In this document: in pieces, positions 1-64,000 of the stretch
How the letters are laid out: each line of letters begins with the position of its first letter
Numbering within the stretch: position 1 is the stretch's first letter
Assembly (NCBI GenBank): GCA_009773155.1
Contig: WOVA01000006.1
Span: 56,293 to 120,292 of the forward strand
Direction of reading: 5' to 3'
Origin: Elusimicrobiota bacterium
GTDB taxonomy: Bacteria > Elusimicrobiota > Elusimicrobia > Elusimicrobiales > UBA9959
DNA: 64,000 nucleotides
The notes under the pieces: generated by a model
What the model saw: only the letters and a program-made list of their open reading frames with translations
Told to the model about the DNA's origin: nothing
The model's database searches: none
Position numbers and translations under genes: made by a program

Positions 1-303
1 GTAACCACCCCATACCCCGACACGGACCTCTATAAAATGGGCCTGGAAACCAAAGCCTTCAAAGAAGACTACTGGCGGAAATTCGCCGCGAACCCCTCCA
101 AAGATTTCAAGCCCGTGCTGCTGAACGAACATTTAAGCGCCGCGGAACTGGCCGGCCTGCTGGACTTCGCCTACAAGAAATTCTACATGCGGCCGAAGTA
201 CATATTGAAACGCCTGCTCTCCCTCAGGTCCCTTTCAGACCTGCCTCACATGGGCAAAGCAGCGGTCAGGCTCTGCCTAAAGACACTGACCGCGAAAGGA
301 TGA
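1..303 (+). CDS. C-terminal fragment of a (B12-binding) radical SAM protein; 5' end lies outside the window
   Basis: Frame is open from base 1 (VTTPYPDTDLYK...AYKKFYMRPKYILKRL). It resembles the C-termini of the neighbouring radical SAM paralogues (TPFPGA..LY; FYFRPRIIL). Confidence 0.65.
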   Translation, partial: VTTPYPDTDLYKMGLETKAFKEDYWRKFAANPSKDFKPVLLNEHLSAAELAGLLDFAYKKFYMRPKYILKRLLSLRSLSDLPHMGKAAVRLCLKTLTAKG

Positions 304-304
304 A

Positions 305-1207
305 ATGAGCGAATTATTGGAGTGCCCCGCCTGCCTTCTGCGCGCCGAACACAAGCCTTCCGGCTCCTGGAACGAGTACAGGTTCTTCAGGTGCCCCTCC
401 TGCGACGTGATCTTCTGCCACCCGCGGAAAAACCCCGGGCGGGACTGGTACGAGAATTCACTTATACACCAGGGCCTCAGCAATTTTCTGTACACGCAGG
501 TGATCTGGTACCACAAGCAGTTCCTGGAGGACCGGGCCGTTTACGGCAAAACCCTGCTGGACGTGGGCTGCGGCACCGGCAATTTCCTCAACCTGGCCCG
601 CGGCAGGTACGATGTCTGGGGAATGGATTTCAACCGCGACAGTATCGCGATAGCGAAAGAGCGGTTCGGCCTCCGGAACGTGTTCGCCGCCGACCTGGCC
701 GGCTTCTCCGAGCGGCACCCCGGCCGTAAATTCGACGTGATCACCTCTTTCGAGGTCATGGAACACCAGGACGCGCCGGCCGAATTCCTGCGTTCGCTAA
801 AGGGGCTCCTGAACCCGGGCGGGCATATAGCCATAAGCGTGCCGAACCGCGACGCCCGGCTGAACTCCCTGGCCGAGGCGGACAAACCGCCGAACCACCT
901 GATCTGGTGGGACGCGCGGTCCCTCGGCGGGACGCTCGAGCGGAACGGTTTCGAGATAATCAAGCTGTATCCGCGCCTTCTCGACAGCGAAGGCCTGGCC
1001 GATAACTTCGAGAACGGCCTGCGCTTCAGTTCTTTCGGAAAACGGATCTTCAAAGGCAGCCTGAATTCCGGCGCGGCGAAACCGCTGCAGAAAGCCATCT
1101 TCGCGGCCGACATCATGATAAGGACGCTTTTCAAGGCCGCCGACCCTTTCCTCCGTCGGACATCGCTGCAGGGCTCCAACCTGTACGCGCTGGCGAGACT
1201 AAAATGA
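305..1207 (+). CDS. Class I SAM-dependent methyltransferase with N-terminal Cys-rich (zinc-ribbon-like) segment
   Basis: CPAC/CPSC motifs, LDVGCGTG motif I, FDVITSFEVMEH, LNPGG. Confidence 0.85.
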   Translation: MSELLECPACLLRAEHKPSGSWNEYRFFRCPSCDVIFCHPRKNPGRDWYENSLIHQGLSNFLYTQVIWYHKQFLEDRAVYGKTLLDVGCGTGNFLNLARGRYDVWGMDFNRDSIAIAKERFGLRNVFAADLAGFSERHPGRKFDVITSFEVMEHQDAPAEFLRSLKGLLNPGGHIAISVPNRDARLNSLAEADKPPNHLIWWDARSLGGTLERNGFEIIKLYPRLLDSEGLADNFENGLRFSSFGKRIFKGSLNSGAAKPLQKAIFAADIMIRTLFKAADPFLRRTSLQGSNLYALARLK

Positions 1208-2850
1208 CGACGCGGCCCCATGGACTTAACGGGAAACGGGCGCCCCTCCGCCCTTCGGCCGTTCGGGACCTGCTCCGACCGGCGCCCGCCGCGGCCGCGC
1301 TGCTCTTCCTGGTCCTCTCGGCCGGCGGGATACGCTGGGCCCTGCCCAACGCCTACCACGTCAACACCTACAATTGCGACGAAAACACCGCCATCGCGAA
1401 TCTGCAGGCCATGGACCCGGCAAAACTCGATCTCAACCCGGTAGGGCCCAAAACCCCCTACGCGCTGGGCGAGGGGACTTTCAACCTGTACACTTACGCG
1501 GCGCTGCTGAAGACCCTGTCCGCCGCCGGCGTCATAAAGCTCACCACGGACAAGGAGTTCTATTACTCCAACCCCGGGGAATGGGGAAAATTCTTCAAAG
1601 CGGGAAGGCTTCTCTCGGCCGCCTACGGGGCGCTTACGGTATTGATGGTATTCCTGCTGGCCAAAAGCATGTTCGGGCCCGCCGCGGGCTTCATCGCCGC
1701 CCTCCTCATCGCCGTACTCCCGGCCCATGTGACTAATTCCCGCTACCTGATAATGACCGTTCCCGGGACTTTCTGGATAGTGCTGTCCTTCTATTTCCTG
1801 AAGAAACTTATGGACTCGGGCGCCGTCCGCGACTACCTCCTGGCCGGGACGGCGGCCGGGCTGGCCGCCTCCACCCGTTATTCGGGCCTGCCCGCGGTAT
1901 TCATGCCGGTAGCGGCCCACTTGATCGCCGGGGCGCCGGTCTCCCGCCTGTGGAAAGCGGCGGCCGCGATAGCCGCGGCGGCTTTCTTTTTCCTGCTCGG
2001 CACTCCTTACGCGCTTCTCGATCATGAGAACTTCATCAAGGGCCTGCTCGTGGTAGGCGGCCTGGCCGGGGGAGCCGGCCCGGCGGGGGGAGCATTGGAC
2101 GGCCTGCGCTCGGTGTATGTCAATTTCTCCCAGGCCATGGGCTCGCTGACCCTGGCGGCCTGCGCCGGAGGCGTCGTCCTGGCGGCCTTCAGGCGGACCC
2201 GCGACGACCTGCTCCTCCTCGCCTGGGTACTGCCGCTGCTGGCCATATTCCTTAAGGCGGGCGAGAACGCCCTGGCGAGCAGGATACTGCCGGTCCTGCC
2301 TTTTCTGGTCATACTGGCCGGCCGGGCCCTGGCCGAGCTCGGCGCGCACCATCCGCGCCTGGCCCGCGGCCTCGCGGCCCTCCTGCTGGGACAAGCCCTT
2401 CTTTTCCACGCCGCCGCGTTCAGACTGGTCCGTGGAACGGATATACGCGACGAGGCCTCGGCCTGGATGGTGTCCGCCATAGCGCCGGGTTCTTCGATAG
2501 GCCTTATCAAGGAACCCTCGTGGTTCAGCCCCGGGCTTATAGAGAGAAAGTACCGCCACCCCGGTCACCGCGGCCTCCCGGATTTTTCATATATCCCGCT
2601 GCATTCGGATAACTGGGCCTTCTACACCGGCTACGACAGGCTCGCGGAACTGGAGCCGGAATACGTCGTCCTGTCCAGCGTGGAGGAGGAGCTGCCAGGC
2701 GGGCGGGGAGCCCGGGCGGCGCTGGCCGCGGCCGGCTATCGGGTGGAAAAGGACTTCACCAGTGAATTCGCCGTTTTCGGGATGAAACTTTACGGGAAAA
2801 TGCCTCAGATGCTCTTCACGCCCGACAGGCTCACGGTGTTCAGAAAATGA
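1204..2850 (+). CDS. ArnT/PMT-like (GT-C, family 39/83-like) membrane glycosyltransferase
   Basis: Many hydrophobic helices; YNCDE near N-terminus; GRLLSAAYG; GLAASTRY; overlaps the upstream stop (ATGA). Confidence 0.75.
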   Translation: MTTRPHGLNGKRAPLRPSAVRDLLRPAPAAAALLFLVLSAGGIRWALPNAYHVNTYNCDENTAIANLQAMDPAKLDLNPVGPKTPYALGEGTFNLYTYAALLKTLSAAGVIKLTTDKEFYYSNPGEWGKFFKAGRLLSAAYGALTVLMVFLLAKSMFGPAAGFIAALLIAVLPAHVTNSRYLIMTVPGTFWIVLSFYFLKKLMDSGAVRDYLLAGTAAGLAASTRYSGLPAVFMPVAAHLIAGAPVSRLWKAAAAIAAAAFFFLLGTPYALLDHENFIKGLLVVGGLAGGAGPAGGALDGLRSVYVNFSQAMGSLTLAACAGGVVLAAFRRTRDDLLLLAWVLPLLAIFLKAGENALASRILPVLPFLVILAGRALAELGAHHPRLARGLAALLLGQALLFHAAAFRLVRGTDIRDEASAWMVSAIAPGSSIGLIKEPSWFSPGLIERKYRHPGHRGLPDFSYIPLHSDNWAFYTGYDRLAELEPEYVVLSSVEEELPGGRGARAALAAAGYRVEKDFTSEFAVFGMKLYGKMPQMLFTPDRLTVFRK

Positions 2851-4301
2851 CGAGCGCGAAGAAGATAATTTTCGTAAATCCCCCCCTTTCCATAGAGGAT
2901 CGTTACGGCGTCAAATCCCAGAGCGGCGGCCAGACCCCGCCGCTGGGCCTGCTGTGCCTGGCGTCAATGACGCGGGAACGGGGTTTCGACACGTCCATAC
3001 TGGACGCGGCCGCGCTGCGGCTCGGATACGGGGAGAGCGTCCGCGCAATACTGGAACGGTCCCCCGGCTATGTCGGCATAACCGCCGTTACCATTTCCAT
3101 CGCTCACGCCGCCGAACTGGCCGCCAGGCTGAAAAAAGCCGACCCGGGCCTGGTGGTGATGATCGGGGGCCCCCATCTCACCGCTCTCCCCTCGGAGACC
3201 ATGGAAAAGTATCCGCAATTCGACCTGGGGGTTATCGGGGAGGCGGATTACACCATAATCGAAGTGCTGGAAGCGCTGGAAGCGGGCCGGGACCTCTCCG
3301 GGATAAACGGACTCATACTGCGGACGCCGGCCGGAGCGGCCATCACCGGCCCGAGGGAACGGATCGGGGAAATGGACGCGCTGCCCCTGCCGGCGTGGGA
3401 CCTCCTCCCCGACCTGACCCGCCATTACTGTCCCCCCGTGCACACCCTCAAGAGGATCCCCGCCGCGCTGCTGGTGGCGTCCCGCGGCTGCCCCGGCAAA
3501 TGCGTTTTCTGCGACCGCAGCGTCTTCGGCAATGTCCTGAGGGCTTACAGCGCGCGGTACGTCTTCGAAATGATAAAAGAGCTCTACCATAAGCACGGCG
3601 TGCGGGAGATACAGCTCCGCGACGATAATTTCACCGCTTACCGCAAACGCACGCTGGAACTTTGCGCGCTGCTCAGGGAAGCCCGGCTGGACCTGGTCTG
3701 GACCTGCGCCGGCCGCGTGGACATGGTGAACCCGGAACTGCTCAAGGCCATGAAGGAAGCCGGCTGCTGGCAGATCTGGTACGGGGTGGAGAGCGGGTCG
3801 GACGAGATACTGGCCGGCATCATGAAACATACCACCACGCGACAGATCCGCGAAGCCGTGCGCATGACCCGCGACGCCGGAATAAGCCCCTGCGGATTCT
3901 TTATTATCGGCCATCCCGGCGAGACGATCGACACCCTGGAACAGACCCTGCGTTTTTCCCGGGAGCTCCCCCTGGACGAGGCGCATTTCTCCTTCATGAC
4001 CCCGTTCCCGGGGGCCTGGCTCTACGATCACGCGGAGGAATACGGCTCGTTCGACAGGGACTGGAGACGGCTCCACGGCTGGCTCCCGGTCTTCGTGCCT
4101 CACGGCCTGACGGCCGGCATTCTTGAAACATATTCCAAGCGGGCCTTCCGCGGTTTCTACTTCCGACCCCGGATAATCCTCTCATACATACTCAGGATAC
4201 GCAGCCTCAGGCACGCGGCGATATACTTCAGGGGGTTCCTGGCTCTCATGGAATGGCTGCTCAAGAGCAGGCGTCCGAAGAAGAGCGGGACGCGGGACTG
4301 A
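2847..4301 (+). CDS. B12-binding domain radical SAM protein
   Basis: PPLGLLCLAS, IGGPHLT, GEAD, SRGCPGKCVFC (CxxxCxxC), DDNF, GVESGS. Confidence 0.9.
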   Translation: MTSAKKIIFVNPPLSIEDRYGVKSQSGGQTPPLGLLCLASMTRERGFDTSILDAAALRLGYGESVRAILERSPGYVGITAVTISIAHAAELAARLKKADPGLVVMIGGPHLTALPSETMEKYPQFDLGVIGEADYTIIEVLEALEAGRDLSGINGLILRTPAGAAITGPRERIGEMDALPLPAWDLLPDLTRHYCPPVHTLKRIPAALLVASRGCPGKCVFCDRSVFGNVLRAYSARYVFEMIKELYHKHGVREIQLRDDNFTAYRKRTLELCALLREARLDLVWTCAGRVDMVNPELLKAMKEAGCWQIWYGVESGSDEILAGIMKHTTTRQIREAVRMTRDAGISPCGFFIIGHPGETIDTLEQTLRFSRELPLDEAHFSFMTPFPGAWLYDHAEEYGSFDRDWRRLHGWLPVFVPHGLTAGILETYSKRAFRGFYFRPRIILSYILRIRSLRHAAIYFRGFLALMEWLLKSRRPKKSGTRD

Positions 4302-5723
4302 ATGGCGAAACTTCTTTTCCTCCAGAACATAGAGTACGAGTTCCTCGGGCCGATGTATATATCGTCGGCCGTCAAGCGGCGCCATGCCTGCGAACTGGCG
4401 CTGGGGAACGGGCCGGATGACTTCGCCGGCGTAATGGACTCTTTCAGGCCGGATGTCATAGCCTTCTCGATCATGACCGGCTCCCACCGCTGGGCCCGGG
4501 AAACGGCGAAAGCCCTGAAATCCCGGCACAACGTCCTCACTCTTTTCGGCGGGGCCCATCCCACCTTTTTCCCGGAATTCATAGAGGAGGACGGGGTCGA
4601 CGCGGTCTGCCGCGGGGAAGGGGAGGACGCCGTACTGGAACTCCTGGACGCGATAGATTCCGGAGCCGACATCTCCGGGATAGCCAACCTGCACGTCAAG
4701 CGCGGCGGGCGCGTGCACAGGAACCCGGTGCGCCCCCTGCGCGCCGACCTCGACGAATACCCCTTCCCCGACCGCGGCCTGTACCGCGCCCTGGGGCCGG
4801 CGGCAGACCGCAGCGTAAGGAACGTGATAACCTCGCGCGGCTGCCCCTTCCACTGCACCTTCTGTTTCGAGGACAGCATCAGGGACCTTTACGCTAACAA
4901 AGGCCCGCACGTAAGAGTGCGCAGCGCGGCCAGGGTGATAGAAGAGCTGCGCGAGCTGAAACAAGCGGGAGAGATAAAGACCGTCTATTTCTGCGACGAC
5001 GTCTTCGGCCTGGATAAGCGATGGCTCTACGGCTTCCTGGAAGAATACAAGCGGGAGATAGGGCTCGACTTCCTGTGCCTCGCGCGGGCGGACATAATGA
5101 GCTCCAGCCCCGACTACGCCCGCCGCCTCAGGGACGCGGGCTGCAGGAGCGTTTTCTTCGGCATAGAGACCGGCTCCGAGACCCTCCGCAACAAAGTCCT
5201 CAGGAAAGGGGTAAAGGACGCCGACATCTACAAGGCCGCCGAAATGCTGCACGGGGCCGGCCTCCCTTTCAGGACGTACAACATAGTCGGGCTGCCGGAC
5301 GAGACGCTCGAAGACGCGTTCGGGACCATACTCATGAACGTGCGGATCAAGGCCGATTACCCCTGGTGCTCCATCTTCTCGCCTTATCCCCGGACCGCGC
5401 TCACGGTCTACGCCCAGGAGAAGGGGTACCTGGACAAGGATTTCAGCCCGGACTCCATCTCCTCTTCTTTTTTCATAGACTCGCGGCTCAGGATGCCCGG
5501 CATACGCAGGATAGAGAACCTGCACAAGTTCTTCCAGACCGCCGTCCTCTGGCCCTGGACCCTGCCCCTGGTGAAACTTCTGATCAAGCTGCCGCCGAAC
5601 CCGCTGTTCAGGCTATGGTTCGGCGCGGTATATTTTTATATATTCCTTAAGAGCGAAAAACGGAGCTTCTTCAGGACATGCGTCTTCGCCCTGAAGAACT
5701 ACAAGCACCTGCTGAAGAAGTAG
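4302..5723 (+). CDS. B12-binding domain radical SAM protein
   Basis: GGAHPT, GEGE, SRGCPFHCTFC, DDVF, GIETGS. Confidence 0.9.
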   Translation: MAKLLFLQNIEYEFLGPMYISSAVKRRHACELALGNGPDDFAGVMDSFRPDVIAFSIMTGSHRWARETAKALKSRHNVLTLFGGAHPTFFPEFIEEDGVDAVCRGEGEDAVLELLDAIDSGADISGIANLHVKRGGRVHRNPVRPLRADLDEYPFPDRGLYRALGPAADRSVRNVITSRGCPFHCTFCFEDSIRDLYANKGPHVRVRSAARVIEELRELKQAGEIKTVYFCDDVFGLDKRWLYGFLEEYKREIGLDFLCLARADIMSSSPDYARRLRDAGCRSVFFGIETGSETLRNKVLRKGVKDADIYKAAEMLHGAGLPFRTYNIVGLPDETLEDAFGTILMNVRIKADYPWCSIFSPYPRTALTVYAQEKGYLDKDFSPDSISSSFFIDSRLRMPGIRRIENLHKFFQTAVLWPWTLPLVKLLIKLPPNPLFRLWFGAVYFYIFLKSEKRSFFRTCVFALKNYKHLLKK

Positions 5724-5751
5724 AGCCGCCCGGGACCGCCGACCCTGAATA

Positions 5752-6921
5752 ATGATGAACATAAGCCTTCTTAAACTCCTAGACAAATACGCCGGCCTGC
5801 CGCTGTGCCTGCTACTGACGCTCCTCACACGGTTAACCGGCCGCGGGGAGCCGGCCCTTCGCAGGGAAGAGATACGCAAAACGCTGGCCATGAAATTCCT
5901 GGGGATGGGCAGCATCCTGCTGCTCTCACCCGCCCTGGCGGAATTCAGGCGAGCCTATCCCGGGTCGAAGCTGGTTTTCCTCACCCTGAGCAGGAACCGC
6001 GAGATAAGCGCGGCCCTGAATCTTTTCGACGACATCGTGACCGTCGATATCGACCGCGGCTGGGCTGCCTTCGCCGGGTCCTTCTGGGCCGCCATGAGGT
6101 ATCTCTGGCGCGAGCGGTTCGACCTGGTCCTGGACTTCGAGTTCTTTACGCGCTTCTCGGCGATAGTCTCTTTTTTCACCTTCGCCAGGATCAAAGTGGG
6201 ATACCACGCCTGGGAAACGTGGAGGGGCGACATCCATACTATAAAAGTGCCTTTCAACAGGTACTGGCACATAACCGACAGCTTTTACGCCCTGGTCACC
6301 CACATCGGCCTAGAGAAAAAAGAGAAGCTGGAGATGGTCAGGCCGGCCGTGCCGCAGGCGGACCGGGACGCGGTCAGGAAGCTCCTGAACGAAGCCGGGG
6401 CGGGGGCCCGCTATATCTGCGCCTATATCAGCGCCGGCGACCTCAGCATAGAACGCCGCTGGCCGGCCGACCGGTTCGCGCGGGTCCTGCGCGGGATTAT
6501 CGACCGCCATGACGCGCATATAGTGCTTACAGGTTCGGGGAAAGAGGCTCCGGCCGTCCGCGAGATGTGCGCCCGGCTCGACAGCGACCGGGTCCTGGAC
6601 CTGGCCGGCAGGCTTTCCGTCACGCAGCTTGCCGCGCTGCTGGAGGGCGCTGAACTCGTGATATCCAACGACGGGGGCCCGCTGCACCTGGCCGCCGCGA
6701 TGGGAACCCGCACCGTCTCTTTCTTCGGCCCCGAAACGCCGGTCATGTACGGCCCCCTGGGAGAGGGCCACTCGGTGTTCTTCAAGGGGATAGACTGCAG
6801 CCCGTGCATAAACGTGCACGACCGGAAATCCGTGCGCTGCTACTGGACCGAACCGAAATGCATGCAGGCCATCGACCCGGACGAAGTATTGAAAGAGGTC
6901 GAAAAGAAACTGGCGCGATGA
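5752..6921 (+). CDS. Glycosyltransferase family 9 (heptosyltransferase-like)
   Basis: GMGSILL, RRWPADRF, DLAGRLS, ISNDGGPLHLAAAMG, FFGPE, CSPC. Confidence 0.85.
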   Translation: MMNISLLKLLDKYAGLPLCLLLTLLTRLTGRGEPALRREEIRKTLAMKFLGMGSILLLSPALAEFRRAYPGSKLVFLTLSRNREISAALNLFDDIVTVDIDRGWAAFAGSFWAAMRYLWRERFDLVLDFEFFTRFSAIVSFFTFARIKVGYHAWETWRGDIHTIKVPFNRYWHITDSFYALVTHIGLEKKEKLEMVRPAVPQADRDAVRKLLNEAGAGARYICAYISAGDLSIERRWPADRFARVLRGIIDRHDAHIVLTGSGKEAPAVREMCARLDSDRVLDLAGRLSVTQLAALLEGAELVISNDGGPLHLAAAMGTRTVSFFGPETPVMYGPLGEGHSVFFKGIDCSPCINVHDRKSVRCYWTEPKCMQAIDPDEVLKEVEKKLAR

Positions 6922-8315
6922 AAAAGGTCCTCCTGCTCAACCCTCCCGGCGAACGCCTGTATATCCGCGACTATTTCTGCAGCAAGGTCTCCCAGGCCGA
7001 TTACCTTACCCACCCGGTGGACTTCGTCGTACTCAGCGGGATACTCGCCGGGGAGTACGAGGTCGGGCTGATAGACGCCATAGCCGGAAAACTTTCCCCG
7101 GAAAGCGCCCTGGAGGAAATACGGCGGTTCGCCCCGGACGCCGTCATCAGCCTTTTCGGCTCCGTCAGCCTGCCGGAGGACCTCGCCTTCGCCGCGAAGG
7201 TGCGGGCGGCCTGCCCCGGGGCCAGGCTTGTGGGCCTGGGGGACGCCTTCCGCGACGGGGGAGCGAAGTACCTGGGCCCGGACTCCCCCCTGGACGCGCT
7301 GCTGCTGGACTTCACCACCCGCGACATCGTCTCATACCTGGAAGGGGATCACGGGTCGGCGGCCAATATGCTCATCCGCGACGGAGGGGAGGTCCTGCCC
7401 CCCGGGACCCGGCCCGCGGCGGAACGATACGAGGTGCCGGTGCCCCGGCACGAGCTTTTTTCCGGCTACGATTACCGCCACCCCTTCGTCAGGAGCAGGC
7501 GGTTCGCGACGGTCCTGACCGACTACGGCTGCCCCTTTCATTGCAGCTTCTGCGTGATGGGGACCCTCGGTTTCAAGTCCCGCACGCCGGCTTCCGTAAT
7601 GACGGAGCTGGAGCATATCAAAAGCCTGGGCATAAAAGAGGTCCTGTTCCACACGCAGACCTTCGGCGCGCGGAAGGAAGAAGCCAGGGAGCTCTGCCGC
7701 AGGATGATAAGCGCGGGGCTGGGACTTGGCTGGACCTGCTTTTCAAGGGTCGACGTGGCGGACCCGGAACTGCTCTCCCTCATGCGGGAAGCCGGCTGCC
7801 ATACCGTTATCTTCGGCGTCGAATCCGGTTCCGACGAGATACTTAAAAAGTACGGGAAAGGCTACACTCGCGGGCAGATAATATCCGCTATCGACCACTG
7901 CGCCGCGATCGGCATCGAAACGGTAGGGACGTTCATCCTTGGGCTGCCGGAGGAAACCCACGAAACGATGGAGCGGACCCTGGACCTTCTACGCACGATA
8001 AAGCTCGATTACGCCTCCATCAACGTCGCGGTCCCGCGGATGGGGACGCCTCTCAGGGAGGAGGCCATCGCCCACGGGCTGGTGGACGGGGATTTCGCCG
8101 TCATGGACCAGTCCGGGGCCGAGGTGGCCATGGGCAGCAGGACTCTTTCCCGCGAGGAGATAACGAAGTACCGCAAGCGCGCAGTCGCTATCTTCTATTT
8201 CAACCCGCGCTATATACTGCGGCGACTGGCCCGGATAAGGTCCTTCTACGACCTTACGCGGCAGTTGAAGCAGGCCGCGGCCCTGGCGGCCAACACCTGG
8301 TTCGGGGAGAAATGA
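6918..8315 (+). CDS. B12-binding-type radical SAM protein
   Basis: LLLNPP N-terminus, DYGCPFHCSFC, GVESGS. Start re-called to ATG 6918, which overlaps the upstream TGA, rather than 6804. Confidence 0.85.
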   Translation: MKKVLLLNPPGERLYIRDYFCSKVSQADYLTHPVDFVVLSGILAGEYEVGLIDAIAGKLSPESALEEIRRFAPDAVISLFGSVSLPEDLAFAAKVRAACPGARLVGLGDAFRDGGAKYLGPDSPLDALLLDFTTRDIVSYLEGDHGSAANMLIRDGGEVLPPGTRPAAERYEVPVPRHELFSGYDYRHPFVRSRRFATVLTDYGCPFHCSFCVMGTLGFKSRTPASVMTELEHIKSLGIKEVLFHTQTFGARKEEARELCRRMISAGLGLGWTCFSRVDVADPELLSLMREAGCHTVIFGVESGSDEILKKYGKGYTRGQIISAIDHCAAIGIETVGTFILGLPEETHETMERTLDLLRTIKLDYASINVAVPRMGTPLREEAIAHGLVDGDFAVMDQSGAEVAMGSRTLSREEITKYRKRAVAIFYFNPRYILRRLARIRSFYDLTRQLKQAAALAANTWFGEK

Positions 8316-8316
8316 G

Positions 8317-9528
8317 ATGAACACAAAGACCGGGCTTTACGTCTTTCTCGCCGCCCTGGCGCTGCGCCTCGGCCTGCTGTTCGGCGCGCCGTCCATACCC
8401 GAGGCCTACGAACGCTTCGACGCCAAGGCCTACGAGGCCGTGGCCGTGAACCTCATGCAGGGCAACGGCTTCGTCGAAGCCCCGGGCCGGCCTACCGACG
8501 GCAGGCCCCCGGTCTACCCGCTGTTCCTGGCCGCGGTGTACTCCGTCACCGGCCACAGCGAATTTGCCGTAAGGCTGCTGCAATGCTTCATCGACTCAGG
8601 TAGCGCGGTGCTGCTCATGACCATAGCTGGACTCATCTTCCCTCCGGCCGCGGCGCTGGGAGCGGGGCTCCTGGCCGCCGCCTACCCGCCTTTCATACTT
8701 TACAGCAATATGCGCCTGACCGAATGCCTTTTTATGTTCCTTTTCCTCTGGGAGTGCCTGTTGCTGACCCGGGCCTTCAAGGAGGGCGACAGCCGCAAGT
8801 TCGCCCTGGCAGGGGTACTGCACGGCGTCGCCGTCCTCGTCAGGGCGCCGACGCTGCTTTTCCCCCTATTCCTGCTGCCCGTCATGCTCCTCAAGCGATT
8901 CCGGGGCCTGCTTAAAGGCTTCGTTCTTTACGCGGTGATAAGCACCGCCCTGATATCCGTATGGACGGTGCGGAACTATTACGCCCACGGCGGCTTCCTG
9001 GCGGTCAACACGGGCAGCGGGTGGCTGATGTGGTACGCCATACAGGACGACGCCTGGGACGGCGACAGGATAAGGGAGCTCAGTCCGCTGCGGGAATACC
9101 CGGAACTGGCGGACCTGCCTCGCCACGAGATGGAGAGCATAGTGGGCAGGAAGGTGGTAAAGTACGCGCTGACGCACCCCGTCGATTACTCGGCCAAGCT
9201 GGCCAGGAATTTCTGGCGCTTATGGACGCTTCCGGTCGGGAAAGTGATGATCTCCGAAGTCTCCCCTTTATACGGTACGCTCTACCAGGCGGGACATTTT
9301 CTGATGCTCGCCGCGGCTCTCTGCGGCCTGTTCATGGTCACGAAGGCCAATTTCATCCCCCTTCTGCCCGCGCTTATGTACCTGGCCTATGTCTCGGCAA
9401 TGCATAGCGTGATACTCGGCACTCCGAGGTACCGCCTCCCGTATGACCATTTCATGCTGATGTTCTGCTCCGCCGGCCTGGTCTTCCTGTACGGCGCCGT
9501 TAAGAAAATGCGAGGCCCCGCCCGGTGA
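8317..9528 (+). CDS. ArnT-like GT-C membrane glycosyltransferase
   Basis: FDAKAYEAVA, RPPVYPLFLA, polytopic hydrophobic pattern, PRYRLP near C-terminus. Confidence 0.75.
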   Translation: MNTKTGLYVFLAALALRLGLLFGAPSIPEAYERFDAKAYEAVAVNLMQGNGFVEAPGRPTDGRPPVYPLFLAAVYSVTGHSEFAVRLLQCFIDSGSAVLLMTIAGLIFPPAAALGAGLLAAAYPPFILYSNMRLTECLFMFLFLWECLLLTRAFKEGDSRKFALAGVLHGVAVLVRAPTLLFPLFLLPVMLLKRFRGLLKGFVLYAVISTALISVWTVRNYYAHGGFLAVNTGSGWLMWYAIQDDAWDGDRIRELSPLREYPELADLPRHEMESIVGRKVVKYALTHPVDYSAKLARNFWRLWTLPVGKVMISEVSPLYGTLYQAGHFLMLAAALCGLFMVTKANFIPLLPALMYLAYVSAMHSVILGTPRYRLPYDHFMLMFCSAGLVFLYGAVKKMRGPAR

Positions 9529-10430
9529 ACTGCCCGGTCTGCGGGTCGGACTCGTTAAAGAAAGGCGCCGCGCTGGGGCCGGGGGCCGTCTATACCTGCG
9601 CCTCGTGCGCCGTCCGTTTCATCAGCCCGCAGCCCTCCGACCGTGAACTGCGCGCGATATACGGGGAAGGCTACTACAGGTCCTGGGGCCTCTCCGGCAC
9701 GGAAAAGAACGCGGGCGTCAAGGCGATGAAGACCGCCACCTTCGAACTGCGCCTCGACCTGATCTCCAGGTATAAGACCTCGGGCAATATCCTGGACGTG
9801 GGCTGCGCCACCGGCTATTTCATGGAAGCCGCCGAAAAAAGGGGCTTCTCGCCCTACGGGGTCGAGATATCCGGCTATTCCAGCGCCGTCGCCAGGGCCA
9901 GGTTCGGCGCCGGCAAGGTTCACGCCGGAGTGCTGGAGGACTGCCCTTTCGGAGAGGGCTTTTTCGACGCCATCGCCATGTCGGACCTGCTGGAACACGT
10001 GCGCGACCCGCTCCGGACCCTGTCCGCGGCGCGCAGGCTTCTCAAAGAGGACGGCGTGCTCATGATCATGACGCCGGACACGGATTCGCTGACCAGCAGG
10101 ATCATGGGCTCGAGGTGGACGCATTACAAGCCCGAACACCTGTTCTATTTCAACAGGAGCTCGCTGTCGCTGCTCGCGAAAACGTCCGGCTTCGAGGCGG
10201 TACGCTTCGAGGCCGCCAAAAAATCCATGAACCTCGAATATCTACGCACCCAGTTCGCGGCCTATCCCCACTGGCTGCTCTCGCCGGCGGCTTCTCTCGC
10301 GGCGGGCCTGGTGCCCCGCGGTCTCAGGTCCAGGAATTTCGGCCTGACCATGGGTGAAATGACCGCGATACTGCGTCCCGCGCGCCGCCCCTCCCGCCCG
10401 GACCGCGCGGAACCCGGGTCAAAAGGATAG
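9525..10430 (+). CDS. Class I SAM-dependent methyltransferase with Cys-rich N-terminus
   Basis: CPVC/CASC, ILDVGCATG, FDAIAMSDLLEHV, EHLFYF; GTG start overlaps the upstream stop. Confidence 0.85.
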   Translation: MNCPVCGSDSLKKGAALGPGAVYTCASCAVRFISPQPSDRELRAIYGEGYYRSWGLSGTEKNAGVKAMKTATFELRLDLISRYKTSGNILDVGCATGYFMEAAEKRGFSPYGVEISGYSSAVARARFGAGKVHAGVLEDCPFGEGFFDAIAMSDLLEHVRDPLRTLSAARRLLKEDGVLMIMTPDTDSLTSRIMGSRWTHYKPEHLFYFNRSSLSLLAKTSGFEAVRFEAAKKSMNLEYLRTQFAAYPHWLLSPAASLAAGLVPRGLRSRNFGLTMGEMTAILRPARRPSRPDRAEPGSKG

Positions 10431-10431
10431 T

Positions 10432-10440
10432 TGGTATAAT
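10432..10440 (+). promoter_or_regulatory. Extended -10 promoter (TGnTATAAT) 9 nt before the ATG; probably gives a leaderless mRNA
   Basis: TGGTATAAT at 10432-10440; no Shine-Dalgarno before ATG 10450. Confidence 0.55.
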
Positions 10441-10449
10441 GATTTCGCG

Positions 10450-11808
10450 ATGATCAGGACCGGAACTTTGATAATAGGCGGCGGGCTGGCCGGACTTTCG
10501 GCGGCCATGACCCTTCGGGGCCGCAAAAAAATATTCCTCGCCGAAAAGGAGACCCGCTTCGGAGGCCTGGCGGCCACCGTGAGAAAAGGCGGCTTCCATT
10601 TCGACTATTCCGGCCATCTTCTTCATCTGCGCTGGCCCGAGACCACGCGCCTGATACTGGGCGCGCTGGGCTCCAATGTCCGCAGGATACGGCGCGACGC
10701 GCGCGTCTTCGCCCACGGCCGCTGGACGCCTTACCCCTTCCAGGCCAATCTCGCCGCCATGCCGCCGCGGGTCAGGTCCGAGTGCGTCTCGGGTTTCCTG
10801 CGCGCGCTGGCCGCCGGCGGAGGAGCGCCCGGCGACGGAACAGGGCGGCTTTGCCCGCAGTCGGTGCCGGGAGCACTGCGACCGGCCGGCAGCGAGACCT
10901 TCGATAAATGGAGCGGCCGCGTCTTCGGCGCCGGCATCTCGCGCTACTTCATGCTGCCCTACAACGCCAAGCTCTGGCAGTACCCGCTGGGCCGGCTCAC
11001 GACGGAATGGTGCGCGCCGTTCGTGCCGGTCCCCTCACCGGGCGACATAATAAAGGGGGCCTACGGCGCCGGCCGCCGCGCCATCGGCTACAACGCGGTT
11101 TTCCATTACCCGAAAAAGGGCGGCATCGGCGCTCTGGCCTCGGCCCTGGCAATGAAAGCCGGCGAGACACATCTGGGGATCGAAGCGGAGCGGGTGGACC
11201 TGCGCGCGCGCACCGCGCGCGTCCGCCACTTCGGGGAAATATCTTTCAAGCGCCTCATAAACACCGCCCCGCTCGACGAGTTCGTCGCGATGTGTTCCGA
11301 CGCCCCCGCGGCCGTGCGCCGCGCGGCGGGCCTGCTCCGCCGGAACACCGTATACGTGCTGAATATAGGCGCCAGGGGCGTTAAGTCGGATATGCACTGG
11401 GGCTATTTCCCGGGGACGGGCTTCCCCTTCTACCGCGCCGGCATCGCCAGCAACTTCTCGCGGGCGCTGGCCCCGTCCGGCGAGGCGTCCTTCTACATCG
11501 AGATAGCCACCGACGGCAGGGCGCTGGACCTGGAGTCGGCGGAGAAAGCCTGCGTCGCGGGCCTGCGGGCCTGCGGACTTATAAAGGACGCGCGGCAGGT
11601 CACGGAAAAGATGTGGCTGAAGATCCCCTGCGCCTACGTCATCTACGACGCGGACAGGGCGCGGGCCCTGCCGGTCATCTCCGGCTGGCTCAAAGAGCGC
11701 GGGGCGCGCTCCATAGGACGCTACGGGGCGTGGAAGTACTCCTTCATGGAGGAGAGCGTAAAGGAAGGCCTGGAGGCCGGCAGGGAGATCCTGGCCGGCC
11801 GGTCGTAG
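10450..11808 (+). CDS. FAD-dependent oxidoreductase (HemY/amine-oxidase/UDP-galactopyranose-mutase-like superfamily) carrying an in-frame repeat insertion
   Basis: GGGLAGL dinucleotide-binding motif, FDYSGHLL, PYNAKLW, GRYGAWKY. Confidence 0.8.
   Translation: MIRTGTLIIGGGLAGLSAAMTLRGRKKIFLAEKETRFGGLAATVRKGGFHFDYSGHLLHLRWPETTRLILGALGSNVRRIRRDARVFAHGRWTPYPFQANLAAMPPRVRSECVSGFLRALAAGGGAPGDGTGRLCPQSVPGALRPAGSETFDKWSGRVFGAGISRYFMLPYNAKLWQYPLGRLTTEWCAPFVPVPSPGDIIKGAYGAGRRAIGYNAVFHYPKKGGIGALASALAMKAGETHLGIEAERVDLRARTARVRHFGEISFKRLINTAPLDEFVAMCSDAPAAVRRAAGLLRRNTVYVLNIGARGVKSDMHWGYFPGTGFPFYRAGIASNFSRALAPSGEASFYIEIATDGRALDLESAEKACVAGLRACGLIKDARQVTEKMWLKIPCAYVIYDADRARALPVISGWLKERGARSIGRYGAWKYSFMEESVKEGLEAGREILAGRS
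10836..10889 (+). repeat. Family-1 two-hairpin repeat, in frame in the FAD oxidoreductase (GTGRLCPQSVPGALRPAG)
   Basis: cggaacagggcggctttgcccgcagtcggtgccgggagcactgcgaccggccgg matches the copies in pheS, dapF and the TPR gene. Confidence 0.9.
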
Positions 11809-11812
11809 AACT

Positions 11813-11903
11813 CGGAACAACGAGCCTCCGGCTCCACAGGTGCCGGGCGCTATGTCGCCCGGCCCCGGCACCGACAGCGGGCAATGCCGCCCTGATCCGG
11901 CCG
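11813..11903. repeat. Two family-1 repeats in opposite orientation between convergent genes (BIME-like; possible terminator)
   Basis: The + copy (11813-11862) shares its first 22 nt exactly with the pheT copy. The partial - copy (11864-11903) is the reverse complement of ggatcagggcggcattgcccgctgtcggtgccggg. Confidence 0.85.
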
Positions 11904-11913
11904 CTAGGGAAGA

Positions 11914-12804
11914 TCAGGAAGGCAGTTTTATCCCGGCTTTGACCATCGCCGCCTTGAGGCCGGGCCGCAGCTTCTGCGTGAACGGCGTCAGCGGCAGCCG
12001 CGGTTCCGGTCCGCAAAGTCCCAGCAGGGACGCGGCGTATTTGACCGGGATAGGGTTCGTTTCGACGAAGAGGTTCTTGACCAGCGGGAACAGCCGGTGA
12101 TGCATCTCCGCCGCCTCGCCGGAGCGGCCCTCGCGGAAAAGCGCGCACATGCGCGCGACCGGAGCCGGCGCCACGTTGGCGGTCACCGAGATCACGCCTT
12201 TAGCTCCCACCGACATCATCGGCAGCGTCAGCGAATCGTCGCCGCTCATCACGGCGAAACCTTCCGGAGCGCCGCCGGCTATCTCGCTGACCTGGTCCAG
12301 GTTACCGGAAGCCTCTTTTATCCCGACTATGTTCGAATATTCCCTGGCCAGGGCCAGCGCCGTGGCCGGCAGCATATTGACGCCGGTGCGGCCGGGGATA
12401 TTGTAGAGCACTACCGGCAGGCGCGTCGCGGCGGCCAGCGCGCCGAAATGAGCTTTCATCCCGGCCTGCGTAGGCTTATTGTAATAGGGCACTATCGCCA
12501 GGAGCCCGTCCACGCCGAGGGCGGATACTTTTTTCACCATCTCCACCGACTTCGCGGTGGAGTTGGTGCCGACTCCGGGCATGACCGGAAGTTTGCCTTT
12601 CGCCTCGTCCACGACGGTCTTTATGACCTCCAGGTATTCCCCGGCCTCGAGCGTGGCGGCCTCGCCCGTGGAGCCGCAGGGCACCAGGCCGTCGGCGCCG
12701 TTCTTGATCTGGAAACGGACTATCCGCCTGAGCGCTTCCAGGTCGGGCTTATCCCCCTTGAACGGGGTGATTATGGCGGTAAAGCAGCCTTCGAGTTTGA
12801 GCAT
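11914..12804 (-). CDS. dapA: 4-hydroxy-tetrahydrodipicolinate synthase
   Basis: GSTGE, VPYYNKPTQ, LYNIPGRTG, GIKEASG, ETNPIPVK. Confidence 0.97.
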   Translation of the reverse strand: MLKLEGCFTAIITPFKGDKPDLEALRRIVRFQIKNGADGLVPCGSTGEAATLEAGEYLEVIKTVVDEAKGKLPVMPGVGTNSTAKSVEMVKKVSALGVDGLLAIVPYYNKPTQAGMKAHFGALAAATRLPVVLYNIPGRTGVNMLPATALALAREYSNIVGIKEASGNLDQVSEIAGGAPEGFAVMSGDDSLTLPMMSVGAKGVISVTANVAPAPVARMCALFREGRSGEAAEMHHRLFPLVKNLFVETNPIPVKYAASLLGLCGPEPRLPLTPFTQKLRPGLKAAMVKAGIKLPS

Positions 12805-12826
12805 AGCTCCTCCTGTTAACCGGGCC

Positions 12827-13669
12827 TTAACCGATCTCGCCTTCGAACACCAGTCGCGCCGGACCTTCTATACTGATATCCCCCGCGCCCCGTCCCGGCC
12901 GGTCGCAGTGCGCCCGGCACCGACTGCGGCGAATGCCGCCCTGATCCGACGGCGTCAGCCGGACGGTAAAATCATCCCCCCCGCGCGAGCGCAGCCGCAC
13001 CGGGGACGCGGCCGCGCCGGACAGCGCCAGCGCGACGGCCGCGGCGGTCAGGCCGGTCCCGCAGGCCGGCGTCTCGTCCTCTACGCCCCTCTCGTAGGTG
13101 CGCACCAGGACCCGCCCGTTTCTATTCTCGACGAAATCCACGTTGGCCCCGGCGCGGCCGAAGGCGCGGTGACGGCGCAGCGCGCTCCCGAGCCCGCGCA
13201 CGTCCAGCCGCCCGAGATCCTTCACCGGGACCACGGCGTGCGGCACGCCGGTATCCAGGAAGTGAACCTCTTTCACGCCGGCCGGCCAGCGGCCGGGATG
13301 GCGCAGGCTGACTTTTCTGACAGCGGGCATGCTCATGCGCGCCCTTTCTTTACCGGTTATCTCCACCGGCAGCTCCCCCCGGATGGTCGCGAGCCTGAAA
13401 CGTCGGGGAACGAGGCCGTTCATGAAAGCCCACATCGCGGCGCAGCGCGAGCCGTTGCCGCAGAAGGCCTCGGAACCGTCGGAATTGAAATAGCGCAGGG
13501 ACATGAGGCCGGGACCCGCGCGGCGGACATGCAGCAGGCCGTCTGCGCCGACGGAGAGGCGCCTGTCGCAGAGCCGGCGGGCCAGCGCGCGCAGCGCCGC
13601 CGCGCGGCGCGGCGACCCGGTTATCAGGACGAAATCATTGCCGGCTCCGGACATTTTCCAGAATTTCAT
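12827..13669 (-). CDS. dapF: Diaminopimelate epimerase with an in-frame repeat insertion near the C-terminus
   Basis: KMSGAGNDF, FCGNGSRC, DTGVPH, NVDF, ERGVEDETPACGTG, EGPARLVFEG. Confidence 0.95.
   Translation of the reverse strand: MKFWKMSGAGNDFVLITGSPRRAAALRALARRLCDRRLSVGADGLLHVRRAGPGLMSLRYFNSDGSEAFCGNGSRCAAMWAFMNGLVPRRFRLATIRGELPVEITGKERARMSMPAVRKVSLRHPGRWPAGVKEVHFLDTGVPHAVVPVKDLGRLDVRGLGSALRRHRAFGRAGANVDFVENRNGRVLVRTYERGVEDETPACGTGLTAAAVALALSGAAASPVRLRSRGGDDFTVRLTPSDQGGIRRSRCRAHCDRPGRGAGDISIEGPARLVFEGEIG
12895..12948 (-). repeat. Family-1 repeat in frame in dapF (SDQGGIRRSRCRAHCDRP)
   Basis: Reverse complement reads cggatcagggcggcattcgccgcagtcggtgccgggcgcactgcgaccggccgg. Confidence 0.9.
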
Positions 13670-14670
13670 TTCTTCTCTCCCGCCGCCCGGGCGAGGCCGG
13701 CCAGGAAGGAGCTGTCCCCTGCCGAGACGGTCTCCAGTTCCGCGGCGGCTTCGGCCGCGCGGCCAAGTCCCCTGAGCGCCAGGCCCCGGACCAGCGCCAA
13801 GGACTGATCTTCCGCCGGCAGCAGCGGGGCGGCGGCGTCCAGCGCGGCCAGCGCGCCGGCGCGGTCGCCGGCCATAAGCAGGTACATCCCCTTCTCGAAA
13901 AGAAGACCGCCGTCGCGGCAGACGGGGCCGCAGGCCTCCTCCGCCAGGCCGGCGGCGCGGGAGTAAGCGCCGGTGCGCGCGCTTACCCGGGCCATGAGCC
14001 TGGTCAGTGCCGTATCGGACGGCGCCGCGGCGCGGGCCTCGTTAAGAAGAGCCAGCGCCCCCGTGAAATCGCGCATGGACTCCAGGCAGCGGGCGTACTC
14101 GGCCATGAAAGCGGGATCCCCGCCGCCCGAGGCGCGCGCGGCGGCGTAGCCGGCCGCCGCAGACGCCAGCGCCCCCATGCCGGCGTAACTCCGGGCCAGT
14201 CCCAGGTTAAGCTGGTAGGAGGACGGATCAGGGCGGCTTTCGCCGCAATCGGTGCACGGAGCTCTGCGACGGGCCGGGTCCTTCCCGACCAGCGGGCGGT
14301 ATATCTCGGCGGCCTTGTCGTAAAAACCATTGGCCAGGTAAAGTTCGGCGAGCGCTTTCGGAAAAAGCGTGTTCTCCTGGTAAAGCGCGGCCGCCAGCCT
14401 GTAAGTGTTTATGGCCCTGTCGGGAGAGCCCAGCGCCTCATGGCATTTGCCCAGGCAGTAATAGGCCCTCTCCTTGATCTCTCGGGAGGGCCCCAGGGCG
14501 AGCAGGGAGTTTATCGAGTCCACCGCTCCGGCGCAGTCGCCGTCGTCAAGACGCGAGATAGCCGCCGCCATCAGCCTCTCGTGGGCGGGATCGGGCTTCT
14601 TCTCCCAGAGGAAGGCGGCCGACGGGGAAACCGCCAGAAGCAGCAGGAGGGCGGCGGGGCAGAGCCTCAT
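13666..14670 (-). CDS. Exported tetratricopeptide-repeat protein with an in-frame repeat insertion
   Basis: Signal peptide MRLCPAALLLLLAVSPSAA (start re-called to 14670); TPR motifs AYYCLGKCHEALG, LAELYLANG. Confidence 0.75.
   Translation of the reverse strand: MRLCPAALLLLLAVSPSAAFLWEKKPDPAHERLMAAAISRLDDGDCAGAVDSINSLLALGPSREIKERAYYCLGKCHEALGSPDRAINTYRLAAALYQENTLFPKALAELYLANGFYDKAAEIYRPLVGKDPARRRAPCTDCGESRPDPSSYQLNLGLARSYAGMGALASAAAGYAAARASGGGDPAFMAEYARCLESMRDFTGALALLNEARAAAPSDTALTRLMARVSARTGAYSRAAGLAEEACGPVCRDGGLLFEKGMYLLMAGDRAGALAALDAAAPLLPAEDQSLALVRGLALRGLGRAAEAAAELETVSAGDSSFLAGLARAAGEKK
14224..14277 (+). repeat. Family-1 repeat, antisense and in frame in the TPR gene (PARRRAPCTDCGESRPDP)
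   Basis: cggatcagggcggctttcgccgcaatcggtgcacggagctctgcgacgggccgg. Confidence 0.9.
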
Positions 14671-15620
14671 ATCCCCTCCAGCAGCGCGCCGGCCGAGCGC
14701 AGCATATAAGCGCTCCTGGCCCGGTCCATAGATTCCCAGGCGGCGGCCCGCCCCAGTTCTCCGGCCTCCGCGCAGCGTTCGAAGTCGGCGACCTTGATAC
14801 CTCCGGCGCGGGGTTTTATCACGAAATCGGCCTCTTTCTCCTGGCTCGCCGCCAGTATCGAGCCCCTTATATCTATGACCTGCAGCAGCGACAGCAGGAC
14901 ATTGGACGGCATTTCGTCGACGCTGTTCTCGGTCACGCTGGCCAGCACCCACTCCGCGCCTATCGCGCGCGCCGCGCCTATCGGGATGAAGTCCACCACG
15001 CCGCCGTCGACGAGATAGCGGTGCCGGTACTCCACGGGGGCGAAGATGCCGGGCAGGTTCACGCTGGCGCGCACCGCGATGGACAGGGGACCTTCGTCGA
15101 AAACTATTCTCTCCCCGGTGCGAAAATCCATGGCCACGCAGGCGAAAGGGGTCTTCAGACCGGAGAACTCCCTGCCGCCGAGATTATCCTCTATCACCTG
15201 GGTTATGTACCTGGGGGAGATGAGCTGCTCGGCGAGCATAAGTTTGAGCAGGCCGAACCCGCCGAAGTCCCTGGCGAGCTTTAGTTCCGAAGTGCGCCGG
15301 CCGAAATCCCAGATCCCTTCGATCGTCATGCCGGAGGCGTAGAAGCCCCCGATCACCGAGCCCATCGAAGTGCCGGAGACGCGGTCCACCGGGAAGCCGG
15401 CGTAGAGCAGAGCCTCGAGGACGCCGGTATGGGCGAAGCCGCGGGCTCCCCCGCCTGAAAGCGCTACGCCGACGACCGGCCTCTCCCCGGCCGGCATGGC
15501 GACCAATTTTTCCCAGAGAATATCGCGGACGAAGGCCTCGCGCCCGGCTGTGGAAGCAGCTGCGGCTAAAGCGGGAAGGAACAGCAGCGGGAGTACCGCC
15601 GCGCGATGGAGGAGCCTCAC
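14667..15620 (-). CDS. Patatin-like phospholipase with signal peptide
   Basis: GGGARG, GTSMG (nucleophile), DGG motif. Confidence 0.9.
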   Translation of the reverse strand: MRLLHRAAVLPLLFLPALAAAASTAGREAFVRDILWEKLVAMPAGERPVVGVALSGGGARGFAHTGVLEALLYAGFPVDRVSGTSMGSVIGGFYASGMTIEGIWDFGRRTSELKLARDFGGFGLLKLMLAEQLISPRYITQVIEDNLGGREFSGLKTPFACVAMDFRTGERIVFDEGPLSIAVRASVNLPGIFAPVEYRHRYLVDGGVVDFIPIGAARAIGAEWVLASVTENSVDEMPSNVLLSLLQVIDIRGSILAASQEKEADFVIKPRAGGIKVADFERCAEAGELGRAAAWESMDRARSAYMLRSAGALLEGI

Positions 15621-16882
15621 TCCGGCAGTCCTTTCCCCTGGGCCCAGGCCAGGCGTATGGCGGCCAGCTTCTGCAGGTAAAGGCTTTCGAACAGGGCCAG
15701 CTCCTTCTCATAGAGCGTCCGCAGGGCGGCGGCGGCGCGGCCTGTCTCGGCCGGGCTTGCACGCCGGGCGCGTTCATAATCCGCGGCCGCCTCTTCCAGC
15801 GCGGCGCGGGCGGCCCCCGCCTCCCTGAGACGGAAAGCGGCCTCGTTCCAGGCGGAGCGCAACTCCCCCCTCAGGCTTTCTTCCAGCTCTACCCGTTTGA
15901 GAGAGCCCTGGCGCTGCTGCGCCCGGCGCTGTATTATCTGGGTCCACCAGTCGTAGGAGAGCGGAAAATGTATGGCCACGGAGGCGGCCCAGCTGCCGGT
16001 GCGCTCCATATTGGAGAAGGAATCGGCGTCGTAGGCCACCATATCGTAGACGGCGCCGATATAGACGTTCGGGTAGCGCCGCAGCGCGGCCATGTTGAGC
16101 GCGATCTCGTCCATCTGCGCGCGATAGATCTCGCCGCGCAGCTCCGGGCGCCTCTCCGTCGCGGTGATGAGGGCCTTCTGCAGCGTGCCGGACGGCGGCT
16201 CCGCCGCGAGTTCGCCGGCCAGCTCCAGACCGCCGTTCTCGTTCCTGATGAGCGCCGACATGGCGGCCAGGCTGGCGGCATAAACGTGCCCGGCCCTGTC
16301 CTTCTCCCGGGCGAACCAGGCCGAGACCGCGCCGGCCTCCAGCGCGTCCCAGCCGCCCGCGCGGCCGCCCAGCGCCGAGGCCCTGAGATGGTAAGAGGAG
16401 GCGGCGGCCAGCAGCTCACGCCTGTAAAGGGTCTCGCAGAAAGCCTCCCTGGCCTTCCTGGCCGCGGCCAGGCGCTCGGTCTCCAGCAGCAGGCGGGACT
16501 GGCTCCAGGCGTTGCGGGCCATGCGCGCCGCGTTGCGGTTGCGGCCGCCGGTATAGACCGGCTGCACCACGTGGGCGCGCAAGGCGTAGGTATTGTCGCC
16601 GTAGGCCCCGTCGAGAAAACGCCCGCCCAGCTCCGGCGGCGTCACCATGGGGTACTCCAGGCTCAGCCGCGAAAGCGAACCGGAGAAGGAGACCTGGGGG
16701 AGCAGCAGGGACCTGGCCTCCCGGAGGCGCTGGCGGGAGATGACGATGTCCTGCTCGGCGGAGAGCAGGGAGGTGTCGTTCTTTACGGCGAGCTCTACGA
16801 AGCGCTCAACGCCTAAGGGCGCGGCCGCGGCGGAAGCCGCCGCGCAGAGGGTGAGTATCGGGAGGAATACTATGAGGCGCAT
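15617..16882 (-). CDS. TolC-family outer membrane efflux protein
   Basis: Signal peptide, LLPQVSFSG, QPVYTGG, YPNVYIGA, ERRPEL; two-repeat architecture. Confidence 0.75.
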   Translation of the reverse strand: MRLIVFLPILTLCAAASAAAAPLGVERFVELAVKNDTSLLSAEQDIVISRQRLREARSLLLPQVSFSGSLSRLSLEYPMVTPPELGGRFLDGAYGDNTYALRAHVVQPVYTGGRNRNAARMARNAWSQSRLLLETERLAAARKAREAFCETLYRRELLAAASSYHLRASALGGRAGGWDALEAGAVSAWFAREKDRAGHVYAASLAAMSALIRNENGGLELAGELAAEPPSGTLQKALITATERRPELRGEIYRAQMDEIALNMAALRRYPNVYIGAVYDMVAYDADSFSNMERTGSWAASVAIHFPLSYDWWTQIIQRRAQQRQGSLKRVELEESLRGELRSAWNEAAFRLREAGAARAALEEAAADYERARRASPAETGRAAAALRTLYEKELALFESLYLQKLAAIRLAWAQGKGLPE

Positions 16883-16885
16883 CGG

Positions 16886-17467
16886 TCATGTCTTGAGACC
16901 GTTCAAGACCCCCCCGAGTTCCGCGGCGGCGGCTTCCAGCTCCGCCTTCAGCGGGCCGGCTTCCGGCTTCGCGGCGGCGGCCTCCAGCCGCGCCTTCACG
17001 CCGGCGACGGAGTCCTTGCTTTCCTTTACCGACTGCTGCAGCGCGGCGGCCATATTGTTGAACTGCTCCTGCATGTCCTCCAGGTGGTCGCCCTTGCGCA
17101 GCCAGACCCGGTAGGTCAGGTCGCCCTCGGCCAGCGTGGCGCAGCTCTTCTCGAACTTGAAGATAGGGCCGGCCATGCGGTGGGAGACCACGGCGGACAT
17201 GATCAGCACGATGACCATGTACATGACCATCTTGATCAGGAACAGCGGCCCCATCGAGGCCATCTCCTCCAGCATCGGCTGCATCATCGGCCGCTCGTTG
17301 ACGAACTTGGAGAGGGTCCAGATGAGGTCCAGGCCGACTATCAGGAAAGCCACCAGCACGCTCATGGTGATGAGCGCCATGTACCGGTACTGCAGGCCCT
17401 TCTTTATCAGTATCGTCTTGCGCTGAAAGGCCGGCTTGCCCGCCGGCGCCTGTGCTTTATCCGCCAT
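16886..17467 (-). CDS. Membrane protein with two TM helices and a HAMP domain, no output domain
   Basis: SHRMAGPIFKF...LAEGDLTYRVWLRKGD HAMP-like motif followed by a short coiled coil. Confidence 0.65.
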   Translation of the reverse strand: MADKAQAPAGKPAFQRKTILIKKGLQYRYMALITMSVLVAFLIVGLDLIWTLSKFVNERPMMQPMLEEMASMGPLFLIKMVMYMVIVLIMSAVVSHRMAGPIFKFEKSCATLAEGDLTYRVWLRKGDHLEDMQEQFNNMAAALQQSVKESKDSVAGVKARLEAAAAKPEAGPLKAELEAAAAELGGVLNGLKT

Positions 17468-17477
17468 ATTCTCCCCC

Positions 17478-18512
17478 TTAAAAAAGAACTTCCATCAGCC
17501 CGTCCCAGTCCCTGGAGACGGTCTTAAGCTGCCCCGTGGCCTTCTCGAGCGGCACTCCCACTATCTGGTTGCCTACGAGCGCCGACATCTGACCGAACTG
17601 GCCGTCGCGCACCAGTTCCGCGGCCTTCACTCCCACCCGCACGCCCAGCATGCGGTCGAACAGGGTGGGCGCGCCGCCGCGCTGCATATGTCCGATCACG
17701 GCCGAGCGGGTCTCGAACCCGGTGTTCTTCTCGATGAACGCGGCGATGCGCTCGCCCATGCCGCGGTCCTTGAGAATCACGTGGCCGAACTGGTCGAGCT
17801 CGTGCTTCTGCTCGCCCTCGCCGACGGCCGGCAGCTCCGAGGCTTCGCTGGTGACGATCAGCGCGAACTTCTTCTTCGCGTAGACCTCTTTTATCTTTTT
17901 GAGCATCGCCTCCGTGTCTATTGTCTTCTCCGGGATGCAGACGAAGTCGGCGGCCGAGGCTATGGCGGTGAACAGCGCCACCCAGCCGGCGTGGCGGCCC
18001 ATCACCTCCAGCACCATGACGCGGCGGTGGCTGCGGCCGGTATCCGTCAGGGCCTCGGCGGCCTCCATGGCCTTGGTGACCGCGGTGTCGAAACCGAAGG
18101 TGTAGTCGGTGGCGTCGAGGTCGTTGTCCATCGTCTTGGGCACGCCGACCACGTTGAGCTTGTGCTCTTTATAGAATTTAGTGGCCACGCCCAGCGTGTC
18201 CTCGCCGCCCATGGCGACCAGCGCGTGCAGGTCGAGTTTTTTGAACGTCTCCAGGCACTTCTTCACGTTCTCTTCCTGCTTGAACGGGTTGGTGCGGGAA
18301 GTGCCGAGCATCGTGCCGCCTTGCATGATGACGTACTCGGTGAGCTCGCGGCTCAGAGGCGTGGTCAGCCCGTCGATGAGGCCCTTCCAGCCGTCGGTCA
18401 GGCCGACGCACTCATAGCCGAACTTTTCGGCCGCCCAGACGCAGCCCTTTATCGCGGGATTGAGGCCGGGGCAGTCCCCCCCGCCGGTCAGGATAGCGAT
18501 CTTTTTAGCCAT
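17478..18512 (-). CDS. pfkA: 6-phosphofructokinase, group III (mixed ATP/PPi subfamily)
   Basis: GGGDCPGLN, GGTMLGTSRTNP, GGEDT, PKTMDND, EVMGRHAG, GHMQRGG. Confidence 0.93.
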   Translation of the reverse strand: MAKKIAILTGGGDCPGLNPAIKGCVWAAEKFGYECVGLTDGWKGLIDGLTTPLSRELTEYVIMQGGTMLGTSRTNPFKQEENVKKCLETFKKLDLHALVAMGGEDTLGVATKFYKEHKLNVVGVPKTMDNDLDATDYTFGFDTAVTKAMEAAEALTDTGRSHRRVMVLEVMGRHAGWVALFTAIASAADFVCIPEKTIDTEAMLKKIKEVYAKKKFALIVTSEASELPAVGEGEQKHELDQFGHVILKDRGMGERIAAFIEKNTGFETRSAVIGHMQRGGAPTLFDRMLGVRVGVKAAELVRDGQFGQMSALVGNQIVGVPLEKATGQLKTVSRDWDGLMEVLF

Positions 18513-18539
18513 GATGTATGTCTCCTTGCCTTGAGATGT

Positions 18540-19307
18540 TCAGAAACTGGTGGTGTAGCGCATCTGCACTATGCGCTCGGGGTTCCGCTCGGAACCGTCG
18601 GAGAAGTCCTCGCTGGCGCCGATGTCGCGCATCGCCACGTCCAGATGAAAATACGGGGTGATGAAGAACCGGGTGCCGAGGTTTATCCGTTCGGGGACGT
18701 CCGAATGAAAAACATTGTCGTACTCCGCCATGAAGGAGACCTTGTCTCCCAGCGTGTAGTTGGCGGCCAGGAAGCCGAAGATGTAGCCGTCGTCGAAATC
18801 CGGGATGTTCAGGCCGCCGTGGAACATCAGCCCCGCCAGCAGGAATTCCTTGGAGCCCACCACGTACAGGCCGCGGCCTTTCTGCATATACTTCTTGAGC
18901 ACCTTGCGATAGAAGTAACCCTGCCCGTCGAAGCCCAGCGCCAGCGCGGGGATATAGTAATCGCCGTCGTGGAAGCGGTAGCGCACCTGTATCTCCGGGC
19001 GCACCATCCTCACCGGCGAATCGGAGCCTACCAGCTTGTCCACGGCCATCGAGGCTCCCAGGTTGAGGCGCTCCAGCACGCCGAAGTTCAGCGAGCCCAG
19101 CACGCCGCCGCCGCTGTAGAAGCGGGTCTTCATGAGGAAGCCGTAGTAGTCCAGTATGCCCGCCGTCGGGACGTCTATCAGGCCGGTCTCGGGCAGTATT
19201 ACGCCCGTCTGCTTCTCCTCCCGGTCCGCGCCTTTCTGCGCGGCCAGCGGGGCCGACGAGAGAACGGCGAGTAAAATTGCGAACAGCGCTGTCAGGGTCT
19301 TTTTCAT
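18540..19307 (-). CDS. Outer-membrane beta-barrel protein, YjbH-like
   Basis: Signal peptide from ATG 19307, IDVPTAGIL motif, alternating beta strands, C-terminal aromatic residue (TSF). Confidence 0.55.
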   Translation of the reverse strand: MKKTLTALFAILLAVLSSAPLAAQKGADREEKQTGVILPETGLIDVPTAGILDYYGFLMKTRFYSGGGVLGSLNFGVLERLNLGASMAVDKLVGSDSPVRMVRPEIQVRYRFHDGDYYIPALALGFDGQGYFYRKVLKKYMQKGRGLYVVGSKEFLLAGLMFHGGLNIPDFDDGYIFGFLAANYTLGDKVSFMAEYDNVFHSDVPERINLGTRFFITPYFHLDVAMRDIGASEDFSDGSERNPERIVQMRYTTSF

Positions 19308-19354
19308 ATTTCGTCTCCGGTACTTCGCATTTTTCAACTGTATTCTAGAAAATT

Positions 19355-19738
19355 TCACTCCGGCTGCGCCGCCAGCAGGGCCTTCACCTTGTTATCCATC
19401 TCCTCCAGCGCGAACGGTTTCTGGATGGTTTCGCTGGCCCCGCTGAGGAAGGCGATACCCTTCTCGCTGGCGATATCGCGCGAGGTCATGATTATGATCT
19501 TGGGCGCGGCCTGCCCCAGGCGTCCGGTCACCTCGTTGGCCACGTGGTAGCCGTCCATGTAGGGCATCATCACGTCGAGCAGCGCGAGGTCGAACTTCTC
19601 CTCCTGCAGCCGCTGCACGGCGTCCTTGCCGTTGGTCACCACCTCCACCTGGTAGCCCTGGCCGCAGAAATAGGACTCCAGCAGGTCCGCCAGGTCCGGG
19701 TCATCGTCCGCTATCAGGATGCGCTTTCCACCTGCCAT
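19355..19738 (-). CDS. Single-domain response regulator (receiver)
   Basis: ILIADDD, LLDVMMP..DG, TS, KPF. Confidence 0.92.
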   Translation of the reverse strand: MAGGKRILIADDDPDLADLLESYFCGQGYQVEVVTNGKDAVQRLQEEKFDLALLDVMMPYMDGYHVANEVTGRLGQAAPKIIIMTSRDIASEKGIAFLSGASETIQKPFALEEMDNKVKALLAAQPE

Positions 19739-22700
19739 GTCTTCTCTCCCAGTACCGCCTCGATATCCTTGAAAAGCTTCTCGTCGAGCGCCACCCGCTC
19801 GCTCATCTCCACCACGTATTTACCGCTGCCCCTGGTGTCCAGGCGCAGATAGACCGGCACCCCGCCGTGATGCCTGCCCAGCGCGGACCTGAGCGCCGCG
19901 AGCTGCTTGTCGTCGAGCAGGTTGGCGTCGGAGAGGAAGACCACCAGGTTCTTCCCCCACTTGCCGAAGGCCTCTCCCATCTCGGAGACCTCGTCGGCCA
20001 GGATCTCGAAGCCGCCTTCGCCGAAATTGGATTCGTTGACCTGCCCCTGCACCAGCACTATCTGGTTGGGGACCAGGTATTTGGAATAGAGCGCGTACTG
20101 CCGCGGGAACATAGTGGCGCTGATGCTGCCGGAGAGGTCCTCCAGTTCGAAGCGGGCCATCGGGTCGCCCTTCTTGGTCGTGATGTTCTTGACCTGCAGT
20201 ATCATGCCGCCCAGGCGCACGGCGCTGCCCTTTTTGTAACCGCCGGCGGAGACCTTTTCCACGCTGGCCGTGGTCAGCATGGCCATCTGCCGGCGCAGGC
20301 TGGTAAGCGGGTGGCCCGACAGGTAGAAGCCCAGCACTTCCTTCTCGTTCTTGAGCAGGTCGTGCTCGCTGAGGGCCGGGGCCGGTCCTTCGGCTGAAGT
20401 GTCCTTCCGCGCCAGGCTGTCGGCGCCGAAAAGCATGTCCTGCGACTCGTCGCAGGCCTTTTTGGGCTTCGACAGGGAGCCGGCGGCCTTCTCGGCGGCG
20501 GCCAGGGCGCGCGCCCGGCGCTCTTCCGCTTTAAGGTCCTTGAAAAAAGAATCGAAAGCCCCGGCCCTGGCGGCCGATTCCAGCACCCTCTTGTTGAGCT
20601 GGCGCCCTTCCATGCGGCAGACCAGGTCGGATACGGTCTTGAAAGGCCCGTTAGCCCCGCGCTCGGCGGCTATCTCCTGCACCACGCCCGAACCGACGTT
20701 CTTTATCGCGGTCATCGCGAAGCGCAGCGCCGTCTTCCCGTCCCGCCTTTCCAGCGAGAATATGGCGCCGGAGCGGTTTATATCCGGACCCAGCACCTCG
20801 AGCCCCATCTCCTGGGCCTCTTCGACGTAGGTCACGATCTTGTTCTCCTTGCCGCCCTCTTCGTCGACCGGGCTGTGGCCTATCTCGCTGGTCAGCAGCG
20901 AGGCCATGAACTCGGCCGGGAAATTGGCCTTGAGCCAGGCGGTCTGGTAGGCGACCAGCGCGTAGGCTACGGAATGCGACTTGTTGAAGCCGTAGCCCGC
21001 GAACTTGGCCATATCGTCGTAGATCTTGGCGGCGAGCTTAGAGGGGATGTCGTTCTTCTTGCAGCCGTCCACGAACATCAGGCGCATCTTCTCCATCGCC
21101 TCGGGGTTCTTCTTGCCCATGGCCTTGCGCAGGCCGTCGGCCTCGCCGGGGGTGAAACCGGCCAGCCGCTTGGAGATCTCCATCACCTGCTCCTGGTAGA
21201 CCATGGTGCCGTAGGTATCCCTGAGCGCGTCTTCCATGAGCTGGTGATCGTAAACGACCTTCTTGCGGCCGTGCTTGCGGTCCACGAACATCTCGAGCAT
21301 GCCGCTCTGTATGGGGCCGGGCCGGTAGAGCGCGACCAGCGCCGAGATATCGCTGAAGACCGACGGTTTGAGGCTCTTGACCAGCTTCTTCATGCCGTCC
21401 GATTCCAGCTGGAACACGCCGGTGGTGCGGCCCTCGGAGAGCAGGCCGAAGGCCTTCTTGTCGTCGAGCAGGATGCTGTAGATGTCGAAACCCTTGTCCC
21501 CGGCGGCGCGTATCATGGCGGCGGCCGACTCTATAACGGTAAGCGTGCGCAGCCCGAGGAAGTCCATCTTCAGGAGGCCGAGATTGCCCAGCTGGTTGCC
21601 GTCGTACTGGGTGGTAACCACGTTCTTGTTGTTCTTGTTGGAGAGCGGCACGTACCTGGTCACCGCCTCTCGCGTGATCACGACGCCGGCCGCGTGCACG
21701 CCGGGCTGGCGCTTGAGGCCCTCCACCTTGAAGGCCATCTCGAAGAGCTTCTTGATCTTGGGGTCCTTCTGGGCGTCGCGCAGTTCCTGCACCTCGGCCA
21801 CTACCTTGGCCAGCGGCTCGTTGTTGGGGATCAGTTTGCAGAGCGCGTTGACGTCGGCCAGCGGCACGTCCATCACGCGGCCCATGTCCTTGAGGGCGCT
21901 CTTGGCCTTGATGGAGTTGTAGGTGATTATGTTGGCGACATTGTCGCGGCCGTAGCGCTGCCGCACGTACTCTATGACCTCGTCGCGGCCCTTGTCGGAG
22001 AAGTCGATGTCCAGGTCGGGCATGCTCTTGCGGTCCGGGTTGAGGAACCGCTCGAAGAGGAGGCCGTGGACCAGCGGGTCCACGCGCGTTATGTCCAGCG
22101 CGTAGGCGACCAGCGAGCCCGCGCCCGAGCCGCGGCCGGGGCCGACCGGGATGCCGACCGAGCGCGCGTGCCTTATGAAATCCATCACGATCAGGAAGTA
22201 GCTTGGGAAGCCCATCCTCTTTATGACCCCGAGCTCGAAGTCGAGGCGCTCCAGGTAGTTAGCGGGGGCCTTGCCCACTTTGACCTTCAGGCCTTCCAGG
22301 CAGAGGTCGCGCAGATAGTCGAACTGTCCCTCGGTCCCGGACTTGTAGTTCGCGGGCGGGTTGAAGATGGGGAAGACGAAGTCGCCGGTGTTTATCTTCA
22401 CGTTGCAGCGCGTGGCTATCTCGAGCGTGTTCCTGACCGCCTCCGGGGTGTGCGAGAACAGCTCTATCATCTCCTCCGGGCTCTTGTAATAGAACTCGTG
22501 GGTGCTCATGCGCATCCGGTCCTCGTCCTGTATCAGGCGGCCGGTGGCTATGCAGAGCTGCGCGTCGTGCGCCTCCCAGTCCTCGCGTTTGGGGTAATGG
22601 CAATCGTTGGTGGCCACGACCGGCAGGCCCATCTTCTTCGAGAGCTCCAGCAGGCCCTTCATGGCCGCCCGCTCCTCGGGGATGCCGTGGTCCATCAGCT

Positions 22701-23253
22701 CGAGATAGAAATTATCCTTGCCCATTATCGCGGCGTACTCGGCCGCGCGCCGCTCGGCCGAAGCCATGTCGCCGGAGGCGCAGGCCCGGGCCACGTGCGA
22801 TTTCAGACAGCCGGACATCGCGATGAGCCCGCCGTGATATTTATCGAGCAGTTCCAGGTCTATGCGGGGGTCGTGGTAGAAACCCTCCAGAAAGGCCCGG
22901 GAGACCAGCTCCAGCAGGTTCTGGTAGCCCTCGTTGTTCTCCGCCAGCAGGGTCAGGTGTCCGTTGTCGCGGCGGTTGGAGGTGGCCTTATCCTTGTCCA
23001 GCCGCGAGCCCTTGGCCACGTAGACCTCGCAGCCGATTATCGGCTTTATCCCGGCGGCCGAGGCCGTATTGTAGAACTCCAGCGCCCCGTACATATTGCC
23101 GTGGTCGGTGAGCGCCATCGCGGGCACCCGCCTGTCGGAGAGTTCCTTCAGGAAGGCCGACGGCTTGCCGTGCCCGTCAGTGACGCGCAGCATTCCGTCG
23201 AGCATGGAATACTCGGAATGATTGTGAAGGTGTATAAAGCCGGAGGATTTCAT
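19714..23253 (-). CDS. dnaE: DNA polymerase III alpha subunit
   Basis: HLHNHSEYSMLDG (PHP domain), GPGRGSGAGS, PDLDIDF, GLLKMDFLGL, YGFNKSHS, C-terminal OB fold; start re-called to ATG 23253. Confidence 0.98.
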   Translation of the reverse strand: MKSSGFIHLHNHSEYSMLDGMLRVTDGHGKPSAFLKELSDRRVPAMALTDHGNMYGALEFYNTASAAGIKPIIGCEVYVAKGSRLDKDKATSNRRDNGHLTLLAENNEGYQNLLELVSRAFLEGFYHDPRIDLELLDKYHGGLIAMSGCLKSHVARACASGDMASAERRAAEYAAIMGKDNFYLELMDHGIPEERAAMKGLLELSKKMGLPVVATNDCHYPKREDWEAHDAQLCIATGRLIQDEDRMRMSTHEFYYKSPEEMIELFSHTPEAVRNTLEIATRCNVKINTGDFVFPIFNPPANYKSGTEGQFDYLRDLCLEGLKVKVGKAPANYLERLDFELGVIKRMGFPSYFLIVMDFIRHARSVGIPVGPGRGSGAGSLVAYALDITRVDPLVHGLLFERFLNPDRKSMPDLDIDFSDKGRDEVIEYVRQRYGRDNVANIITYNSIKAKSALKDMGRVMDVPLADVNALCKLIPNNEPLAKVVAEVQELRDAQKDPKIKKLFEMAFKVEGLKRQPGVHAAGVVITREAVTRYVPLSNKNNKNVVTTQYDGNQLGNLGLLKMDFLGLRTLTVIESAAAMIRAAGDKGFDIYSILLDDKKAFGLLSEGRTTGVFQLESDGMKKLVKSLKPSVFSDISALVALYRPGPIQSGMLEMFVDRKHGRKKVVYDHQLMEDALRDTYGTMVYQEQVMEISKRLAGFTPGEADGLRKAMGKKNPEAMEKMRLMFVDGCKKNDIPSKLAAKIYDDMAKFAGYGFNKSHSVAYALVAYQTAWLKANFPAEFMASLLTSEIGHSPVDEEGGKENKIVTYVEEAQEMGLEVLGPDINRSGAIFSLERRDGKTALRFAMTAIKNVGSGVVQEIAAERGANGPFKTVSDLVCRMEGRQLNKRVLESAARAGAFDSFFKDLKAEERRARALAAAEKAAGSLSKPKKACDESQDMLFGADSLARKDTSAEGPAPALSEHDLLKNEKEVLGFYLSGHPLTSLRRQMAMLTTASVEKVSAGGYKKGSAVRLGGMILQVKNITTKKGDPMARFELEDLSGSISATMFPRQYALYSKYLVPNQIVLVQGQVNESNFGEGGFEILADEVSEMGEAFGKWGKNLVVFLSDANLLDDKQLAALRSALGRHHGGVPVYLRLDTRGSGKYVVEMSERVALDEKLFKDIEAVLGEKTWQVESAS

Positions 23254-23286
23254 GTTGGGACAGAGATAATTATATAATTTATAAAC

Positions 23287-23877
23287 GTGGCCCACAAAAG
23301 AATACCAAAGGCCGCCCGCCGCGGGGGCCTCCCCGGCCTGCGGGAGACCTGGACCAGGACCCTCCAGCGGGTGCCCGGCAAAGCGGTCTCCTTCCGCGTG
23401 GACGAGGTGCGCCTGCCCAACGGCAGGAAGGCCCTGCGCGCCTACCTGGAGCACATAGGGGCGGTGGCGGTGCTGCCCGTCCTGGACGACGGGCGGATAG
23501 TGTTCGTCCGACAGCACCGCTACCCCGTCGGGCAGGACACCCTCGAGATCCCGGCCGGCAAGCTGAACGGTCCCGGCGACGCTCCCGCCGCGCGCGCCAG
23601 GGCGGAGCTGAGAGAGGAGACCGGCTATACGGCCTCCGGCCTGACCAGGCTGATGTCCTTCTGGCCCAGCACGGCCTTCTCCACGGAAACACTCCACGTC
23701 TACCTGGCCCGGGGCCTGAAAAAAGGCTCCCCCTGCCCGGACGAGGACGAATTCGTGGACGCCGAAATACTGACTTTCAAAAAAGCCTGGACGCTGGTGC
23801 GGAGCGGCCGCATAAAGGACGCCAAGACCGTGATCGCGCTGCAGGCGTGGAAGATAAAGGAGCTAGAAAACAGATGA
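23287..23877 (+). CDS. NUDIX hydrolase (ADP-ribose pyrophosphatase-like)
   Basis: EIPAGK...ARAELREETG Nudix box, DEDE, IKDAKT. Confidence 0.9.
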   Translation: MAHKRIPKAARRGGLPGLRETWTRTLQRVPGKAVSFRVDEVRLPNGRKALRAYLEHIGAVAVLPVLDDGRIVFVRQHRYPVGQDTLEIPAGKLNGPGDAPAARARAELREETGYTASGLTRLMSFWPSTAFSTETLHVYLARGLKKGSPCPDEDEFVDAEILTFKKAWTLVRSGRIKDAKTVIALQAWKIKELENR

Positions 23878-25853
23878 AATCCGACAACATCGACGAACTC
23901 TGCGTGAACACCCTCAGGACCCTCTCGATAGACATGGTGGGCCGGGCCGACTCCGGCCATCCCGGACTGCCGCTGGGAGCGGCGCCGCTGGCCTACGCCG
24001 TCTGGGCCGGCCATCTCAAATTCTCCCCCGCCGACCCGCTGTGGGCCGACAGGGACCGCTTCGTCCTTTCCGCCGGCCACGGCTCCTCCCTGCTCTATTC
24101 CATCCTGCACTCCTACGGCTTCGGCCTGGAGATGGAGGAGCTCAGGAACTTCCGCCAGCTGGGCAGCCGCACGCCGGGCCATCCCGAGCACGGCCACACC
24201 CCGGGCGTGGAGACCACCACCGGCCCGCTGGGGCAGGGCTTCGCCAACGCGGTCGGCATGGCGCTGGCCGAAAAGCTGCTGGCGGAGAAGCTCAACACGC
24301 CCGAGTTCAGCCCGGTGGACCATCACACCTACGCGCTGGCCGGCGACGGCGACCTGATGGAGGGCCTGAGCTACGAGGCGGCCTCGCTGGCCGGGACCAT
24401 GAAGCTGGGCAAGCTCATCTGCCTCTACGACTCCAACGGCATAACGATAGAGGGTTCCACGGACCTGGCCTTCACCGAGGACGTGAAGAAGCGGTTCCAG
24501 GCCCAGGAATGGCAGGTCATCGAAGTGGCCGACGGCAACAGCCTCGCGGAGCTCGACTCGGCCATCCGCAAGGCGAAGCGCGAGACGGAGAAGCCGTCGC
24601 TGATAATCGCGCGCACTCACATCGGCTTCGGCAGTCCCAAACAGGGCAAAAGCAGCGTGCACGGCGAGCCGCTCAAACCCGAGGAGATAGCCGCCACCAA
24701 GCGGACCCTGGGCTGCCCCCCCGACGAACCGTTCTGCATGCCGGAGGAGGCCCGCGCCCGCTTCGCGGAGACGGCCGCCGCCGGGGAACGCGGCAGGAAG
24801 AAATGGCTCAAGCTCTGGAAAAAATACAGTTCGGCCCATCCCGACAAGGCCGGGCTGGCCACGGCCATGCTGGGCGGCGAGGTGCCGGAAGATCTCTTCA
24901 AAGTGCCGGAAACTTTCTTCGAGAAACCGGTCGCCACGCGCGAGGCCTCCGGCAAGGTCATCAACCTCATGGCCGACAGACTGCCGGGGCTGACCGGCGG
25001 CGCGGCCGACCTCGGCCCGTCGACCAAGACCGATTTCACTAAGGAACCCGGCCGTACGCTGCATTTCGGCATACGCGAGCACGCCATGGGCTCCATACTC
25101 AACGGCCTGGCCCTGCACGGCGGGCTTATCCCGTTCGGCGCCACCTTCCTGGTCTTCTCCGACTATATGCGCCCAGCGCTGCGGCTGGCGGCCCTGATGC
25201 GGGCGCCGGCGGTCTTCGTCTTCACGCACGACGGCATCGGCGTGGGAGAGGACGGCCCCACCCATCAGCCCGTCGAGCACCTCATGAGCCTGCGCCTGAT
25301 ACCCGGCCTGCTCGTCCTGCGGCCGGCCGACGCCTGGGAGACGCTCTACGCCTGGGAGGCGGCCGTCAGGACCCGCCGCCCGGTCTGCCTGGCCCTGTCC
25401 CGCCAGAAGCTGCCGCTGCTGACGCAGTTCAGGGCGAAGGCGGCCGAAGGAGTGAAGCGCGGCGGCTACATACTCAAGGAGGCCGTGGAGACCCCCGACG
25501 TCGAGCTGATAGCCACCGGCTCGGAGGTCGAGCTGGCGCTGGAAGCCGCCGGCCTGCTGGACAAGAAGGGAATAGCGGCGCGCGTGGTGTCGATGCCCTC
25601 CTTCGAACTTTTCAGGGAACAGCCGGCCGACTATCGCGAAAAGGTCCTGTCTCCGGGCACGCCCAAACTCGCCGTGGAGGCGGGCAGGACCGTGGGCTGG
25701 AAGGACCTGGCGGGGACCGAGACCGCCGCGCTGGGAGTAGAGACTTTCGGCAGATCAGCGCCGGCCGGGAAGTTGTACGCCGACATGGGACTTACCGCGC
25801 AGAAGATAGCGGAGGAGGCCGCCGCGCTGACCAAGGGCAGAATGAAGACCTGA
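23874..25853 (+). CDS. tkt: Transketolase
   Basis: SGHPG, DRDRFVLSAGH, GHPE, TGPLGQG, GDGDLMEG, FGIREH, EDGPTHQP; start ATG 23874 overlaps the upstream TGA. Confidence 0.97.
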   Translation: MKSDNIDELCVNTLRTLSIDMVGRADSGHPGLPLGAAPLAYAVWAGHLKFSPADPLWADRDRFVLSAGHGSSLLYSILHSYGFGLEMEELRNFRQLGSRTPGHPEHGHTPGVETTTGPLGQGFANAVGMALAEKLLAEKLNTPEFSPVDHHTYALAGDGDLMEGLSYEAASLAGTMKLGKLICLYDSNGITIEGSTDLAFTEDVKKRFQAQEWQVIEVADGNSLAELDSAIRKAKRETEKPSLIIARTHIGFGSPKQGKSSVHGEPLKPEEIAATKRTLGCPPDEPFCMPEEARARFAETAAAGERGRKKWLKLWKKYSSAHPDKAGLATAMLGGEVPEDLFKVPETFFEKPVATREASGKVINLMADRLPGLTGGAADLGPSTKTDFTKEPGRTLHFGIREHAMGSILNGLALHGGLIPFGATFLVFSDYMRPALRLAALMRAPAVFVFTHDGIGVGEDGPTHQPVEHLMSLRLIPGLLVLRPADAWETLYAWEAAVRTRRPVCLALSRQKLPLLTQFRAKAAEGVKRGGYILKEAVETPDVELIATGSEVELALEAAGLLDKKGIAARVVSMPSFELFREQPADYREKVLSPGTPKLAVEAGRTVGWKDLAGTETAALGVETFGRSAPAGKLYADMGLTAQKIAEEAAALTKGRMKT

Positions 25854-25854
25854 G

Positions 25855-26940
25855 TTAAATGGCCCGCGCCCGACGCAGTCCCCATATCCCCAGGGCGAGG
25901 AAGACAAGCAGCGGTCCGAAGGCCGCCGTCAGGGGCCCTACCATCTCCACCTGCCCGGCGGACTGGCCGAACATCATGGCGGCCCAGAGCAGGAAGCCGG
26001 AGCCTATCGCGATCCCCAGGTTGAACAGCTTGCCGTGGCTGCCCAGCAGCAGCACCACGGCCGCGCCCAGCAGCGCCATGACGGGATTAGCCAGCGGCGC
26101 CGCCAGCTTTCCCCAGAAAACGGTCATCTCCTCGGCCGCCGGGGCGCCGATGAAGCGCAGCCTCTTTACCCGCAGAAGAAGCCCGCGCATGGAAATACCC
26201 TCGGGCACCAGCTTGTCTATCACCATGCTTCCGGGCGGCAGGGAGATCTCCGAGAGATGTTCCGCCCGGCTGGACACGGCCGGTCCCGAAGGCAGATATT
26301 CGGTCACGGAGGCGCCGTTGAACACCCAGCGCAGCCGGCCCGGGTCCCATACCGCCGACTCCGCCGCTATCTCACCGATAAGTTCCCTGTCCCTGTAAAA
26401 ATCTGCGGAAACCTTCTCCATCCTGCCCGCTCCGCCGTCGAAGACCCTGGCGGACAGGAAGACGCCGCCGCCCACGGAGAAGGAGACGTCCCGCTGCACC
26501 AGCCTGCGCCAGTCGCGGCTGCCGCGCAGGTCCTCGTAATACAGTTCCTGCGCCTTCATGTAAGCCGGCGGCACCAGCAGCTCCTGCACGGCCAGGTGTA
26601 GCGCGGCGGCGCCCAGCGAGCAGGCCAGCAGCGGCGCCAGCATCTGCGCCGGCCTGTAGCCGCCGGCCAGCCCGGCCTTCCACTCCCCCCTCGACATCAG
26701 GTCCCCGAGCGCGAAAAGAGCGGCCATGAGCGTGGCCATGGGTATCACCCTGGCGGCGAAGTAAGGCGAATGCAGCGCTATATACGAGAGGAAGAGCCCG
26801 GCCCCCGCGTCGTTGCGGCTGAAGACGGCCAGTTTGTCGAAAGCCGTGCCGAACATGATCAGCGCCAGGAAAACGCCCAGCCCGAAGGCGAAAGGGCCCC
26901 AGAAAAGCGAAGCGACGTACCTGAAGAATACCTTTTTCAT
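25855..26940 (-). CDS. lptG: LPS export ABC permease LptG (LptF/LptG family)
   Basis: YjgP/Q-family topology, GE...LAGG.RP motif, tandem with lptF (ATGA overlap at 26937-26940). Confidence 0.75.
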   Translation of the reverse strand: MKKVFFRYVASLFWGPFAFGLGVFLALIMFGTAFDKLAVFSRNDAGAGLFLSYIALHSPYFAARVIPMATLMAALFALGDLMSRGEWKAGLAGGYRPAQMLAPLLACSLGAAALHLAVQELLVPPAYMKAQELYYEDLRGSRDWRRLVQRDVSFSVGGGVFLSARVFDGGAGRMEKVSADFYRDRELIGEIAAESAVWDPGRLRWVFNGASVTEYLPSGPAVSSRAEHLSEISLPPGSMVIDKLVPEGISMRGLLLRVKRLRFIGAPAAEEMTVFWGKLAAPLANPVMALLGAAVVLLLGSHGKLFNLGIAIGSGFLLWAAMMFGQSAGQVEMVGPLTAAFGPLLVFLALGIWGLRRARAI

Positions 26941-28058
26941 CTGAAACTCAGTTTCCTGCGCCACAGCCAGGCCCCCGCGAGCGCGCCGGCCGCGGTGGGG
27001 GCCATCATGGCCCAGGGGAATAAAGAGGGGTCCTTGCGGCTCAGGACCATGCCGCCCACGGTCAGGCCGTAATAAAGGAATATGACCAGCAGGCTGGCCG
27101 CGAAGCCCGACGAGCGGGCCTTGGAATCAAGGACCAGGCCCAGCGGGGCGCCGAGCAGGAAGAACACCAGCGGCGCCAGCGCCACGGAAATACGGCTGAC
27201 TATCTCCATCCTGTAGCGCAGGTCCAGCCCGGCCTCAGCCACGCCGGCGGACAGCCTGCCCAGCAGCGCCGGAGTGGTCAGCTCGCGCGGGCGCAGCTGG
27301 CGGGCCTCGGCGTCGCCCGAAAAGAAGGGGATCAGCGTGCGGTAGGAAGAGAAGCCTCCGTGCATGAGCCTGGTCCTGGCGGAGAAGGCCGACTGGCTCA
27401 GCGTCCCGTCGTCCAGCTCGATCTTTATCCCCAGCGCGGGCGCCACGCCGTAGCGGCCCTGCGCGGCGCTTATCCTCATCAGTTGCGGTTCCGACCCGGC
27501 CCGCTGCACGCGCCGCGTCAGCTTGACGCCGGCCAGCCGTCCCGTGACCGGGTCGGCCTCGTCGGCGTAGAAAGTCCAGTCCGCGATCCTGCGGAAGGTG
27601 CGGGGGCGCAGTTCGATATGGGTTATGCGCGAAGCCATCGCTTCGACGTAATCGTTGGAGCGCTTGAGCCCCCGCGGCCCGGCCCAACCGCCCAGCGCGG
27701 CCGTCAGCAGCGCCGCGGCCGCCGCCGCCCAGATCAGCGGCGAGAGTATGCGCCCGAAGGAGAAACCGGCGGCGCGCAGCGCCATTATCTCGCCGTCGCG
27801 CGAGAGCTGACCCAGGCTCATCAGCAGCGCCATCAGGAAGGCGATCGGCACCACCAGCGCCAGCACATTGGGCAGCAGGTGCAGCAGCGTGCGGGACATG
27901 AGCAGGAAAGAGAAACCCTGCAGGACCCCCTCGTGCAGTATCTGGAGGAAGTTCACCATCACGATGAGCGCGGAAAAGATAAAAACGGAAAGCAGGAAAA
28001 AGCCGCCGAAGACCCCGAGCACGTAGCGCTGCGCGACAGTTATCCTCATCATTTTCAT
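26937..28058 (-). CDS. lptF: LPS export ABC permease LptF (LptF/LptG family)
   Basis: LPNVLALVVPIAFL, LSRDGEIMALRAAG, LGAPLG. Start is one of the ATGs at 28058, 28052 or 28049. Confidence 0.8.
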   Translation of the reverse strand: MKMMRITVAQRYVLGVFGGFFLLSVFIFSALIVMVNFLQILHEGVLQGFSFLLMSRTLLHLLPNVLALVVPIAFLMALLMSLGQLSRDGEIMALRAAGFSFGRILSPLIWAAAAAALLTAALGGWAGPRGLKRSNDYVEAMASRITHIELRPRTFRRIADWTFYADEADPVTGRLAGVKLTRRVQRAGSEPQLMRISAAQGRYGVAPALGIKIELDDGTLSQSAFSARTRLMHGGFSSYRTLIPFFSGDAEARQLRPRELTTPALLGRLSAGVAEAGLDLRYRMEIVSRISVALAPLVFFLLGAPLGLVLDSKARSSGFAASLLVIFLYYGLTVGGMVLSRKDPSLFPWAMMAPTAAGALAGAWLWRRKLSFR

Positions 28059-28105
28059 TTTATTATATATTTTGATTATAATACTACGATAGACCGCATC
28101 AGCGG

Positions 28106-28130
28106 GGGACACCATGCGGCATGGTGTCCC
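28106..28130. repeat. Family-2 palindrome GGGACACCATG-CGG-CATGGTGTCCC (perfect 11-bp stem)
   Basis: Near-identical copy at 56774-56800 and a degenerate copy at 49148-49174. Confidence 0.85.
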
Positions 28131-28168
28131 GGTACCATTTGCCGCCGCGCTTTCTCGTTTATTATTAC

Positions 28169-31100
28169 GTGAAGAACGCCCTGCCCATACTCCTGCTCCT
28201 CCTGGCCGCCCACGCCGGCGCCCAGGAGCATTTCACCGCGCCGCCGCCGTCGCAGGGCAGGTTCCTGCTGCTGGACCGCGACGACGCGTCGTCGCTGCTC
28301 TCCGGCGGAGAGGACGAGGATAAGTCCGGCGAAGCGGCGGAAGAAGAAGGGCCGGGACTGGACTCGCTGCTCGACCGCCTGCCGATCTCCGACTATTCCC
28401 AGGACAGGTGGAACAAGGTGCGCGGCGACATAGAGACCGGCCGCTTCCAGAGGGAGGAGCCGGCGCCGCTGGCCCGGGTCGCCGTCTCCACCGCGGTCCC
28501 CGAGTCCCCCCAGCCGGAGCTGGAGTTCACGGAATCGGGGACCTCTCTCTCCCTGACCGGGCGCAAAGTCATCGGCTTCAACTATACCGGCAAGCGCTAC
28601 ATGAACGAGCAGACCAACGTCACGCGCCCGCGCAGCCTGAGCCTGTTCGAGATCAGCCAGCAGCTGCAGGTGCGCATGCAGGGCAAGGTCGGGACCAAGA
28701 TCACGGTCAACGTGGACTACGACGACACCAAGGAGGACAGGCAGGACATCTCCGTCGTCTACCAGGGCGACCCCAACGAGGTGGTGCAGAACGTCTCGTT
28801 CGGCGACATCGACCTCTCGCTGCCGGCCACCGAGTTCGTCTCCTACAACAAGCAGCTCTTCGGCATCAGGGCCGACCTGCGCGCCAAGGGCTTCGCGCTG
28901 ACCTTCATCGGCTCGCGCACCAAGGGCCAGACCAAGGTGAGGCAGTACACAGGCAATACCCGGTTCCAGACGGTAGATCTGCAGGACGTCAACTACCTGC
29001 GCCGGCGCTACTACGACATAACCTTCGGCAACACCGCCAGGCTCCCGATACGGCCCGGGTCGGAACTGGTCTACCTCGATACCCAGAGCAATCTGCCGGT
29101 GGACAACCTGGTCATCTCTTCGATAACCGCGGACGACCTGGCGCAGCAGACCACGACCTATACCGGTCGTTTTCAGAGGCTAAGCCCCGGCATAGACTAC
29201 ACGGTGGACTACGCCAAGGGCATACTGACCTTCAGCCGCGGCATGAACGTGCAGGACGTGGTCATCATCGACTATACCAACGCCAACGGGACGCTCCTCT
29301 CCCAGAATGCGTCCACCACAACTCTCAACACTCTGGGCTCGGGCAGGCTTAAGCTGGTAAAGACGCTCAACGACGCGCCCATAAGCACCGCCCCGGTACA
29401 GGCCGACTTCGACGCGCAGGTAGGCTGGAACCGGGAAATAAAGACATATTACTCCATCGGTCAGACCAACCTGGTGCGCGACGACGGCCGCGGCAGCTTC
29501 ACGCTCAAGCTGCAGGACTTCAACCGCAACGAGGTCGCCGCCCCCAATACCGCGGGACAGACCGTCAAATACCCGGACAATATCGAGGTGGACTTCGAGC
29601 AGGGCATCTTCAGGCTGACCTCCCCGTTCCAGGACCCCGACCCCGGATACGCCGGCACGCCCGACAGGCAGATCTATTCCGCGGCCCCGGCCGCCAGGCG
29701 GCTCTTCCGCGTGGAATATTCCTACAGGTTCAAGACCTTCCTGCTCGAGCCTTCGATAGTCGTGAACTCGGAGATCGTGACCGTGGACAGGCAGAAGCTG
29801 CGCAAGAACGAGGAATACTTCATCGACTATGACTCGGGTTTCATCACCTTCTACTACCCGGACCGCATAGGCCAGACCAGCAGCATCGAGATCAGCTACG
29901 AAGTCTCGCCTTTCGGCGGGGCCGGCAACCTCTCGCTCGTCGGCGGGCGCGTCTCCTACGACTTCGGGGCCCTCTCGCTGGGCAGTTCGCTGCTCTACCA
30001 GGGCGGCGTCAAATCGGCCGCCGTGCCCAGCGTGACCGACCTGACCAGCAGTATGTTCGTCTACGAGGGAGACGCGCAGTTCAGGAACCTCAACGTCTTC
30101 GGCATGAAGATGAACGTGGGCGGAGAGATAGCGCAGTCGCGCCTCAATCCCAATCTCAACGACTTCGCGCTGGTGGACAATATGGAGGGCGTCAAGCAGG
30201 AAGACTCGCCCGCGATGGACCGCAACTACTGGCAGATCGCGGCCAATCCCGCGGCGGGCCCGGCCGACCCGACTTCCGTCGCCTGGGAGACGGTGAACGT
30301 AAAATCCAAAGACATAAATCCGGCGTCCACCTCCGACGGCAGCCAGCAGGTCCTGTCCATAAATTACGATTTCACCCGGTCCACCGAGGTATCGATAGTC
30401 TATCCCCTCTCCGCCACGGGCCTGGACTTCACCCAGAAGACGGCCATAGAGCTGGTGCTCCTCGGCCAGGGCGCCGGGGGGCCGCAGATCAACCTCCATT
30501 TCGGCCAGATCAACGAGGACGCCGACGGCCGGGGCGGGCAGAACTTCGCCTGCGCCAACGGCGTGGCGCTGCTGAACGCGCCCAAAAGCGAGGACCTCAA
30601 CTGCGACGGCCAGCTCTCCACCGCCGAGGATATCGGCTGGCTCTACGATCCCGTGGGTCAGCCCAACGAGATCCGCTACGGCGCCAATAACGGCCGCATA
30701 GACACGGCCGACCTCAACCGCAACGGGCGCCTGGACCAGCAGGACTTCAGCGGCGGCTCCTTCGGCTACGCGAGCGGGACTAAATTCACCGACACCACGG
30801 ATTCCATCGCCAAGGACCATGTGGACTTCAGCGGCTGGCGGACCTGGAACCGGCCGCTCTTCATCGCCTCCTCGGATACCTTCAAGTGGAACGCAATCAA
30901 GCAGATCCGCGTGACCCTGAAAAAAGGCGCCGGCGCCGGCGCTCTCAACTCCGGCGCCATCCGTTTCGCCCGCATCGCCGCCGTGGGCAATACCTGGACG
31001 GTGCAGCAGAGCGCCACCGCGGGCACGCTGCAGCTGCTGGGCGTCAACAACATAGACAATCCCGGGTATATCCCGATCTACAACGCGGGCGGCGCCGCGG

Positions 31101-33535
31101 CGCAGGTATACAACGACCTCTACGGCTCGGTCTCGGAACAGCGCGAGCGGACCAACACCGCCAATGTCAGCGAGCAGGCGCTGTCGGTGACCTACGACTC
31201 CATAGTTTCGACCTCCGCGGTATACGCCTTCCGCAAGTACCCGCAGCCGCTGGACATCTCGCAGCACGGAGAGTTCCGCTTCCTCCTCTTCTCCAGCGTG
31301 ACGGCCAACGCCAGCTTCTACCTCAAGATCGGCGACGAGAACAACTATTTCAAGGCCTCCGTGGCCCCCTCCGCGCTGACAGGCTGGCGGCTCATAACTC
31401 TTCGCCAGGAGGACGTCAACGGCGACAGGATCCCCGACGTCTGGACCAACGCCGGCCCTTACGCGGTGGAGATCTCCTCCCGCGGCAACCCCAGCCTCCA
31501 GCAGGTCTCGGGCATACTGATAGGCGTGGAGACCTCCGGGGGACAGCAAAGCGGGACTTTCTACCTCAACGAGATCCACCTGGCCAAGCCCCTGACGCGC
31601 ACCGGCGAGGCGAAAAAAGTCGAGGCCTCGTTCGAGATACCGGGCTGGATGAGCTTCGGCGGCAAGCACCGCGAGACCGACCGCAGTTTCCAGACGCCGG
31701 TCTCGGTCATCTCCAACCAGGACAACGAGCAGCAGACGGCCTACCTGAACTTCAACAGGCTCCCGTTCTTCCCGCTGACGTTCACCGGCTCCCGCCAGGT
31801 CACGGTGACCCCGAACACCTACGTCACCGGCGGCAGCAACCTGGTCACCTCGCTGCAGCAGGGCCGGGTCAAGAAGCTCGACGGCGCGGCCGCCGGCAAC
31901 CTCTCCCTGGGCGCGCTGCCCAAACTCTCTCTCAACTACGCCGGCAGCCGCACCGAGTACGACCTGCTGCTGCGCGACGACAGCAGGGACGCCTACAGCG
32001 GCGCCCTGGCCTATAATCCGCCCTTCCAGTTCTTCCTGCTGCCGCGCAGCCTGAGCCTGACCTATTCGCTGACCAGCAACCGGGTGGACTACCGCAGGGA
32101 CGACCTGCTGGCGGCGGGCGCCGCCCTGGCCGGCCTCCACCGCACTTCGGAGCGCGTGGACGCCTACGGCGCGCGGCTGACCTTCGTCCCCTGGCGCGGC
32201 TCGACCTTCAACCCCTCGTACAGCCTGCAGGAGACGCGCGAACGGAAGGACGAGCTCTTCAGCGGGAACAGCTACGACTATCCCAAGGCGCGGCAGCAGA
32301 CCGCCGACTTCAACTCGAACTTCATGCTGGCGCGCTGGTTCAATCCCGCGGTCAACTATTCCGTCACCACGATGGAGAACAACAATATCGTGGTGACCAC
32401 GGTGACCGTGGTCGCCGCCTCTGCCGTCTACGCTCCCGGCGAGATAAAGACCGTCAACCGCACGGCGCAGGGCGGCGTGAGCCTGAACTTCAGCGTCAAC
32501 GACCTGGCCCCCCGCAACCGCCTGCTGCGCTCCCTGGTCGTCTCGTCCAACTTCCAGATACAGGACGGCGACACCTGGCAGAACGTGGAACGGGATTACG
32601 ACACGGCGGACAAGCTCTGGGTGCGCGACAGGCTGGGGCCCAGGAATTCCCTGGCGCAGAGGACGTCCCTGACCACGCGCGACACCTTCACCTCCAATCA
32701 GCGCTGGCAGCCGCTGGAAGGCTACACACTGAAGGGCCGCCTGTCTCCGCTGTCGACCATTTCAATAACCAACAACTTCTCCAACAGCGACCAGCGCTCC
32801 GACGTCACGGGGACGCAGTCGCGCTCGGTCAACCGCACCTTCCCCGACGCCATACTCTCGCTCTCCCAGCTGGAGGTCCTGGCGGGCGCCCAGTCCTGGG
32901 CCCGCGGCGCCACGATGAACGTGAAGTATTCCAACAACACCAACGAGACCCGGCTGATAAGCCTCGACCTGACCCGCTCTTACGGCATGGACCTGCGCTT
33001 CCGCCTGCTGGAAAAAGTGGACGCCGCGCTCAGCTACAATCACCGGTTCACGCAGCGGAAGGACCTGCGGCTCGACCAGATAACGCAACAGACAGAGCGC
33101 CACGACGCCACCGTACAGGGGACTTTCGACTATAGGAAGTTCCGCTTTACCCCGAAGCTGGATTTCTCCGTCGACCACGGCAAGACCGGCCTGGGCGTGG
33201 TCAACCAGGACCTGACCGTGATAACCCCCAGCCTGCTGCTCAAGACCGACTTCCAGGCCCCCAAGGGCCTGCGCCTGCCTTTCATGAAGCAGGCTATGGT
33301 CTTCAGCAACCGCATAGTCTGGACCACGACGCTGAGCTACGCGCTGCGGAAGTCCCCTATAACGGTCTCCGAGAACACGCGTCTTTTCTCGCTCAACAGC
33401 AGCGCCGACTACGAGGCCGCCAAGAACCTGCGCCTGACCTTCAACGCGTCGGTGCAGCGGCTCTGGCACAAGTACCTGAAGCAGGAGGATTATCTCTCCT
33501 ACATGGCGGGCAGCACGCTTACTTTCCAGTTCTGA
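28169..33535 (+). CDS. Very large SprA-like outer-membrane beta-barrel protein (~1790 aa)
   Basis: Signal peptide from GTG 28169. KITVNVDYDDT...YQGDPNEVVQNVSFGDIDLSL...QLFGI resembles the SprA N-terminal region. EF-hand-like EDLNCDG, DLNRNG and EDVNGD motifs, long amphipathic beta strands, C-terminal TFQF. Confidence 0.7.
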   Translation: MKNALPILLLLLAAHAGAQEHFTAPPPSQGRFLLLDRDDASSLLSGGEDEDKSGEAAEEEGPGLDSLLDRLPISDYSQDRWNKVRGDIETGRFQREEPAPLARVAVSTAVPESPQPELEFTESGTSLSLTGRKVIGFNYTGKRYMNEQTNVTRPRSLSLFEISQQLQVRMQGKVGTKITVNVDYDDTKEDRQDISVVYQGDPNEVVQNVSFGDIDLSLPATEFVSYNKQLFGIRADLRAKGFALTFIGSRTKGQTKVRQYTGNTRFQTVDLQDVNYLRRRYYDITFGNTARLPIRPGSELVYLDTQSNLPVDNLVISSITADDLAQQTTTYTGRFQRLSPGIDYTVDYAKGILTFSRGMNVQDVVIIDYTNANGTLLSQNASTTTLNTLGSGRLKLVKTLNDAPISTAPVQADFDAQVGWNREIKTYYSIGQTNLVRDDGRGSFTLKLQDFNRNEVAAPNTAGQTVKYPDNIEVDFEQGIFRLTSPFQDPDPGYAGTPDRQIYSAAPAARRLFRVEYSYRFKTFLLEPSIVVNSEIVTVDRQKLRKNEEYFIDYDSGFITFYYPDRIGQTSSIEISYEVSPFGGAGNLSLVGGRVSYDFGALSLGSSLLYQGGVKSAAVPSVTDLTSSMFVYEGDAQFRNLNVFGMKMNVGGEIAQSRLNPNLNDFALVDNMEGVKQEDSPAMDRNYWQIAANPAAGPADPTSVAWETVNVKSKDINPASTSDGSQQVLSINYDFTRSTEVSIVYPLSATGLDFTQKTAIELVLLGQGAGGPQINLHFGQINEDADGRGGQNFACANGVALLNAPKSEDLNCDGQLSTAEDIGWLYDPVGQPNEIRYGANNGRIDTADLNRNGRLDQQDFSGGSFGYASGTKFTDTTDSIAKDHVDFSGWRTWNRPLFIASSDTFKWNAIKQIRVTLKKGAGAGALNSGAIRFARIAAVGNTWTVQQSATAGTLQLLGVNNIDNPGYIPIYNAGGAAAQVYNDLYGSVSEQRERTNTANVSEQALSVTYDSIVSTSAVYAFRKYPQPLDISQHGEFRFLLFSSVTANASFYLKIGDENNYFKASVAPSALTGWRLITLRQEDVNGDRIPDVWTNAGPYAVEISSRGNPSLQQVSGILIGVETSGGQQSGTFYLNEIHLAKPLTRTGEAKKVEASFEIPGWMSFGGKHRETDRSFQTPVSVISNQDNEQQTAYLNFNRLPFFPLTFTGSRQVTVTPNTYVTGGSNLVTSLQQGRVKKLDGAAAGNLSLGALPKLSLNYAGSRTEYDLLLRDDSRDAYSGALAYNPPFQFFLLPRSLSLTYSLTSNRVDYRRDDLLAAGAALAGLHRTSERVDAYGARLTFVPWRGSTFNPSYSLQETRERKDELFSGNSYDYPKARQQTADFNSNFMLARWFNPAVNYSVTTMENNNIVVTTVTVVAASAVYAPGEIKTVNRTAQGGVSLNFSVNDLAPRNRLLRSLVVSSNFQIQDGDTWQNVERDYDTADKLWVRDRLGPRNSLAQRTSLTTRDTFTSNQRWQPLEGYTLKGRLSPLSTISITNNFSNSDQRSDVTGTQSRSVNRTFPDAILSLSQLEVLAGAQSWARGATMNVKYSNNTNETRLISLDLTRSYGMDLRFRLLEKVDAALSYNHRFTQRKDLRLDQITQQTERHDATVQGTFDYRKFRFTPKLDFSVDHGKTGLGVVNQDLTVITPSLLLKTDFQAPKGLRLPFMKQAMVFSNRIVWTTTLSYALRKSPITVSENTRLFSLNSSADYEAAKNLRLTFNASVQRLWHKYLKQEDYLSYMAGSTLTFQF

Positions 33536-34242
33536 TGCTTACAAAACATATCTGGGGCCTGCTGCTTAACGCGCTGCTGCCGCGCACCTGCGCGCATTGC
33601 GCCGAGGACCTGCCTGCCGGCACGGAGCAGCCGCTGTGTGGGGCCTGCCTCACTTCGCTTGAGCGCCCGGCCGGGCCCCTGTGCCCGGTCTGCGGCCTGC
33701 CCGGCGCGGACGGCCCCTGTCCCGCCTGCCGGGAGGCCCCCCGCCCCTTCGACCTGGCCCGCTCAGCCTTCCTGTTCACCCCCCCGCTGCGCTCGCTGAC
33801 CCACGCTTTCAAGTACTCGGGCAGGACCTCCCTGGCCCGGCCGCTGGCGCTGCTGATGGCGGCGGAACTGCCGCGCTGCCCGGAGCTGGGGACTTTCGAC
33901 GCCGTGGTGCCGGTGCCTCTGCACCCGTCGCGCGAGCGCCGGCGCGGCTACAACCAGGCCGCGCTGCTGGCGCGGGAACTGGCGGGGCTGTCGGGCTCTT
34001 CTTTCGAACCGGGAGCGGTGAGGCGCGTCCGCGAGACGCGGCCGCAGGTGGACCTGCGCAGGCGGGAGAGACTGGAGAACGTGCGGGGGGCTTTTGAGGC
34101 GGGGCCCGGGGCGAAGGGCCGCCGCTTCCTGGTGGTGGACGACGTGGCCACCACGCTGGCCACGGCCGGCGACGCGGCGCGGGCGCTCAAAGAGGCCGGC
34201 GCGGCGGGGGCCGCGGTCTTCACGCTGGCCCGCGAAGCGTAA
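33535..34242 (+). CDS. comF: ComF family protein (double zinc ribbon + PRTase)
   Basis: CAHC/CGAC/CPVC/CPAC, VPLHPSR..RRGYNQ, VVDDVATT. Confidence 0.85.
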   Translation: MLTKHIWGLLLNALLPRTCAHCAEDLPAGTEQPLCGACLTSLERPAGPLCPVCGLPGADGPCPACREAPRPFDLARSAFLFTPPLRSLTHAFKYSGRTSLARPLALLMAAELPRCPELGTFDAVVPVPLHPSRERRRGYNQAALLARELAGLSGSSFEPGAVRRVRETRPQVDLRRRERLENVRGAFEAGPGAKGRRFLVVDDVATTLATAGDAARALKEAGAAGAAVFTLAREA

Positions 34243-34245
34243 GAT

Positions 34246-35748
34246 TTAGAATTCTATATCGAAGATATAGGTGCCGTAGGGCGGGATGCTCTCCAGCCTC
34301 AGGCCTTCTTTAAGCGAATCGGAATTGAAGGAAAAGAAACGGTCGGAGATCTGCTCGAAGATAGCCGTGGTCTCGCCGGAAGTGCGGATCTGCACGCCGA
34401 CCACGCCGCAGACCGGGGCTCCCGAATAGTTGACCACCACCACTTTCAGCGTGCGGCGCTGCGCCCAGCTCCAGGTGAGGATGTTCAAAAAGCTCGTATC
34501 CTCCTCGGAGCACGGCTTTACGTCCAGCAATGTCCACTCCCCTCCGTGGAAAGCGGGATGGTCTACGATCTTGAGGAGCTTCTCGTAGAACTTCTTCACG
34601 GTCTGGTCGGTCTCGAGCGGCAGGTCGGTCAGCTGCAGCGGCACGCGCCGGCGCCAGCCCTTGAACTGCGCGTCGGAATAGAAACGCAGCCCCTTTATCG
34701 TGGAGATCACGGCCGCCGCGGCCTGGGCCCTGGGCCAGCCGAAAGCCACGACGGACGGGTCCTCGTCGTGATTATCTATAAAGCGCACCGAGCGCTTCTG
34801 GTAGAGTCTCTCCGCGCGCAGGTGGCCGCGCACCTCGTCGGCGCCCAGCGAGCGCAGGCGGTCGTAGATAACCTTGTCGTAGGTATAATCGAAACCGAGC
34901 TGCTGCAGCCGCCACTCGAGGCCCCAGTAGACCTCGGCGAGCAGCACAAAATTGGGGTTCTTCTCTTTCACGGCCTTTATCGCCGTATCCCAGAACTCCG
35001 TCTCCGGCCGGCGGAAGCCCGAGCGCTCCAGCAGCGGCCCCCAGGTCCCCTCGTGTATGTCGTTGAGCGTGAGCATGACCATGTCGCAGCGCACGCCGTC
35101 GCACATCTCGGCTATGTCCAGCAGGGTCTTCACCATCCGCTCGCGCGTCTCGGAGTGGAAATAGTTCAACTGCGCGCTGTCGGTCCAGGCGGGGAAGTTG
35201 GGGTCGCGCGCGTAGGCGACGTATTCTTTTCCCTCGGGCGTGTCCAGCTCGAAGAACCAGTCGGGCCGCGCCCGGTAGTCCTCCGCCGTGCCCTTGACGA
35301 AGCAGTGCAGGCATTCCCCGAGGACGGGATTGTCGCGCGAGACGTGGTTGGAGACGAAGTCCAGCAGCAGCTTTATCCCCATCACGTTGAGCTTCTCGCG
35401 CAGGGCCTTAAGTTCCCAATCGAAGCCGAGCTCGGGGTTGAGCTTGTACTCGTAGATCGAATAGGGCGAGGCGCCGAGCCGCTCGACGCTGCCGGCTATG
35501 GCGACGGCCTCCTCGCGCAGCGGCGGGGTCTCGCGGGCGATGCGGGCCGATTCCGGGCTGGGCGTCCAGACGCCCATCAGCCAGATCATGTCGAAACCGA
35601 GATGTTTTAAAGCCTCCCATTCCTCGTCGGGAACGGTCGAGATGGTCATGTCGGCCTGGGAGTGTTTTCGCCTGAGCTCGTTGAGCCAGAGGCGGGCGTT
35701 GAGTTCTATCAGGTGCGGATTGGCCCTAAGCATCCCCGTCGTCCTCAC
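34246..35748 (-). CDS. Alpha-amylase family (GH13) glycosidase
   Basis: LDFVSNH, DGVRCDM, LAEVYW, FIDNHDE catalytic motifs; start may be 35733. Confidence 0.85.
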   Translation of the reverse strand: MRTTGMLRANPHLIELNARLWLNELRRKHSQADMTISTVPDEEWEALKHLGFDMIWLMGVWTPSPESARIARETPPLREEAVAIAGSVERLGASPYSIYEYKLNPELGFDWELKALREKLNVMGIKLLLDFVSNHVSRDNPVLGECLHCFVKGTAEDYRARPDWFFELDTPEGKEYVAYARDPNFPAWTDSAQLNYFHSETRERMVKTLLDIAEMCDGVRCDMVMLTLNDIHEGTWGPLLERSGFRRPETEFWDTAIKAVKEKNPNFVLLAEVYWGLEWRLQQLGFDYTYDKVIYDRLRSLGADEVRGHLRAERLYQKRSVRFIDNHDEDPSVVAFGWPRAQAAAAVISTIKGLRFYSDAQFKGWRRRVPLQLTDLPLETDQTVKKFYEKLLKIVDHPAFHGGEWTLLDVKPCSEEDTSFLNILTWSWAQRRTLKVVVVNYSGAPVCGVVGVQIRTSGETTAIFEQISDRFFSFNSDSLKEGLRLESIPPYGTYIFDIEF

Positions 35749-36682
35749 TCCCGGCCGCGGGAACGAGCCAGGACCGCGCCAGGGCCAGGGTCATTAAAGC
35801 CATGAATATTATCATCACGACGCCGATCGATATGACCCGCTTTATCCAGCCGGTGCCGGCGCGGCCCTCGAGGCCGGCCGCGGAAACCAGCTCGTAGACC
35901 CACCAGCGCGTGCCCGGCACGGCGGCGGCCGATATCAGCAGGTCATCCCCCCTATAAGTGGTCGCGACCCGGGCGGAAGCGAGGCCGCGGGAGGCGGCCC
36001 TGTCCACCAGGGCGAGCACCGGCTCCGGGGACTTCATGCCGGGCTTGAGCAGCGAGCGGCCGGCGGAATCGGCTATGGTCTGACCGCCGGCGTCGAGAAG
36101 CGCGGTCACGCCCAGCGAGCCCCTGCCGCCGGCGCGGAAGAAGGCCGAGGCGCGGGCCAGGCTTATGCGCGAGAGCACGGCGCCCTGCAGTTTGCCGTCC
36201 TTCTGCAGCGGCTCCGCCAGGACCAGCACGGGCGGCGCGTCCTCGAAATATTCAACGGCGCCGGCGGCGGCGGCGGAATCCCGCATCCCGGCGAAGACCT
36301 CGCTGGAGGAATAGTCCCGCATCGGGTCCTTTGAGGCTCCGGTGCGGGCGACCTCTTTTCCCGAAGCGTCGAGCATGGAAAATCCCAGGTAGAGGCCGCG
36401 GTTCTCTTCCGCTATTTTGGCCAGCCGGCGCTTCTTCTCTTCCCTGGAGGCGGCGGCAAAGGACTTCTCGCGCACCTTCTCCAGCGGCGCGGAGGCCGAA
36501 AGCAGGTGCTCGGCCAGCGAACCGGCTATCAGCCGGGTGCGCAGTTCCATATAATTGAGCGTGTCGCGCCGCAGGGCGTCGCGGCTGGTGCGCAGGAAAT
36601 GGGAGGAAAGGACCAGGAACGGGAGGAGGAACATGGCCGCGACGACAGCCGTGAAAGCCCATTTTGCTTTGACTAAAGTCAT
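35726..36682 (-). CDS. Membrane-anchored Cache-domain protein without cytoplasmic signalling domain
   Basis: N- and C-terminal TM helices flanking a dCache-like region (RDYS...F, LLDAGGQTIA, WWVYE). Confidence 0.6.
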   Translation of the reverse strand: MTLVKAKWAFTAVVAAMFLLPFLVLSSHFLRTSRDALRRDTLNYMELRTRLIAGSLAEHLLSASAPLEKVREKSFAAASREEKKRRLAKIAEENRGLYLGFSMLDASGKEVARTGASKDPMRDYSSSEVFAGMRDSAAAAGAVEYFEDAPPVLVLAEPLQKDGKLQGAVLSRISLARASAFFRAGGRGSLGVTALLDAGGQTIADSAGRSLLKPGMKSPEPVLALVDRAASRGLASARVATTYRGDDLLISAAAVPGTRWWVYELVSAAGLEGRAGTGWIKRVISIGVVMIIFMALMTLALARSWLVPAAGSEDDGDA

Positions 36683-36715
36683 GCTTTACCCCTATCGCTA
36701 TGATAGCATATAATA

Positions 36716-36811
36716 AGGGGACGCTGATTACTAAATGACTAATTTCACGAGCTCCATTGTCGCAACAGGCAAACGCCCTTCTAATTAGTCATTTAGTAAT
36801 CAGCGTCCCCT
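36716..36811. mobile_element. MITE-like 96-bp element with perfect 29-bp terminal inverted repeats
   Basis: aggggacgctgattactaaatgactaatt (36716-36744) is the exact reverse complement of 36783-36811; 38-bp AT-richer core; flanked by ATA on both sides. Confidence 0.7.
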
Positions 36812-36817
36812 ATACCT

Positions 36818-38119
36818 ATGCGTGAAATAACACTGGAATTCAGGAAGATAGTCGGGGAAGGCAAGGCCCTGGGCCGCGCCGACGGCAAGGTCGTGTTCTG
36901 CTACGGCGTGCTGCCGGGCGAGACGGCGCGCGTGCGCATCAAGCACGAGAAGCGCAACTGGGCCGAGGCCGAGCTGCTGGAGGTCATCACCCCCTCCGCC
37001 GACCGCCGCGAGCCGCGCGAGGACCATTACCTGAGCTGCTCACCCTGGCAGGTCATGGATTACCCCCTGCAGGCCGAGACCAAGAAGGGCCTGATCGAGG
37101 ACCTTTTCTACCAGACCCTGAAGGAAACTATAAAACTGGATTTTTTCCGTACCGCTAAGACGCACTACGGCTACCGGACCAAGATAGAGTACAGCTTCAC
37201 CGAGGCGGACGGACGGCTGGAGCTGGCCTTCCACAAGCGCGGCTCCTACGGCGAGAAATACGCGCTGAAGTCAGGCTGCGCGCTGATAAGCGGCAACACC
37301 AACGCCGCCGCCGCGGCCATAACGGAAGAACTGCGCAAGAAAGGCGCCAAAGCTTCCGACCTTAAATCGCTCATAATCCGGGAATCCAGGGACCCGGAAG
37401 GCAGAATAGCGGCGCTTTTCGTCAAGAGCCGCGACCTCGACGTGACCGACCTGGCGCTGCCTCCCGGGTTGAACGGCTTCACGGCCGCCTGGTCCAATCC
37501 CTTAAGCCCCGTCAGCCAGGCCGACGAGGTCCTTTTCTCCTCCGGCGACGACCATATCACCGAGACGCTGCCCGGCGGCGAGTTCTCGTCGCGGGTGAAA
37601 CTCTCCTACGGCTTCGACTGTTTCTTCCAGAACAACATGGAGTTATTCGCCCAGGCGCTCGACGAGATGGGCCGCCACTGCTTCAAATGCGGCAAGATGG
37701 TGGACCTCTACTCCGGCGTGGGCGCGATCGGCCTGTCGCTGCGCCAGTACGCCGACAAGGTCTACGCCGTGGAATCCTCCCCCGCGGCCGTGCGCTACGC
37801 CGCGCATAACGCGCTGGAGAACGGCGCCTCCAACTTCGAGGCCGTCTGCGGACTTTCGGAGAAGACGGGCGAGGAGGCGCTGCATGGCGCCGAGATACTG
37901 CTGGTGGACCCGCCGCGCGCCGGCCTGCACATCAAGGCGGTAAAATCGATACTGGCCGCCCAGCCTAAAAGAATAATCTATCTCTCCTGCAATCCGATAA
38001 CGCAGGGCAGGGACGCGGCCTTCTTCCTGGAAAGGTACAAGTTGTCCGCCTCGGGAGGCTTCGACTTCTACCCCAACACCCCCCACGCCGAGACCATGAT
38101 GGTCTTCGACCTCAGATGA
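36818..38119 (+). CDS. rlmD: 23S rRNA m5U methyltransferase, RlmD/RumA family (TRAM domain)
   Basis: N-terminal TRAM, YGYRTKIE, FFQNN, DLYSGVG, VDPPRAG, YLSCNP, DFYPNTPHAE. Confidence 0.85.
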   Translation: MREITLEFRKIVGEGKALGRADGKVVFCYGVLPGETARVRIKHEKRNWAEAELLEVITPSADRREPREDHYLSCSPWQVMDYPLQAETKKGLIEDLFYQTLKETIKLDFFRTAKTHYGYRTKIEYSFTEADGRLELAFHKRGSYGEKYALKSGCALISGNTNAAAAAITEELRKKGAKASDLKSLIIRESRDPEGRIAALFVKSRDLDVTDLALPPGLNGFTAAWSNPLSPVSQADEVLFSSGDDHITETLPGGEFSSRVKLSYGFDCFFQNNMELFAQALDEMGRHCFKCGKMVDLYSGVGAIGLSLRQYADKVYAVESSPAAVRYAAHNALENGASNFEAVCGLSEKTGEEALHGAEILLVDPPRAGLHIKAVKSILAAQPKRIIYLSCNPITQGRDAAFFLERYKLSASGGFDFYPNTPHAETMMVFDLR

Positions 38120-39843
38120 AGAAGCCCGGGGCGGCCTCGCTCTGGGCCATCCTGGCTTTCGCCGCCGCTTTCGCGGCCTACTCACCCACGCTGCGCCTCG
38201 GGTTCGTCTGGGACGATCACCGGATGATAGAGGAGAACGCGCGGATCCGCTCCTGGTCGGCCGACAATATCCGCTCCTGGTTCCGCGGCGACCCTTTCGG
38301 CCAGGGGCTCAACTACTACCGCCCGCTTCAGACCTTCTCCAACGCCGTGGATTTCTCTATCTGGCGGCTGAACCCCGCCGGCTATCACCTGACCAACCTC
38401 CTCTTCCACTCCGGCGGCGCCGCGGTCTCGGCGCTGGCCCTGTCGGCGGCCGGCTTCCCGGCGGCGGCGGCCGGCGGGGCGGCGCTGCTGCTGGCCTGCC
38501 ACCCCGTCGTCGTAGAACAGCTCATCGTAGTAGCGGGGCGCGCCGAGGTGATGGCTTATTTCTTCACCGTCCTGACGGTGTGGCTGCTGGCCAGGCCCGG
38601 CCCCGTTTCTTTCGCCGGGGCGCTGATGTCCTTCATCCTCGCCATGCTGTCAAAGGAGACCGGCGTAATAGCACCTCTCCTGGCCCTGCTCCTCTTTTAT
38701 CATCGCGGCACCCTGCGGCGCGACTGGAAAAAGACGATCCCCCTGCTCCTCCTGATCCCCTTGTATCTCGCGCTGCGCGGGCGGGCGCTGGGCGGCATGC
38801 CGCTGACGGAACTGGGCGCGGTCGAAATGTTATTGCGCGCCGCGGCGCGCCTTCCGGCCGACATCTTCCATTACCTCGCCGCGGCCGTCGCGCCGCTGGA
38901 CCTCCATTCCCACCGCGCCAGGCCCGAGCCGGCCGCCTGGCTGGCGGCGGTTTTTGGCCTGGCCCTCGCCGGCGGACTGTTCACGCTGGCGCTGCGCGGC
39001 GGCAGGACCGCGCTGTTCCTGGCCGGCTGGTACCTGGTCAATCTCGCCCCCAAGGTCCCGCTGCTCCTGGGCAACGACCTCATGCTGGACCATTGGGCAT
39101 ACGGCGCTAACCTGGCGCTGTTCCTGTGGTTCGCGTCATGGCTGGCGGGAACGTCAAAGCCGCGCGTCAGGAACGCGGCGCTGGCCGGCGCGGCGCTGCT
39201 CCTGGCCGCCGTCGGCTGGCTGAACGTCTCGCGGCGCGGCGACGACCTGAAAATATACGAGCACGCGCTGCCCAGGACTTTCTCCGCCCCGCTGCGCTAC
39301 AACCTGGCCCGCGAATATTTCCTGCGCGGAGACTTCGCCCGCGCCGAAAGGCTGCTCGAAGAGATACTGCAGCGGGACCCTTCCAACGAGATGTACCTCA
39401 ACGGCCTGGCGCTGGCGCGCATGAACACGGGGCGCGCGGCGGAAGCGGCCGCCATACTGGCCGGCGCGGCGGCGGAAGGCGGCTACGCCCCGGAAACGCT
39501 GCTGAACCTTTCCCTCGCCCTCGAAAAAGCCGGCGACGCCCCGGCCGCGGAAGCCGCCGCCCGGCGGCTGGCGCTGGAGTTCTCTAACTATCCCGCCGGC
39601 TGGAAGCGGCTGGCCGATATGCGGATGAGGTCGGACGACGGGCGCGAGGCGCGCGCGTCGCTGGAGAAAGCGCTGGCCCTGGACCCTTACGACGCGGAAA
39701 CGCTGGGCAAGCTGGGCGCGCTGGAGGCCGGGGATAAAAACTACGCCCGGGCCGAAGAGCTCTGGCGCAGGGCGCTGAAGCTGGACCCGGGCAATGTTTC
39801 GCTGAAAAAAAACCTGGAAAGGCTCGAGAGCCTCAGGCGCTGA
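38116..39843 (+). CDS. TMTC-like membrane glycosyltransferase with C-terminal TPR repeats
   Basis: FVWDD, YYRPL, GYHLTNLLFH, HPV...RAE, SKETG, then a TPR array. Confidence 0.75.
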   Translation: MKKPGAASLWAILAFAAAFAAYSPTLRLGFVWDDHRMIEENARIRSWSADNIRSWFRGDPFGQGLNYYRPLQTFSNAVDFSIWRLNPAGYHLTNLLFHSGGAAVSALALSAAGFPAAAAGGAALLLACHPVVVEQLIVVAGRAEVMAYFFTVLTVWLLARPGPVSFAGALMSFILAMLSKETGVIAPLLALLLFYHRGTLRRDWKKTIPLLLLIPLYLALRGRALGGMPLTELGAVEMLLRAAARLPADIFHYLAAAVAPLDLHSHRARPEPAAWLAAVFGLALAGGLFTLALRGGRTALFLAGWYLVNLAPKVPLLLGNDLMLDHWAYGANLALFLWFASWLAGTSKPRVRNAALAGAALLLAAVGWLNVSRRGDDLKIYEHALPRTFSAPLRYNLAREYFLRGDFARAERLLEEILQRDPSNEMYLNGLALARMNTGRAAEAAAILAGAAAEGGYAPETLLNLSLALEKAGDAPAAEAAARRLALEFSNYPAGWKRLADMRMRSDDGREARASLEKALALDPYDAETLGKLGALEAGDKNYARAEELWRRALKLDPGNVSLKKNLERLESLRR

Positions 39844-40803
39844 TCACTCCCCCGCGACCCACGCGGCGGACCGGACCCCCGTCACCTTACCCTTGAACCC
39901 TTCCACCCAGGCGTTATAGCGGGTCTGCACCTGCTTTCCTTCGCCAAGGTATTCTGGATTGAGAGCGTTCTTCACGAAACCCTCCCCGACGGGAAAAGCC
40001 GTGACGAGAACGGCGTGCGGTCTGGAAGAATCCTTCACTGAATAGACAAGCAGGTAGGCGTTGCCGCCGGAGGTCACGGACCTGAAAGGCAGGAAGTCGG
40101 TACGCAGCGAGACGCCGCGTTTGCGGGAGAGGGAAACCGTCTCGGTCAGCCTGAAATGCCCCGGGGCCTTCCAGCCGCGCGCGGCGGAGCCGCAGGCGTA
40201 GGACGCCCTGGCCAGCTTAGCGGCGGCCGCGGCGTCGTCGGAGAAGGCCGCGGCGCCGGACACGCAGGTTATATTGGCCAGCAGCGTGCCTTCGGCCGGA
40301 GACGGCCCCAGCGCGCCGCGCGCGAAGCCCAGGCCCGCCTCTATGTCGTCGCGCACCCAGCGGGCGCGCTTGAAGCCGAACTTCGTCGGCAGCAGGCTGA
40401 ACAGGTAGCCGTAGGCGTGTTCCATGCCGGCGTGCACTATCTTCCCGCGCGGGCCGGGCAGGTCCAGTTCGCCGGCGAGGAAGGACAGGATGGAATCGTG
40501 GACGATAGTGGCGCGGACCATCTCGTCGAAATTGACGCTCTCGCCCCAGAGTTCCTTGAGGCCCGTATTGAGCTTGTCGGAGGCCAGCTGCATGGCCAGC
40601 CCCGGGGCGTAGTCGGCCAGCACCGGCGACAGAGGCAGGCCCTTAGCGGCGTTCTCCTCCATCAGGCGGGCCATGCCGGCCCAGGGGCAGTCGAGCCCGT
40701 CCTCGGCGGCGGGCTCGCCGGGCTTGGCCGGGGCCGGGCACTGGTAGGCGTGCAGGGCGGCGGAAAACAGGAACAGCGGGGCGAAAAATATCGCGCGTTT
40801 CAT
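39844..40803 (-). CDS. Hypothetical exported protein
   Basis: 319-aa ORF with signal peptide and typical codon bias; coupled to the upstream small gene. Confidence 0.6.
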   Translation of the reverse strand: MKRAIFFAPLFLFSAALHAYQCPAPAKPGEPAAEDGLDCPWAGMARLMEENAAKGLPLSPVLADYAPGLAMQLASDKLNTGLKELWGESVNFDEMVRATIVHDSILSFLAGELDLPGPRGKIVHAGMEHAYGYLFSLLPTKFGFKRARWVRDDIEAGLGFARGALGPSPAEGTLLANITCVSGAAAFSDDAAAAAKLARASYACGSAARGWKAPGHFRLTETVSLSRKRGVSLRTDFLPFRSVTSGGNAYLLVYSVKDSSRPHAVLVTAFPVGEGFVKNALNPEYLGEGKQVQTRYNAWVEGFKGKVTGVRSAAWVAGE

Positions 40804-40804
40804 C

Positions 40805-41149
40805 TCAGGCGGCCTTGCGGAAATCGGCGACGCTGACGGTGAAGTACCGGCTCCCGCAGGGGTAGCCCGGGAAGGGGCCGCAGCTGTCGTCGGGGTTTAT
40901 GACGGGCGGGGTGCTCTTTTTTACCTCGACGGGCGCGCGGTCGACCGTCTCCTGCGTCTCCGCGCTGATAGCGGGCCTGGCGGGCTCCTGCGCGGCCTGG
41001 GTTTGAACACTGCCGTTGGTCCGCGCGCAGCCGAAGAGGCCCAGCACGGCCGCCGCCATGGCGCCCAGCATCCCGGCGCGGGCGAAACCCGAGACTTCAC
41101 CCTCGCTCATCCCCGTCTTCAAAGCCAGCTCTTTAAGTTTCTTTTCCAT
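40805..41149 (-). CDS. Small putative lipoprotein with C-terminal SCGPFPGYPCG motif
   Basis: ATG 41149 follows an AAAGGGG SD-like site and TACAAT; lipobox-like LFG-C. Confidence 0.55.
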   Translation of the reverse strand: MEKKLKELALKTGMSEGEVSGFARAGMLGAMAAAVLGLFGCARTNGSVQTQAAQEPARPAISAETQETVDRAPVEVKKSTPPVINPDDSCGPFPGYPCGSRYFTVSVADFRKAA

Positions 41150-41183
41150 ATATCGCACCCCTTTCCACCTATTGTACAAAAGC

Positions 41184-42368
41184 TCAGCCCAGCTCCTTCA
41201 TCAGCTCGCGGCGCATAGCGTCGCGGGTCTCCATGCCCGGCAGACCTTCGAGGGCCAGCAGGCCGTTCATGAAATAATCCGCGGCTTCCGCCTTCCCTTT
41301 GGCCGCCTTGAAATAACGCCCCGCCTCCAGCCAGATACGCGGTTCGTCGCGCTCGAAAGAGAGCGCCATCGCGAATATTTCCCCGGCGTCCTCCTCCCCC
41401 GCGCCCGCCGCCTTAAGCGCCCGGCCCAGCAGCCTCTCCCCCTCCGCCCGCGCGGCGCCGCGCGAAAAGACCGGCGGCAGATCCGCCGCGCCGGCCGCCG
41501 GCTCCAGTTTGTCGATCTCAAGTGCGCGCCGCGCGGCCTTCTCATATGCCAGTTCCGCCGAAGCGAAAGCCGGGCCCTGCGCGCCGCCTTTGGGCTGTAC
41601 GGCAAACAATACGCGCCAGGCCAGCGCCGCTCCGCCGCAATGGGCCAGCAGCGAGGCCGCGACAGACTCTTTCTTAGCGGCCTCTCCCATGAGTTCGATC
41701 GCCAGCCGCGCGACGGCCGGGGCGGCGGCGATGGTCAGTACGCCCGCGGCATCCCCCTTCAGCGTCATGGCGCAGGCCCGGTCGACGGCCTCGTCGCGCG
41801 CGGAAGAGAGTTCTTCGCGCGAAAAATCCTCCAGCCCGGCCTTCATCACGGCCTTGCGCAGGGAGGCCAGGCAGGCGGCGGCCCTGTCCTCCTCGTGCCG
41901 CCGCAGCTCGAAGCGCAGCGCCGCCCGGCCGGGATGGTAGGTCCTGCTTTCCGTCGAAATTATATCGAAGCCGGCCCTGCGGGCCAGTTCTTTGAGCAGT
42001 TCCTCCGGGAAGGCGTAGCGGTGGCCCATGCCGGCGGTCTCGGCGCCGTATATCCAGCCCAGCTGCGCTTCGCGCTCCTCCGGCCCCCTGGCGCCGGCGA
42101 AAGCCGCGCAGGTCTTTATGATGTCGGGCGTCTCTATGACCAGCCGGCCGCCGGGCCGCAGGACACGGAAACATTCCGAAAGGAAATATCTCGTCCTGAA
42201 ATAACCGAGATGCTCGACCAGGTGAAGGGCCTCTATCTCCCGCGCGCAGCCGTCGGACAGGTCCAGGTTCTCCGCCGGCATGACCTTGTCGGCGGCCGAG
42301 CCGGCGGAAGAATCGATATTGACCCAGCCGGTCCGCCGGTCGTTCCCGCAGCCGATATTAAGTTTCAC
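41184..42368 (-). CDS. SAM-dependent methyltransferase (type 11-like) with helical C-terminal domain
   Basis: KLNIGCG, HLVEHL, RVLRPGG..IETPD. Confidence 0.75.
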   Translation of the reverse strand: MKLNIGCGNDRRTGWVNIDSSAGSAADKVMPAENLDLSDGCAREIEALHLVEHLGYFRTRYFLSECFRVLRPGGRLVIETPDIIKTCAAFAGARGPEEREAQLGWIYGAETAGMGHRYAFPEELLKELARRAGFDIISTESRTYHPGRAALRFELRRHEEDRAAACLASLRKAVMKAGLEDFSREELSSARDEAVDRACAMTLKGDAAGVLTIAAAPAVARLAIELMGEAAKKESVAASLLAHCGGAALAWRVLFAVQPKGGAQGPAFASAELAYEKAARRALEIDKLEPAAGAADLPPVFSRGAARAEGERLLGRALKAAGAGEEDAGEIFAMALSFERDEPRIWLEAGRYFKAAKGKAEAADYFMNGLLALEGLPGMETRDAMRRELMKELG

Positions 42369-43509
42369 GGCGCCGCCTCCTGCCGGAGAATACGCGCTCC
42401 AGCCGGCGCAGCGAGCCAGGGCGGCTGCACTGGTCGAACAAGTAGCGGAGGCGCTCCATCTTGCTGGGGCCTGAGCCGTCGGCGCGCTCTATGGCGTAGA
42501 AGCAGTAGGGGTCGTTGTGGAGGCGGCCGGTCTTCATAAGCGACATCTCGGAACAGCCGCCCTTGCAGGAGTCGAGGTGGCGGCACTTTAAGCATTCGGG
42601 ACCGGCTTCGTCCCTGCGGAAATCCCGGGTGTATGGAAAAGCCGAGCGGCTGCGCCAGAGTTCCTTGACCCTCATCGTGCGCGCATTGCCTTCGACGAAC
42701 CTGTCGTCGTTTATGGCCAGGCAGCCGATGAAACCGCCGTCGCTGCGTATTCCCAGTATTGAGACCCCGGCCTGGCAGCCTTCCCATTTCTCGTAGAGAG
42801 AGACGTTGATCAGCCGCGCGGAATTATAACCCAGGTCGTGCGCGCCTATGACGGCCAGTTCCTCCGGCCTGTGGCGTCGCCGGGTGGATTCGATGAACAT
42901 GCCGACGGCGTAGAACTCGTCGCGGTCGAGCAGCAGTTTTTTCGGGAACCTGCGGCCCTCGGCGCCGGCCGTCTGCACCTGCCAGGCCAGGCCCCGCCCT
43001 TTGAGCTTTTCCCGCAGGGCGGCCAGTTGGCCGAGATTAAGTTTGTGAACGGTAGTGATGACGCTGACCGGCAGGCCGGCGGCCAGCGCGCCTTCCAGGA
43101 ACGACCAGGAGTCGGCGAAGGCTCCCTCGCGGCCGCGTATGCGGTCATGCAGCGCCGGCTCGGCCGCGTCTATGCTGACCGCGACCGCGCGCGGCGAAAG
43201 GGCCTTGAGGCGGTCGAACACGCCGGCCGGGCGGACCGTACCATTGGTGATGACGGACAGCTCCATGCCGAGCTCCCGTATCCGCGCGGCCACTGTCCAG
43301 AAATCCTTGCGCAGGAACGGCTCGCCGCCCATCAGGGCCACGCCCCCGCAGCCGGCCGCTTTCAGGTCGGCGCAGAGCTTAAGCGCTTCGGCGGTGTCGA
43401 GCTCCTTTTCGCGCTTCGACCCGGCGCTGGAACCGCAATGGATACAGTCGAGGTTGCAGGCGAGGGTGAACTCCCAGACGGCGCAGGCAAGTTTATAGGG
43501 AAAGGGCAT
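42358..43509 (-). CDS. Radical SAM/SPASM domain protein (PqqE/SkfB-like)
   Basis: CNLDCIHC, GGEP; SPASM cysteines CQAG...GC...CLKC...CKGGC...PYC. Confidence 0.88.
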   Translation of the reverse strand: MPFPYKLACAVWEFTLACNLDCIHCGSSAGSKREKELDTAEALKLCADLKAAGCGGVALMGGEPFLRKDFWTVAARIRELGMELSVITNGTVRPAGVFDRLKALSPRAVAVSIDAAEPALHDRIRGREGAFADSWSFLEGALAAGLPVSVITTVHKLNLGQLAALREKLKGRGLAWQVQTAGAEGRRFPKKLLLDRDEFYAVGMFIESTRRRHRPEELAVIGAHDLGYNSARLINVSLYEKWEGCQAGVSILGIRSDGGFIGCLAINDDRFVEGNARTMRVKELWRSRSAFPYTRDFRRDEAGPECLKCRHLDSCKGGCSEMSLMKTGRLHNDPYCFYAIERADGSGPSKMERLRYLFDQCSRPGSLRRLERVFSGRRRRRET

Positions 43510-43571
43510 AATGGGTCGCGGCTCGCGATAATACTATTAAATACGCCTCCCGGCTGGCAAAGGCGGGCCTC

Positions 43572-43610
43572 AATGGGCCAATGGGCCCATACCGGGGGGC
43601 CCCCCGGTAT
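43572..43610. promoter_or_regulatory. Tandem AATGGGCC repeat plus perfect 22-bp palindrome ATACCGGGGGGCCCCCCGGTAT in a divergent intergenic region
   Basis: Read directly from the sequence; operator function is inferred. Confidence 0.4.
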
Positions 43611-43720
43611 AGTCCTAATGCCTTCACGCGGGTAGGTCCCCCGCCGCTTACACCGCGGCCCCGGGGCTGTTAAACTATCATCACGCCCCGACCCAGGGGC
43701 AGCCGGGACGGAGGATAGCG

Positions 43721-45190
43721 ATGAACAAAAAAACCATACTCTTTCTTTTAGCCATAGCCCAGGGAGCCTCAGCCGCTTCCGCCGGGAACGCTGGAGACAG
43801 CTCCGCCATCGATCAGCTCATGAACGCCGCGCCGGCGGCGCTGGCCGAACAGACCCTGCCTGAAGCCGTCATGGCGCCCGAACGGGAGATTCCTGCTTCC
43901 CGCTTCATGACCGGCAGCGGTTCCGAATACCTGGAAAGGCCCTACCTGCTTCCCGAAAGCCTGGAGATGGACGAAGCCGGCTACGGCGTCTACAAATCGG
44001 TTCCGACCCTTTACCGGGGCTCGGCCGTGGGCCAGGCCTCCTTCAAGAAGGAGCTGGAAGCTCTCACCGGGTCCAGGTTCACCGGCGGCAACAGCGCGCA
44101 GCTGCTGTTCGGGCCCGATTCCTTCGCGATGCGCGACAAACTCATGCTGGCCGCCAAAAAAAGCATATTCATAACCGCCTATTCCTTTCACGACGATGAG
44201 ACCGGCAACCGGCTGGCCGACCTGCTGATAGCCAAGCGCCGCCAGGGCGTGGACGTGAAGCTGATAGCCGACGGCAAGGTGGCCATGGTCAGCAGCCGTA
44301 AACTGCTCAACCGCATGGAGGCCGGCGGTGTGGAAGTGCTGCGCTGGCAAGAGCCCGGCCGGCTGCTCGACATCTGGCACGTGAAGATGCTGATAGTCGA
44401 CGGCCGCTACTCTTTCGTCGGCGGCATAAACGTCGGCGACGTCTACTCCCACCGCGGCGGCGGCCCCAAGTGGCAGGATTACGACGTGCTCTATTCCGGC
44501 CCGGCCGTTACCGACACGCTGAACTTCTTCGCCAGGGAATGGAACGCGTCGCTCGGCGGCAAGCGGACGCCCGTCGTCCCCGCCGCCGCGCGCTACGGGG
44601 CCTTTGAGACCGGCTCGGCCGAGCTCTCCGTGGTGTTCCAGAACCCCCCGCATGAGAAGCAGATACTCGGGACCATACTCAAGAGCATCTACGGCGCCAG
44701 GACGCGCATAAATATCGCCCACTCCTACTTCATAGCGATACCGCCGCTGCGCGACGCCATCATCGACGCGCTCGGCCGCGGCGTGGAGGTCAACATCATC
44801 ACCAACACCTCCAAGAGCATAGACGCCGAGGCCAAGCACGCGGCGGTGCCGATAATCCGCAGCCTGGCCGGCATCTACCCCTACGGCGCCAACATCTACC
44901 TCAACAGGGGCGAGAACCTGCACGGCAAGTTCATGACGGTCGACGGCGTTTTCGCCACGATCGGCTCCTACAACATGCACCCGCGCAGCGAGAAGTACGA
45001 CAGCGAGATGAACGTCAATCTCAGCGGCGCGGAGGCGGTGCGCCAGTTCGACGCGACCTTCGCCGGGCTCATAGCCAACGCCCAGAAGGTGGAGGCCCCC
45101 TCCGACCTGGCCATACCCGGCGGCTTCGTCACCTTCATCTCCAATATCATCGAGAGGTATTTCTTCGACATGCTCAAGTCCCCGGCCTGA
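43721..45190 (+). CDS. Exported phospholipase D superfamily (cardiolipin-synthase-like) protein
   Basis: Two HKD motifs (HVKMLIVDG, HGKFMTVDG...GSYN), signal peptide, GGAGG SD. Confidence 0.88.
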   Translation: MNKKTILFLLAIAQGASAASAGNAGDSSAIDQLMNAAPAALAEQTLPEAVMAPEREIPASRFMTGSGSEYLERPYLLPESLEMDEAGYGVYKSVPTLYRGSAVGQASFKKELEALTGSRFTGGNSAQLLFGPDSFAMRDKLMLAAKKSIFITAYSFHDDETGNRLADLLIAKRRQGVDVKLIADGKVAMVSSRKLLNRMEAGGVEVLRWQEPGRLLDIWHVKMLIVDGRYSFVGGINVGDVYSHRGGGPKWQDYDVLYSGPAVTDTLNFFAREWNASLGGKRTPVVPAAARYGAFETGSAELSVVFQNPPHEKQILGTILKSIYGARTRINIAHSYFIAIPPLRDAIIDALGRGVEVNIITNTSKSIDAEAKHAAVPIIRSLAGIYPYGANIYLNRGENLHGKFMTVDGVFATIGSYNMHPRSEKYDSEMNVNLSGAEAVRQFDATFAGLIANAQKVEAPSDLAIPGGFVTFISNIIERYFFDMLKSPA

Positions 45191-45211
45191 ACGACACGGC
45201 CTTCGGCTGAT

Positions 45212-45251
45212 AAAAAAGACCGGCCGCCTTCATGGGCGGCCGGTCTCTTTC
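45212..45251. terminator. Bidirectional intrinsic terminator between convergent PLD and tlyA
   Basis: AAAAAAGACCGGCCGCC-loop-GGCGGCCGGTCTCTTT; 12-bp stem with A and T tracts. Confidence 0.8.
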
Positions 45252-45267
45252 TGCCAGCGGGCGGTCC

Positions 45268-46005
45268 CTAGGAAGACATGCGCAGCAGCCAGAGGAACTC
45301 CAGGTTCCCCTTGGCGCCTTTTATCGGCGAGTCGGTGAGGCCGGCCTCGGAGACGGAGGGCAGCGACTCCTTCAGCCAGCCCCGCATGCCGCCCATGGCC
45401 TTCTGACGCCTCTCCTCGTCCTTCACTATGCCCTTGCGCAGGTCGGCGGGCTGCAGCTCGAACTGCGGCTTGACCAGCGCGATTATCTCCCCGCCCGGGA
45501 CCATGACGGAAGCGACGGGACCGAGAATGAGCTTGAGCGAGATGAACGACACGTCTATGGCGCAGAGGGCGGATCTTTCCAGGAACAGGTCCGGCTTCAG
45601 GAACCGGGCGTTGGTCTTGGGCATGAAAATCACGCGCGGATCGGCCTTTATCCGCTCGTGTATCTGACCTTCGCCCACGTCGACGGCGTAGACCTTGCGC
45701 GCGCCGGCCTGCAGGAAGCAGTCGGTGAAGCCGCCGGTGGCCACGCCCACGTCGAGGCAGGCCCGGCCCTTCGGGTCTATTTTAAAGTAGTCGAGCGCTC
45801 CCCTGAGCTTGAGGCCGCCGCGGGAGACGTAAGGGCAGCCGGGCTGGACGAGGTCGATGACGTCGCCGTCGCGCACGTGCTGGCCGGCCTTATCGGCGAG
45901 GCGGCCGTTGAGCGTGACCAGGCCGGCCATGATGGCGCGCAGGGCCTTCTCGCGGGTCTCGAAGAAGCCCTGCTCCACGCAGGCTATGTCCAGTCGTATT
46001 TTCAT
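45268..46005 (-). CDS. tlyA: TlyA family RNA methyltransferase
   Basis: S4 domain, YVSRGGLKL, DVGVATGGFTD, DVSFISL, LVKPQFE, SPIKG..GNLE. Confidence 0.92.
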   Translation of the reverse strand: MKIRLDIACVEQGFFETREKALRAIMAGLVTLNGRLADKAGQHVRDGDVIDLVQPGCPYVSRGGLKLRGALDYFKIDPKGRACLDVGVATGGFTDCFLQAGARKVYAVDVGEGQIHERIKADPRVIFMPKTNARFLKPDLFLERSALCAIDVSFISLKLILGPVASVMVPGGEIIALVKPQFELQPADLRKGIVKDEERRQKAMGGMRGWLKESLPSVSEAGLTDSPIKGAKGNLEFLWLLRMSS

Positions 46006-46014
46006 TATGTCCCA

Positions 46015-46215
46015 GGCTTCACCGCGGGGTATTCACTCCGCCACGGGTTCGGCTTTCTTGAATGCACCCTGCGCTTCGCTCGGCCGGGCACGAACTCGGC
46101 CCGGGCGCATTGCGCCTCGGGCCTCAGACAATCATGCCCGTCCGGCAGTGCCGGTTCCCGAGCTCCGCTTGGGGAAAGCCTCCGATGTGGCTTCGGAATA
46201 CCCCGCAGTGAAGCC
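46015..46215. other. 201-nt highly structured intergenic element (MITE-like or ncRNA candidate)
   Basis: 20-bp terminal inverted repeat with 1 mismatch, plus nested pairings GCCAC/GTGGC, GGCTTTC/GAAAGCC, GCTCGG/CCGAGC and internal hairpins. Confidence 0.55.
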
Positions 46216-46254
46216 CTCCCCCCATCACCCGGTTGGCTCCTTATGCGAACCCGT

Positions 46255-46497
46255 TCACTCCGGCTCTTCTTCGAATTTTTCCAGCTTGAGCTTGCCCTCG
46301 GCGTCCTTGCGCAGGACCTCTATCTTCTTCTTGATCTCCTCGAGCTTTTCGGACAATTCCTTCGAGATGCCGACGCCCTGCTCGAAGAGCTCGAGCGACT
46401 CTTCTATCGGCGTGGTCTCGTCCTCGAGTTTGCCGACTATCTCTTCGAGTCTGGCGAGTTTCTCCTCGAAACCCTGGGTCTTTTCTTTCTTCACCAT
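46255..46497 (-). CDS. xseB: Exodeoxyribonuclease VII small subunit
   Basis: FEEKLARLEEIVGKLE...IEESLELFEQG. Confidence 0.92.
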   Translation of the reverse strand: MVKKEKTQGFEEKLARLEEIVGKLEDETTPIEESLELFEQGVGISKELSEKLEEIKKKIEVLRKDAEGKLKLEKFEEEPE

Positions 46498-47801
46498 AAT
46501 GTCTCCTGTCCGGGGATGTCGGTCTTTTTGGGCTTTGCGGTCTTCTTAGGGGCGTCTGCCGCGCCGGACGGGGCATCGGCGGCGCGCGCCGGGCCGGCCG
46601 CGGGGGCGGAGGTCTCAATGACCTCCGCGCCGGCGCGGCCTTCGGCGAAGCGCAGGTCCAGCCTGTCGCCGGCCTTAAGCCCCGCCGCGCTGCGTACCGC
46701 CTTCCCCGCCACGTCCTTGACGATGGCGTAGCCTTTCCTTAGCGGGAACAGCGGGCTGAGGGCGGTCAGTTTATGAGACTGAAGGTTCAGGCGCTCCGCG
46801 GCGCGGCGCAGGCGCTCGCCCGAGGCTTCGAAAAGGCCTTCCACGGCCTGATCCAGCCGCTGCGTGGGGCGCTCGAGCAGCGTCAGCGGGTCGCGGAAGG
46901 CCCGGTGGCCGGCCAGCCGCAGGAACCGGCCGCTGAGGTTCTCGTAATAGATGCGCAGCGACTGCAGCAGCCGCTTCTCGAGCTGAGCGATATTGGCGGC
47001 CAGTTCCACCTTGCTCTTCACCACCAGTTCGGCGGCGGCCGACGGGGTAGCCGCGCGCAGGTCGGCGACGAAATCGGCTATCGTAAAATCGGTCTCGTGT
47101 CCCACGCAGGAGATGACCGGTATCTTCGAGCCGGCTATGGCGCGGGCGACCAGTTCCTCGTTGAAGGACCAGAGGTCCTCCATCGAGCCGCCGCCGCGGC
47201 CGACCAGCATGACGTCGATGTCGGGGAAACCGGCGTTGAGGTCCCTTATCGCCTGGGCGATATCTTCTTTGGAACCGGCGCCCTGCACTTTAACGGGAGC
47301 GATGATGATATGGAGGTTGGCGTAGCGGCGGCCCAGGACGGAGAGTATGTCGCGGATGGCGGCGCCGGTCGGCGAAGTGACGACGCCTATCTTCTGCGGC
47401 AGCGCCGGTATCGGCCGCTTGCGGGCCGGGTCGAACAGTCCTTCGTCCTGGAGCTTCTTCTTAAGCTGCTCGAAGGCCAGCTGCAGCGGGCCTATGCCGG
47501 CTGGCACCAGTTCTTTCACCATCAGCTGGTACTTGCTCTGCTTGTCGTAGGTGGTGACGCCGCCGCGGGCGCGCACGAGCAGGCCGTTCTGCGGCTCGAA
47601 CTTGAGGCCCGAGGCCGGGCCGCGGAACATGACGGCGGAGATATTAGAAGAGGCGTCCTTGAGATCGAAATAGATGTGCCCGGCCGCGGACAGTTTGTAA
47701 CCGGAGATCTCGCCCTCCACCCACAGTTCGCGGAACGAGGCCTCGAGCAGCGTCTTCACGCCGCGGCTGAGCTCGCTGACGGTATAGACCCTATCGGCCA
47801 C
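46491..47801 (-). CDS. xseA: Exodeoxyribonuclease VII large subunit
   Basis: WVEGEISG, GHIYFDLKD, VTSPTGAAIRD, RGGGSMEDLW.FN, VGHETD, TPSAAAE. Confidence 0.96.
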   Translation of the reverse strand: MADRVYTVSELSRGVKTLLEASFRELWVEGEISGYKLSAAGHIYFDLKDASSNISAVMFRGPASGLKFEPQNGLLVRARGGVTTYDKQSKYQLMVKELVPAGIGPLQLAFEQLKKKLQDEGLFDPARKRPIPALPQKIGVVTSPTGAAIRDILSVLGRRYANLHIIIAPVKVQGAGSKEDIAQAIRDLNAGFPDIDVMLVGRGGGSMEDLWSFNEELVARAIAGSKIPVISCVGHETDFTIADFVADLRAATPSAAAELVVKSKVELAANIAQLEKRLLQSLRIYYENLSGRFLRLAGHRAFRDPLTLLERPTQRLDQAVEGLFEASGERLRRAAERLNLQSHKLTALSPLFPLRKGYAIVKDVAGKAVRSAAGLKAGDRLDLRFAEGRAGAEVIETSAPAAGPARAADAPSGAADAPKKTAKPKKTDIPGQETLW

Positions 47802-49210
47802 TATTTCTCCCCCCGCAGCCGGCGCAGCCGCCGGGCTATCTCGGCCTCGAAGCCCTGCTCGGTCGGTTCGTAGAAGCGCCGCGGCTCCGGCATATATTCC
47901 TGCGCGACATAATGGCCGTCGAAATCGTGCGGGTATTTATATCCCTTGCCGTGGCCGAAGGCCTCGCCGTCCCTGGACGCGTCGCGCAGGTGCAGCGGCA
48001 CGGCCCGCTCGGCGCCGCCGCGCACCTCGGACTGCGCCTCGTTTATGGCCAGGTAGGCGGCGTTGGACTTGGGCGAACAGGCGACATAGATGGCGGCCTG
48101 GGCCAGCGGGATGCGGCCCTCGGGCATGCCCAGCGAGGCGACGGCCGAGAATGCGGCCTGCGCTATAAGCAGGGCGTTGGGATTGGCGTTGCCCACGTCC
48201 TCGGCGGCGCAGATGAGTATGCGCCGCGCCAGGAAGCGGGGATCCTCGCCGGCTTCCAGCATTTTAGCCAGCCAGTAGACGGCGGCGTCGGGGTCGGAGC
48301 CGCGCATGGACTTAATGAACGCGGAGGCGTGGTCGTAATGCTCGTCGGCGCTCTTGTCGTAGCGCAGCGAGCGGCGCTGTATGGACTCTTTCGCCACCCC
48401 TATGTCGACATGCCGCTTGCCGCCCTTGCCCTGCGGCGTGGTCACCGCCGCCAGCTCTATGGCGTTGAGCAGCCGCCTGGCGTCGCCCGAGGAGTTCTCC
48501 ACGAAATATTTCTCCGCCTCGGGAGTGAGTTCGGGCCGCAGCGCGGCCAGGCCCTTCTCGTCGGAGAGGGCGCGGCGCAGCACTTTGCGCAGGGCCTCGG
48601 GCTCCAGCGGCTTGAACTCGAACACCAGGAAGCGCGAGAGCAGTGCGGAGTTTATGTAGAAATACGGGTTCTCGGTGGTAAGGCCGATAAGTACGATATC
48701 GCCCTTCTCCACGGAGGGCAGGAGGGCGTCCTGCTGGGTGCGGTTGAAATGGTGTATCTCGTCCAGGAGCAGCAGCGAGGCCGGTCGTATAACTCCCGGC
48801 ACCTGTGGCGCCGGAGGCACTGTTCCGACCGGCGCCAGGCCCGCCTCCTTCAGAGCGCGGGCGGCCTCGAGTATCTTCTTGAGCTCGGCCACGCCGGCGG
48901 TGACGGCGTTGAGCTCGAAGACCCGCGCTTTGGTGCGCGAGGCTATGAGCCGGGCGGTGGCCGTCTTGCCGCAGCCGGAAGGGCCGTAGAAGACGGCCGA
49001 GCGGACATTGTCGGATTCTATGGCGCGGCGCAGCAGCTTGCCTTCGGCCAATATATGCTCCTGGCCGGCGAACTGCTCCAGCGCGGACGGGGCGAGCCGG
49101 GCCGCCAGCGGCGACTGCCGCCGCTCCGCCTCCCCTCCGGCCTCGTCGGGGACGCCATGCCGCGCGGGGTCCCCCGCCGATGCGGGCGTTTCGAACAGGG
49201 ATTCTTCCAT
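47801..49210 (-). CDS. rarA: Replication-associated recombination protein A (MgsA) with repeat-derived insertions
   Basis: GQEHIL, GPSGCGKT, DEIHHFN, TTENP, HYDHASAFIKSMRGSDPDAA, EDVGNA. Confidence 0.95.
   Translation of the reverse strand: MEESLFETPASAGDPARHGVPDEAGGEAERRQSPLAARLAPSALEQFAGQEHILAEGKLLRRAIESDNVRSAVFYGPSGCGKTATARLIASRTKARVFELNAVTAGVAELKKILEAARALKEAGLAPVGTVPPAPQVPGVIRPASLLLLDEIHHFNRTQQDALLPSVEKGDIVLIGLTTENPYFYINSALLSRFLVFEFKPLEPEALRKVLRRALSDEKGLAALRPELTPEAEKYFVENSSGDARRLLNAIELAAVTTPQGKGGKRHVDIGVAKESIQRRSLRYDKSADEHYDHASAFIKSMRGSDPDAAVYWLAKMLEAGEDPRFLARRILICAAEDVGNANPNALLIAQAAFSAVASLGMPEGRIPLAQAAIYVACSPKSNAAYLAINEAQSEVRGGAERAVPLHLRDASRDGEAFGHGKGYKYPHDFDGHYVAQEYMPEPRRFYEPTEQGFEAEIARRLRRLRGEK
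48779..48827 (-). repeat. Family-1 repeat in frame in rarA (GTVPPAPQVPGVIRPA)
   Basis: Reverse complement reads cggaacagtgcctccggcgccacaggtgccgggagttatacgaccggcc. Confidence 0.8.
49148..49174. repeat. Degenerate family-2 palindrome within the rarA N-terminal extension (GDPARHGVP)
   Basis: ggggacgccatgccgc is identical over 16 nt to the reverse complement of 56774-56800. Confidence 0.6.
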
Positions 49211-49211
49211 C

Positions 49212-49514
49212 TTAAAGCGGTCCGGGACCGAGGGCCTCTTTGAGGCCGGCCGCCAGCTCGTCTATCTTGCGGGAATCGGCGGCGCGCAGGTCCTTGGACT
49301 TGTGTTCCAGGTTGAAGAGCTCGGCCGCGAAGTGCATCGCGGCCAGGATGGCCAGCTTCTGCGTGTCCACGCGCTTGAGGCCGGGCTCCAGCTCGGTCAT
49401 CTTCTCCTCGACCTGCTGGGCGATGGCGGCCACCTCCATGGGGGTGAGGCCCTCCATGGCTATATTGAGCTTGACGCCCTTTACGGTTACTTCCGTCTCG
49501 TCCTTCTGCATCAT
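49212..49514 (-). CDS. zapA: Cell division protein ZapA
   Basis: VTVKG...IAQQVEEKM...DTQKLAILAAMHFA. Confidence 0.8.
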   Translation of the reverse strand: MMQKDETEVTVKGVKLNIAMEGLTPMEVAAIAQQVEEKMTELEPGLKRVDTQKLAILAAMHFAAELFNLEHKSKDLRAADSRKIDELAAGLKEALGPGPL

Positions 49515-49774
49515 TCTTCGTCCAGACCGTCGAACAGGAAGCCCTGCCGGCTGGAGGCTTTCTCGATCTTCTCGCAGAGGCGGGCCAGCCGCTTTTTAAG
49601 CTTTTTCCGGGCCTCTTCGGCCGCGGGGCCGCGGCCGGCTTTCATGAGTTTGGTCCTGTCGGCCGCGTAGCTCTCCACCTGCTTGCGCAGCAGGGCGTTC
49701 TCGTCCTCCAGCGCCTTTATGCGGGAGATGGCGGTCTTTACCAGGCCGTCCAGGGTCTTGATACCTGCGTTCAT
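49511..49774 (-). CDS. Short coiled-coil protein (ZapB-like by position)
   Basis: Heptad pattern (RIKALEDENALLR); directly upstream of and overlapping zapA. Confidence 0.55.
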   Translation of the reverse strand: MNAGIKTLDGLVKTAISRIKALEDENALLRKQVESYAADRTKLMKAGRGPAAEEARKKLKKRLARLCEKIEKASSRQGFLFDGLDEE

Positions 49775-49925
49775 CAGTCCCCATTATATAAAAGATATAT
49801 ACGCGAGGGCCCGGGTCCGCGGCGGCATGAGACCTATATAAAAATGGGCCTTTGAACCGTGGCGGGGCCTCCCGGGAAAGGGTATAACATAGGTGAAGGA
49901 ACAGCGGAGTCTACGGAGGAATCAC

Positions 49926-50948
49926 ATGAAGCGTCTGAACAGAATGGTATCCGGGATAGCGGCCCTGGCCTTTATCCTGCCCTCTTTCGCGCGTGCGGAA
50001 GACAAGAGCATTTACGGCGACGACAACCGCCTCGACTATTTCGAAGCGCCGGCCGACATGAAAGAGCTGGCCAGGTCCGTGGTCTCGCTCTGGAAGAACG
50101 AGCATGTGCGCGTGGACGGCGGCACGGCCCGCGTGGCGACCGCCAATTTCGGGGAAGCGGTAGGACTTTGTCCCTCCGAAAGGTTCCGCGAGCAGCCCGT
50201 GGGCGCCTTCTGCTCCGGCTCCCTGGTGGGCGAGGACCTGGTCATGACGGCCGGCCACTGCATAGTGGACGAAGCCCAGTGCGCCGACACCCGGCTGGTC
50301 TTCGGCTACGCGGTGACCGAGCGGGGCAAGGCCGCCAACACCACCGTGCCCGCCGCCGACGTCTACTCCTGCAAGAAGATCATAAAGCGCGACCTGGACA
50401 AGCCCCCGACGGGCACCGTCGGCCTCATAGGCGCGATAGTCGGCAATATACTCGACACCACCGGCCCCGACTACGCCCTGATACAGCTCGACCGCAAAGT
50501 CACCGACCGCCGGCCGCTGCCTATCAACCGCGGCTCGAAGGTCAAGCAGGGGACCGGGGTTTTCGTCATAGGCCACCCCGTGGGCCTGCCGCTCAAAGTG
50601 GCCGGCGATGCCCGGGTGCGCTCCTCCAAGTTCATGCGCGCCCACTTCACCGCCGACCTCGACACCTTCGGCGGCAACTCCGGTTCGCCGGTGTTCAACG
50701 TTAAGACGAAGAAGATCGAGGGCATATTGGTGCGCGGCGGCACGGACTTCGTAAAGTCCCCCGAGGGCTGCACCGTGTCCTACAGCGTCGGCCAGAACGA
50801 CGGCAAGGGCGAGGCCGTGACGCATGTCTCGGTGCTCAAGGACTACATCCCGTCCTTCAAGTCCGCTCCCGAGACCTCCAAACTGGTGGAGCTCTCCCCC
50901 GAGGACACGGAGTTCGAGCCGCTCGAGCGGACCGTCAGCTTCGATTAA
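49926..50948 (+). CDS. Exported trypsin-like (S1/V8-type) serine protease
   Basis: TAGHC, DYALIQL, GGNSGSP catalytic triad; GGAGGA SD before ATG 49926; signal peptide. Confidence 0.9.
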   Translation: MKRLNRMVSGIAALAFILPSFARAEDKSIYGDDNRLDYFEAPADMKELARSVVSLWKNEHVRVDGGTARVATANFGEAVGLCPSERFREQPVGAFCSGSLVGEDLVMTAGHCIVDEAQCADTRLVFGYAVTERGKAANTTVPAADVYSCKKIIKRDLDKPPTGTVGLIGAIVGNILDTTGPDYALIQLDRKVTDRRPLPINRGSKVKQGTGVFVIGHPVGLPLKVAGDARVRSSKFMRAHFTADLDTFGGNSGSPVFNVKTKKIEGILVRGGTDFVKSPEGCTVSYSVGQNDGKGEAVTHVSVLKDYIPSFKSAPETSKLVELSPEDTEFEPLERTVSFD

Positions 50949-51003
50949 GCCGCAATACGCGATCGGGATAGGAGCGGCGACATGCGGGTCCGCATCCGGC
51001 GGT

Positions 51004-51345
51004 TCAATCGTCCAGCAAAACGTCGAGTTTCTTTAAGACTTCCGCCAGGGTTGCTCCTGGAATCCGGCAACAGAATCGGGCGCCTCTGGCCTGCCAATCC
51101 AGACTTTTGACCTGGTCAGCCAGGACGACTCCGGAAGCCTTCAGGCCGGAGGGGATGGAAATCTCGAAAGGATAACCCTTTGCCTGCGTAGTGATGGGGC
51201 AGAAGACGGCAAGCCCCGCTTTCCGGTTATAGGCCTCGGGAGAAAGAGCCAAAGCCGGTCTATAACCCGTCTGCTCATGCCCTGCCTGAGGCGCAAAGGA
51301 CAGCCAGACAACATCGCCACGCTTCGGGCAATAAGGACTGGGCAT
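51004..51345 (-). CDS. mazF: MazF/PemK endoribonuclease toxin
   Basis: PKRGDVVWLSFAPQAGHEQTGYRPALALSP, PITT, DQVKSLDW; start overlaps the mazE stop (TAATG). Confidence 0.93.
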   Translation of the reverse strand: MPSPYCPKRGDVVWLSFAPQAGHEQTGYRPALALSPEAYNRKAGLAVFCPITTQAKGYPFEISIPSGLKASGVVLADQVKSLDWQARGARFCCRIPGATLAEVLKKLDVLLDD

Positions 51346-51587
51346 TACCAAATTTCCCGTCCGGCCGCGCCGCCGCAATTCTGTTCGGAGTGGCGATTGT
51401 TTTTGGTGATGCCCTTGAGCATATGTGAGAGCGGGATTTTGCACTGCCCCTTAGGCTTTACAACCATCTCGCCTTCTATCACTACCACTTCAACCATGGA
51501 GCCCTGGCGTAAATGAATATCCCTGGCAAAAGCGCTTGGAATACGCAACGCCAGGCTGTTTCCCCATTTTTGAACGATTGTGGTCAT
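51345..51587 (-). CDS. mazE: MazE/AbrB antitoxin
   Basis: VQKWGNSLALRIP...GREIW. Confidence 0.93.
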   Translation of the reverse strand: MTTIVQKWGNSLALRIPSAFARDIHLRQGSMVEVVVIEGEMVVKPKGQCKIPLSHMLKGITKNNRHSEQNCGGAAGREIW

Positions 51588-51599
51588 AACACCCTCCGT

Positions 51600-51642
51600 A
51601 TGTATCTACATTGAGTATACATTAACTTCAGAAGATTGTCAA
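51600..51642 (-). promoter_or_regulatory. Sigma70 promoter of mazEF with overlapping palindromic operator
   Basis: TTGACA (51637-51642), 17 nt, TATACT (51614-51619); imperfect palindrome ATGTAT...ATACAT at 51600-51622; GGAGGG SD. Confidence 0.8.
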
Positions 51643-51665
51643 GGCCTTGCCGGCAAAAAAACAGG

Positions 51666-54107
51666 TCAGCCGCGCAGTTTCGCCCCGAAGGAGGCTTCCA
51701 GTTTCTTAAGCGCCTTCTCCATGCGGGAATTGACGTCGGCGTCGGTCATCGTCCTCTCCATGGCGGAGAAAGTGAACCGCAGCGTGAGGCTGCGCTGGCC
51801 CTCGGGCACGCCCTTGCCCTTGTAAACATCTATGAGGTCCAGCCGGGCCAGGTCAGGCAGGGAAAAGAGGTCCTTCTCCATTTCCGCCCATTCGCGCTTA
51901 TCGTCGACCAGCACCGAGAGGTCGCGCCAGGCGGCGGGGTAAGACGACACGGGTTTAACCTGCGGCACCCGGTCGCGGAAAGAGCCCTTCCAGGACTCGG
52001 CCAGCGAGGAGAGGGTTATCTCGAAATAATAGACCTGCGTGTCCTTGAGATCGCTGTTGATGACGGCCATCGGGTCGGCCAGGCCCAGTACGCCGGCCTC
52101 GCCCGCTCCGAGCTTCATGACCAGCGCCGCGCCCTCCTGCAGGAAGGCGGGCCTATGCTTCGGCTTCTCGAAACGGAAGCCGCGCCGGCCGCCGAAAACG
52201 GCCTGCATGACGCCCTTTAAATGGTAGAAATCCGACATCTCGGAGCCGCCGCGCCAGTGCTGCTCCTCGGGGAAAGGGCCGTACGTCAGTCCGGCGCAGA
52301 CGCGCTCTTCCTTCCTGCCGTCCTTCGTCTTATGATACACCGTGCCGGTCTCGAAAACAGCGACCGAGGTCCGGCCGCGGTTGAGATTGTAGCGCAGGGT
52401 CCTGAGCAGTCCCGGCAGAAGCGAAACGCGCAGATACTGGTAATCCGAAGAAAGCGGATTGAGCAGTTCCACCGCCTGCGTCTCGTCGAGCAGGCAGTTG
52501 CGGAAATCCTTGAGCGGGACCAGATCGTAGTTGTACACCTCTGAGAAACCAAGGGCGGCCAGGCGTCCTCGCAGCTCGGCCTCGGCCTCCGCCAGGGGCG
52601 TGGACGAGGCGGGCATGACGGGCATCGACGAGGCCGAAGGGATGAGGTCGTAACCGTTGTAGCGCGCGGCTTCCTCGGCCAGGTCCTGGACGTTCTCTAT
52701 GTCGCGCCTGTAGGAAGGCGGCGTGAACTGCCAGGGCTTCTCCGGCGAAAGCTCCGGCTGTATGGCCTTGAGGCAGGCGAAGATCTTCTCGTCGGTCATC
52801 GCCGTCCCCAGTATCGCGTTTATGCGCGCGGGGTCGGCGGCAACCACCGGCAGGCGGGGCGGTTCGGGGAAATTGTCGCTGACCTGCTCCACCCCGGCCG
52901 ACGGGACGGCCTCCAGCAGCAGCCCCGCTATGCGGCGGGCGGCCTTCATCGTAAGTTCGATGTCGGTGCCGCGCTCGAAGCGGTAGGACGACTCGCTCTT
53001 TATGCCGCTCTTGCGGGACGAGGCCCGCACGGCGGACTGAGCGAAAGAGGCGGACTCTATGAGTACGGAATCGGTAGTATCGGCGACGGAGGAATAGAAG
53101 CCGCCCATGACGCCGGCCAGCGCCACCGGCTTCTCCCGGTCGGCTATGACCAGCGTGCCGGCGGCGAGCCTGAGCTCGATGCCGTCGAGCGCTTTCATGC
53201 TCTCGCCGTCGGACGACGGGCGCACCTTTATTTCGGGACCGGCGAGGTTGGCCAGGTCGAAACAATGCGTCGGCTGGCCCAGCTCGTACATGACGTAGTT
53301 GGAAACGTCTATAAGGAGATTGCCCTTGGGATTGGAGCCCATAGCGCGCAGCCGCGCGGCCATCCAGTCCGGCGTCTTCGCGCCTTCAAGGCCTTTCATC
53401 ACTACGGCGGTATAGCGCGGGCAGAGGCAGGGATCCGTTACGGAGACCGGCGCGACGGTGCCGGCGGACTTAGGCAGTTCCGTCAGGACCGGTTCCCTGA
53501 ATTTAAGCCCGTAGAAGACGCAGAGCTCGCGGGCCAGCGCGTAATGGGAAAGGCAGTAGGACAGGTTGGGCGTTATCTCCAGCTCGAACACCCAGTCCGG
53601 CAAGGCGACATGGCGCCTTGCACTTGATGAGCCGGAGGCTCGTTGTTCCGGCGGGGCGAAAAGCGCGCGCGCGTCGGCGCCCAGCGGCGCGGACGGGTCC
53701 AGCACGAGTATGCCGGAATTATCGTAACCCTCCAGGCCCAGTTCCCCCGCCGAGCAGATCATGCCCTCGGACTCGACGCCGCGTATCTTCGCTTTTTTAA
53801 GCTCGCCCTCGGCGAGCACGGCCCCGACGCGGGCGAAAGGTATCAGCTGGCCGACGGCGATATTTTTGGCGCCGCAGACCACGCGCATCGTCGCCGCGCC
53901 GTCGCTGACGTCCACCAGCGAAAGTTTGTCGGCGTTGGGGTGCCTGTCTATTTTGTCGATGCGGCCTACAACCACGCCGGTGACGGCGGCGCCGCTGCGG
54001 CCCGCGCTCTCGACGCCCAGACCCAGCCGCGCGAACTTGCCGGGCAGTTCCTCCGCCGGGGGCGGGGTCTCGATGAAATCGCAGAGCCAGGAATAAAGTA
54101 TTTTCAC
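51666..54107 (-). CDS. pheT: Phenylalanine--tRNA ligase beta subunit with an in-frame repeat insertion
   Basis: HPNADKL, RGVESEGMICS, ITPN, SYRFERG, YRRDI..QDLAEE, FDX-ACB C-terminus; GTG start 54107 overlaps the pheS stop. Confidence 0.96.
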   Translation of the reverse strand: MKILYSWLCDFIETPPPAEELPGKFARLGLGVESAGRSGAAVTGVVVGRIDKIDRHPNADKLSLVDVSDGAATMRVVCGAKNIAVGQLIPFARVGAVLAEGELKKAKIRGVESEGMICSAGELGLEGYDNSGILVLDPSAPLGADARALFAPPEQRASGSSSARRHVALPDWVFELEITPNLSYCLSHYALARELCVFYGLKFREPVLTELPKSAGTVAPVSVTDPCLCPRYTAVVMKGLEGAKTPDWMAARLRAMGSNPKGNLLIDVSNYVMYELGQPTHCFDLANLAGPEIKVRPSSDGESMKALDGIELRLAAGTLVIADREKPVALAGVMGGFYSSVADTTDSVLIESASFAQSAVRASSRKSGIKSESSYRFERGTDIELTMKAARRIAGLLLEAVPSAGVEQVSDNFPEPPRLPVVAADPARINAILGTAMTDEKIFACLKAIQPELSPEKPWQFTPPSYRRDIENVQDLAEEAARYNGYDLIPSASSMPVMPASSTPLAEAEAELRGRLAALGFSEVYNYDLVPLKDFRNCLLDETQAVELLNPLSSDYQYLRVSLLPGLLRTLRYNLNRGRTSVAVFETGTVYHKTKDGRKEERVCAGLTYGPFPEEQHWRGGSEMSDFYHLKGVMQAVFGGRRGFRFEKPKHRPAFLQEGAALVMKLGAGEAGVLGLADPMAVINSDLKDTQVYYFEITLSSLAESWKGSFRDRVPQVKPVSSYPAAWRDLSVLVDDKREWAEMEKDLFSLPDLARLDLIDVYKGKGVPEGQRSLTLRFTFSAMERTMTDADVNSRMEKALKKLEASFGAKLRG
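53597..53650 (-). repeat. Family-1 repeat in frame in pheT (PEQRASGSSSARRHVALP)
   Basis: Reverse complement reads cggaacaacgagcctccggctcatcaagtgcaaggcgccatgtcgccttgccgg. Confidence 0.85.
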
Positions 54108-55300
54108 AGCTGTTTCCAGACGCGCAGGTCGTTCTCGTAGAACATGCGCATGTCTTTTATACCGAAGAGGAGCATGGCGAAGCGCTCCACGCCCGCGCCG
54201 AAGGCGAAGCCGCTCCACTTCTCGGGGTCGTGGCCGCAGGCCTTGAGCACGTTGGGGTGCACCATGCCCGCGCCAAGCATCTCAAGCCACCCCGTGCCCT
54301 TGCAAATGGGACAGCGTTCGGACTTGCCGGAACAGCCGCTCTGCGGCCCCAGGTGCACGGAGCTATGCGACGTGCCGCCGCAGAAGACGCAGGAGATCTC
54401 AACCTGCGCGCCGGGCTCGACGAAAGGGAAATAGGTAGGCGCGAAGCGCACCCTGGCGGAGGAGCCGAAAAGATCCTTGATGAAGGCGTCCAGCGTCCAG
54501 CGCAGGTCGGCCATGCTGACGGACCTGTCGACGTAGAGGCCCTCCACCTGGTGGAAGACGAAAGAGTGGCTGGCGTCCACGGCCTCGGAGCGGAAGACGC
54601 GGCCGGGCGAGATGATGCGCAGCGGCAGGGCGGCACCTTTCATGGAGCGTATCTGCACCGGCGAGGTATGCGTGCGCAGCAGCATATCCTTGCCGGAGGC
54701 GTCCTTCACTCCCGCGTAGAAGGTATCCTGCATATCCCGGGCCGGATGGTCGGCCGGGAAGTTGAGGGCTTCGAAATTGAAGTGATCTTCCTCGACGTGC
54801 GGACCCTCGGCAACCGAGAACCCCAGCTTCATAAGGGAGGCGGTGACGCGGTCCATCGCCTGAGTTATCGGGTGCAGGCTGCCTTTGGGAAAAGGGCGGC
54901 CCGACAGCGTAAGGTCCAGCCCGGCAGAGGCCTTCGCCCCCCCCCCGGCCGGATCAGGGCGGCTTTTGCCGCTGTCGGTGCCGGGAGCACTGCGACCGGC
55001 CGGATCAGGGCGGCTTTTGCCGCTGTCGGTGCCGCAAGCTCTGCGCGCGGCCAGCTCGGCCTTCTTGGCTTCCAGGGCGGCGACCAGGCGGCCTTTGAGC
55101 TCGTTGCCCAGGCGTCCCAGTTCTTTCTTCTCTTCTATGGTGAATGAGCCCAGGTCGCGCAGCAGCAGGGCGAGCTCGCCCTTGCGGCCGAGGAACTGCA
55201 GCTCGACTTCGGCTATATTGTCGGAAGCGGCCCCGGAAATGGCGGAGGAGAAGCTCTCGCCCACGCGAGACAGCTTCTCCTTCCACTCGGACGCGTTCAT
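54104..55300 (-). CDS. pheS: Phenylalanine--tRNA ligase alpha subunit with three repeat-derived insertions
   Basis: GSLHP, NFEALNFPADHPARDMQDTF, LRTHTSPVQ, FHQVEG, FPFVEP, GAGMVHP. Confidence 0.97.
   Translation of the reverse strand: MNASEWKEKLSRVGESFSSAISGAASDNIAEVELQFLGRKGELALLLRDLGSFTIEEKKELGRLGNELKGRLVAALEAKKAELAARRACGTDSGKSRPDPAGRSAPGTDSGKSRPDPAGGGAKASAGLDLTLSGRPFPKGSLHPITQAMDRVTASLMKLGFSVAEGPHVEEDHFNFEALNFPADHPARDMQDTFYAGVKDASGKDMLLRTHTSPVQIRSMKGAALPLRIISPGRVFRSEAVDASHSFVFHQVEGLYVDRSVSMADLRWTLDAFIKDLFGSSARVRFAPTYFPFVEPGAQVEISCVFCGGTSHSSVHLGPQSGCSGKSERCPICKGTGWLEMLGAGMVHPNVLKACGHDPEKWSGFAFGAGVERFAMLLFGIKDMRMFYENDLRVWKQL
54325..54378 (+). repeat. Family-1 repeat, antisense and in frame in the pheS CxxC...CxxC loop (TSHSSVHLGPQSGCSG)
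   Basis: 54 bp identical to 55338-55391. Confidence 0.92.
54945..55052 (+). repeat. Two tandem family-1 repeats (51-bp period) in frame in the pheS linker
   Basis: ccggccggatcagggcggcttttgccgctgtcggtgccg occurs twice; protein GTDSGKSRPDPAG x2. Confidence 0.95.
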
Positions 55301-55337
55301 GCCTGTCCGCCGGCCCTCAGGCCAATGCGTGCGCAGG

Positions 55338-55391
55338 TGCCGGAACAGCCGCTCTGCGGCCCCAGGTGCACGGAGCTATGCGACGTGCCGC
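55338..55391 (+). repeat. Family-1 repeat, intergenic between rplT and pheS
   Basis: tgccggaacagccgctctgcggccccaggtgcacggagctatgcgacgtgccgc, identical to the copy inside pheS. Confidence 0.92.
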
Positions 55392-55408
55392 ATCAAGAGC
55401 TATGCTCA

Positions 55409-55774
55409 TCAGGCGGCCGCCGGGGTCAGGGCTTTTTTGGCCAGTTCCGCGATCTGCTTGAAGGACGCCGGGTCCTTGAGCGCGATCTCGGAAAGCATCT
55501 TGCGGTTGATGTCGATATTGGCCTTCTTGAGGCCGTTCATGAATTTGCTGTAGGACAGTCCCTCTTCGCGGGCGGCCGCGTTCAGGCGCATGATCCAGAG
55601 CTGGCGCATGTCGCCCTTGCGGTCCTTGCGGTGCTCGTAGGCGACGGCAAGGGACTTCTTGACCTGCTGGGTCGCCATCCTGAGGCGGTTCTTCTTGTTG
55701 GCGTAATAGCCCTTGGCGAGCTTGAAGATCTTCTTCTTGCGCTTGTTCCTTGCGACGCTGTATTTTATCCTCAT
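55409..55774 (-). CDS. rplT: 50S ribosomal protein L20
   Basis: AKGY, YEHRKDRKGDMRQLWIMRLNAA, YSKFMNGLKKANI.INRKMLSE. Confidence 0.96.
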   Translation of the reverse strand: MRIKYSVARNKRKKKIFKLAKGYYANKKNRLRMATQQVKKSLAVAYEHRKDRKGDMRQLWIMRLNAAAREEGLSYSKFMNGLKKANIDINRKMLSEIALKDPASFKQIAELAKKALTPAAA

Positions 55775-55858
55775 ATTATTTCCTGTTGCCTTCCCGGCGA
55801 CGCCGGGGCCCGGCCGCGCCCGCGCCTTAAGCGCCGGCCGCCGGACAGGCTCTCCTGT

Positions 55859-56062
55859 TTATTTATAGGGCAGATAGGTCCTGAGAACCGCGGCCTCGTG
55901 GCTGTTCTTCTCTTCCACCTTGGCGGTGTGGAGCTGGCGGCCGCGCTTGGCGGACATGCCGGTGAGAAGGTGCCTGAGACCGGCCTTGCGGTGCAGCCAT
56001 TTGCCGCTGGCGGTCTTCTTGAAGCGTTTCTTGGACCCGCTGTGAGTTTTCATTTTGGGCAT
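55859..56062 (-). CDS. rpmI: 50S ribosomal protein L35
   Basis: [21 protein letters not shown]...RHLLT; start re-called to 56062. Confidence 0.95.
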
Positions 56063-56119
56063 AGTTGTCTCTCTGGGTACTATTATATGAATTACGGGGG
56101 AGGCCTGCAAATGGCCGGC

Positions 56120-56746
56120 TCAGGCCGCGGGGGCTCCGGGCGCCTGCGGCGCGGCCGGCGGCTGAGGCTTGTCCCCTCTTTCGGGCTTGGGCGCGGCCTT
56201 GGCGTCGCCCTTGGCGGCGGCGGCCTTGGGAACCGGCTTAGGCGAGAGCATCACGCTCATCCTGTTGCCCGCCAGGGAGAAGCGCCCTTCCTGGTTGCCG
56301 ACCTCGGCCAGCTTGGCCACGACGTCCTGGAGGATCTTCTCGCCCAGGTCGCGGTGCTGGTTCTCGCGGCCCTTGAAGACCACGGTCACGCGAACCTTGT
56401 CCTGATCACGGAGGAATTCGGCGATATGCTTTATCTTGGTGTCCAGGTCGTGCTGGGCGATGCGCGGGTTGAAGCGGATCTCCTTGAGCATGCCCACCTT
56501 CTGCTTCTTGCGGTTCTCCCGGTCCTGCTTGTCCTTCTCGTAAAGGTACTTGGAAAAGTCCATTATCTTGCAGACGGGCGGCACGGCCTGCGGGGAGATC
56601 TCGACGAGGTCGAGGTTCGCGTCGCGGGCCATCTGGCCGGCTTCCTGTATGGATTTCACTCCCAGCATCGTGCCGTTGCTGTCGATAAGCCTGACCTGCG
56701 CCACGTTTATCCACTTGTTTATTCTTATGCGTTTATCGTAGTACAA
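56120..56746 (-). CDS. infC: Translation initiation factor IF-3, probable TTG start
   Basis: RINKWI...VRLID, DLVEISP..PPVCKIMD, KEIRF, KVRVTVVFKGRE; GGAGGA SD precedes TTG at 56746. Confidence 0.92.
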   Translation of the reverse strand: MYYDKRIRINKWINVAQVRLIDSNGTMLGVKSIQEAGQMARDANLDLVEISPQAVPPVCKIMDFSKYLYEKDKQDRENRKKQKVGMLKEIRFNPRIAQHDLDTKIKHIAEFLRDQDKVRVTVVFKGRENQHRDLGEKILQDVVAKLAEVGNQEGRFSLAGNRMSVMLSPKPVPKAAAAKGDAKAAPKPERGDKPQPPAAPQAPGAPAA

Positions 56747-56773
56747 ACTATCCTCCGTAATAAAGGGCTCCCT

Positions 56774-56800
56774 GGGGACACCATGCGGCATGGCGTCCCC
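56774..56800. repeat. Family-2 palindrome upstream of infC
   Basis: ggggacaccatgcggcatggcgtcccc, with the stem extended by gggct/agccc. Confidence 0.85.
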
Positions 56801-56836
56801 CAAGCCCATCTAATTTACAAACTTTCCCAATGACAG

Positions 56837-57598
56837 TCAACTTGCGCGCGGCCCGCAGGCGGCCCGGTACCAGAGCCGGCCCAGGTACTCGTGCAGGGCG
56901 GCTTTCAGGCCGCCGCCGCCCTGGGGCAGCAGCGAGGACCAGCCCCGCCAGCCCGGGGAGGAGAGGTAGCCGCAGGGCACCGGGGTGACGGCCGTAAAGC
57001 CGGCGGACCTGAAGGCCCGTACTGCCCTGGGCAGGTGCCTGGCCGAAGTCACCAGCAGCGGCCGGCGCCATTCCCTGTCGCGGAAGACCTCCGACACGAA
57101 GAAGGCGTTGTCGCAGGTGTCCATGGACTTCCCCTCCTGTACGATCTTGTATTCCGGCACGCCGGCTTCGGCCAAAGCCCTGGCCGCGGCCGGCGCCCAG
57201 CTGCCGCCGCCGAAGAACCCGCCGCCGCTGACCACCACCGGCAGGCCGGTCTGGCGGTAGAGTCGCGCGGCGGCCAGCAGCCTGGCCGAACCATCCCTGT
57301 CCAGCGCGGGGCCGCCGCCCGGATCCGAGGCCCCGGGGATCAGCGCGCCGCCCAGGACCACTATGGCGTCCCCCGAGAGATCTCCCGGCTGCGGGTAGCG
57401 GTATTCGAGCGGGCGCAGGAGCAGGGCGTGGAAAGCCGGCGTCATCAGGACCCATAAAGCGAATCCCGCGCCGGCCCAGATACCGGGCCTGCCGCGGCGC
57501 TTGTAGAGGCACCAGGCGGCCGCGGCGAAGCAGGCCGTGACCAGCAGGCCCGGCGGCAGCAGAAAAGGCGTTATCAGTTTCTTCAGTATGAACATCAT
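56837..57598 (-). CDS. YdcF/ElyC family (DUF218) protein
   Basis: N-terminal TM, DAIVVLGG, VVVSGG, SMDTCDNA, LVTSARHLPRA, LHEYLG. Confidence 0.88.
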   Translation of the reverse strand: MMFILKKLITPFLLPPGLLVTACFAAAAWCLYKRRGRPGIWAGAGFALWVLMTPAFHALLLRPLEYRYPQPGDLSGDAIVVLGGALIPGASDPGGGPALDRDGSARLLAAARLYRQTGLPVVVSGGGFFGGGSWAPAAARALAEAGVPEYKIVQEGKSMDTCDNAFFVSEVFRDREWRRPLLVTSARHLPRAVRAFRSAGFTAVTPVPCGYLSSPGWRGWSSLLPQGGGGLKAALHEYLGRLWYRAACGPRAS

Positions 57599-57600
57599 TC

Positions 57601-57638
57601 AAAAACATGGCCCCGTCCGCCGGGTGGCGGACGGGGCC
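57601..57638 (-). terminator. Intrinsic terminator after hppA
   Basis: 13-bp stem GGCCCCGTCCGCC/GGCGGACGGGGCC followed on the - strand by ATGTTTTT. Confidence 0.7.
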
Positions 57639-57660
57639 GTAGCTTACACCGCGGGTGCGT

Positions 57661-60051
<2,391 letters not shown>

Positions 60052-60075
60052 TAACCCCTCCCTGACGTGTCTATT

Positions 60076-60110
60076 AAAGAAGGCCGCCCGTCTTGCGGAC
60101 GGGCGGCCTT
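60076..60110 (-). terminator. Intrinsic terminator after rplA
   Basis: 13-bp stem AAGGCCGCCCGTC/GACGGGCGGCCTT, cGCAAg loop on the - strand, then TTCTTT. Confidence 0.75.
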
Positions 60111-60119
60111 TCTGGTTTC

Positions 60120-60803
60120 TTAGAGCTTCTGCTCCGCTATGACCGGGACTCCCGGCCCCATGGTGGAAGATACGAACACCGACTGCAGGTACACGCCCTT
60201 GGACGACGAGGGCTTGGACTTGAGAATGGCGTCCAGCACGGTCTGCGCGTTCTCGGCCAGCTTCTCCCCGGGGAACGAGGCTTTGCCGACGGGCACGTGG
60301 ATGAGGCCCTGCGCGTCGTTCTTGAACTCCACGCGGCCGGCCTTGAGTTCCTTCACGGCTTTCTTGACGTCCAGCGTGACGGTCCCGCTCTTGGGGTTGG
60401 GCATCAGGCCGCGCGGGCCCAGCGTCTTGCCCAGCCGGGTGATGTCCTTCATCATATCGGGGGTGACCACCAGCACGTCGAAGTCCATCATGCCCTTGGC
60501 GATCTCCTCGATCAGCTCGGCCGCGCCCACCTTGTCGGCGCCGGCGGCGGTGGCCTCGGCGGCCTTCTCGCCCTTGGCGATGACGGCGATCTTCTTGGAC
60601 TTGCCGCTGCCGTGCGGGAGCGGCACCGTGCCGCGGACCGACTGGTCCGACTGCTTGGGGTCTATGCCCAGGCGGACGTGGACCTCCACGGTCTCGTCGA
60701 ACTTGGCGGTGGCGCTCTTCTTTATTATCCCCATGGCCTCGGCCAGGGTATATTTTTTGGAAAGATCCAGGTCTTTCCTGAGGTCATTGAGTCTTTTTCC
60801 CAT
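60120..60803 (-). CDS. rplA: 50S ribosomal protein L1
   Basis: AKFDETVE, GIDPKQSDQSVRG, LGPRGLMPNPKSGT, SSTMGPG. Confidence 0.97.
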   Translation of the reverse strand: MGKRLNDLRKDLDLSKKYTLAEAMGIIKKSATAKFDETVEVHVRLGIDPKQSDQSVRGTVPLPHGSGKSKKIAVIAKGEKAAEATAAGADKVGAAELIEEIAKGMMDFDVLVVTPDMMKDITRLGKTLGPRGLMPNPKSGTVTLDVKKAVKELKAGRVEFKNDAQGLIHVPVGKASFPGEKLAENAQTVLDAILKSKPSSSKGVYLQSVFVSSTMGPGVPVIAEQKL

Positions 60804-60844
60804 TTTAGTTCTCTCCTTGTTTTTTCCAGGGCCGTAAGGCCCCC

Positions 60845-60876
60845 GAGGTTCATGCGCGGGAAGGTCCCGCTTCCTC
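60845..60876 (-). promoter_or_regulatory. Possible L1-binding autoregulatory hairpin between rplK and rplA
   Basis: The - strand reads GAG GAA GCGGGA cct TCCCGC GCATGAA CCTC: two helices joined by an asymmetric purine-rich loop. Function is inferred from position. Confidence 0.35.
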
Positions 60877-60887
60877 GTAAGAATTTT

Positions 60888-61322
60888 TTATCCCTCGATC
60901 TCGACGCCCATCGAGCGGGCGGTGCCCTTCACCATCTCCATCGCCTGCTTGACGTCCTTGGTGTTGAGGTCCACCAGTTTCTGTCTGGCCACCTCTTCCA
61001 CCTGCTTGAGGTTCATTTTGCCGACCTTGGTCTTGTTCGGCTCGCCGGAACCCTTGGCCAGGCCCGCGGCTTTCTTGATCAGCGCGGCCATCGGCGGCAT
61101 CTTGGTGATGAAAATGAAGCTGCGGTCTTCGAAGACGGTGATGATCACCGGGATCGGCACGCCCTGCTCCAGCTTCCTGGTCTTCTCGTTGAACTGCTTG
61201 CAGAAGTCCATGATATTCACGCCGTGCTGGCCGAGGGCGGGGCCCACGGGCGGGGCGGGATTGGCGGCGCCGGCCGGTATCTGGAGTTTTATAAGGGTCT
61301 TTATCTGTTTGACTTTAGCCAT
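60888..61322 (-). CDS. rplK: 50S ribosomal protein L11
   Basis: [42 protein letters not shown]. Confidence 0.98.
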
Positions 61323-61338
61323 AGTAGGTTACCTCTGT

Positions 61339-61869
61339 TTAGACTTTTTCCACCTGCAGGAAATCCAGCTCCACAGGGGTGGGGCGGTCGAACACGGTCA
61401 CGGTCACGCGCAGTTTCGCCTTGGGCTCGTTTACGTCCTCGACGAGGCCCATGAAGTGCTTGAACGGCCCTTCGATGATGCGGACGCTCTCGCCCTTCTC
61501 GAACTGCACGGCCGGCTTGGGCTTGTCCTCGCTGGTCGAGTTGGCCAGCTCCATGATCTGCTGCACCTCCCCCTCGCCCATCGGGACCGGCTTGGGGTCG
61601 CCCAGGAAGCCGGAGACGCCCTGGATAGCGCGGATCACCCAGTAGCTCTCGTTGTCGAGCTCCAGGTCCACCAGCACGTAGCCGGGGAAAAACTTGCGCT
61701 TGCGCAGTTCCTTCTTATTGTGCTTCACGGCCACCACATCCTCGGTCGGGATCAGCACCTGGAAAAGCCTGGTGGAGAGCTCGTTGGAGTCTATCTTGGC
61801 CTGGAGCGCTTTCTCTACGCGCTCCTCGAAACCCGTGCGGGTGTGTATCACGAACCAGCCTCTTGCCAT
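61339..61869 (-). CDS. nusG: Transcription termination/antitermination factor NusG
   Basis: WFVIHT..GFE, FFPGYVLV, KOW motif GESVRIIEGPF, FDRPTPVELDF. Confidence 0.96.
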   Translation of the reverse strand: MARGWFVIHTRTGFEERVEKALQAKIDSNELSTRLFQVLIPTEDVVAVKHNKKELRKRKFFPGYVLVDLELDNESYWVIRAIQGVSGFLGDPKPVPMGEGEVQQIMELANSTSEDKPKPAVQFEKGESVRIIEGPFKHFMGLVEDVNEPKAKLRVTVTVFDRPTPVELDFLQVEKV

Positions 61870-61871
61870 GT

Positions 61872-62060
61872 TCAGCGTCCTCCGAGCATGCCTTTCACGA
61901 ATACGGAAAGGCCCAGGTCTACCAGGCTTATATAGATGGCCACGATCGTCACCACCACGCCGACGGCTATCGTCGACTTTATGACCGCGTCCTTCGGCAG
62001 CCAGGTGACCTTGGTGAGCTCCTGGTAAACTTCCCTTAGAAAACCGGTTACTTTATTCAT
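61872..62060 (-). CDS. secE: Preprotein translocase SecE
   Basis: FLREVYQELTKVTWLP plus one TM helix; canonical position. Confidence 0.9.
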   Translation of the reverse strand: MNKVTGFLREVYQELTKVTWLPKDAVIKSTIAVGVVVTIVAIYISLVDLGLSVFVKGMLGGR

Positions 62061-62118
62061 AGTCGGACTTATCCTCGCCCGGCGGGGGCTTCACCTTTCG
62101 CCCCGTCGGGAACAGATC

Positions 62119-62192
62119 TGGCGGGAGCGGAAGGAATCGAACCTTCAGTCGCGGTTTTGGAGACCGCTGGTTTACCGTTAACCGACGCTCCC
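62119..62192 (-). tRNA. tRNA-Trp(CCA)
   Basis: Acceptor stem GGGAGCG/CGCTCCC, anticodon loop CTCCAAA, GGTTCGATTCC, encoded CCA end. Confidence 0.95.
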
Positions 62193-62199
62193 CCGGAAA

Positions 62200-62355
62200 T
62201 CAGGATTTTACTTCCTTGTGGGTGGTCTGCTTGCCGCAGGCCCGGCAGAACTTCTTGAGCTCCAGTTTGAATTCCTTCTTCTTGCCGCGGGAAAAGTGGT
62301 AATTCTTCCTCTTGCAGGAAGTGCAGCCCAGCGTTATCGTTATCCTGTCAGCCAT
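62200..62355 (-). CDS. rpmG: 50S ribosomal protein L33 (zinc-binding form); missed by the ORF track
   Basis: Hand translation: MADRITITLGCTSCKRKNYHFSRGKKKEFKLELKKFCRACGKQTTHKEVKS. Confidence 0.93.
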   Translation of the reverse strand: MADRITITLGCTSCKRKNYHFSRGKKKEFKLELKKFCRACGKQTTHKEVKS

Positions 62356-62418
62356 CTTAAATCTCCATCCGGGTCCCGGCGGCCGGGGGGCTTCCCCCGG
62401 CCGTCAGGCTCTCCCGTG

Positions 62419-63615
<1,197 letters not shown>

Positions 63616-63679
63616 TTTCTCTTCTCCTTTCAGATATCGCTTTCGCTGCTTTCCCCGCTGAACCGCGGCAGAAATCCAT

Positions 63680-63730
63680 AAGCTGTGGACCGCGAGCGTC
63701 AGCTAACTCCCTTTATCGGGAAGATTCCCA
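63680..63730 (+). repeat. Family-3 51-bp repeat, copy 1 (between tuf and tRNA-Thr)
   Basis: 40/51 identical by hand alignment to 63902-63952. Confidence 0.65.
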
Positions 63731-63801
63731 TCCCCGGCCTTCGAGCTCCTGCGAGAATACGCTTCTCAAAAACCAACGCTCTCCGACCGCGAAAAATCGA
63801 A

Positions 63802-63874
63802 AGCTGGGGATGGGAATTGCACCCACGACCTTTCCCTTACCAAGGGAGTGCTCTACTAGCTGAGCTACCCCAGC
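63802..63874 (-). tRNA. tRNA-Thr(GGT), CCA not encoded
   Basis: Acceptor stem GCTGGGG/CCCCAGC, D arm AGCTCAGCTAGTAGAGC, anticodon loop TTGGTAA; T loop reads TGCAATT. Confidence 0.9.
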
Positions 63875-63901
63875 GACTGCAAAAAACACACAAAGAACCG
63901 A

Positions 63902-63952
63902 AAGCGGGTGACCGTGAGCGTCAGCGAACCTCTTCTATCAGGAACATTCCCA
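63902..63952 (+). repeat. Family-3 51-bp repeat, copy 2
   Basis: aagcgggtgaccgtgagcgtcagcgaacctcttctatcaggaacattccca; a third copy may begin at 63991 (aaactgtgga). Confidence 0.65.
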
Positions 63953-64000
63953 CCGTCCGCATATAAAAAGCATCCGTCAAAACACTTCAAAAACTGTGGA

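Follow-up and report, generated by a model that had tools for sequence, protein, structure and literature searches.

The window that we analysed, 64,000 nucleotides from an Elusimicrobiota bacterium (GCA_009773155.1 WOVA01000006.1:56293-120292), contains eleven copies of a short two-hairpin repeat, seven on the plus strand and four on the minus strand. Eight of them lie in frame within six intact genes, encoding an FAD oxidoreductase, DapF, a TPR protein, RarA, PheT and PheS (which holds three); the gene identities are backed by NCBIfam. A profile of the copies searched against the window with nhmmer gave exactly eleven matches (E values of 1e-7 to 5e-15, nothing else with E<1), and a covariance model run with filters off found the same eleven at 40–80 bits, the next best match scoring 15 bits. 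The strict type A pattern matched six times in the window and never in 100 dinucleotide-preserving shuffles. The copies cluster locally (P=0.004 for the largest between-copy gap in the window), and a twelfth lies on the same contig, 10 kb upstream of the window. A first-pass annotation of this DNA had reported eleven copies, eight of them inside ORFs left unbroken and read in four frames, with a tandem period of 51 bp. Our searches reproduced the copies and their strands, with positions within 1–4 nt, as well as the frame groupings (FAD oxidoreductase with RarA, DapF with PheT, the TPR protein with the PheS linker and, in another reverse frame, the PheS Cys loop) and the period, which is exactly 51 bp.

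The repeat unit is 45–51 nt long, typically 51 nt, that is, 17 codons. From 5′ to 3′ it consists of a 7-nt leader (CGGAWCA), a 5-bp hairpin 1, a linker ending in RGTG, and a hairpin 2 of 8–9 bp that reaches the 3′ terminus of the unit (...GC). The two hairpins stand in direct order and are unlike in both stem and loop. The stem of hairpin 1 is wholly different between subtypes (GCGGC, GAGCC, GCCGC, GTGCC or GCCCC) with its pairing always kept; in the alignment of copies, pairing of hairpin 2 is 96.8%, with compensatory double changes in five of seven pairs. None of 500 shuffles reached the covariation score of the whole two-hairpin structure, and only 2 of 527 cells held a G-U pair. The covariation of the stems and the near-lack of G-U pairs point to a structure at the DNA level. 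DNA folding energies were not exceptional compared with GC-matched shuffles (z from -0.2 to -2.8), and in one JACQWV variant the two-hairpin fold was not the MFE structure. Most of these z-scores are insignificant because GC-rich shuffles fold too, which leaves covariation to carry the case for the structure. No GTAG/CTAC tag and no conserved CGTC/GACG is present in the type A, B or C consensus, and Rfam gave no match at gathering thresholds across the window, nor at E≤1 in positions 54900–55450.

The first copy, a type A unit of 51 nt (10836–10886, plus strand), lies in frame within the gene for the FAD/amine-oxidase-like protein (10450–11808, plus strand), where it accounts for residues 129–146 (DGTGRLCPQSVPGALRPA); the site is empty in relatives L041 and L043 (...GGCGA^CGGC...). 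Four nucleotides past the stop codon of this gene, between it and the convergent dapA, a type B unit of 51 nt (11813–11863, plus strand) is abutted tail to tail by a truncated type A unit of 36 nt (11864–11899, minus strand), and the spacer measures 105 nt here versus 16 nt in L041. The truncated copy, one of the eleven in the first-pass list, is present but is only a left half, which holds the leader and hairpin 1 but just the start of hairpin 2 (model positions 1–38). In dapF (12827–13669, minus strand), a type A unit of 51 nt (12898–12948, minus strand) supplies residues 241–258 (SDQGGIRRSRCRAHCDRP) at a β-hairpin turn; the protein has 280 aa versus 263 aa in orthologues, and its AlphaFold model shows the insert as a low-pLDDT loop (residues 245–255). 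The TPR gene (13666–14952, minus strand) holds, antisense and in frame, a type A unit of 51 nt (14224–14274, plus strand; insert ARRRAPCTDCGESRPDP) at a site empty in L041. In rarA/mgsA (47801–49210, minus strand), a short variant of 48 nt (48780–48827, minus strand) adds 16 aa (GTVPPAPQVPGVIRPA; codons 128–144, the first Val being retained) just ahead of the Walker B strand. This insert is a gap in the alignment to the E. coli MgsA structure (3PVS), and the site is empty in relatives L003 and L004.

L003 and L004 also have the empty site of pheT (junction GCCGGA), in which a type B unit of 51 nt (53600–53650, minus strand) here encodes PEQRASGSSSARRHVALP in the linker ahead of the B3/4 domain. 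The units in pheS are antisense and in frame. A type C unit of 48 nt (54328–54375, plus strand) adds 16 aa (TSHSSVHLGPQSGCSG; codons 309–325, the first Gly being retained) to the zinc knuckle, separating its two CxxC halves, with pLDDT<50 over residues 310–322 in the AlphaFold model and a gap against a solved PheS structure. Two tandem type A units (2 × 51 nt; 54950–55000 and 55001–55051, plus strand) add 34 aa to the linker joining the N-terminal coiled coil and the catalytic core, where pLDDT is <50 over residues 91–130. Same-species strains have one unit in this linker (P0001, 381 aa), a VNTR-like difference. The PheS and DapF models are confident outside the inserts. The last copy, a type C unit of 48 nt (55341–55388, plus strand) with degenerate element fragments on its flanks, is inside an insertion of ~91–95 nt (55324–55414) directly past the rplT stop codon; the rplT–pheS spacer is 108 nt here versus 16 nt in L003 and L004.

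Counting the tandem pheS pair as one, the window has ten insertion sites, each of them empty in syntenic relatives (~77–91% DNA identity), and across all genomes compared we found 15 syntenic pairs of filled and empty sites (77–94% identity). Inserts within genes are 48, 51, 81 (30+51) or 102 nt long; those in the window are 48, 51 or 102 nt. Orthologues of PheS and DapF at 76–81% protein identity, and all more distant ones, are without inserts. The first-pass view that these segments are dispersed repeat insertions into loops or linkers, and not conserved parts of the proteins, is thus borne out by empty sites and orthologues, and as to position by the AlphaFold models and PDB alignments. Units lie either way round, directly 5′ of CGG or CG: of 13 events, 8 have CGG after the junction (background 3.7%, P=4e-9) and 11 have CG. 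The overlap at these 13 junctions is 1–6 nt and always of CGG, CG or C type, which indicates target specificity, not duplication; none has a target duplication of fixed length and arbitrary sequence. Four independent insertions share GA^C GGN, and in-frame sites often spell the codons of an Asp-Gly turn. One genome has a nested composite, type B within type C, at two places, which supports movement as a unit.

A search of 185,579 species genomes with the strict pattern of the main subtype yielded 36 loci in seven genomes, all of them Elusimicrobia MAGs and one with a GC content of only 45.6%. The family is present in at least eight species-level Elusimicrobia genomes, so its earlier description as specific to a single lineage was too narrow. 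Viral contigs (searched with two patterns) and plasmids gave no match to the element. The loci of the 45.6% GC genome have no clear orthologues among the other loci compared (one 29% hit). Together with the loci from seven other genomes, the window brings the census to 62 copies, at least 44 of which (at least 71%) are within coding sequence; copies lie in all six reading frames, and the longest in-frame tandem arrays have three units, or 51 residues. The invaded genes include those for PheRS, DapF, RarA, a Mur ligase and CoaBC. In other Elusimicrobia, unrelated palindromic families sit in the very same protein loops.

We estimate the chance at roughly three in four that the family is a non-autonomous, REP/RPE-like mobile repeat, confined to a clade of Elusimicrobia and translated as a passenger peptide. 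Units insert 5′ of CGG or CG in either orientation, without terminal inverted repeats or fixed target duplication, and can nest in one another, and tandem arrays can grow or shrink. With a unit length divisible by three and almost all frames free of stops, insertions into loops and linkers leave genes intact and persist. Copies would be translated as 16–17-residue passengers, predicted to be disordered, even in PheS, PheT, DapF and RarA. The weakest step of this scheme is the proposed recognition of the conserved, covarying, DNA-type hairpins by an enzyme that would act in trans from a gene elsewhere.

Which enzyme that might be we suggest only tentatively: mobilisation in trans, most likely by a single-strand-DNA transposase (HUH/Y1, RAYT- or IS200/IS605-like), is a possibility to which we give a chance of slightly over one in three. 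Searches with E. coli RayT (NC_000913.3) by tblastn and phmmer found no RayT-like protein in the window and ~0.35 Mb of related loci, the best match (L037, E 0.27) being a GNAT acetyltransferase. As the first-pass annotation had also noted, no transposase domain is found among the window ORFs. Neither the window nor the related loci (~0.4 Mb) contain an autonomous element in the form of a segment of at least 250 bp repeated within any one genome. Both orientations occur within one 3.4-kb cluster and there is no GC-skew switch, which argues against strict lagging-strand targeting. An elaboration that we hold to be rather unlikely is that a transposon lineage has adapted to intragenic life through its length of 15–17 codons, its near-lack of stops in any of the six frames and its preferred G-N^CGG sites. 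A single-strand-DNA enzyme would move such an element and perhaps also excise it precisely, the element would persist as REPINs and RAYTs do across Elusimicrobia of 45% to 66% GC, and it would cause linkers of essential enzymes to vary in length in a VNTR-like way.

The element might instead be a signal in DNA or RNA that benefits the host and is kept by selection (an mRNA structure, or a site bound by a nucleoid, repair or topoisomerase protein), its copies in genes being incidental to the places at which the signal is required. The element is ~86% identical between genomes of 64% and 45.6% GC and is conserved over the range of 45.6% to 66% GC, and one orthologous copy is identical at 51 of 51 positions between two genomes with flanks ~85% identical (P ~2.5e-4 under neutrality), which could reflect selection on the sequence for a role in the host and not pure selfishness. 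The covarying stems and the regional clustering of copies are also in keeping with a signal. However, two other orthologous copies were not clearly better conserved than their flanks, and sites are mostly unshared among close relatives, as the empty window sites illustrate. Copy number varies widely between genomes, and copies occur in both orientations to host-gene transcription (27 same, 17 antisense) with placement unlinked to gene function. Since the conservation is accounted for just as well by ongoing transposition from conserved master copies or by vertical persistence of the REPIN kind, we regard a host signal as improbable. A still smaller chance attaches to a classical MITE moved by a DDE transposase, that is, a deletion derivative of an insertion sequence. 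Like many MITEs, the element is short, non-coding, dispersed, nested and locally clustered, but its 5′ end (CGGAWCAGG...) and its reverse-complemented 3′ end (GCCGGTCGC...) share only the palindromic CCGG/CGG, the junctions are of the CGG type described above, 45–51 nt is below the usual MITE size, and no related IS is present in the ~0.4 Mb of window and related loci.

Selection could also act on the peptides, as Cys-containing or Pro/Gly-rich linker modules for which the nucleotide repeat is secondary. Some frames do encode Cys pairs (RSRCRAHCDRP), the inserts occupy linker positions where added length could help, and the number of tandem units in the PheS linker varies. Against this, the same DNA is read in six frames to give unrelated peptides, and divergence from the consensus is 9.3, 9.3 and 9.4% at codon positions 1, 2 and 3. 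Variable positions follow the hairpin loops and covarying stems instead of codons, intergenic copies are as well conserved as intragenic ones, and the inserts are predicted to be disordered. Selected peptide modules are thus very improbable. The first-pass annotation had called the family a source of new peptide segments; the insertion of such segments holds, but with no codon-position bias nothing points to functional peptides, and the inserted residues are apparently passengers in surface loops, in essential proteins too. The six frame peptides, concatenated and searched against a database of 5.8 billion proteins, matched nothing at E≤10, because such matches are too short for a database of that size.

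A process that spares the proteins the extra residues, by intron-like excision from the RNA or by ribosomal bypass, is more improbable still. The T4 gene 60 coding gap and the mitochondrial 'byp' elements are similar in size to this compact two-hairpin unit of ~50 nt. Yet every intragenic insert is a multiple of 3 nt without a stop codon in the host frame, a filter to be expected only if inserts are translated, and only variants with GGAACA occupy the one frame that can hold a stop (TGA, present in GGATCA variants). Numbers are small, and this avoidance is only suggestive (P=0.017 by copies, ~0.07 by independent events). Antisense copies would moreover give a different RNA, and no ribozyme or intron in Rfam matched the window at gathering thresholds, or positions 54900–55450 even at E≤1. 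We infer, then, that the inserts are translated. An intein was considered and rejected, 17 aa being too short. Finally, we dismiss ancient protein segments, given the orthologues without them and the clean empty sites in syntenic DNA, and likewise assembly artefacts, since identical insertions recur in four independent assemblies and samples (among GCA_009773265.1 at NCBI, ERZ27284377, ERZ27284380 and ERZ27284381 at ENA, and SRR8863440 in Logan) and one read-level assembly breaks within a copy, as a true repeat would make it do.

The mobile repeat that we favour provides a natural map of the loops that tolerate insertions in essential enzymes, and it cautions those who annotate genomes or predict structures that a low-complexity insert in a MAG protein can be mobile DNA. 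With 48–51 nt, two hairpins and a CGG target, it is also a tractable substrate for finding the mobilising enzyme.

Among known systems, the MIRU-VNTR repeats of mycobacteria are found in spacers between the genes of operons, not scattered through the interior of enzymes. By description they share with the Elusimicrobia repeat GC-rich units of ~51–54 bp, tandem arrays, strain-variable copy number and unit lengths that fit neighbouring reading frames; the Elusimicrobia repeat differs in being dispersed within enzyme genes. IS200/IS605-derived PATEs and other HUH elements (IS91, Helitron-like) have no TIR or TSD, subterminal hairpins and a specific short adjacent sequence, all of which are found here. 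In IS200/IS605, however, left and right hairpins are alike and bound by one TnpA and orientation is strand-biased, whereas here the two hairpins are unlike, orientations are mixed, the unit is far smaller than known PATEs and no TnpA occurs in ~0.4 Mb of window and related loci. With MITEs of coding capacity the repeat has in common that both are small and non-autonomous and sometimes make in-frame fusions (PMC10969869). Yet ERIC, Correia, Anabaena MITEs and QMITE1 have terminal inverted repeats and target duplications, measure 70–300 bp and are mainly intergenic (PMC10969869), while the Elusimicrobia repeat is without 15–30 bp terminal inverted repeats and without a fixed target duplication.

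REPs, BIMEs and REPINs share with the repeat GC-rich hairpins and a conserved single-stranded leader 5′ of the stem (PMC3733652; PMC2817692; PMC3116915), a mosaic or nested, clustered arrangement, long-term conservation within a clade and a trans-acting HUH enzyme as a plausible mobiliser. Both are occasionally in frame in genes such as uvrA and those of tRNA synthetases, and intragenic GTAG/CGTC REPs are known from Opitutus terrae, Thauera and others (PMC3733652; PMC2817692; PMC3116915). But a REP or REPIN is a single palindrome of 20–40 bp, often in inverted pairs, mainly extragenic and associated with a RAYT flanked by repeats, whereas the Elusimicrobia unit combines two dissimilar hairpins in direct order, lacks the GTAG or CGTC tag, is mostly intragenic, and has no RAYT in the window and ~0.35 Mb of related loci. 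The label 'REP/MITE-like' in the first-pass annotation is thus apt as an analogy and not as membership, given the missing tag, the unlike hairpins and the mostly intragenic location on the one side, and the missing TIR and TSD on the other.

The closest precedent, as the first-pass annotation had also proposed, is by analogy that of the Rickettsia palindromic elements (RPEs), which sit in frame inside numerous unrelated ORFs without disrupting them (Ogata et al. 2000, 2002, summarised in PMC10969869 and PMC3733652), as do eight of the 11 window copies and at least 44 of all 62. According to these accounts, RPE-1-type elements measure ~100–150 bp, RPEs end in a CGTC tag and occur in Rickettsia only, and about half of them or fewer are intragenic (PMC10969869, PMC3733652). 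On these descriptions, both consist of dispersed palindromes that fall into several co-existing families, occupy unrelated housekeeping genes in frame in a way that protein folding tolerates, and are regarded as selfish DNA contributing peptides. The Elusimicrobia unit differs, on the same descriptions, in its 45–51 nt, two unlike hairpins, lack of a CGTC/GTAG tag, adjoining CGG, in-frame tandem arrays, higher intragenic share, and free-living or environmental hosts of another phylum. The repeat family is new, and the phenomenon resembles, by analogy, the 'selfish DNA in genes' of Rickettsia. In-frame selfish DNA has so far been seen mainly as a Rickettsia curiosity, with scattered intragenic REPs elsewhere; the Elusimicrobia repeat shows the same phenomenon in more extreme form, ~70% intragenic and in arrays of up to three units, in an unrelated and poorly studied phylum.

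A first-pass annotation had described eleven copies of a two-hairpin repeat in the window, eight of them in frame inside six genes. We found that searching the window with a profile HMM of the copies returns these 11 and no more (E-values of 1e-7 to 5e-15; no other match at E<1), and that a covariance model run without filters gives 11 matches at 40-80 bits, the runner-up scoring 15 bits. The strict type-A pattern matches six times in the window and not once in 100 shuffles. The family thus stands where it had been placed, although one of its eleven members (11864-11899, minus strand) consists of the left 36 nt of a unit only, its tail abutting that of the copy at 11813. All eleven sites share one layout: CGGA(A/T)CA, hairpin 1, a linker ending in (G/A)GTG, hairpin 2 and CGG. 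The eight intragenic copies indeed occupy the reading frames assigned to them and interrupt none of their six host genes, whose identities (an amine-oxidase-like FAD protein, FADox; DapF; a TPR protein; RarA/MgsA; PheT; PheS) are supported by NCBIfam and Pfam. The window is 64% GC and ~93% coding. Its PheS homologues mark the organism as a member of the Elusimicrobia, and the window was traced to contig WPII01000007.1 of NCBI assembly GCA_009773265.1.

Three main subtypes differ in hairpin 1, which is GCGGC-NNNN-GCCGC in type A (51 nt), GAGCC-TCC-GGCTC in type B (51 nt, with a hairpin 2 of 8 bp), and GCCGC-TCT-GCGGC or GCCCC-TCA-GGGGC in type C (45-48 nt). The leader and the RGTG linker are conserved across subtypes; the stems vary by subtype, yet pair without exception. 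Among 45 distinct copies, 91.7% of cells are paired; shuffling gives 81.6%, and shifting the partner by 1-3 columns gives 24-52%. In hairpin 2 the paired fraction is 96.8%, and compensatory double changes are seen in five of the seven pairs. Only 2 of 527 cells are G-U pairs. Because the covariation is Watson-Crick only, and because copies lie in both orientations relative to transcription, the alignment favours a structure that is read in the DNA (or on either strand alike) over an RNA motif. When folded as single-stranded DNA, four of six representative units adopt the two-hairpin form as their minimum-energy structure. The energies are ordinary for such GC-rich sequence (z from -0.2 to -2.8), so that the structural case stands on covariation.

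Syntenic relatives show what the sites look like without the element. The pheS linker of the NCBI assembly holds two 51-nt units (54950-55051), whereas two ENA assemblies of the same species, otherwise 99.95-100% identical, hold one (L001:10247-10302), the array length thus varying within the species. All three inserts are absent from the PheS homologues that come next (348 aa; 81% and 76% identity) and from every more distant one. DapF is 280 aa long in the window versus 262-270 aa in orthologues, and its 17 extra residues are exclusive to the window. In the syntenic loci of GCA_003500765.1 and GCA_019135865.1 (megablast DNA identity ~82-95%), rarA, pheT, both pheS positions and the rplT-pheS spacer are cleanly uninterrupted. 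Two more syntenic loci lack the element in FADox, in dapF and in the FADox/dapA spacer, and L041, one of the two, lacks it in the TPR gene as well; no copy of the element was found anywhere in these empty-site loci. Inserts within genes measure 48, 51, 51, 51, 51, 48 and 102 nt; those between genes are free of length constraint (~92 nt, plus a composite of ~89 nt). Finally, four independent assemblies carry identical insertions, and a Logan contig breaks off within the copy in FADox, the behaviour of a true repeat. The segments are therefore insertions, as proposed, and the agreement of the assemblies excludes chimerism.

We compared junctions in 15 pairs of sites, filled in one genome and uninterrupted in a syntenic relative, of which 13 junctions could be scored. 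The inserted block invariably reads CGGAWCA...GC and is followed by CGG (8/13), CGC (3/13) or C (2/13); given a CGG background frequency of 3.7%, the enrichment is significant (P=4e-9). The junctions mimic a 'duplication' of 1-6 nt because the unit itself starts with CGG, and their constant sequence and variable length mark target specificity, not a duplication from a staggered cut. The units have no terminal inverted repeats beyond CCGG. At one intergenic copy in another genome (L040:216-269), the window species has CCGGCC-CCGGCC, two element termini joined (L001:~1150-1200, upstream of a tRNA), which may be what an excision or deletion left behind, or a target that predates insertion. Units also land in one another: one type C unit has a type B unit lodged between its hairpins, and since a single genome holds this 96-nt composite at two places, it moved in one piece. 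Units repeated head to tail every 51 nt number two in pheS of the window and three in other genomes. Copies are clustered in the window, five in 3.4 kb and six in 6.6 kb with a 34.6-kb gap between (P=0.004), and loci retrieved for a single copy frequently contain others. What emerges is a structured, dispersed repeat with CGG as its insertion site and no fixed orientation; its units nest and multiply in tandem, its copies differ among strains and species, and genes tolerate it in frame.

Scanning one genome per species (185,579 species) with the strict type-A pattern returned 36 loci in seven genomes, every one an Elusimicrobia MAG, and metagenomes yielded 13 further loci from the same lineages. 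The seven other carrier MAGs are JACQWV01, CAZVWK01, JAVVFK01, CAYPYG01, DNQL01, JAVHLJ01 and JAGVVD01. JACQWV01, from groundwater, has a genome of 45.6% GC, yet carries types A, B and C at ~70% GC and ~86% identical to the window copies. No copies were found in IMG/VR viral contigs or plasmids, nor did any Rfam family match the element. Copy density is unusually high in the window genome (12 copies in 74 kb; 6 strict matches in 64 kb); no representative genome, taken whole, exceeds about 20 strict matches.

Conservatively counted, coding sequence harbours 44 of the 62 copies. Long ORFs are dependable in the 45.6% GC genome, and the proteins invaded there comprise, among others, a radical-SAM protein (three units), an O-antigen ligase-like protein (four copies), a CoaBC DFP domain (three units), a Mur ligase and a Ser/Thr kinase. 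The intragenic share is below the 90-93% expected of random landing (P=0.03 in the window, 2e-5 overall), so that some insertions must be purged. Inserts use all six reading frames. The GGAACA variant is open in six frames, and a TGA closes one antisense frame of the GGATCA variant; that frame is occupied by GGAACA copies only (6/10, versus 0/7 for GGATCA). This frame use, together with lengths divisible by three, indicates that the inserts are translated; GTDSGKSRPDPAGR is one of the predicted insert peptides. Judged from their sequences, the peptides do not look selected. Divergence from the consensus is 9.3, 9.3 and 9.4% at codon positions 1, 2 and 3, and the variable positions are the hairpin loop and covarying stem positions.

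In AlphaFold models the bodies of PheS and DapF have pLDDT>90, and the inserts, at PheS 91-130 (linker) and 310-322 (zinc-knuckle loop) and DapF 245-255 (beta-hairpin turn), have pLDDT<50 and no secondary structure; for these two proteins, the loop and linker positions anticipated by the first-pass annotation were confirmed. A PheS insert lies between two CxxC motifs (compared with 4P71), and that of RarA just before the Walker B strand (compared with 3PVS). Other palindromic or tandem inserts, unrelated to the main element, were seen in PheS of a 38% GC genome (L044:1657-2862) and in another DapF (L045:1898-2797), both from further Elusimicrobia lineages, in exactly the same zinc-knuckle and hairpin loops. 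These loops are thus generally permissive and the phenomenon is wider than one family; palindromic-repeat gene invasion appears to be a recurrent trait of the phylum Elusimicrobia.

A second palindromic family, unrelated to the main element (about CCGCATCRGCGG-GGGACACCATGCNGCATGGTGTCCC), lies at 28093-28136, 49136-49185 and 56775-56799 of the window and at L001:558-582, L016:5239, L021:1481, L030:6997 and L031:~6320-6420; one copy is within mltA (L001) and one in the infC leader. Its 24-nt in-frame insertion (8 aa) in rarA is absent from the syntenic loci L003 and L004, so RarA bears two different elements. In a uvrA-like ORF (L031), a second-family repeat holds a copy of the main element in its loop. 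Also present are a perfect 29-bp inverted repeat (AGGGGACGCTGATTACTAAATGACTAATT; 36716-36811, AT-rich, 38-nt spacer) in the intergenic space from which a Cache-domain gene and a tRNA U5-methyltransferase-like gene diverge, and a MazE/MazF-like toxin-antitoxin pair (51004-51587) between pheT and a trypsin-like protease gene, found in the window species (L001) and not at that position in L003 or L004. A 62-nt direct repeat (63669-63730 and 63891-63952; 74% identity; minus strand), just upstream of tufA and tRNA-Thr, matched neither tRNA nor any Rfam family. Direct repeats at 2847-8315 (D8, D16, D18, D19) were rejected as mobile, being paralogous B12-binding radical-SAM genes.

As the first-pass annotation had noted, the window contains no cognate transposase; none was found in about 0.4 Mb of related sequence either, and no unit can encode anything, so the element would be mobilised in trans. 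The mobiliser may be an HUH/Y1-type system, like REP-RAYT or IS200/IS605, to which we give roughly one chance in three. The element resembles such systems in lacking terminal inverted repeats and target duplications, in its sequence-specific junction, in its terminal hairpins and in covariation of the DNA type. Against this, the left and right hairpins are unlike each other, orientations are mixed, GC skew has no switch, and the enzyme is missing from all sequence searched. Two observations would fit a host-level role for the element, an improbable reading: one orthologous copy remains identical between flanks that are 15% diverged, and the sequence of the element holds across very different GC contents. 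Recurrent hot-spot insertion or REPIN-like vertical persistence (bioRxiv 10.1101/2021.07.10.451892) would account for both observations.

The interest of this mobile, gene-tolerated repeat lies in its extent, the essential genes involved and the handle it offers on the system that mobilises it. Our literature search found no paper tying Elusimicrobia to such repeats, which is not proof of absence. Among known systems, the element comes closest to the Rickettsia palindromic elements and to the GTAG/CGTC REPs found inside genes of Opitutus, Thauera and others, uvrA and tRNA synthetase genes among them (PMC10969869, PMC3733652). The earlier label 'REP/MITE-like' holds in that the element works like these systems; it does not hold for membership, since the element lacks a GTAG or CGTC tag and does not have the features that define MITEs. 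REPs are mostly extragenic (PMC3733652, PMC12306157), whereas the intragenic share here is far higher. Unlike the Rickettsia elements and the GTAG/CGTC REPs, the element joins two hairpins in a unit measuring exactly 15-17 codons, targets CGG, forms tandem arrays in frame and is intragenic in most of its copies.

Follow-up and report, generated by a model that had tools for sequence, protein, structure and literature searches.

Within the window, by which we mean the whole 64-kb stretch of DNA that was analysed, a single long ORF (28121..33535, + strand) encodes 1804 aa when counted from its first ATG. The GTG at 28169 gives a product of 1788 aa, compared with 1804 aa for the alternative start at ATG 28121, and it agrees with the N-termini of 25 aligned homologues. 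Read from this GTG, the protein, hereafter the pore, begins with MKNALPILLLLLAAHAGA followed by QE, a typical signal peptide in the translation. It ends in ...TLTFQF, of which Q1803 and F1804 are invariant in the homologue alignment; the length of ~1790 aa, the signal peptide and the C-terminal Phe described in an earlier note on this DNA were thus recovered. The DxNxDG calcium-binding-like loops of that note are also present. They lie at aa ~795-885 (EDADG..., DLNCDGQLSTAED and DLNRNGRLDQQD), their D/N/G positions as well as C811 and C828 being invariant in 26 homologues; the residues invariant in this region are E799, D800, D802, G805, C811, C828, D829, N857, G858, D861, D864, N868 and D872. 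A weak FG-GAP_3 match (Pfam) falls beyond it, at aa 1062-1108. Coordinates are collected in Table 1.

Table 1. Features at the pore locus (positions within the window)
Feature	Coordinates	Strand	Evidence
lptG-like LPS export permease	25855..26964	-	PF03739, E=2.8e-54
lptF-like LPS export permease, divergent from the pore gene	26937..28115	-	PF03739, E=3.8e-61
Intergenic stretch, short and AT-rich, between the divergent lptF and pore genes	28053..28168		Sequence
Compact SprA/Sov-family outer-membrane translocon gene	28169..33535	+	ORF, TIGR04189, PDB profile, Foldseek
Signal peptide MKNALPILLLLLAAHAGA, with cleavage predicted before QE	28169..28222	+	Translation; homologue N-termini agree
Conserved N-terminal SprA region, aa 136-298, the stretch most like SprA	28526..29014	+	TIGR04189, SprA alignment
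Inserted extracellular-type region, aa ~795-885, with DxNxDG / DxDxDG loops and two invariant Cys	30503..30775	+	Sequence, alignment
C-terminal barrel part, aa ~1143-1804, ~27-28 long beta-strands, ending ...TLTFQF	31547..33532	+	AlphaFold2 model
comF-like gene, double zinc ribbon (DZR_2)	33535..34242	+	PF18912, E=5.7e-8

The pore gene lies between a directly upstream, divergent lptFG pair and a coupled comF-like gene, both as had been claimed. The true start of the lptF-like gene is probably the ATG at 28052, and the AT-rich stretch 28053-28110, which falls within the lptF-like ORF call, looks non-coding. The 116-bp region separating the two divergent genes is presumed to be a shared promoter region; scanning it in a simple way for sigma-70 promoters gave no consensus match, so that a promoter function can only be inferred. 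At nine of the ten loci examined, another class of the phylum included, lptF and lptG stand directly and divergently upstream of the pore gene, and this conserved pairing suggests that the pore may be co-regulated with LPS export. In genus g32, a cargo/PorV-like gene pair takes the place of lptFG. Downstream, the stop codon of the pore gene and the start of the comF-like gene overlap (TGATG at 33533-33537), the two genes being translationally coupled. The comF homologues also bear a phosphoribosyltransferase domain, and comF follows the pore gene in most homologous loci across the phylum, the exceptions being locus L030, where none is found downstream, and locus L005, where it is on the opposite strand. 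No other competence gene adjoins the pore gene. Among the ten genes flanking the ORF (~19.7-40.8 kb) there was no T9SS gene: the reported absence of porK/L/M/N and porV holds for these ten, and the PorV-family and CTD genes found in the genome all lie outside the window. A 526-aa ORF downstream of lptG (23700-25280, - strand), considered as a possible partner, was rejected as the shadow of a transketolase gene on the + strand.

The product of the ORF is a distant but real homologue of SprA/Sov. The NCBIfam model for this family, TIGR04189, matched four stretches of the pore (E=1.9e-31, 108.3 bits), the best being aa 136-298 against model positions 92-254. This score falls under the curated equivalog cut-off of 200 bits; the relatives P0215 and P0226 score 265-269 bits, above the cut-off, and a continuum of relatives links the pore to such proteins. 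Invariant columns of the homologue alignment are dense in aa 136-298, which the family profile aligns to residues 160-293 of Flavobacterium johnsoniae SprA. The SprA-like N-terminal motifs noticed earlier were therefore confirmed by TIGR04189, though not by the Pfam SprA_N repeats (PF14349), for which the pore had no match at E<=1; some of its homologues carry weak or precomputed SprA_N matches. A phmmer search of the PDB with the single sequence and a Pfam search returned no SprA match either, so profiles are needed to detect the relationship. With the family profile (A1), SprA chains were the sole PDB matches (E=1.7e-17), along four colinear stretches: query residues 149-281, 520-598, 981-1059 and 1084-1181 correspond, in the same order, to SprA residues 160-293, 700-778, 1316-1403 and 1466-1564.

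Structure prediction was carried out on two overlapping pieces of the pore. The AlphaFold2 model of aa 1100-1804 had a mean pLDDT of 82.3, and that of the N-terminal piece was of low confidence (pLDDT 56). In the comparison by Foldseek that the earlier note had proposed, the top PDB matches of both pieces were SprA. For the C-terminal piece, the four best were SprA structures 8gl8, 8gl6, 6h3j and 6h3i (E=5e-10 to 7e-8), with query-normalised TM-scores of 0.44-0.50, compared with 0.30 or less for barrels of 22-26 strands; for the N-terminal piece, SprA matched at E=2e-36 to 1e-24 and the next structure at 8e-5. No other strong PDB match was found for either piece. DSSP assigned ~27 strands to aa 1165-1802, one to aa 1143-1157, four to aa 604-676 and ~5-7, of low confidence, to aa 194-276. 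The giant SprA-family barrel proposed earlier is thus backed by TIGR04189, by the four-stretch PDB profile and by Foldseek on both pieces; as to a count of 36 strands, the summed tally is roughly 36 plus or minus 3 and comes from the two overlapping partial models.

We conclude that the pore is a compact, divergent member of the SprA/Sov family. Like SprA of F. johnsoniae (PDB 6H3I, 6H3J, 8GL6, 8GL8) and Sov of Porphyromonas gingivalis, with which it shares the four colinear stretches, it has a signal peptide and a predicted giant beta-barrel with inserted extracellular-type domains, and carriers of the PorV family occur alongside it, as does cargo with type-A CTDs. Unlike SprA, it has ~1,790 rather than ~2,400 aa, the ~600 residues fewer being spread across all the regions between the homologous stretches. 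It further differs from SprA/Sov in occurring outside the FCB group, scoring under the TIGR04189 cut-off, being paired with lptFG and comF, and having no detected GldKLMN.

The host is an Elusimicrobiales MAG from groundwater. The closest homologues of the pore (up to 89% identity) all come from Elusimicrobiota/Elusimicrobiales MAGs, and the NCBI taxonomy places Elusimicrobiota outside the FCB group, in keeping with the earlier impression of an organism unlike Bacteroidota. The pore gene is single-copy in its own genome (G000), and it was found intact and single-copy in 141 of 151 Elusimicrobiota genomes, representing 61 of 63 genera. It is kept even in genomes of 1.0-1.7 Mb in which PorV and CTD genes are scarce. 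Distant relatives retrieved by cluster look-up, few of which bear names, belonged to Elusimicrobiota, Hydrogenedentota or simply 'bacterium', and a further homology search added the candidate divisions FCPU426 and WOR-3.

A search of the genome for PorV and for shared C-terminal cargo domains, also suggested at the outset, found both families. Fifteen genes encode barrels of the PorV/PorQ family. The PorV-like members score 135-160 bits over the full length of NF033709 (PorV/PorQ family, cut-off 90 bits), and just 46-74 bits on the PorV equivalog NF033710, whose cut-off is 250 bits. Most Elusimicrobiales genomes searched have 12-40 PorV-family matches each; in family f2, whose genomes are small, there are no more than two or three, all weak. 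The type-A CTD model TIGR04183 gave seven matches above its cut-off of 23 bits in G000, the best at 40 bits, and matches above cut-off in eight of eight Elusimicrobiota genomes tested. Overall, about 13-14 secreted proteins of this genome carry type-A T9SS CTDs, a custom HMM returning 14 ORFs with CTD tails. These cargo proteins range from 726 to 8,331 aa, their N-termini are signal peptides (Sec), and 9-10 of the genes stand directly before a barrel gene, with gaps of -3 to 271 bp. Neither a stand-alone channel nor a different kind of cargo, both envisaged previously, fits this inventory, in which PorV-family barrels and CTD proteins coexist with the pore, mostly as adjacent pairs, and the tails are canonical type-A T9SS CTDs. 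Other giant barrels were sought among large ORFs ending in an aromatic residue, and only BamA, a TamA-like protein, TonB-dependent receptors and non-barrel proteins were obtained.

The many PorV-like paralogues contrast with the one general PorV of SprA/Sov systems. The arrangement of a cargo gene followed by its own barrel gene, with one barrel per cargo and giant adhesin-like proteins among the cargo, recalls the SprB-SprF pair in F. johnsoniae (PMC10994853; PMC9143113, cited in PMC12204202). However, SprB-SprF is of type B, whereas here it is the type-A model TIGR04183 that recognises the tails and the PorV/PorQ model NF033709 that recognises the barrels. Genus g32 offers a comparison within the phylum: the gene directly upstream of the pore gene is PorV-like, all six genomes with the pore have one to six PorV-family genes, and all six without it have none. 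Conversely, four genomes (G057, G033, G100 and G153) have PorV-family genes though the pore was not found, which may reflect assembly gaps or pairs able to work without the pore. FliG-domain genes adjoin giant-cargo cassettes in some lineages, though not in every one that has retained the pore.

Components of the canonical motor and of its ring were sought with family models. GldL (TIGR03513) was found in 0 of 13 Elusimicrobiales genomes, three of three Bacteroidota controls being above cut-off, and GldM (TIGR03517) in 0 of 21. GldK (TIGR03525) had no match in G000; relatives gave partial matches of at most 68 bits, confined to C-terminal model positions ~214-407, which we read as generic domains of the sulfatase-modifying-enzyme type. 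Two of the controls for this model scored 609 and 379 bits, above cut-off, and the third gave matches to fragments of its gene reaching up to 203 bits. Custom HMMs for GldL, GldM and GldN, built from verified control operons, gave best E-values above 1 in the pore's own genome, and searches for GldN by HMM and phmmer found nothing. Matches to the PorU model (NF033707) were confined to positions ~950-1094, which correspond to the CTD, and the Chryseobacterium PorU pieces also matched CTDs only; the PorU catalytic domain was not found in a search whose control was weak, one of three control genomes being matched. The different motor supposed earlier is consistent with these results, since canonical GldKLMN was not found while the Bacteroidota GldL and GldK controls matched. 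What had been set against the proposal, an FCB member with a canonical T9SS elsewhere in its genome, is likewise not what we found: the phylum is non-FCB, and GldKLMN went undetected.

Taken together, these data indicate that the pore is probably a compact SprA translocon, forming the single-copy, near-phylum-wide core of a T9SS-like pathway for export across the outer membrane of Elusimicrobiota. The best reading of this export and anchoring pathway is one that is motor-less or differently powered. By analogy with F. johnsoniae (PMC10994853), cargo would cross the inner membrane via Sec, its CTD would bind the loops of the cognate PorV-like carrier docked at the lateral opening of the SprA-like barrel, and it would exit sideways, bound to the carrier. 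The carrier might then remain as the surface anchor of its cargo, one barrel per cargo, like the PorP/SprF-type carriers of type-B cargo in Bacteroidota. The release step may be spontaneous, or may be powered by another machine. Counting against this reading are the TIGR04189 score below cut-off and the lack of an SprA_N match, the low confidence of the N-terminal model, the weak control of the PorU search, the four genomes with PorV-family genes in which the pore was not found, and conserved flanking genes (lptFG, comF) that are not secretion genes. In addition, carrier-cargo complexes of F. johnsoniae depend on the GldLM energy chain for their release from SprA (PMC10994853), and this chain was not found here. 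The proposed link between pore and cargo comes from comparing genomes.

Reviews and surveys restrict T9SS to Bacteroidota or to the FCB superphylum (PMC4793230, PMC7906972, PMC11205867), and in the literature searched no paper tied T9SS to Elusimicrobia. The outer half of a type IX system nevertheless seems to function beyond the bacterial group to which it has been ascribed. A phylum-wide, non-FCB relative of SprA, accompanied by CTDs and PorV-family carriers and by no motor, challenges both this confinement and the need for GldLM, and would make it possible to ask experimentally what the translocon itself contributes to type IX transport. The pore is also a likely route by which this little-studied phylum exports its giant surface proteins (up to 8,000-16,000 aa). 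A more ambitious reading, which we put forward tentatively and consider doubtful as a whole, is that Elusimicrobiota, and probably neighbours such as FCPU426, possess an outer-membrane-only type IX system: a compact SprA pore, one PorV-type carrier and anchor per cargo, type-A CTDs and no GldKLMN, release being spontaneous or due to another machine, and the pore being coupled to LptFG-driven LPS export. Clusters of FliG-domain and stator genes beside giant-cargo cassettes would be one candidate release machine. If this were true, the translocon module would predate the Bacteroidota motor and be separable from it.

Could the pore instead be a SprA-derived giant channel with another housekeeping role, such as taking up or releasing large solutes or taking part in outer-membrane biogenesis, the cargo/PorV-like pairs being self-contained display modules that bypass it? 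Its retention as a single-copy core gene in the genomes of 1.0-1.7 Mb, the four genomes with PorV-family genes and no pore found, and the absence of the motor would all fit. However, 14-strand PorV-family barrels are not known to translocate folded proteins of 700-8,000 aa; moreover, in genus g32 the loss of the pore coincides with the loss of all PorV-family genes, and a PorV-like gene adjoins the pore gene. We therefore regard this explanation as unlikely.

A role alongside the Lpt machine, as an outer-membrane exit for LPS or another glycolipid or as a coupler of LPS export to surface-protein attachment, would explain the conserved divergent pairing with lptFG. Such coupling has a parallel in P. 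gingivalis, where T9SS cargo is attached to anionic LPS (summarised in PMC10994853). A role with Lpt is also favoured by the Pfam LptD family (PF04453), which gave nothing significant in 21 Elusimicrobiales genomes while the E. coli and Caulobacter controls matched. The pore indeed resembles LptD as a large outer-membrane barrel encoded beside Lpt genes, but it has no LptD_N jellyroll, neither OstA/LptD_N (PF03968) nor PF04453 matching the protein or its gene, and its fold is far nearer to SprA (Foldseek E of 5e-10, versus ~6e-4 for LptD structures). Following up a weak LptD_N match in a relative revealed, in the pore's own genome, a separate and divergent candidate for LptD, a 689-aa outer-membrane protein (G000:C76:3024-5093) that is conserved in the order and has an N-terminal jellyroll of the LptC/LptD type (E=9.5e-7 and 7.9e-5); lptC, lptA and lptB are present as well. 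Since this conserved candidate of ~690 aa exists, replacement of a missing LptD by the pore was ruled out, and with the cargo/PorV-like pair of genus g32 standing where lptFG would be, a role within the Lpt machine seems quite improbable. The earlier suggestion of an outer-membrane DNA-uptake channel working with ComF, drawn solely from the overlapping and commonly adjacent comF, is highly implausible: ComF-family proteins act at the inner membrane, on its cytoplasmic face, the known systems for DNA uptake across the outer membrane rely on PilQ secretins, no further competence gene adjoins the pore gene, comF is missing (L030) or on the opposite strand (L005) at some loci, and the sequence, the fold and the CTD and PorV inventory all indicate protein export.

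All homologues that had a source name in our search are annotated as 'hypothetical protein', and the metagenome runs in which the locus was matched are groundwater DNA runs only.

The SprA-like gene lies in a single uninterrupted ORF, and the GTG at 28169 is likely its real start, because the beginnings of 25 full-length homologues agree. Translation from this codon gives 1,788 aa, with the N-terminus MKNALPILLLLLAAHAGA|QE. The C-terminus reads ...TLTFQF, its last QF being invariant, and at about aa 795-885 the protein has acidic DxNxDG / DxDxDG-type loops; their D, N and G, together with two Cys, were invariant in an alignment of homologues at 47-90% identity. The ORF, the alignment and the neighbouring genes bear out the earlier note on all points of its description, that is, the ORF, the loops, the C-terminal Phe, lptFG and comF.

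Searches with the single sequence found no relevant family in Pfam and, using phmmer, no match in the PDB. The NCBIfam model for Sov/SprA, the outer-membrane translocon of the type IX system of protein secretion (T9SS), matched the protein (TIGR04189, E = 1.9e-31, 108 bits) short of the equivalog cut-off of 200 bits, and a profile of 26 homologues had F. johnsoniae SprA as its sole PDB match (E = 1.7e-17), over four stretches. These are colinear in the two proteins; about 600 residues have therefore been lost piecemeal. Across the whole library, a profile search recovered relatives in 2,015 clusters, of which 645 had E <= 1e-30; they form a continuum of 1,650 to 2,500 aa. The two that were scanned, P0215 and P0226, exceeded the TIGR04189 cut-off. 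Both are unnamed, carry fn3/CBM-like N-terminal extensions and share a ~50%-identity group of 2,070-2,200 aa with P0287 and P0300, SprA relatives from 'candidate division FCPU426' MAGs. Shorter relatives also occur in WOR-3 and Hydrogenedentota MAGs.

Structure was predicted for two overlapping pieces, aa 100-1290 and aa 1100-1804. The C-terminal piece, in which no sequence similarity to SprA was detectable, consists of long antiparallel strands almost throughout (mean pLDDT 82.3); the four SprA entries of the PDB were its best fold matches (E = 5e-10 to 7e-8, query-normalised TM-score 0.44-0.50), with 22-26-strand barrels below them, among these LptD at about 6e-4. For the N-terminal piece (pLDDT 56), the four leading matches were again to SprA (E = 2e-36 to 1e-24), followed by one at 8e-5. 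SprA is thus the best match for both pieces, but the 36-strand barrel that went with this identification is unproven: the predicted strands sum to roughly 36 plus or minus 3, a count made from pieces and not from one closed barrel. TIGR04189, the PDB profile and both Foldseek matches agree with the proposed SprA-like identity, and on this sequence and model evidence we file the protein as a compact, divergent member of the SprA family.

The host, which in the earlier note did not look like a member of Bacteroidota, lies outside the FCB group: close homologues, annotated as 'hypothetical protein', all come from Elusimicrobiota/Elusimicrobiales MAGs, and NCBI taxonomy places Elusimicrobiota outside FCB. 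The gene is single-copy in its own genome of 2.76 Mb, and an intact copy was found in 141 out of 151 genomes of Elusimicrobiota, covering 61 of 63 genera; genomes without it are mostly very small and from one genus. Metagenome runs with the locus were from groundwater only. According to the literature searched, T9SS is confined to Bacteroidota or FCB, and none of the papers found to mention both T9SS and Elusimicrobia appears to connect the two.

The ring and motor of T9SS (GldK, GldL, GldM and GldN) were searched for with three Bacteroidota genomes, obtained via a 16S signature, as positive controls (G021, Flagellimonas; G022, Chryseobacterium; G023, Sphingobacterium). Each of the three controls, but none of 13 Elusimicrobiales genomes, had a GldL match over cut-off. 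GldK matched the three controls, two over cut-off; it was not found in the own genome, and in other Elusimicrobiales the matches were partial, confined to the C-terminal part of the model, and we read them as generic domains of sulfatase-modifying-enzyme type. GldM was found in 0 of 21 genomes. HMMs built from the gldKLMN operons of the controls, after NCBIfam had confirmed GldM and GldN, matched none of the six-frame ORFs of the own genome (best E above 1). The absence of the usual motor and ring, noted earlier for the window, extends to the own genome for all four proteins, with control genomes positive for GldL and GldK. Matches to the sortase PorU covered just its C-terminal domain, in a weakly controlled search. 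Compared with a canonical T9SS, then, the pore belongs to the SprA family, although below threshold, whereas motor and ring were not found in the Elusimicrobiota system.

The outer-membrane half of the system, by contrast, is strongly represented. With the model for the carrier PorV, the own genome had 12 matches, all sub-cut-off, and relatives had as many as 40; four of the PorV-like proteins were scanned and proved full-length members of the PorV/PorQ family NF033709 at 135-160 bits (cut-off 90), and a custom iterated HMM counted 15 PorV-like paralogues in the own genome. In every Elusimicrobiota genome tested, TIGR04183, the type-A sorting domain of T9SS, was over cut-off, seven times in the own genome, where 14 ORFs end in type-A tails according to a custom HMM. 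Nine to ten PorV-like genes lie directly 3' of a cargo gene on the same strand (gap -3 to 271 bp), the paired cargo being signal-peptide proteins of 726 to 8,331 aa with a type-A tail at the end; coordinates revealed this pairing again in at least six other genomes. A stand-alone channel, or one with a different cargo, had been suggested; PorV/PorQ-family barrels and proteins with type-A C-terminal domains (CTDs) in the same genome, often as pairs, speak against it. By predicted function, the Elusimicrobiota system resembles the translocon and carrier/anchor modules of T9SS. Two giant open frames in other genomes (see the table) are putative, extremely large cargo for this pathway.

In g32, a genus of small Elusimicrobiota genomes, lptFG upstream of the pore is exchanged for two genes in the same orientation as pore and comF. 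One encodes a protein of 390 aa that has a weak CHU_C-type (type-B CTD-like) tail, the other a PorV-like/TPR protein of 517 aa. PorV-family genes are found in none of the six g32 genomes without pore, and number one to six in each of the six with it. Since the genomes concerned may all belong to a single reduced clade, this pattern is supportive, not decisive. Four further genomes without detected pore carry PorV-family genes, which may be a genuine exception or else come from a miss in assembly or search.

In F. johnsoniae, a Type-A CTD binds PorV loops inside the SprA pore and the complex exits via a lateral opening; Type-B cargo uses alternative carriers, which afterwards serve as anchor, and release is the energy-requiring step, for which GldLM is needed (PMC10994853). 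Homology and gene inventory are observed here; by analogy with F. johnsoniae (PMC10994853) we infer that cargo exported by Sec would dock at the compact SprA pore, its CTD bound to a PorV-like carrier of its own, leave the pore laterally, and stay anchored by that carrier. GldLM, required for release in F. johnsoniae, was however not found in the Elusimicrobiota system. The own genome is flagellum-poor, and its two FliG-domain genes both lie beside PorV-like/CTD cassettes, as does FliG_C in G003, G008 and G087. No FliG_C was found in G013, G047 and G070, all of which have the pore; it is therefore not the pore's general power source. For work on protein secretion the system is of considerable interest, the connection between pore and cargo being predicted from homology and gene inventory.

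Features in the window (plain coordinates), in its own genome (G000) and in other genomes (C, contig)
Feature	Position	Strand	Remarks
SprA-like ORF	28121-33535	+	
526-aa ORF	23700-25280	-	
668-aa ORF	23847-25853	+	
TPR/GT-C-like gene	38116-39843		
319-aa ORF	39844-40803	-	no Pfam match
FliG_C ORF, 656 aa	G000:C50:6894-7211	-	adjoins PorV-like/CTD cassette with 8,331-aa CTD protein at C50:10455-35450
FliG_C ORF, 500 aa	G000:C66:17295-17606	-	adjoins PorV-like/CTD cassette
LptD-like candidate, 689 aa	G000:C76:3024-5093 (locus L032)	-	N-terminal LptC/LptD-type jellyroll; TIGR04409 E = 9.5e-7, LptD NF002997 E = 7.9e-5
g32 pore locus	L155 (G070:C10:8000-21500), 3655-11870		390-aa, 517-aa PorV-like/TPR fusion, pore, then comF; genus genomes 1.0-1.4 Mb
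Open frame, 12,265 aa	G003:C22 (~129 kb)		terminal T9SS-type CTD; PorV-like gene 3'
Open frame, 16,223 aa	G005:C54 (~25 kb)		terminal T9SS-type CTD

Upstream of the SprA-like gene, lptF and lptG (PF03739) are divergent, and 9 of the 10 loci compared show this adjacency, also in another class of the phylum. The real distance between lptF and the pore gene is probably some 116 bp of AT-rich sequence. The pore is possibly co-regulated with LPS export. Pfam LptD (PF04453) was found in none of 21 Elusimicrobiales genomes. A 689-aa outer-membrane protein conserved across the order (its counterpart in G013 has 693 aa, tblastn 2e-75) is, judging from its sequence, likely a divergent LptD overlooked by PF04453; in view of this jellyroll protein, and of lptC-lptA-lptB, present in the own genome, we reject the SprA-like barrel as a replacement for LptD. 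Downstream, a comF-like gene begins within the pore stop codon (TGATG). DNA uptake, the alternative raised from this coupling, has the comF adjacency as its sole pointer, and comF lies 3' of the pore in most loci examined, not all; we do not retain it.

Elsewhere in the window, we call the 668-aa ORF a transketolase because of its own sequence and because locus L006 has a transketolase gene in this position, and the 526-aa ORF, which has no family match and an Arg/Gly/Ala-rich, coding-unlike composition, was rejected as its shadow. The 319-aa ORF adjoins the TPR/GT-C-like gene.

Follow-up and report, generated by a model that had tools for sequence, protein, structure and literature searches.

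The 64-kb stretch of Elusimicrobiota DNA analysed here (the window) contains 11 copies of a 48- or 51-nt repeat (Table 1), five or six of them within the span 48779-55052 flagged in a preliminary description of this DNA. Eight of the 11 lie in frame inside coding sequences, among them essential genes such as pheS, pheT, rarA and dapF, in both orientations, and four of these eight fall in the two phenylalanyl-tRNA synthetase subunits. The copy in rarA/mgsA, a gene in which RarA Pfam domains were found, adds a VGTVPPAPQVPGVIRPA-like peptide, and one of the pheS copies separates the two CxxC pairs that form the zinc knuckle. A covariance model, proposed in the preliminary description, was built and run with filters off, and matched all 11 copies far beyond chance (E 7e-16 to 6e-7). 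A weak match at 33878-33932 (E 0.08) was dropped, as no hairpins were seen there on inspection.

Two hairpins characterize the repeat, hairpin 1 of 5 bp and hairpin 2 of nine positions, the latter comprising a 5-bp outer stem, a GA/GA internal loop, a 2-bp apical stem and a 3-nt loop. Its left end is GGAWCAG and its right end ...GCC; hairpin 1 begins 8-10 nt in from the left, the two hairpins are joined by a conserved ..GGT linker, and hairpin 2 stops 1 nt short of the right end. GGAWCAGG and GACCGGCC, the two ends of the element, do not form inverted repeats. Beyond the paired arms, the GGT linker, the GA/GA mismatches and an NCT loop are also kept. The length is always a multiple of three and the sequence is almost stop-free, so that copies are read as 16-17 extra residues.

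Many Elusimicrobia metagenome-assembled genomes, and also metagenomes, contain the same repeat, which constitutes a family spread through Elusimicrobiota genomes. The Rfam search that had been suggested links it to no Rfam family: the whole window returned only tRNAs at the gathering score, and a relaxed search (E up to 5) of the flagged span and five related loci gave only chance matches, none on the repeats. A literature search with core sequence strings returned unrelated primers only.

Table 1. Copies of the repeat in the window, with ends set at GGA...GCC, and one site that is filled in a relative.
Feature	Position	Strand	Length (nt)	Context	Covariance model E	Relatives
Flavin amine-oxidase-family gene (Pfam)	10837..10887	+	51	in frame	9e-15	clean 51-nt indel vs L096, L098, L099
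dapA/amine-oxidase spacer	11797-11813 + 11865-11898	-	51	split within hairpin 2		
Nested copy	11814-11864	+	51	inside and opposite to the 11797..11898 copy		
dapF	12897..12947	-	51	in frame, near C-terminus	3e-15	clean 51-nt indel vs L096, L098, L099
TPR-repeat gene	14225..14275	+	51	in frame, opposite orientation	9e-15	51-nt indel vs L096, L098
Empty site	41387..41388	-				51-nt copy exactly here in orthologous gene of L080 (93%-identical relative)
rarA/mgsA	48779..48826	-	48	in frame	2e-12	clean 48-nt indel vs L094, L095
pheT	53599..53649	-	51	in frame	6e-7	clean 51-nt indel vs L094, L095
pheS zinc knuckle	54329..54376	+	48	in frame, opposite orientation	7e-13	48-nt indel vs L094, L095
pheS tandem copy 1	54951..55001	+	51	in frame, N-terminal linker, head-to-tail	7e-16	
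pheS tandem copy 2	55002..55052	+	51		5e-9	
rplT-pheS intergenic	55342..55389	+	48	same sequence as the pheS zinc-knuckle copy		

Pairing and covariation of the two hairpins

The stem variants listed in the preliminary description are all present. They comprise the hairpin 2 outer stems GCCGG/CCGGC, GCACG/CGTGC, GCCGC/GCGGC and GCAAG/CTTGC, the hairpin 1 variants GCGGC/GCCGC, GAGCC/GGCTC, GCCGC/GCGGC and GTGCC/GGCGC, the GT/AC apical pair of rarA and the GA/GA internal loop; the TPR copy has, as described, a single mismatch, an A.G in the outer stem of hairpin 2 (GCACG/CGGGC). The rarA copy combines hairpin 1 GTGCC-TCC-GGCGC with hairpin 2 GCCGG-GA-GT-TAT-AC-GA-CCGGC, and the pheS zinc-knuckle copy combines GCCGC-TCT-GCGGC with GCACG-GA-GC-TAT-GC-GA-CGTGC. 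The pheT copy represents a subtype with a perfect 8-bp hairpin 2 (GCAAGGCG/CGCCTTGC) and hairpin 1 GAGCC-TCC-GGCTC. The two pheS tandem copies are identical in the hairpin 1 half and differ at six positions in hairpin 2, where copy 2 exchanges a G-C pair for C-G, with compensation (GCCGC/GCGGC), and has AA/GC as its internal loop.

Covariation is present in both stems. Of the cells in hairpin 2, 97.5-98.5% are paired, double-sided changes occur at five of the seven pairs, the covariation score was reached by none of 500 shuffles, and sliding the partners collapses pairing to 18-58%. Independent compensatory events are fewer than the copy number because many copies descend from few master sequences. 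With each distinct arm pair counted once, hairpin 2 is fully paired in 10 of 12 (permutation p<5e-5) and hairpin 1 in 7 of 12 (p~3e-4), and the distinct paired states number about 10 and 7, respectively. A second sample was anchored on hairpin 1 only and is thus unbiased for hairpin 2; here hairpin 2 still folds, an extra arm pair (GCCAC/GTGGC) appears, and the GA/GA positions are sometimes Watson-Crick pairs instead. RNAalifold on a MAFFT alignment recovered hairpin 2 and missed hairpin 1, since a 3-nt difference between the subtypes falls around the latter, and hairpin 1 was therefore parsed by its position relative to hairpin 2.

As DNA, eight of nine window copies have the two-hairpin fold as their minimum-free-energy structure. 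Against shuffled controls, the covariation stands out, whereas single copies fold only modestly better than their dinucleotide-shuffled versions (z -0.2 to -3.4; -3.35 for pheT). This energy is not discriminating because any 50-mer of 70-75% G+C folds, and the argument is accordingly built on covariation and the shared fold, not on stability.

The claim that pairing, and not the encoded peptide, is what the repeat conserves is supported. In addition to the covariation in both stems, the window copies use four of the six reading frames, giving the unrelated peptides noted earlier; they occur in both orientations in coding regions (four against four in the window), and copies of the same sequence lie between genes. 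Among 22 coding copies in the wider sample that passed an ORF filter, 14 have the same orientation as the gene and 8 the opposite, a split that is not significant. The coding copies are stop-free, in frame and placed in loops or linkers, at unrelated positions within their genes.

Filled and empty sites

Precise filled/empty pairs were found at 11 sites in relatives at 80-93% identity, as indels of 48, 51 or 102 nt. Nine are filled in the window (rarA, pheT, pheS zinc knuckle, pheS tandem, rplT-pheS spacer, amine oxidase, dapF, TPR and dapA spacer), and two further sites are filled in relatives and empty in the window's strain. PheS orthologues of 398, 381 and 348 aa differ by exactly the inserts: P0002 and P0003 are without the zinc-knuckle insert, the tandem pair is a 102-nt indel against L094 and L095, and one unit fewer is present in P0001 and in L092/L093, the latter at 99.95-100% identity elsewhere. 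The dapA spacer difference is likewise 102 nt, formed by the nested copies; the spacer measures 7-17 nt in relatives, and the minus-strand copy here provides the amine oxidase stop codon. The rplT-pheS copy belongs to a composite insertion of 95 nt that relatives do not have.

About 78 kb of orthologous DNA of relatives contains no copies, and the same relatives do carry copies elsewhere. Filled sites common to deeper relatives, as predicted if the filled state were ancestral and the empty sites deletions, were not seen. None of the eight in-frame inserts is older than about 10% sequence divergence. A nested copy, tandem pairs, and identical coding and intergenic copies 1 kb apart are further signs of a DNA element. 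The repeat is thus a recent, repeated mobile insertion of a non-autonomous palindromic element, and it belongs to a new family of an already known kind. The preliminary description had proposed selection on nucleic-acid structure; its conserved structure stands, but it overlooked the recent mobile insertion that precise empty sites in close relatives reveal. These sites imply that selection is most simply for the element's own spread and not for a host function. That the repeat is a mobile selfish element whose hairpins are constrained by structure is very probable.

Insertion follows a short target. The base preceding the element is C in all 11 window copies and in 18 of 18 independently sampled copies, with G at -3 in 10 of the 11, and the C was already there in seven of eight empty sites. 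With the boundary chosen within the microhomology range, every event fits GGAWCAG...GCC placed directly after C, usually GNC^GG, a target that resembles the end-to-end junction of the element itself, GCC|GGA. No target duplication of fixed length is present. The filled/empty pairs show instead a variable microhomology of 0-6 nt, which leaves the exact insertion point ambiguous to that extent at most sites: GCCGGA in pheT, TGCCG in pheS, CGG in the amine oxidase and in an MltA-family gene (the L019/L092 site), GGCCG in the dapA spacer, and at most 1 nt in rarA and the nested copy.

Copies are tolerated in surface loops and linkers, in whichever frame they landed, because the element is 3n long and nearly stop-free, and the family can serve as a natural experiment for learning which loops of proteins accommodate 16-17 random residues. 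In metagenome-assembled genomes such inserts inflate and diversify proteins, disrupt assemblies, and blur orthology as well as domain boundaries.

Mobilisation and competing explanations

If only copies with both hairpins still folding can be mobilised, the stems would be retained, and the constraint on them would act on propagation of the element instead of on a host function. The hairpins would be recognised on single-stranded DNA by a trans-acting enzyme, for which an IS200/IS605- or RAYT-like HUH tyrosine (Y1) transposase is the most likely candidate. Its predicted cuts lie 3′ of the target GNC and 3′ of the terminal GCC, and the GA/GA mismatches and the invariant GGT before hairpin 2 are putative recognition features. 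RAYT cleavage of E. coli REP is known to need mismatches near the loop (PMC3733652). HUH-type recognition, the first of two candidates in the preliminary description, fits an anatomy in which each end has a subterminal hairpin, terminal inverted repeats and target duplication are absent, and a short conserved target precedes the insertion. We assign the mobilising enzyme to the HUH type tentatively. The explanation as a whole, a non-autonomous mobile element served by an HUH-type mobiliser, we regard as likely, with mobility given more weight than the enzyme in that judgement.

Pfam searches of most predicted genes of the window identified no transposase or nuclease. A tblastn search of about 0.8 Mb of related DNA with an IS200 TnpA sequence gave no match; RAYTs diverge widely and the search covered parts of the genomes, which makes this a weak test. 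Elements of the IS200/IS605 kind are usually biased by replication strand. The window, whose GC skew is uniformly negative, has 7 copies on the plus and 4 on the minus strand, with no clear bias. An RNA-binding factor, the other recogniser considered in the preliminary description, is disfavoured, since copies occur in both orientations to transcription, even though only one strand has the GA/GA loop and G.T pairs. A test for strand-specific pairing by G.T versus A.C asymmetry counted about 3 against 1, numbers too small to decide. The precise ends, target rule and covarying hairpins provide a concrete substrate for finding the enzyme.

Among the alternatives, spread without a dedicated hairpin-reading transposase is unlikely. 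Microhomology-mediated template switching, replication slippage at GCC/GG or a site-specific recombinase acting on the GCC|GGA core would be the routes, in line with the microhomology between element ends and target at most sites, the likeness of the target to the element's own junction, and the tandem and nested copies; the hairpins would then matter only by promoting polymerase stalling or strand exchange. The searches for a transposase just described are in keeping with this route, and CGTC-type REPs have been reported without a dedicated one (PMC3733652). However, the rarA and nested insertions proceeded with almost no microhomology, and all events share an identical unit length and end points, which sloppy copying would not give. 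The conserved unpaired GGT linker, GA/GA and NCT loop also suggest sequence-specific recognition.

Intra-strand template switching in quasi-palindromes, which copies one arm from the other, could produce compensatory changes by mutation with no functional constraint. Such arm copying predicts GA/GA turned into Watson-Crick pairs and perfect stems of 8-9 bp, as found in the pheT and nested copies and in L069, L104, L110 and L114. Nevertheless, GA/GA is kept in 48 of 53 copies across about nine outer-stem states, in a sample partly picked by a pattern fixing GA/GA, and in the hairpin-1-anchored sample these positions are either GA/GA or paired, never random. G.T wobbles occur (L008, L058 and rarA), and the 3-nt loop and linker are conserved. 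Arm copying also leaves unexplained that both hairpins are kept at fixed distances from the ends, and we consider it improbable as the source of the covariation.

A role of the hairpins in host RNA, as mRNA stabiliser, processing site, translation pause or site for an RNA-binding protein, is more improbable still. All coding copies are transcribed, REPs 3′ of genes can stabilise mRNA (PMC3733652), and in RNA folding of a type A copy the GA-bearing strand is 6.6 kcal/mol better than its complement. Against this stand the mixed orientations of coding copies, in the window and in the wider sample, the close relatives that manage without every window copy, the unrelated positions within genes and the lack of an Rfam match. 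A reading of the repeat as a protein module, in which a linker or loop peptide is selected and the likeness in DNA is secondary, is hardly credible, for although coding copies are all in frame and stop-free in loops or linkers, they yield unrelated peptides from four frames, share identical DNA with intergenic copies and are missing from orthologues, 17 stop-free codons are expected by chance at 70-75% G+C (estimate about 0.8), and both pheS inserts are predicted to be disordered (AF2 pLDDT<50 at residues 310-327 for the zinc-knuckle copy and 91-133 for the tandem pair).

Relation to known palindromic elements

The closest known analogues of the mobile repeat are the Rickettsia palindromic elements (RPEs) and intragenic REPs. 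RPEs were reportedly described by Ogata et al. in 2000, and we know of no transposase for them. Like the Elusimicrobiota repeat, they are palindromic selfish DNA inserted in frame in functional, often essential, genes, with orthologues that do not have the insert, varied frames, surface-loop positions, and both genic and intergenic copies. RPE-1-type units are, however, about 100-150 bp and A+T-rich, reside in an obligate intracellular alphaproteobacterium and are probably unrelated in sequence, whereas the present unit has 48-51 nt, about 75% G+C, two separate hairpins, a defined insertion after C, recent turnover and free-living hosts. Because base composition, size and host differ, homology to RPE-1 to RPE-8 is very unlikely, and the RPEs would be an analogue and not the same family. 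The present element, unusually small and cleanly defined, extends the Rickettsia phenomenon of selfish DNA inside proteins to a free-living, uncultured phylum. RPEs are also discussed by Di Nocera et al. 2013, where intragenic REPs and RPEs are documented (PMC3733652).

REPs of the GTAG and CGTC superfamilies share with the repeat a short, G+C-rich, imperfectly palindromic form, many copies, conserved stem mismatches and the existence of subtypes whose stems are compensated. Some of their units are intragenic, among others in genes for replication and repair, and the proposed mode of REP mobilisation is as single-stranded hairpins acted on by HUH Y1 transposases, the RAYTs (PMC3733652). The 11 copies in 64 kb, each hairpin a G+C-rich stem-loop, resemble GTAG REPs in this regard, but GTAG is found on neither strand of the consensus or subtypes, and REPs are predominantly extragenic, in contrast to the mostly intragenic window copies. 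No RAYT gene flanked by repeats was seen in the window (Pfam). CGTC REPs are tagged with CGTC at one end and have an 8-9-bp stem whose first two pairs are A/T, a 4-5-nt loop and a CCA-like tail (PMC3733652). The complement of hairpin 2 reads GG(C/G)GTCGC, with CGTC only in CGGGC-arm variants, and the element has neither A/T pairs at the stem foot nor a CCA tail, and a 3-nt loop. It also joins two different hairpins in fixed order, where a REP is one hairpin or an inverted dimer.

IS200/IS605 elements and their miniature derivatives (PATEs) have subterminal hairpins and no terminal inverted repeats, and insert 3′ of a short specific sequence. The anatomy of the repeat resembles a minimal element of this type: in addition to its subterminal hairpins at both ends and the absence of inverted terminal repeats and target duplication, it inserts immediately 3′ of a short conserved target, and its right end closes with a similar short sequence. 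In contrast, no tnpA/tnpB partner with matching ends was found in about 1 Mb of related DNA, and the unit is far smaller than known PATEs. MITEs that lengthen or disrupt ORFs, such as the Coxiella QMITEs (PMC5896051) and the Neisseria Correia elements, are also non-autonomous, can be read through in frame and alter proteins, but they possess terminal inverted repeats and fixed target duplications, and the Elusimicrobiota element has neither.

A parallel to hairpin 2 was found outside the phylum. Its motif, GGTGC-NNG-GAGC-NNT-GCGA-CNN-GCC, is a helix around tandem G.A pairs, and all 19 fixed positions are common to the Elusimicrobiota element and an unrelated-looking hairpin repeat of about 45 nt in actinobacteria. 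On this sequence likeness, the shared motif could conceivably mark a third, undescribed REP-like superfamily beside GTAG and CGTC, read by a conserved candidate hairpin-specific enzyme, with the Elusimicrobiota branch miniaturised to a 3n two-hairpin unit specialised for coding sequences; we regard this as a speculative and rather doubtful possibility. Pattern-scan matches in Actinomadura represent one conserved coding site and not the repeat, and singleton matches in other phyla were taken as chance. The actinobacterial repeat, hosted by Janibacter, Marihabitans, Marmoricola and Aeromicrobium, carries three tandem GA motifs and exhibits stem covariation of its own.

A two-hairpin repeat and its paired stems

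In the window, whose G+C content is about 64%, direct-repeat detection, nhmmer and a 40-copy covariance model yield 11 solid copies of one short repeat, six in the span singled out by the preliminary description and five at 10.8-14.3 kb. Unit coordinates are drawn with end points inferred from pairs of orthologous sites with and without a copy. Units of 48 or 51 nt have one layout in common: a left end GGAWCAG, a first hairpin of 5 bp with a loop of 3-4 nt, a 7-nt linker ending in GGT, a second hairpin in which a GA/GA internal loop separates the 5-bp outer stem from a 2-bp apical stem capped by a 3-nt loop, and a single C that completes the terminal GCC.

Coordinates of the repeat units and of other features in the window and in related DNA loci (L-numbers)
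Feature	Position	Strand
Element unit	10837-10887	+
Element unit, nested in the next	11814-11864	+
Element unit, split by nested copy	11797-11813/11865-11898	-
Element unit	12897-12947	-
Element unit	14225-14275	+
Element unit	48779-48826	-
Element unit	53599-53649	-
Element unit	54329-54376	+
Element unit	54951-55001	+
Element unit	55002-55052	+
Element unit	55342-55389	+
rplT-pheS spacer region with composite insertion	55300-55420	
Site empty in window, filled in L080	41387/41388	
Extra insert in hairpin 1 loop	L025:3645-3723, L055:4269-4347, L057:3550-3639, L081:1487-1576	
Second palindromic family	28105-28131	
Second palindromic family	56774-56800	
Second palindromic family	49148-49173	
Second palindromic family, related loci	L033:5238-5264, L092:557-583, L109:2871-2897 and 3286-3312	
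180-nt intergenic segment	L080:6206-6385 (absent at window 41183-41189)	
Radical-SAM gene cluster	2766-9528	
1804-aa ORF	28121-33535	
MazE/AbrB-type antitoxin-like gene	51345-51587 (L092:13663-13905)	
Actinobacterial hairpin repeat	L001, L002, L009, L010, L013, L015, L018-L023, L029, L030, L032, L036, L038, L040, L042, L043, L048-L050, L052, L054, L056, L059, L061, L063, L065, L068, L071, L079, L083	

Every stem variant in the preliminary description is present, and covariation tests on both hairpins bear out its proposal that compensatory changes keep the stems paired. For hairpin 2, an alignment of 40 sequences is 97.5% paired, with changes on both sides in 5 of 7 pairs and a covariation score matched by none of 500 shuffles; sliding the partners by 1-3 columns lowers pairing to 23-54%. 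A model-based alignment of 52 sequences gives 98.5% pairing, with 5/7 pairs and 0/500 shuffles. Since many copies derive from few master sequences, each distinct arm pair was also counted once: 10 of 12 are fully paired for hairpin 2 (permutation p<5e-5) and 7 of 12 for hairpin 1 (p about 3e-4), copy genealogy being handled by collapse to distinct haplotypes only. About half of the arm-pair sample was fetched by a pattern with the GA/GA and apical positions fixed, and a second sample, anchored on hairpin 1 only, was therefore drawn. It retains the hairpin 2 fold, adds a compensated arm pair, GCCAC/GTGGC, and has either GA/GA or Watson-Crick pairs at the internal-loop positions (GC/GC, AC/GT, GC/GT or a perfect stem, GCCGCGCTC/GAGCGCGGC). 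Hairpin 2 as a whole therefore acts as a single helix that permits tandem G.A pairs as one of its states. Against G+C-matched shuffles, the refutation test set in advance, the stems are weakly more stable (z -0.2 to -3.4), and the two-hairpin fold is the minimum-energy DNA fold in 8 of 9 window copies.

Two variants depart from this layout. Extra 21-35-nt inserts in the hairpin 1 loop are of two recurrent kinds, one being a small hairpin, CCTCGC-TTT-GCGGGG. A longer, mostly intergenic composite places the two-hairpin core, which begins CGCATCAG and not CGGAWCAG, between CCCTCACCCTGCCCTC and TCCCAAGAGGAGAGGG arms (L006, L016, L034, L044, L045, L047, L053, L057 and L084, from one Elusimicrobia MAG, JADJZR01, and relatives).

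Insertion sites and turnover

With surrounding genes assigned by Pfam, eight of the 11 window copies lie in frame within coding sequences: one each in an amine-oxidase-family gene, dapF, a TPR gene, rarA and pheT, and three in pheS. Two of the pheS copies lie head to tail in the N-terminal linker, and the third separates the two CxxC pairs of a zinc knuckle. The tandem units have identical hairpin 1 halves and six differing positions in hairpin 2, and are not simple duplicates. Three copies are intergenic, one with the same sequence as the zinc-knuckle copy 1 kb away. Across related loci, a strict ORF filter, which the window dapF and TPR copies (coding by Pfam) failed, classes 22 of 54 copies as coding, 14 in the orientation of the gene and 8 opposite. 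In an AlphaFold2 model of PheS, pLDDT falls below 50 exactly at the two insert sites (residues 91-133 and 310-327), which partly reflects an alignment without information there. In P0024, a PheS from another Elusimicrobia, an unrelated insert of ~50 aa occupies exactly the same zinc-knuckle loop (columns 370-419 of PheS alignment A1); this suggests that the loop may be a generally permissive site.

Carriers of the element among complete genomes or MAGs include JAVHLJ01, JAVVFK01, DNQL01, JAGVVD01 and JADJZR01. Comparison with relatives resolves individual insertions. The window PheS has 398 aa. Among its closest relatives, the 381-aa form (96% identical) has one unit fewer, and the 348-aa form (76-81% identical) lacks all three. 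Loci of the same strain from other samples, L092 and L093, match window 44.1-64 kb at 99.95-100% identity, apart from exactly one tandem unit. L094 and L095 (~90% identical) have none of the six copies at 48.7-55.4 kb, with indels of 48 nt in rarA, 51 nt in pheT, 48 nt at the pheS zinc knuckle and 102 nt at the pheS tandem; they also lack a 95-nt composite insertion, not one of 48 nt, in the rplT-pheS spacer. All five copies at 10.8-14.3 kb are missing from L096, L098 and L099 (80-87% identical), with three indels of 51 nt and one of 102 nt for the nested pair. In ~78 kb of orthologous sequence from these relatives the covariance model finds no element, and their genomes carry copies at other places; element turnover is therefore fast and lineage-specific. 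Reciprocally, L080 (93% identical) has a 51-nt copy at a site empty in the window, and L019 has one at a site empty in L092. In the composite spacer, fragments resembling stretches of other copies border a full element, CAGGTGCC to one side and GAGCTATGCTC with CATCAGGCGGCC to the other, and the window rplT has gained one codon before its stop.

Positional ambiguity is 0-6 nt per filled and empty pair, and a single boundary definition, GGAWCAG...GCC, is consistent with all insertion events. With this boundary, the preceding base is C in 11/11 window copies and in 18/18 of an independent sample, G occupies position -3 in 10/11 of the window copies, and the element is frequently followed by GG. 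The C was already there in seven of eight empty sites. The element favours GNC^GG as its target, a sequence similar to the junction between two of its own units head to tail (GCC followed by GGA), and this similarity accounts for the tandem pairs. Terminal inverted repeats and a constant target duplication are both absent.

Mobilisation and relation to known families

The element is most likely a non-autonomous mobile palindromic element. IS200/IS605-type elements and REPs are processed as single-stranded hairpins by HUH tyrosine transposases. The element has the anatomy of REPs and of IS200/IS605-type 'peel and paste' elements: it carries two subterminal hairpins, has neither inverted ends nor a target duplication, inserts 3' of a short conserved sequence, and finishes on the right with a similar one. 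By analogy, an HUH-type enzyme might handle it as single-stranded hairpins. Covariation would then reflect selection among element lineages for keeping a mobilisable fold, and two features would be candidates for recognition, the GA/GA mismatches and the invariant GGT that precedes hairpin 2. Pfam annotation of most predicted window genes identifies no transposase, and a weak tblastn with an approximate IS200 TnpA query has no match in ~0.8 Mb of related DNA, of which about 1 Mb was covered in all. Window copies split 7:4 between strands, without clear bias.

Microhomology at the insertion sites leaves room for spread by template switching or by a recombinase. Some of the apparent compensation could come from template switching between the arms, and perfect-stem variants exist; such switching leaves unexplained the persistence of GA/GA over many outer-stem states, the G.T pairs and the fixed architecture. 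The preliminary description also admitted recognition as RNA; an RNA function is unlikely, given that both orientations occur, close relatives dispense with the element and Rfam offers no match. Coding copies use four reading frames and both orientations, so that the encoded peptides are unrelated; the four frames and the identical intergenic copies exclude a peptide module.

Functionally, the Rickettsia RPE and intragenic REPs represent the same phenomenon, which now extends to a new phylum. Intragenic REPs are described for Opitutus terrae, Thauera and others, and the handling of hairpins by HUH transposases in REPs and RAYTs is summarised in the same source (PMC3733652). The element lacks GTAG, which sets it apart from the GTAG REP superfamily, is not a member of the CGTC superfamily, and is no MITE, having neither inverted ends nor a fixed duplication. 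No Rfam family matches it, and it is a new family of a known kind, distinguished by its very small size, always a multiple of three, its high proportion of genic copies in essential genes, and its clean target rule.

A ~45-nt hairpin repeat in the actinobacterial families Intrasporangiaceae and Nocardioidaceae (Janibacter, Marihabitans, Marmoricola and Aeromicrobium), exemplified by GGTCGA-GGTGCGAGGAGCTCTGCGACGAGCC-TCGAGACC, also matches the hairpin 2 pattern at its 19 fixed positions and so has the hairpin 2 core in common with the element. It carries three tandem GA motifs, outer stems with compensated changes (GGTC/GACC, CCCT/AGGG, GGTT/AACC and CCCC/GGGG) and, internally, a G-C to C-G swap that is likewise compensated. 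It also forms tandem arrays of 39-41 nt and has no Rfam match. The likeness of hairpin 2 across phyla may point to a shared, undescribed recognition system.

Other repeats and genes in the window

A second palindromic family, GGGGACACCATGC-GGCATGGTGTCCCC, is often flanked by GCATCGGCG and CGCCGATGC. Its degenerate copy in the rarA N-terminus is a 24-nt in-frame insertion relative to L094/L095, and at least two repeat families therefore invade coding sequence in this genome. The 180-nt intergenic segment of L080, which the window lacks, may likewise be a small mobile element.

Just downstream of pheT, the strain of L092 and L093 carries a small MazE/AbrB-type antitoxin-like gene, which is not among the L094/L095 gene calls at the pheT site. 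For the 1804-aa ORF the coding signal is strong (GC3 0.89), and Pfam gives no match at E<=1e-5. The radical-SAM cluster comprises three paralogues, two of which have B12-binding domains; genes for a heptosyltransferase and a PMT-family glycosyltransferase lie between them, and SAM methyltransferases and another PMT-family gene flank the cluster on the outside. Direct repeats D8, D16, D18 and D19 have their source in these radical-SAM paralogues and not in the mobile element.
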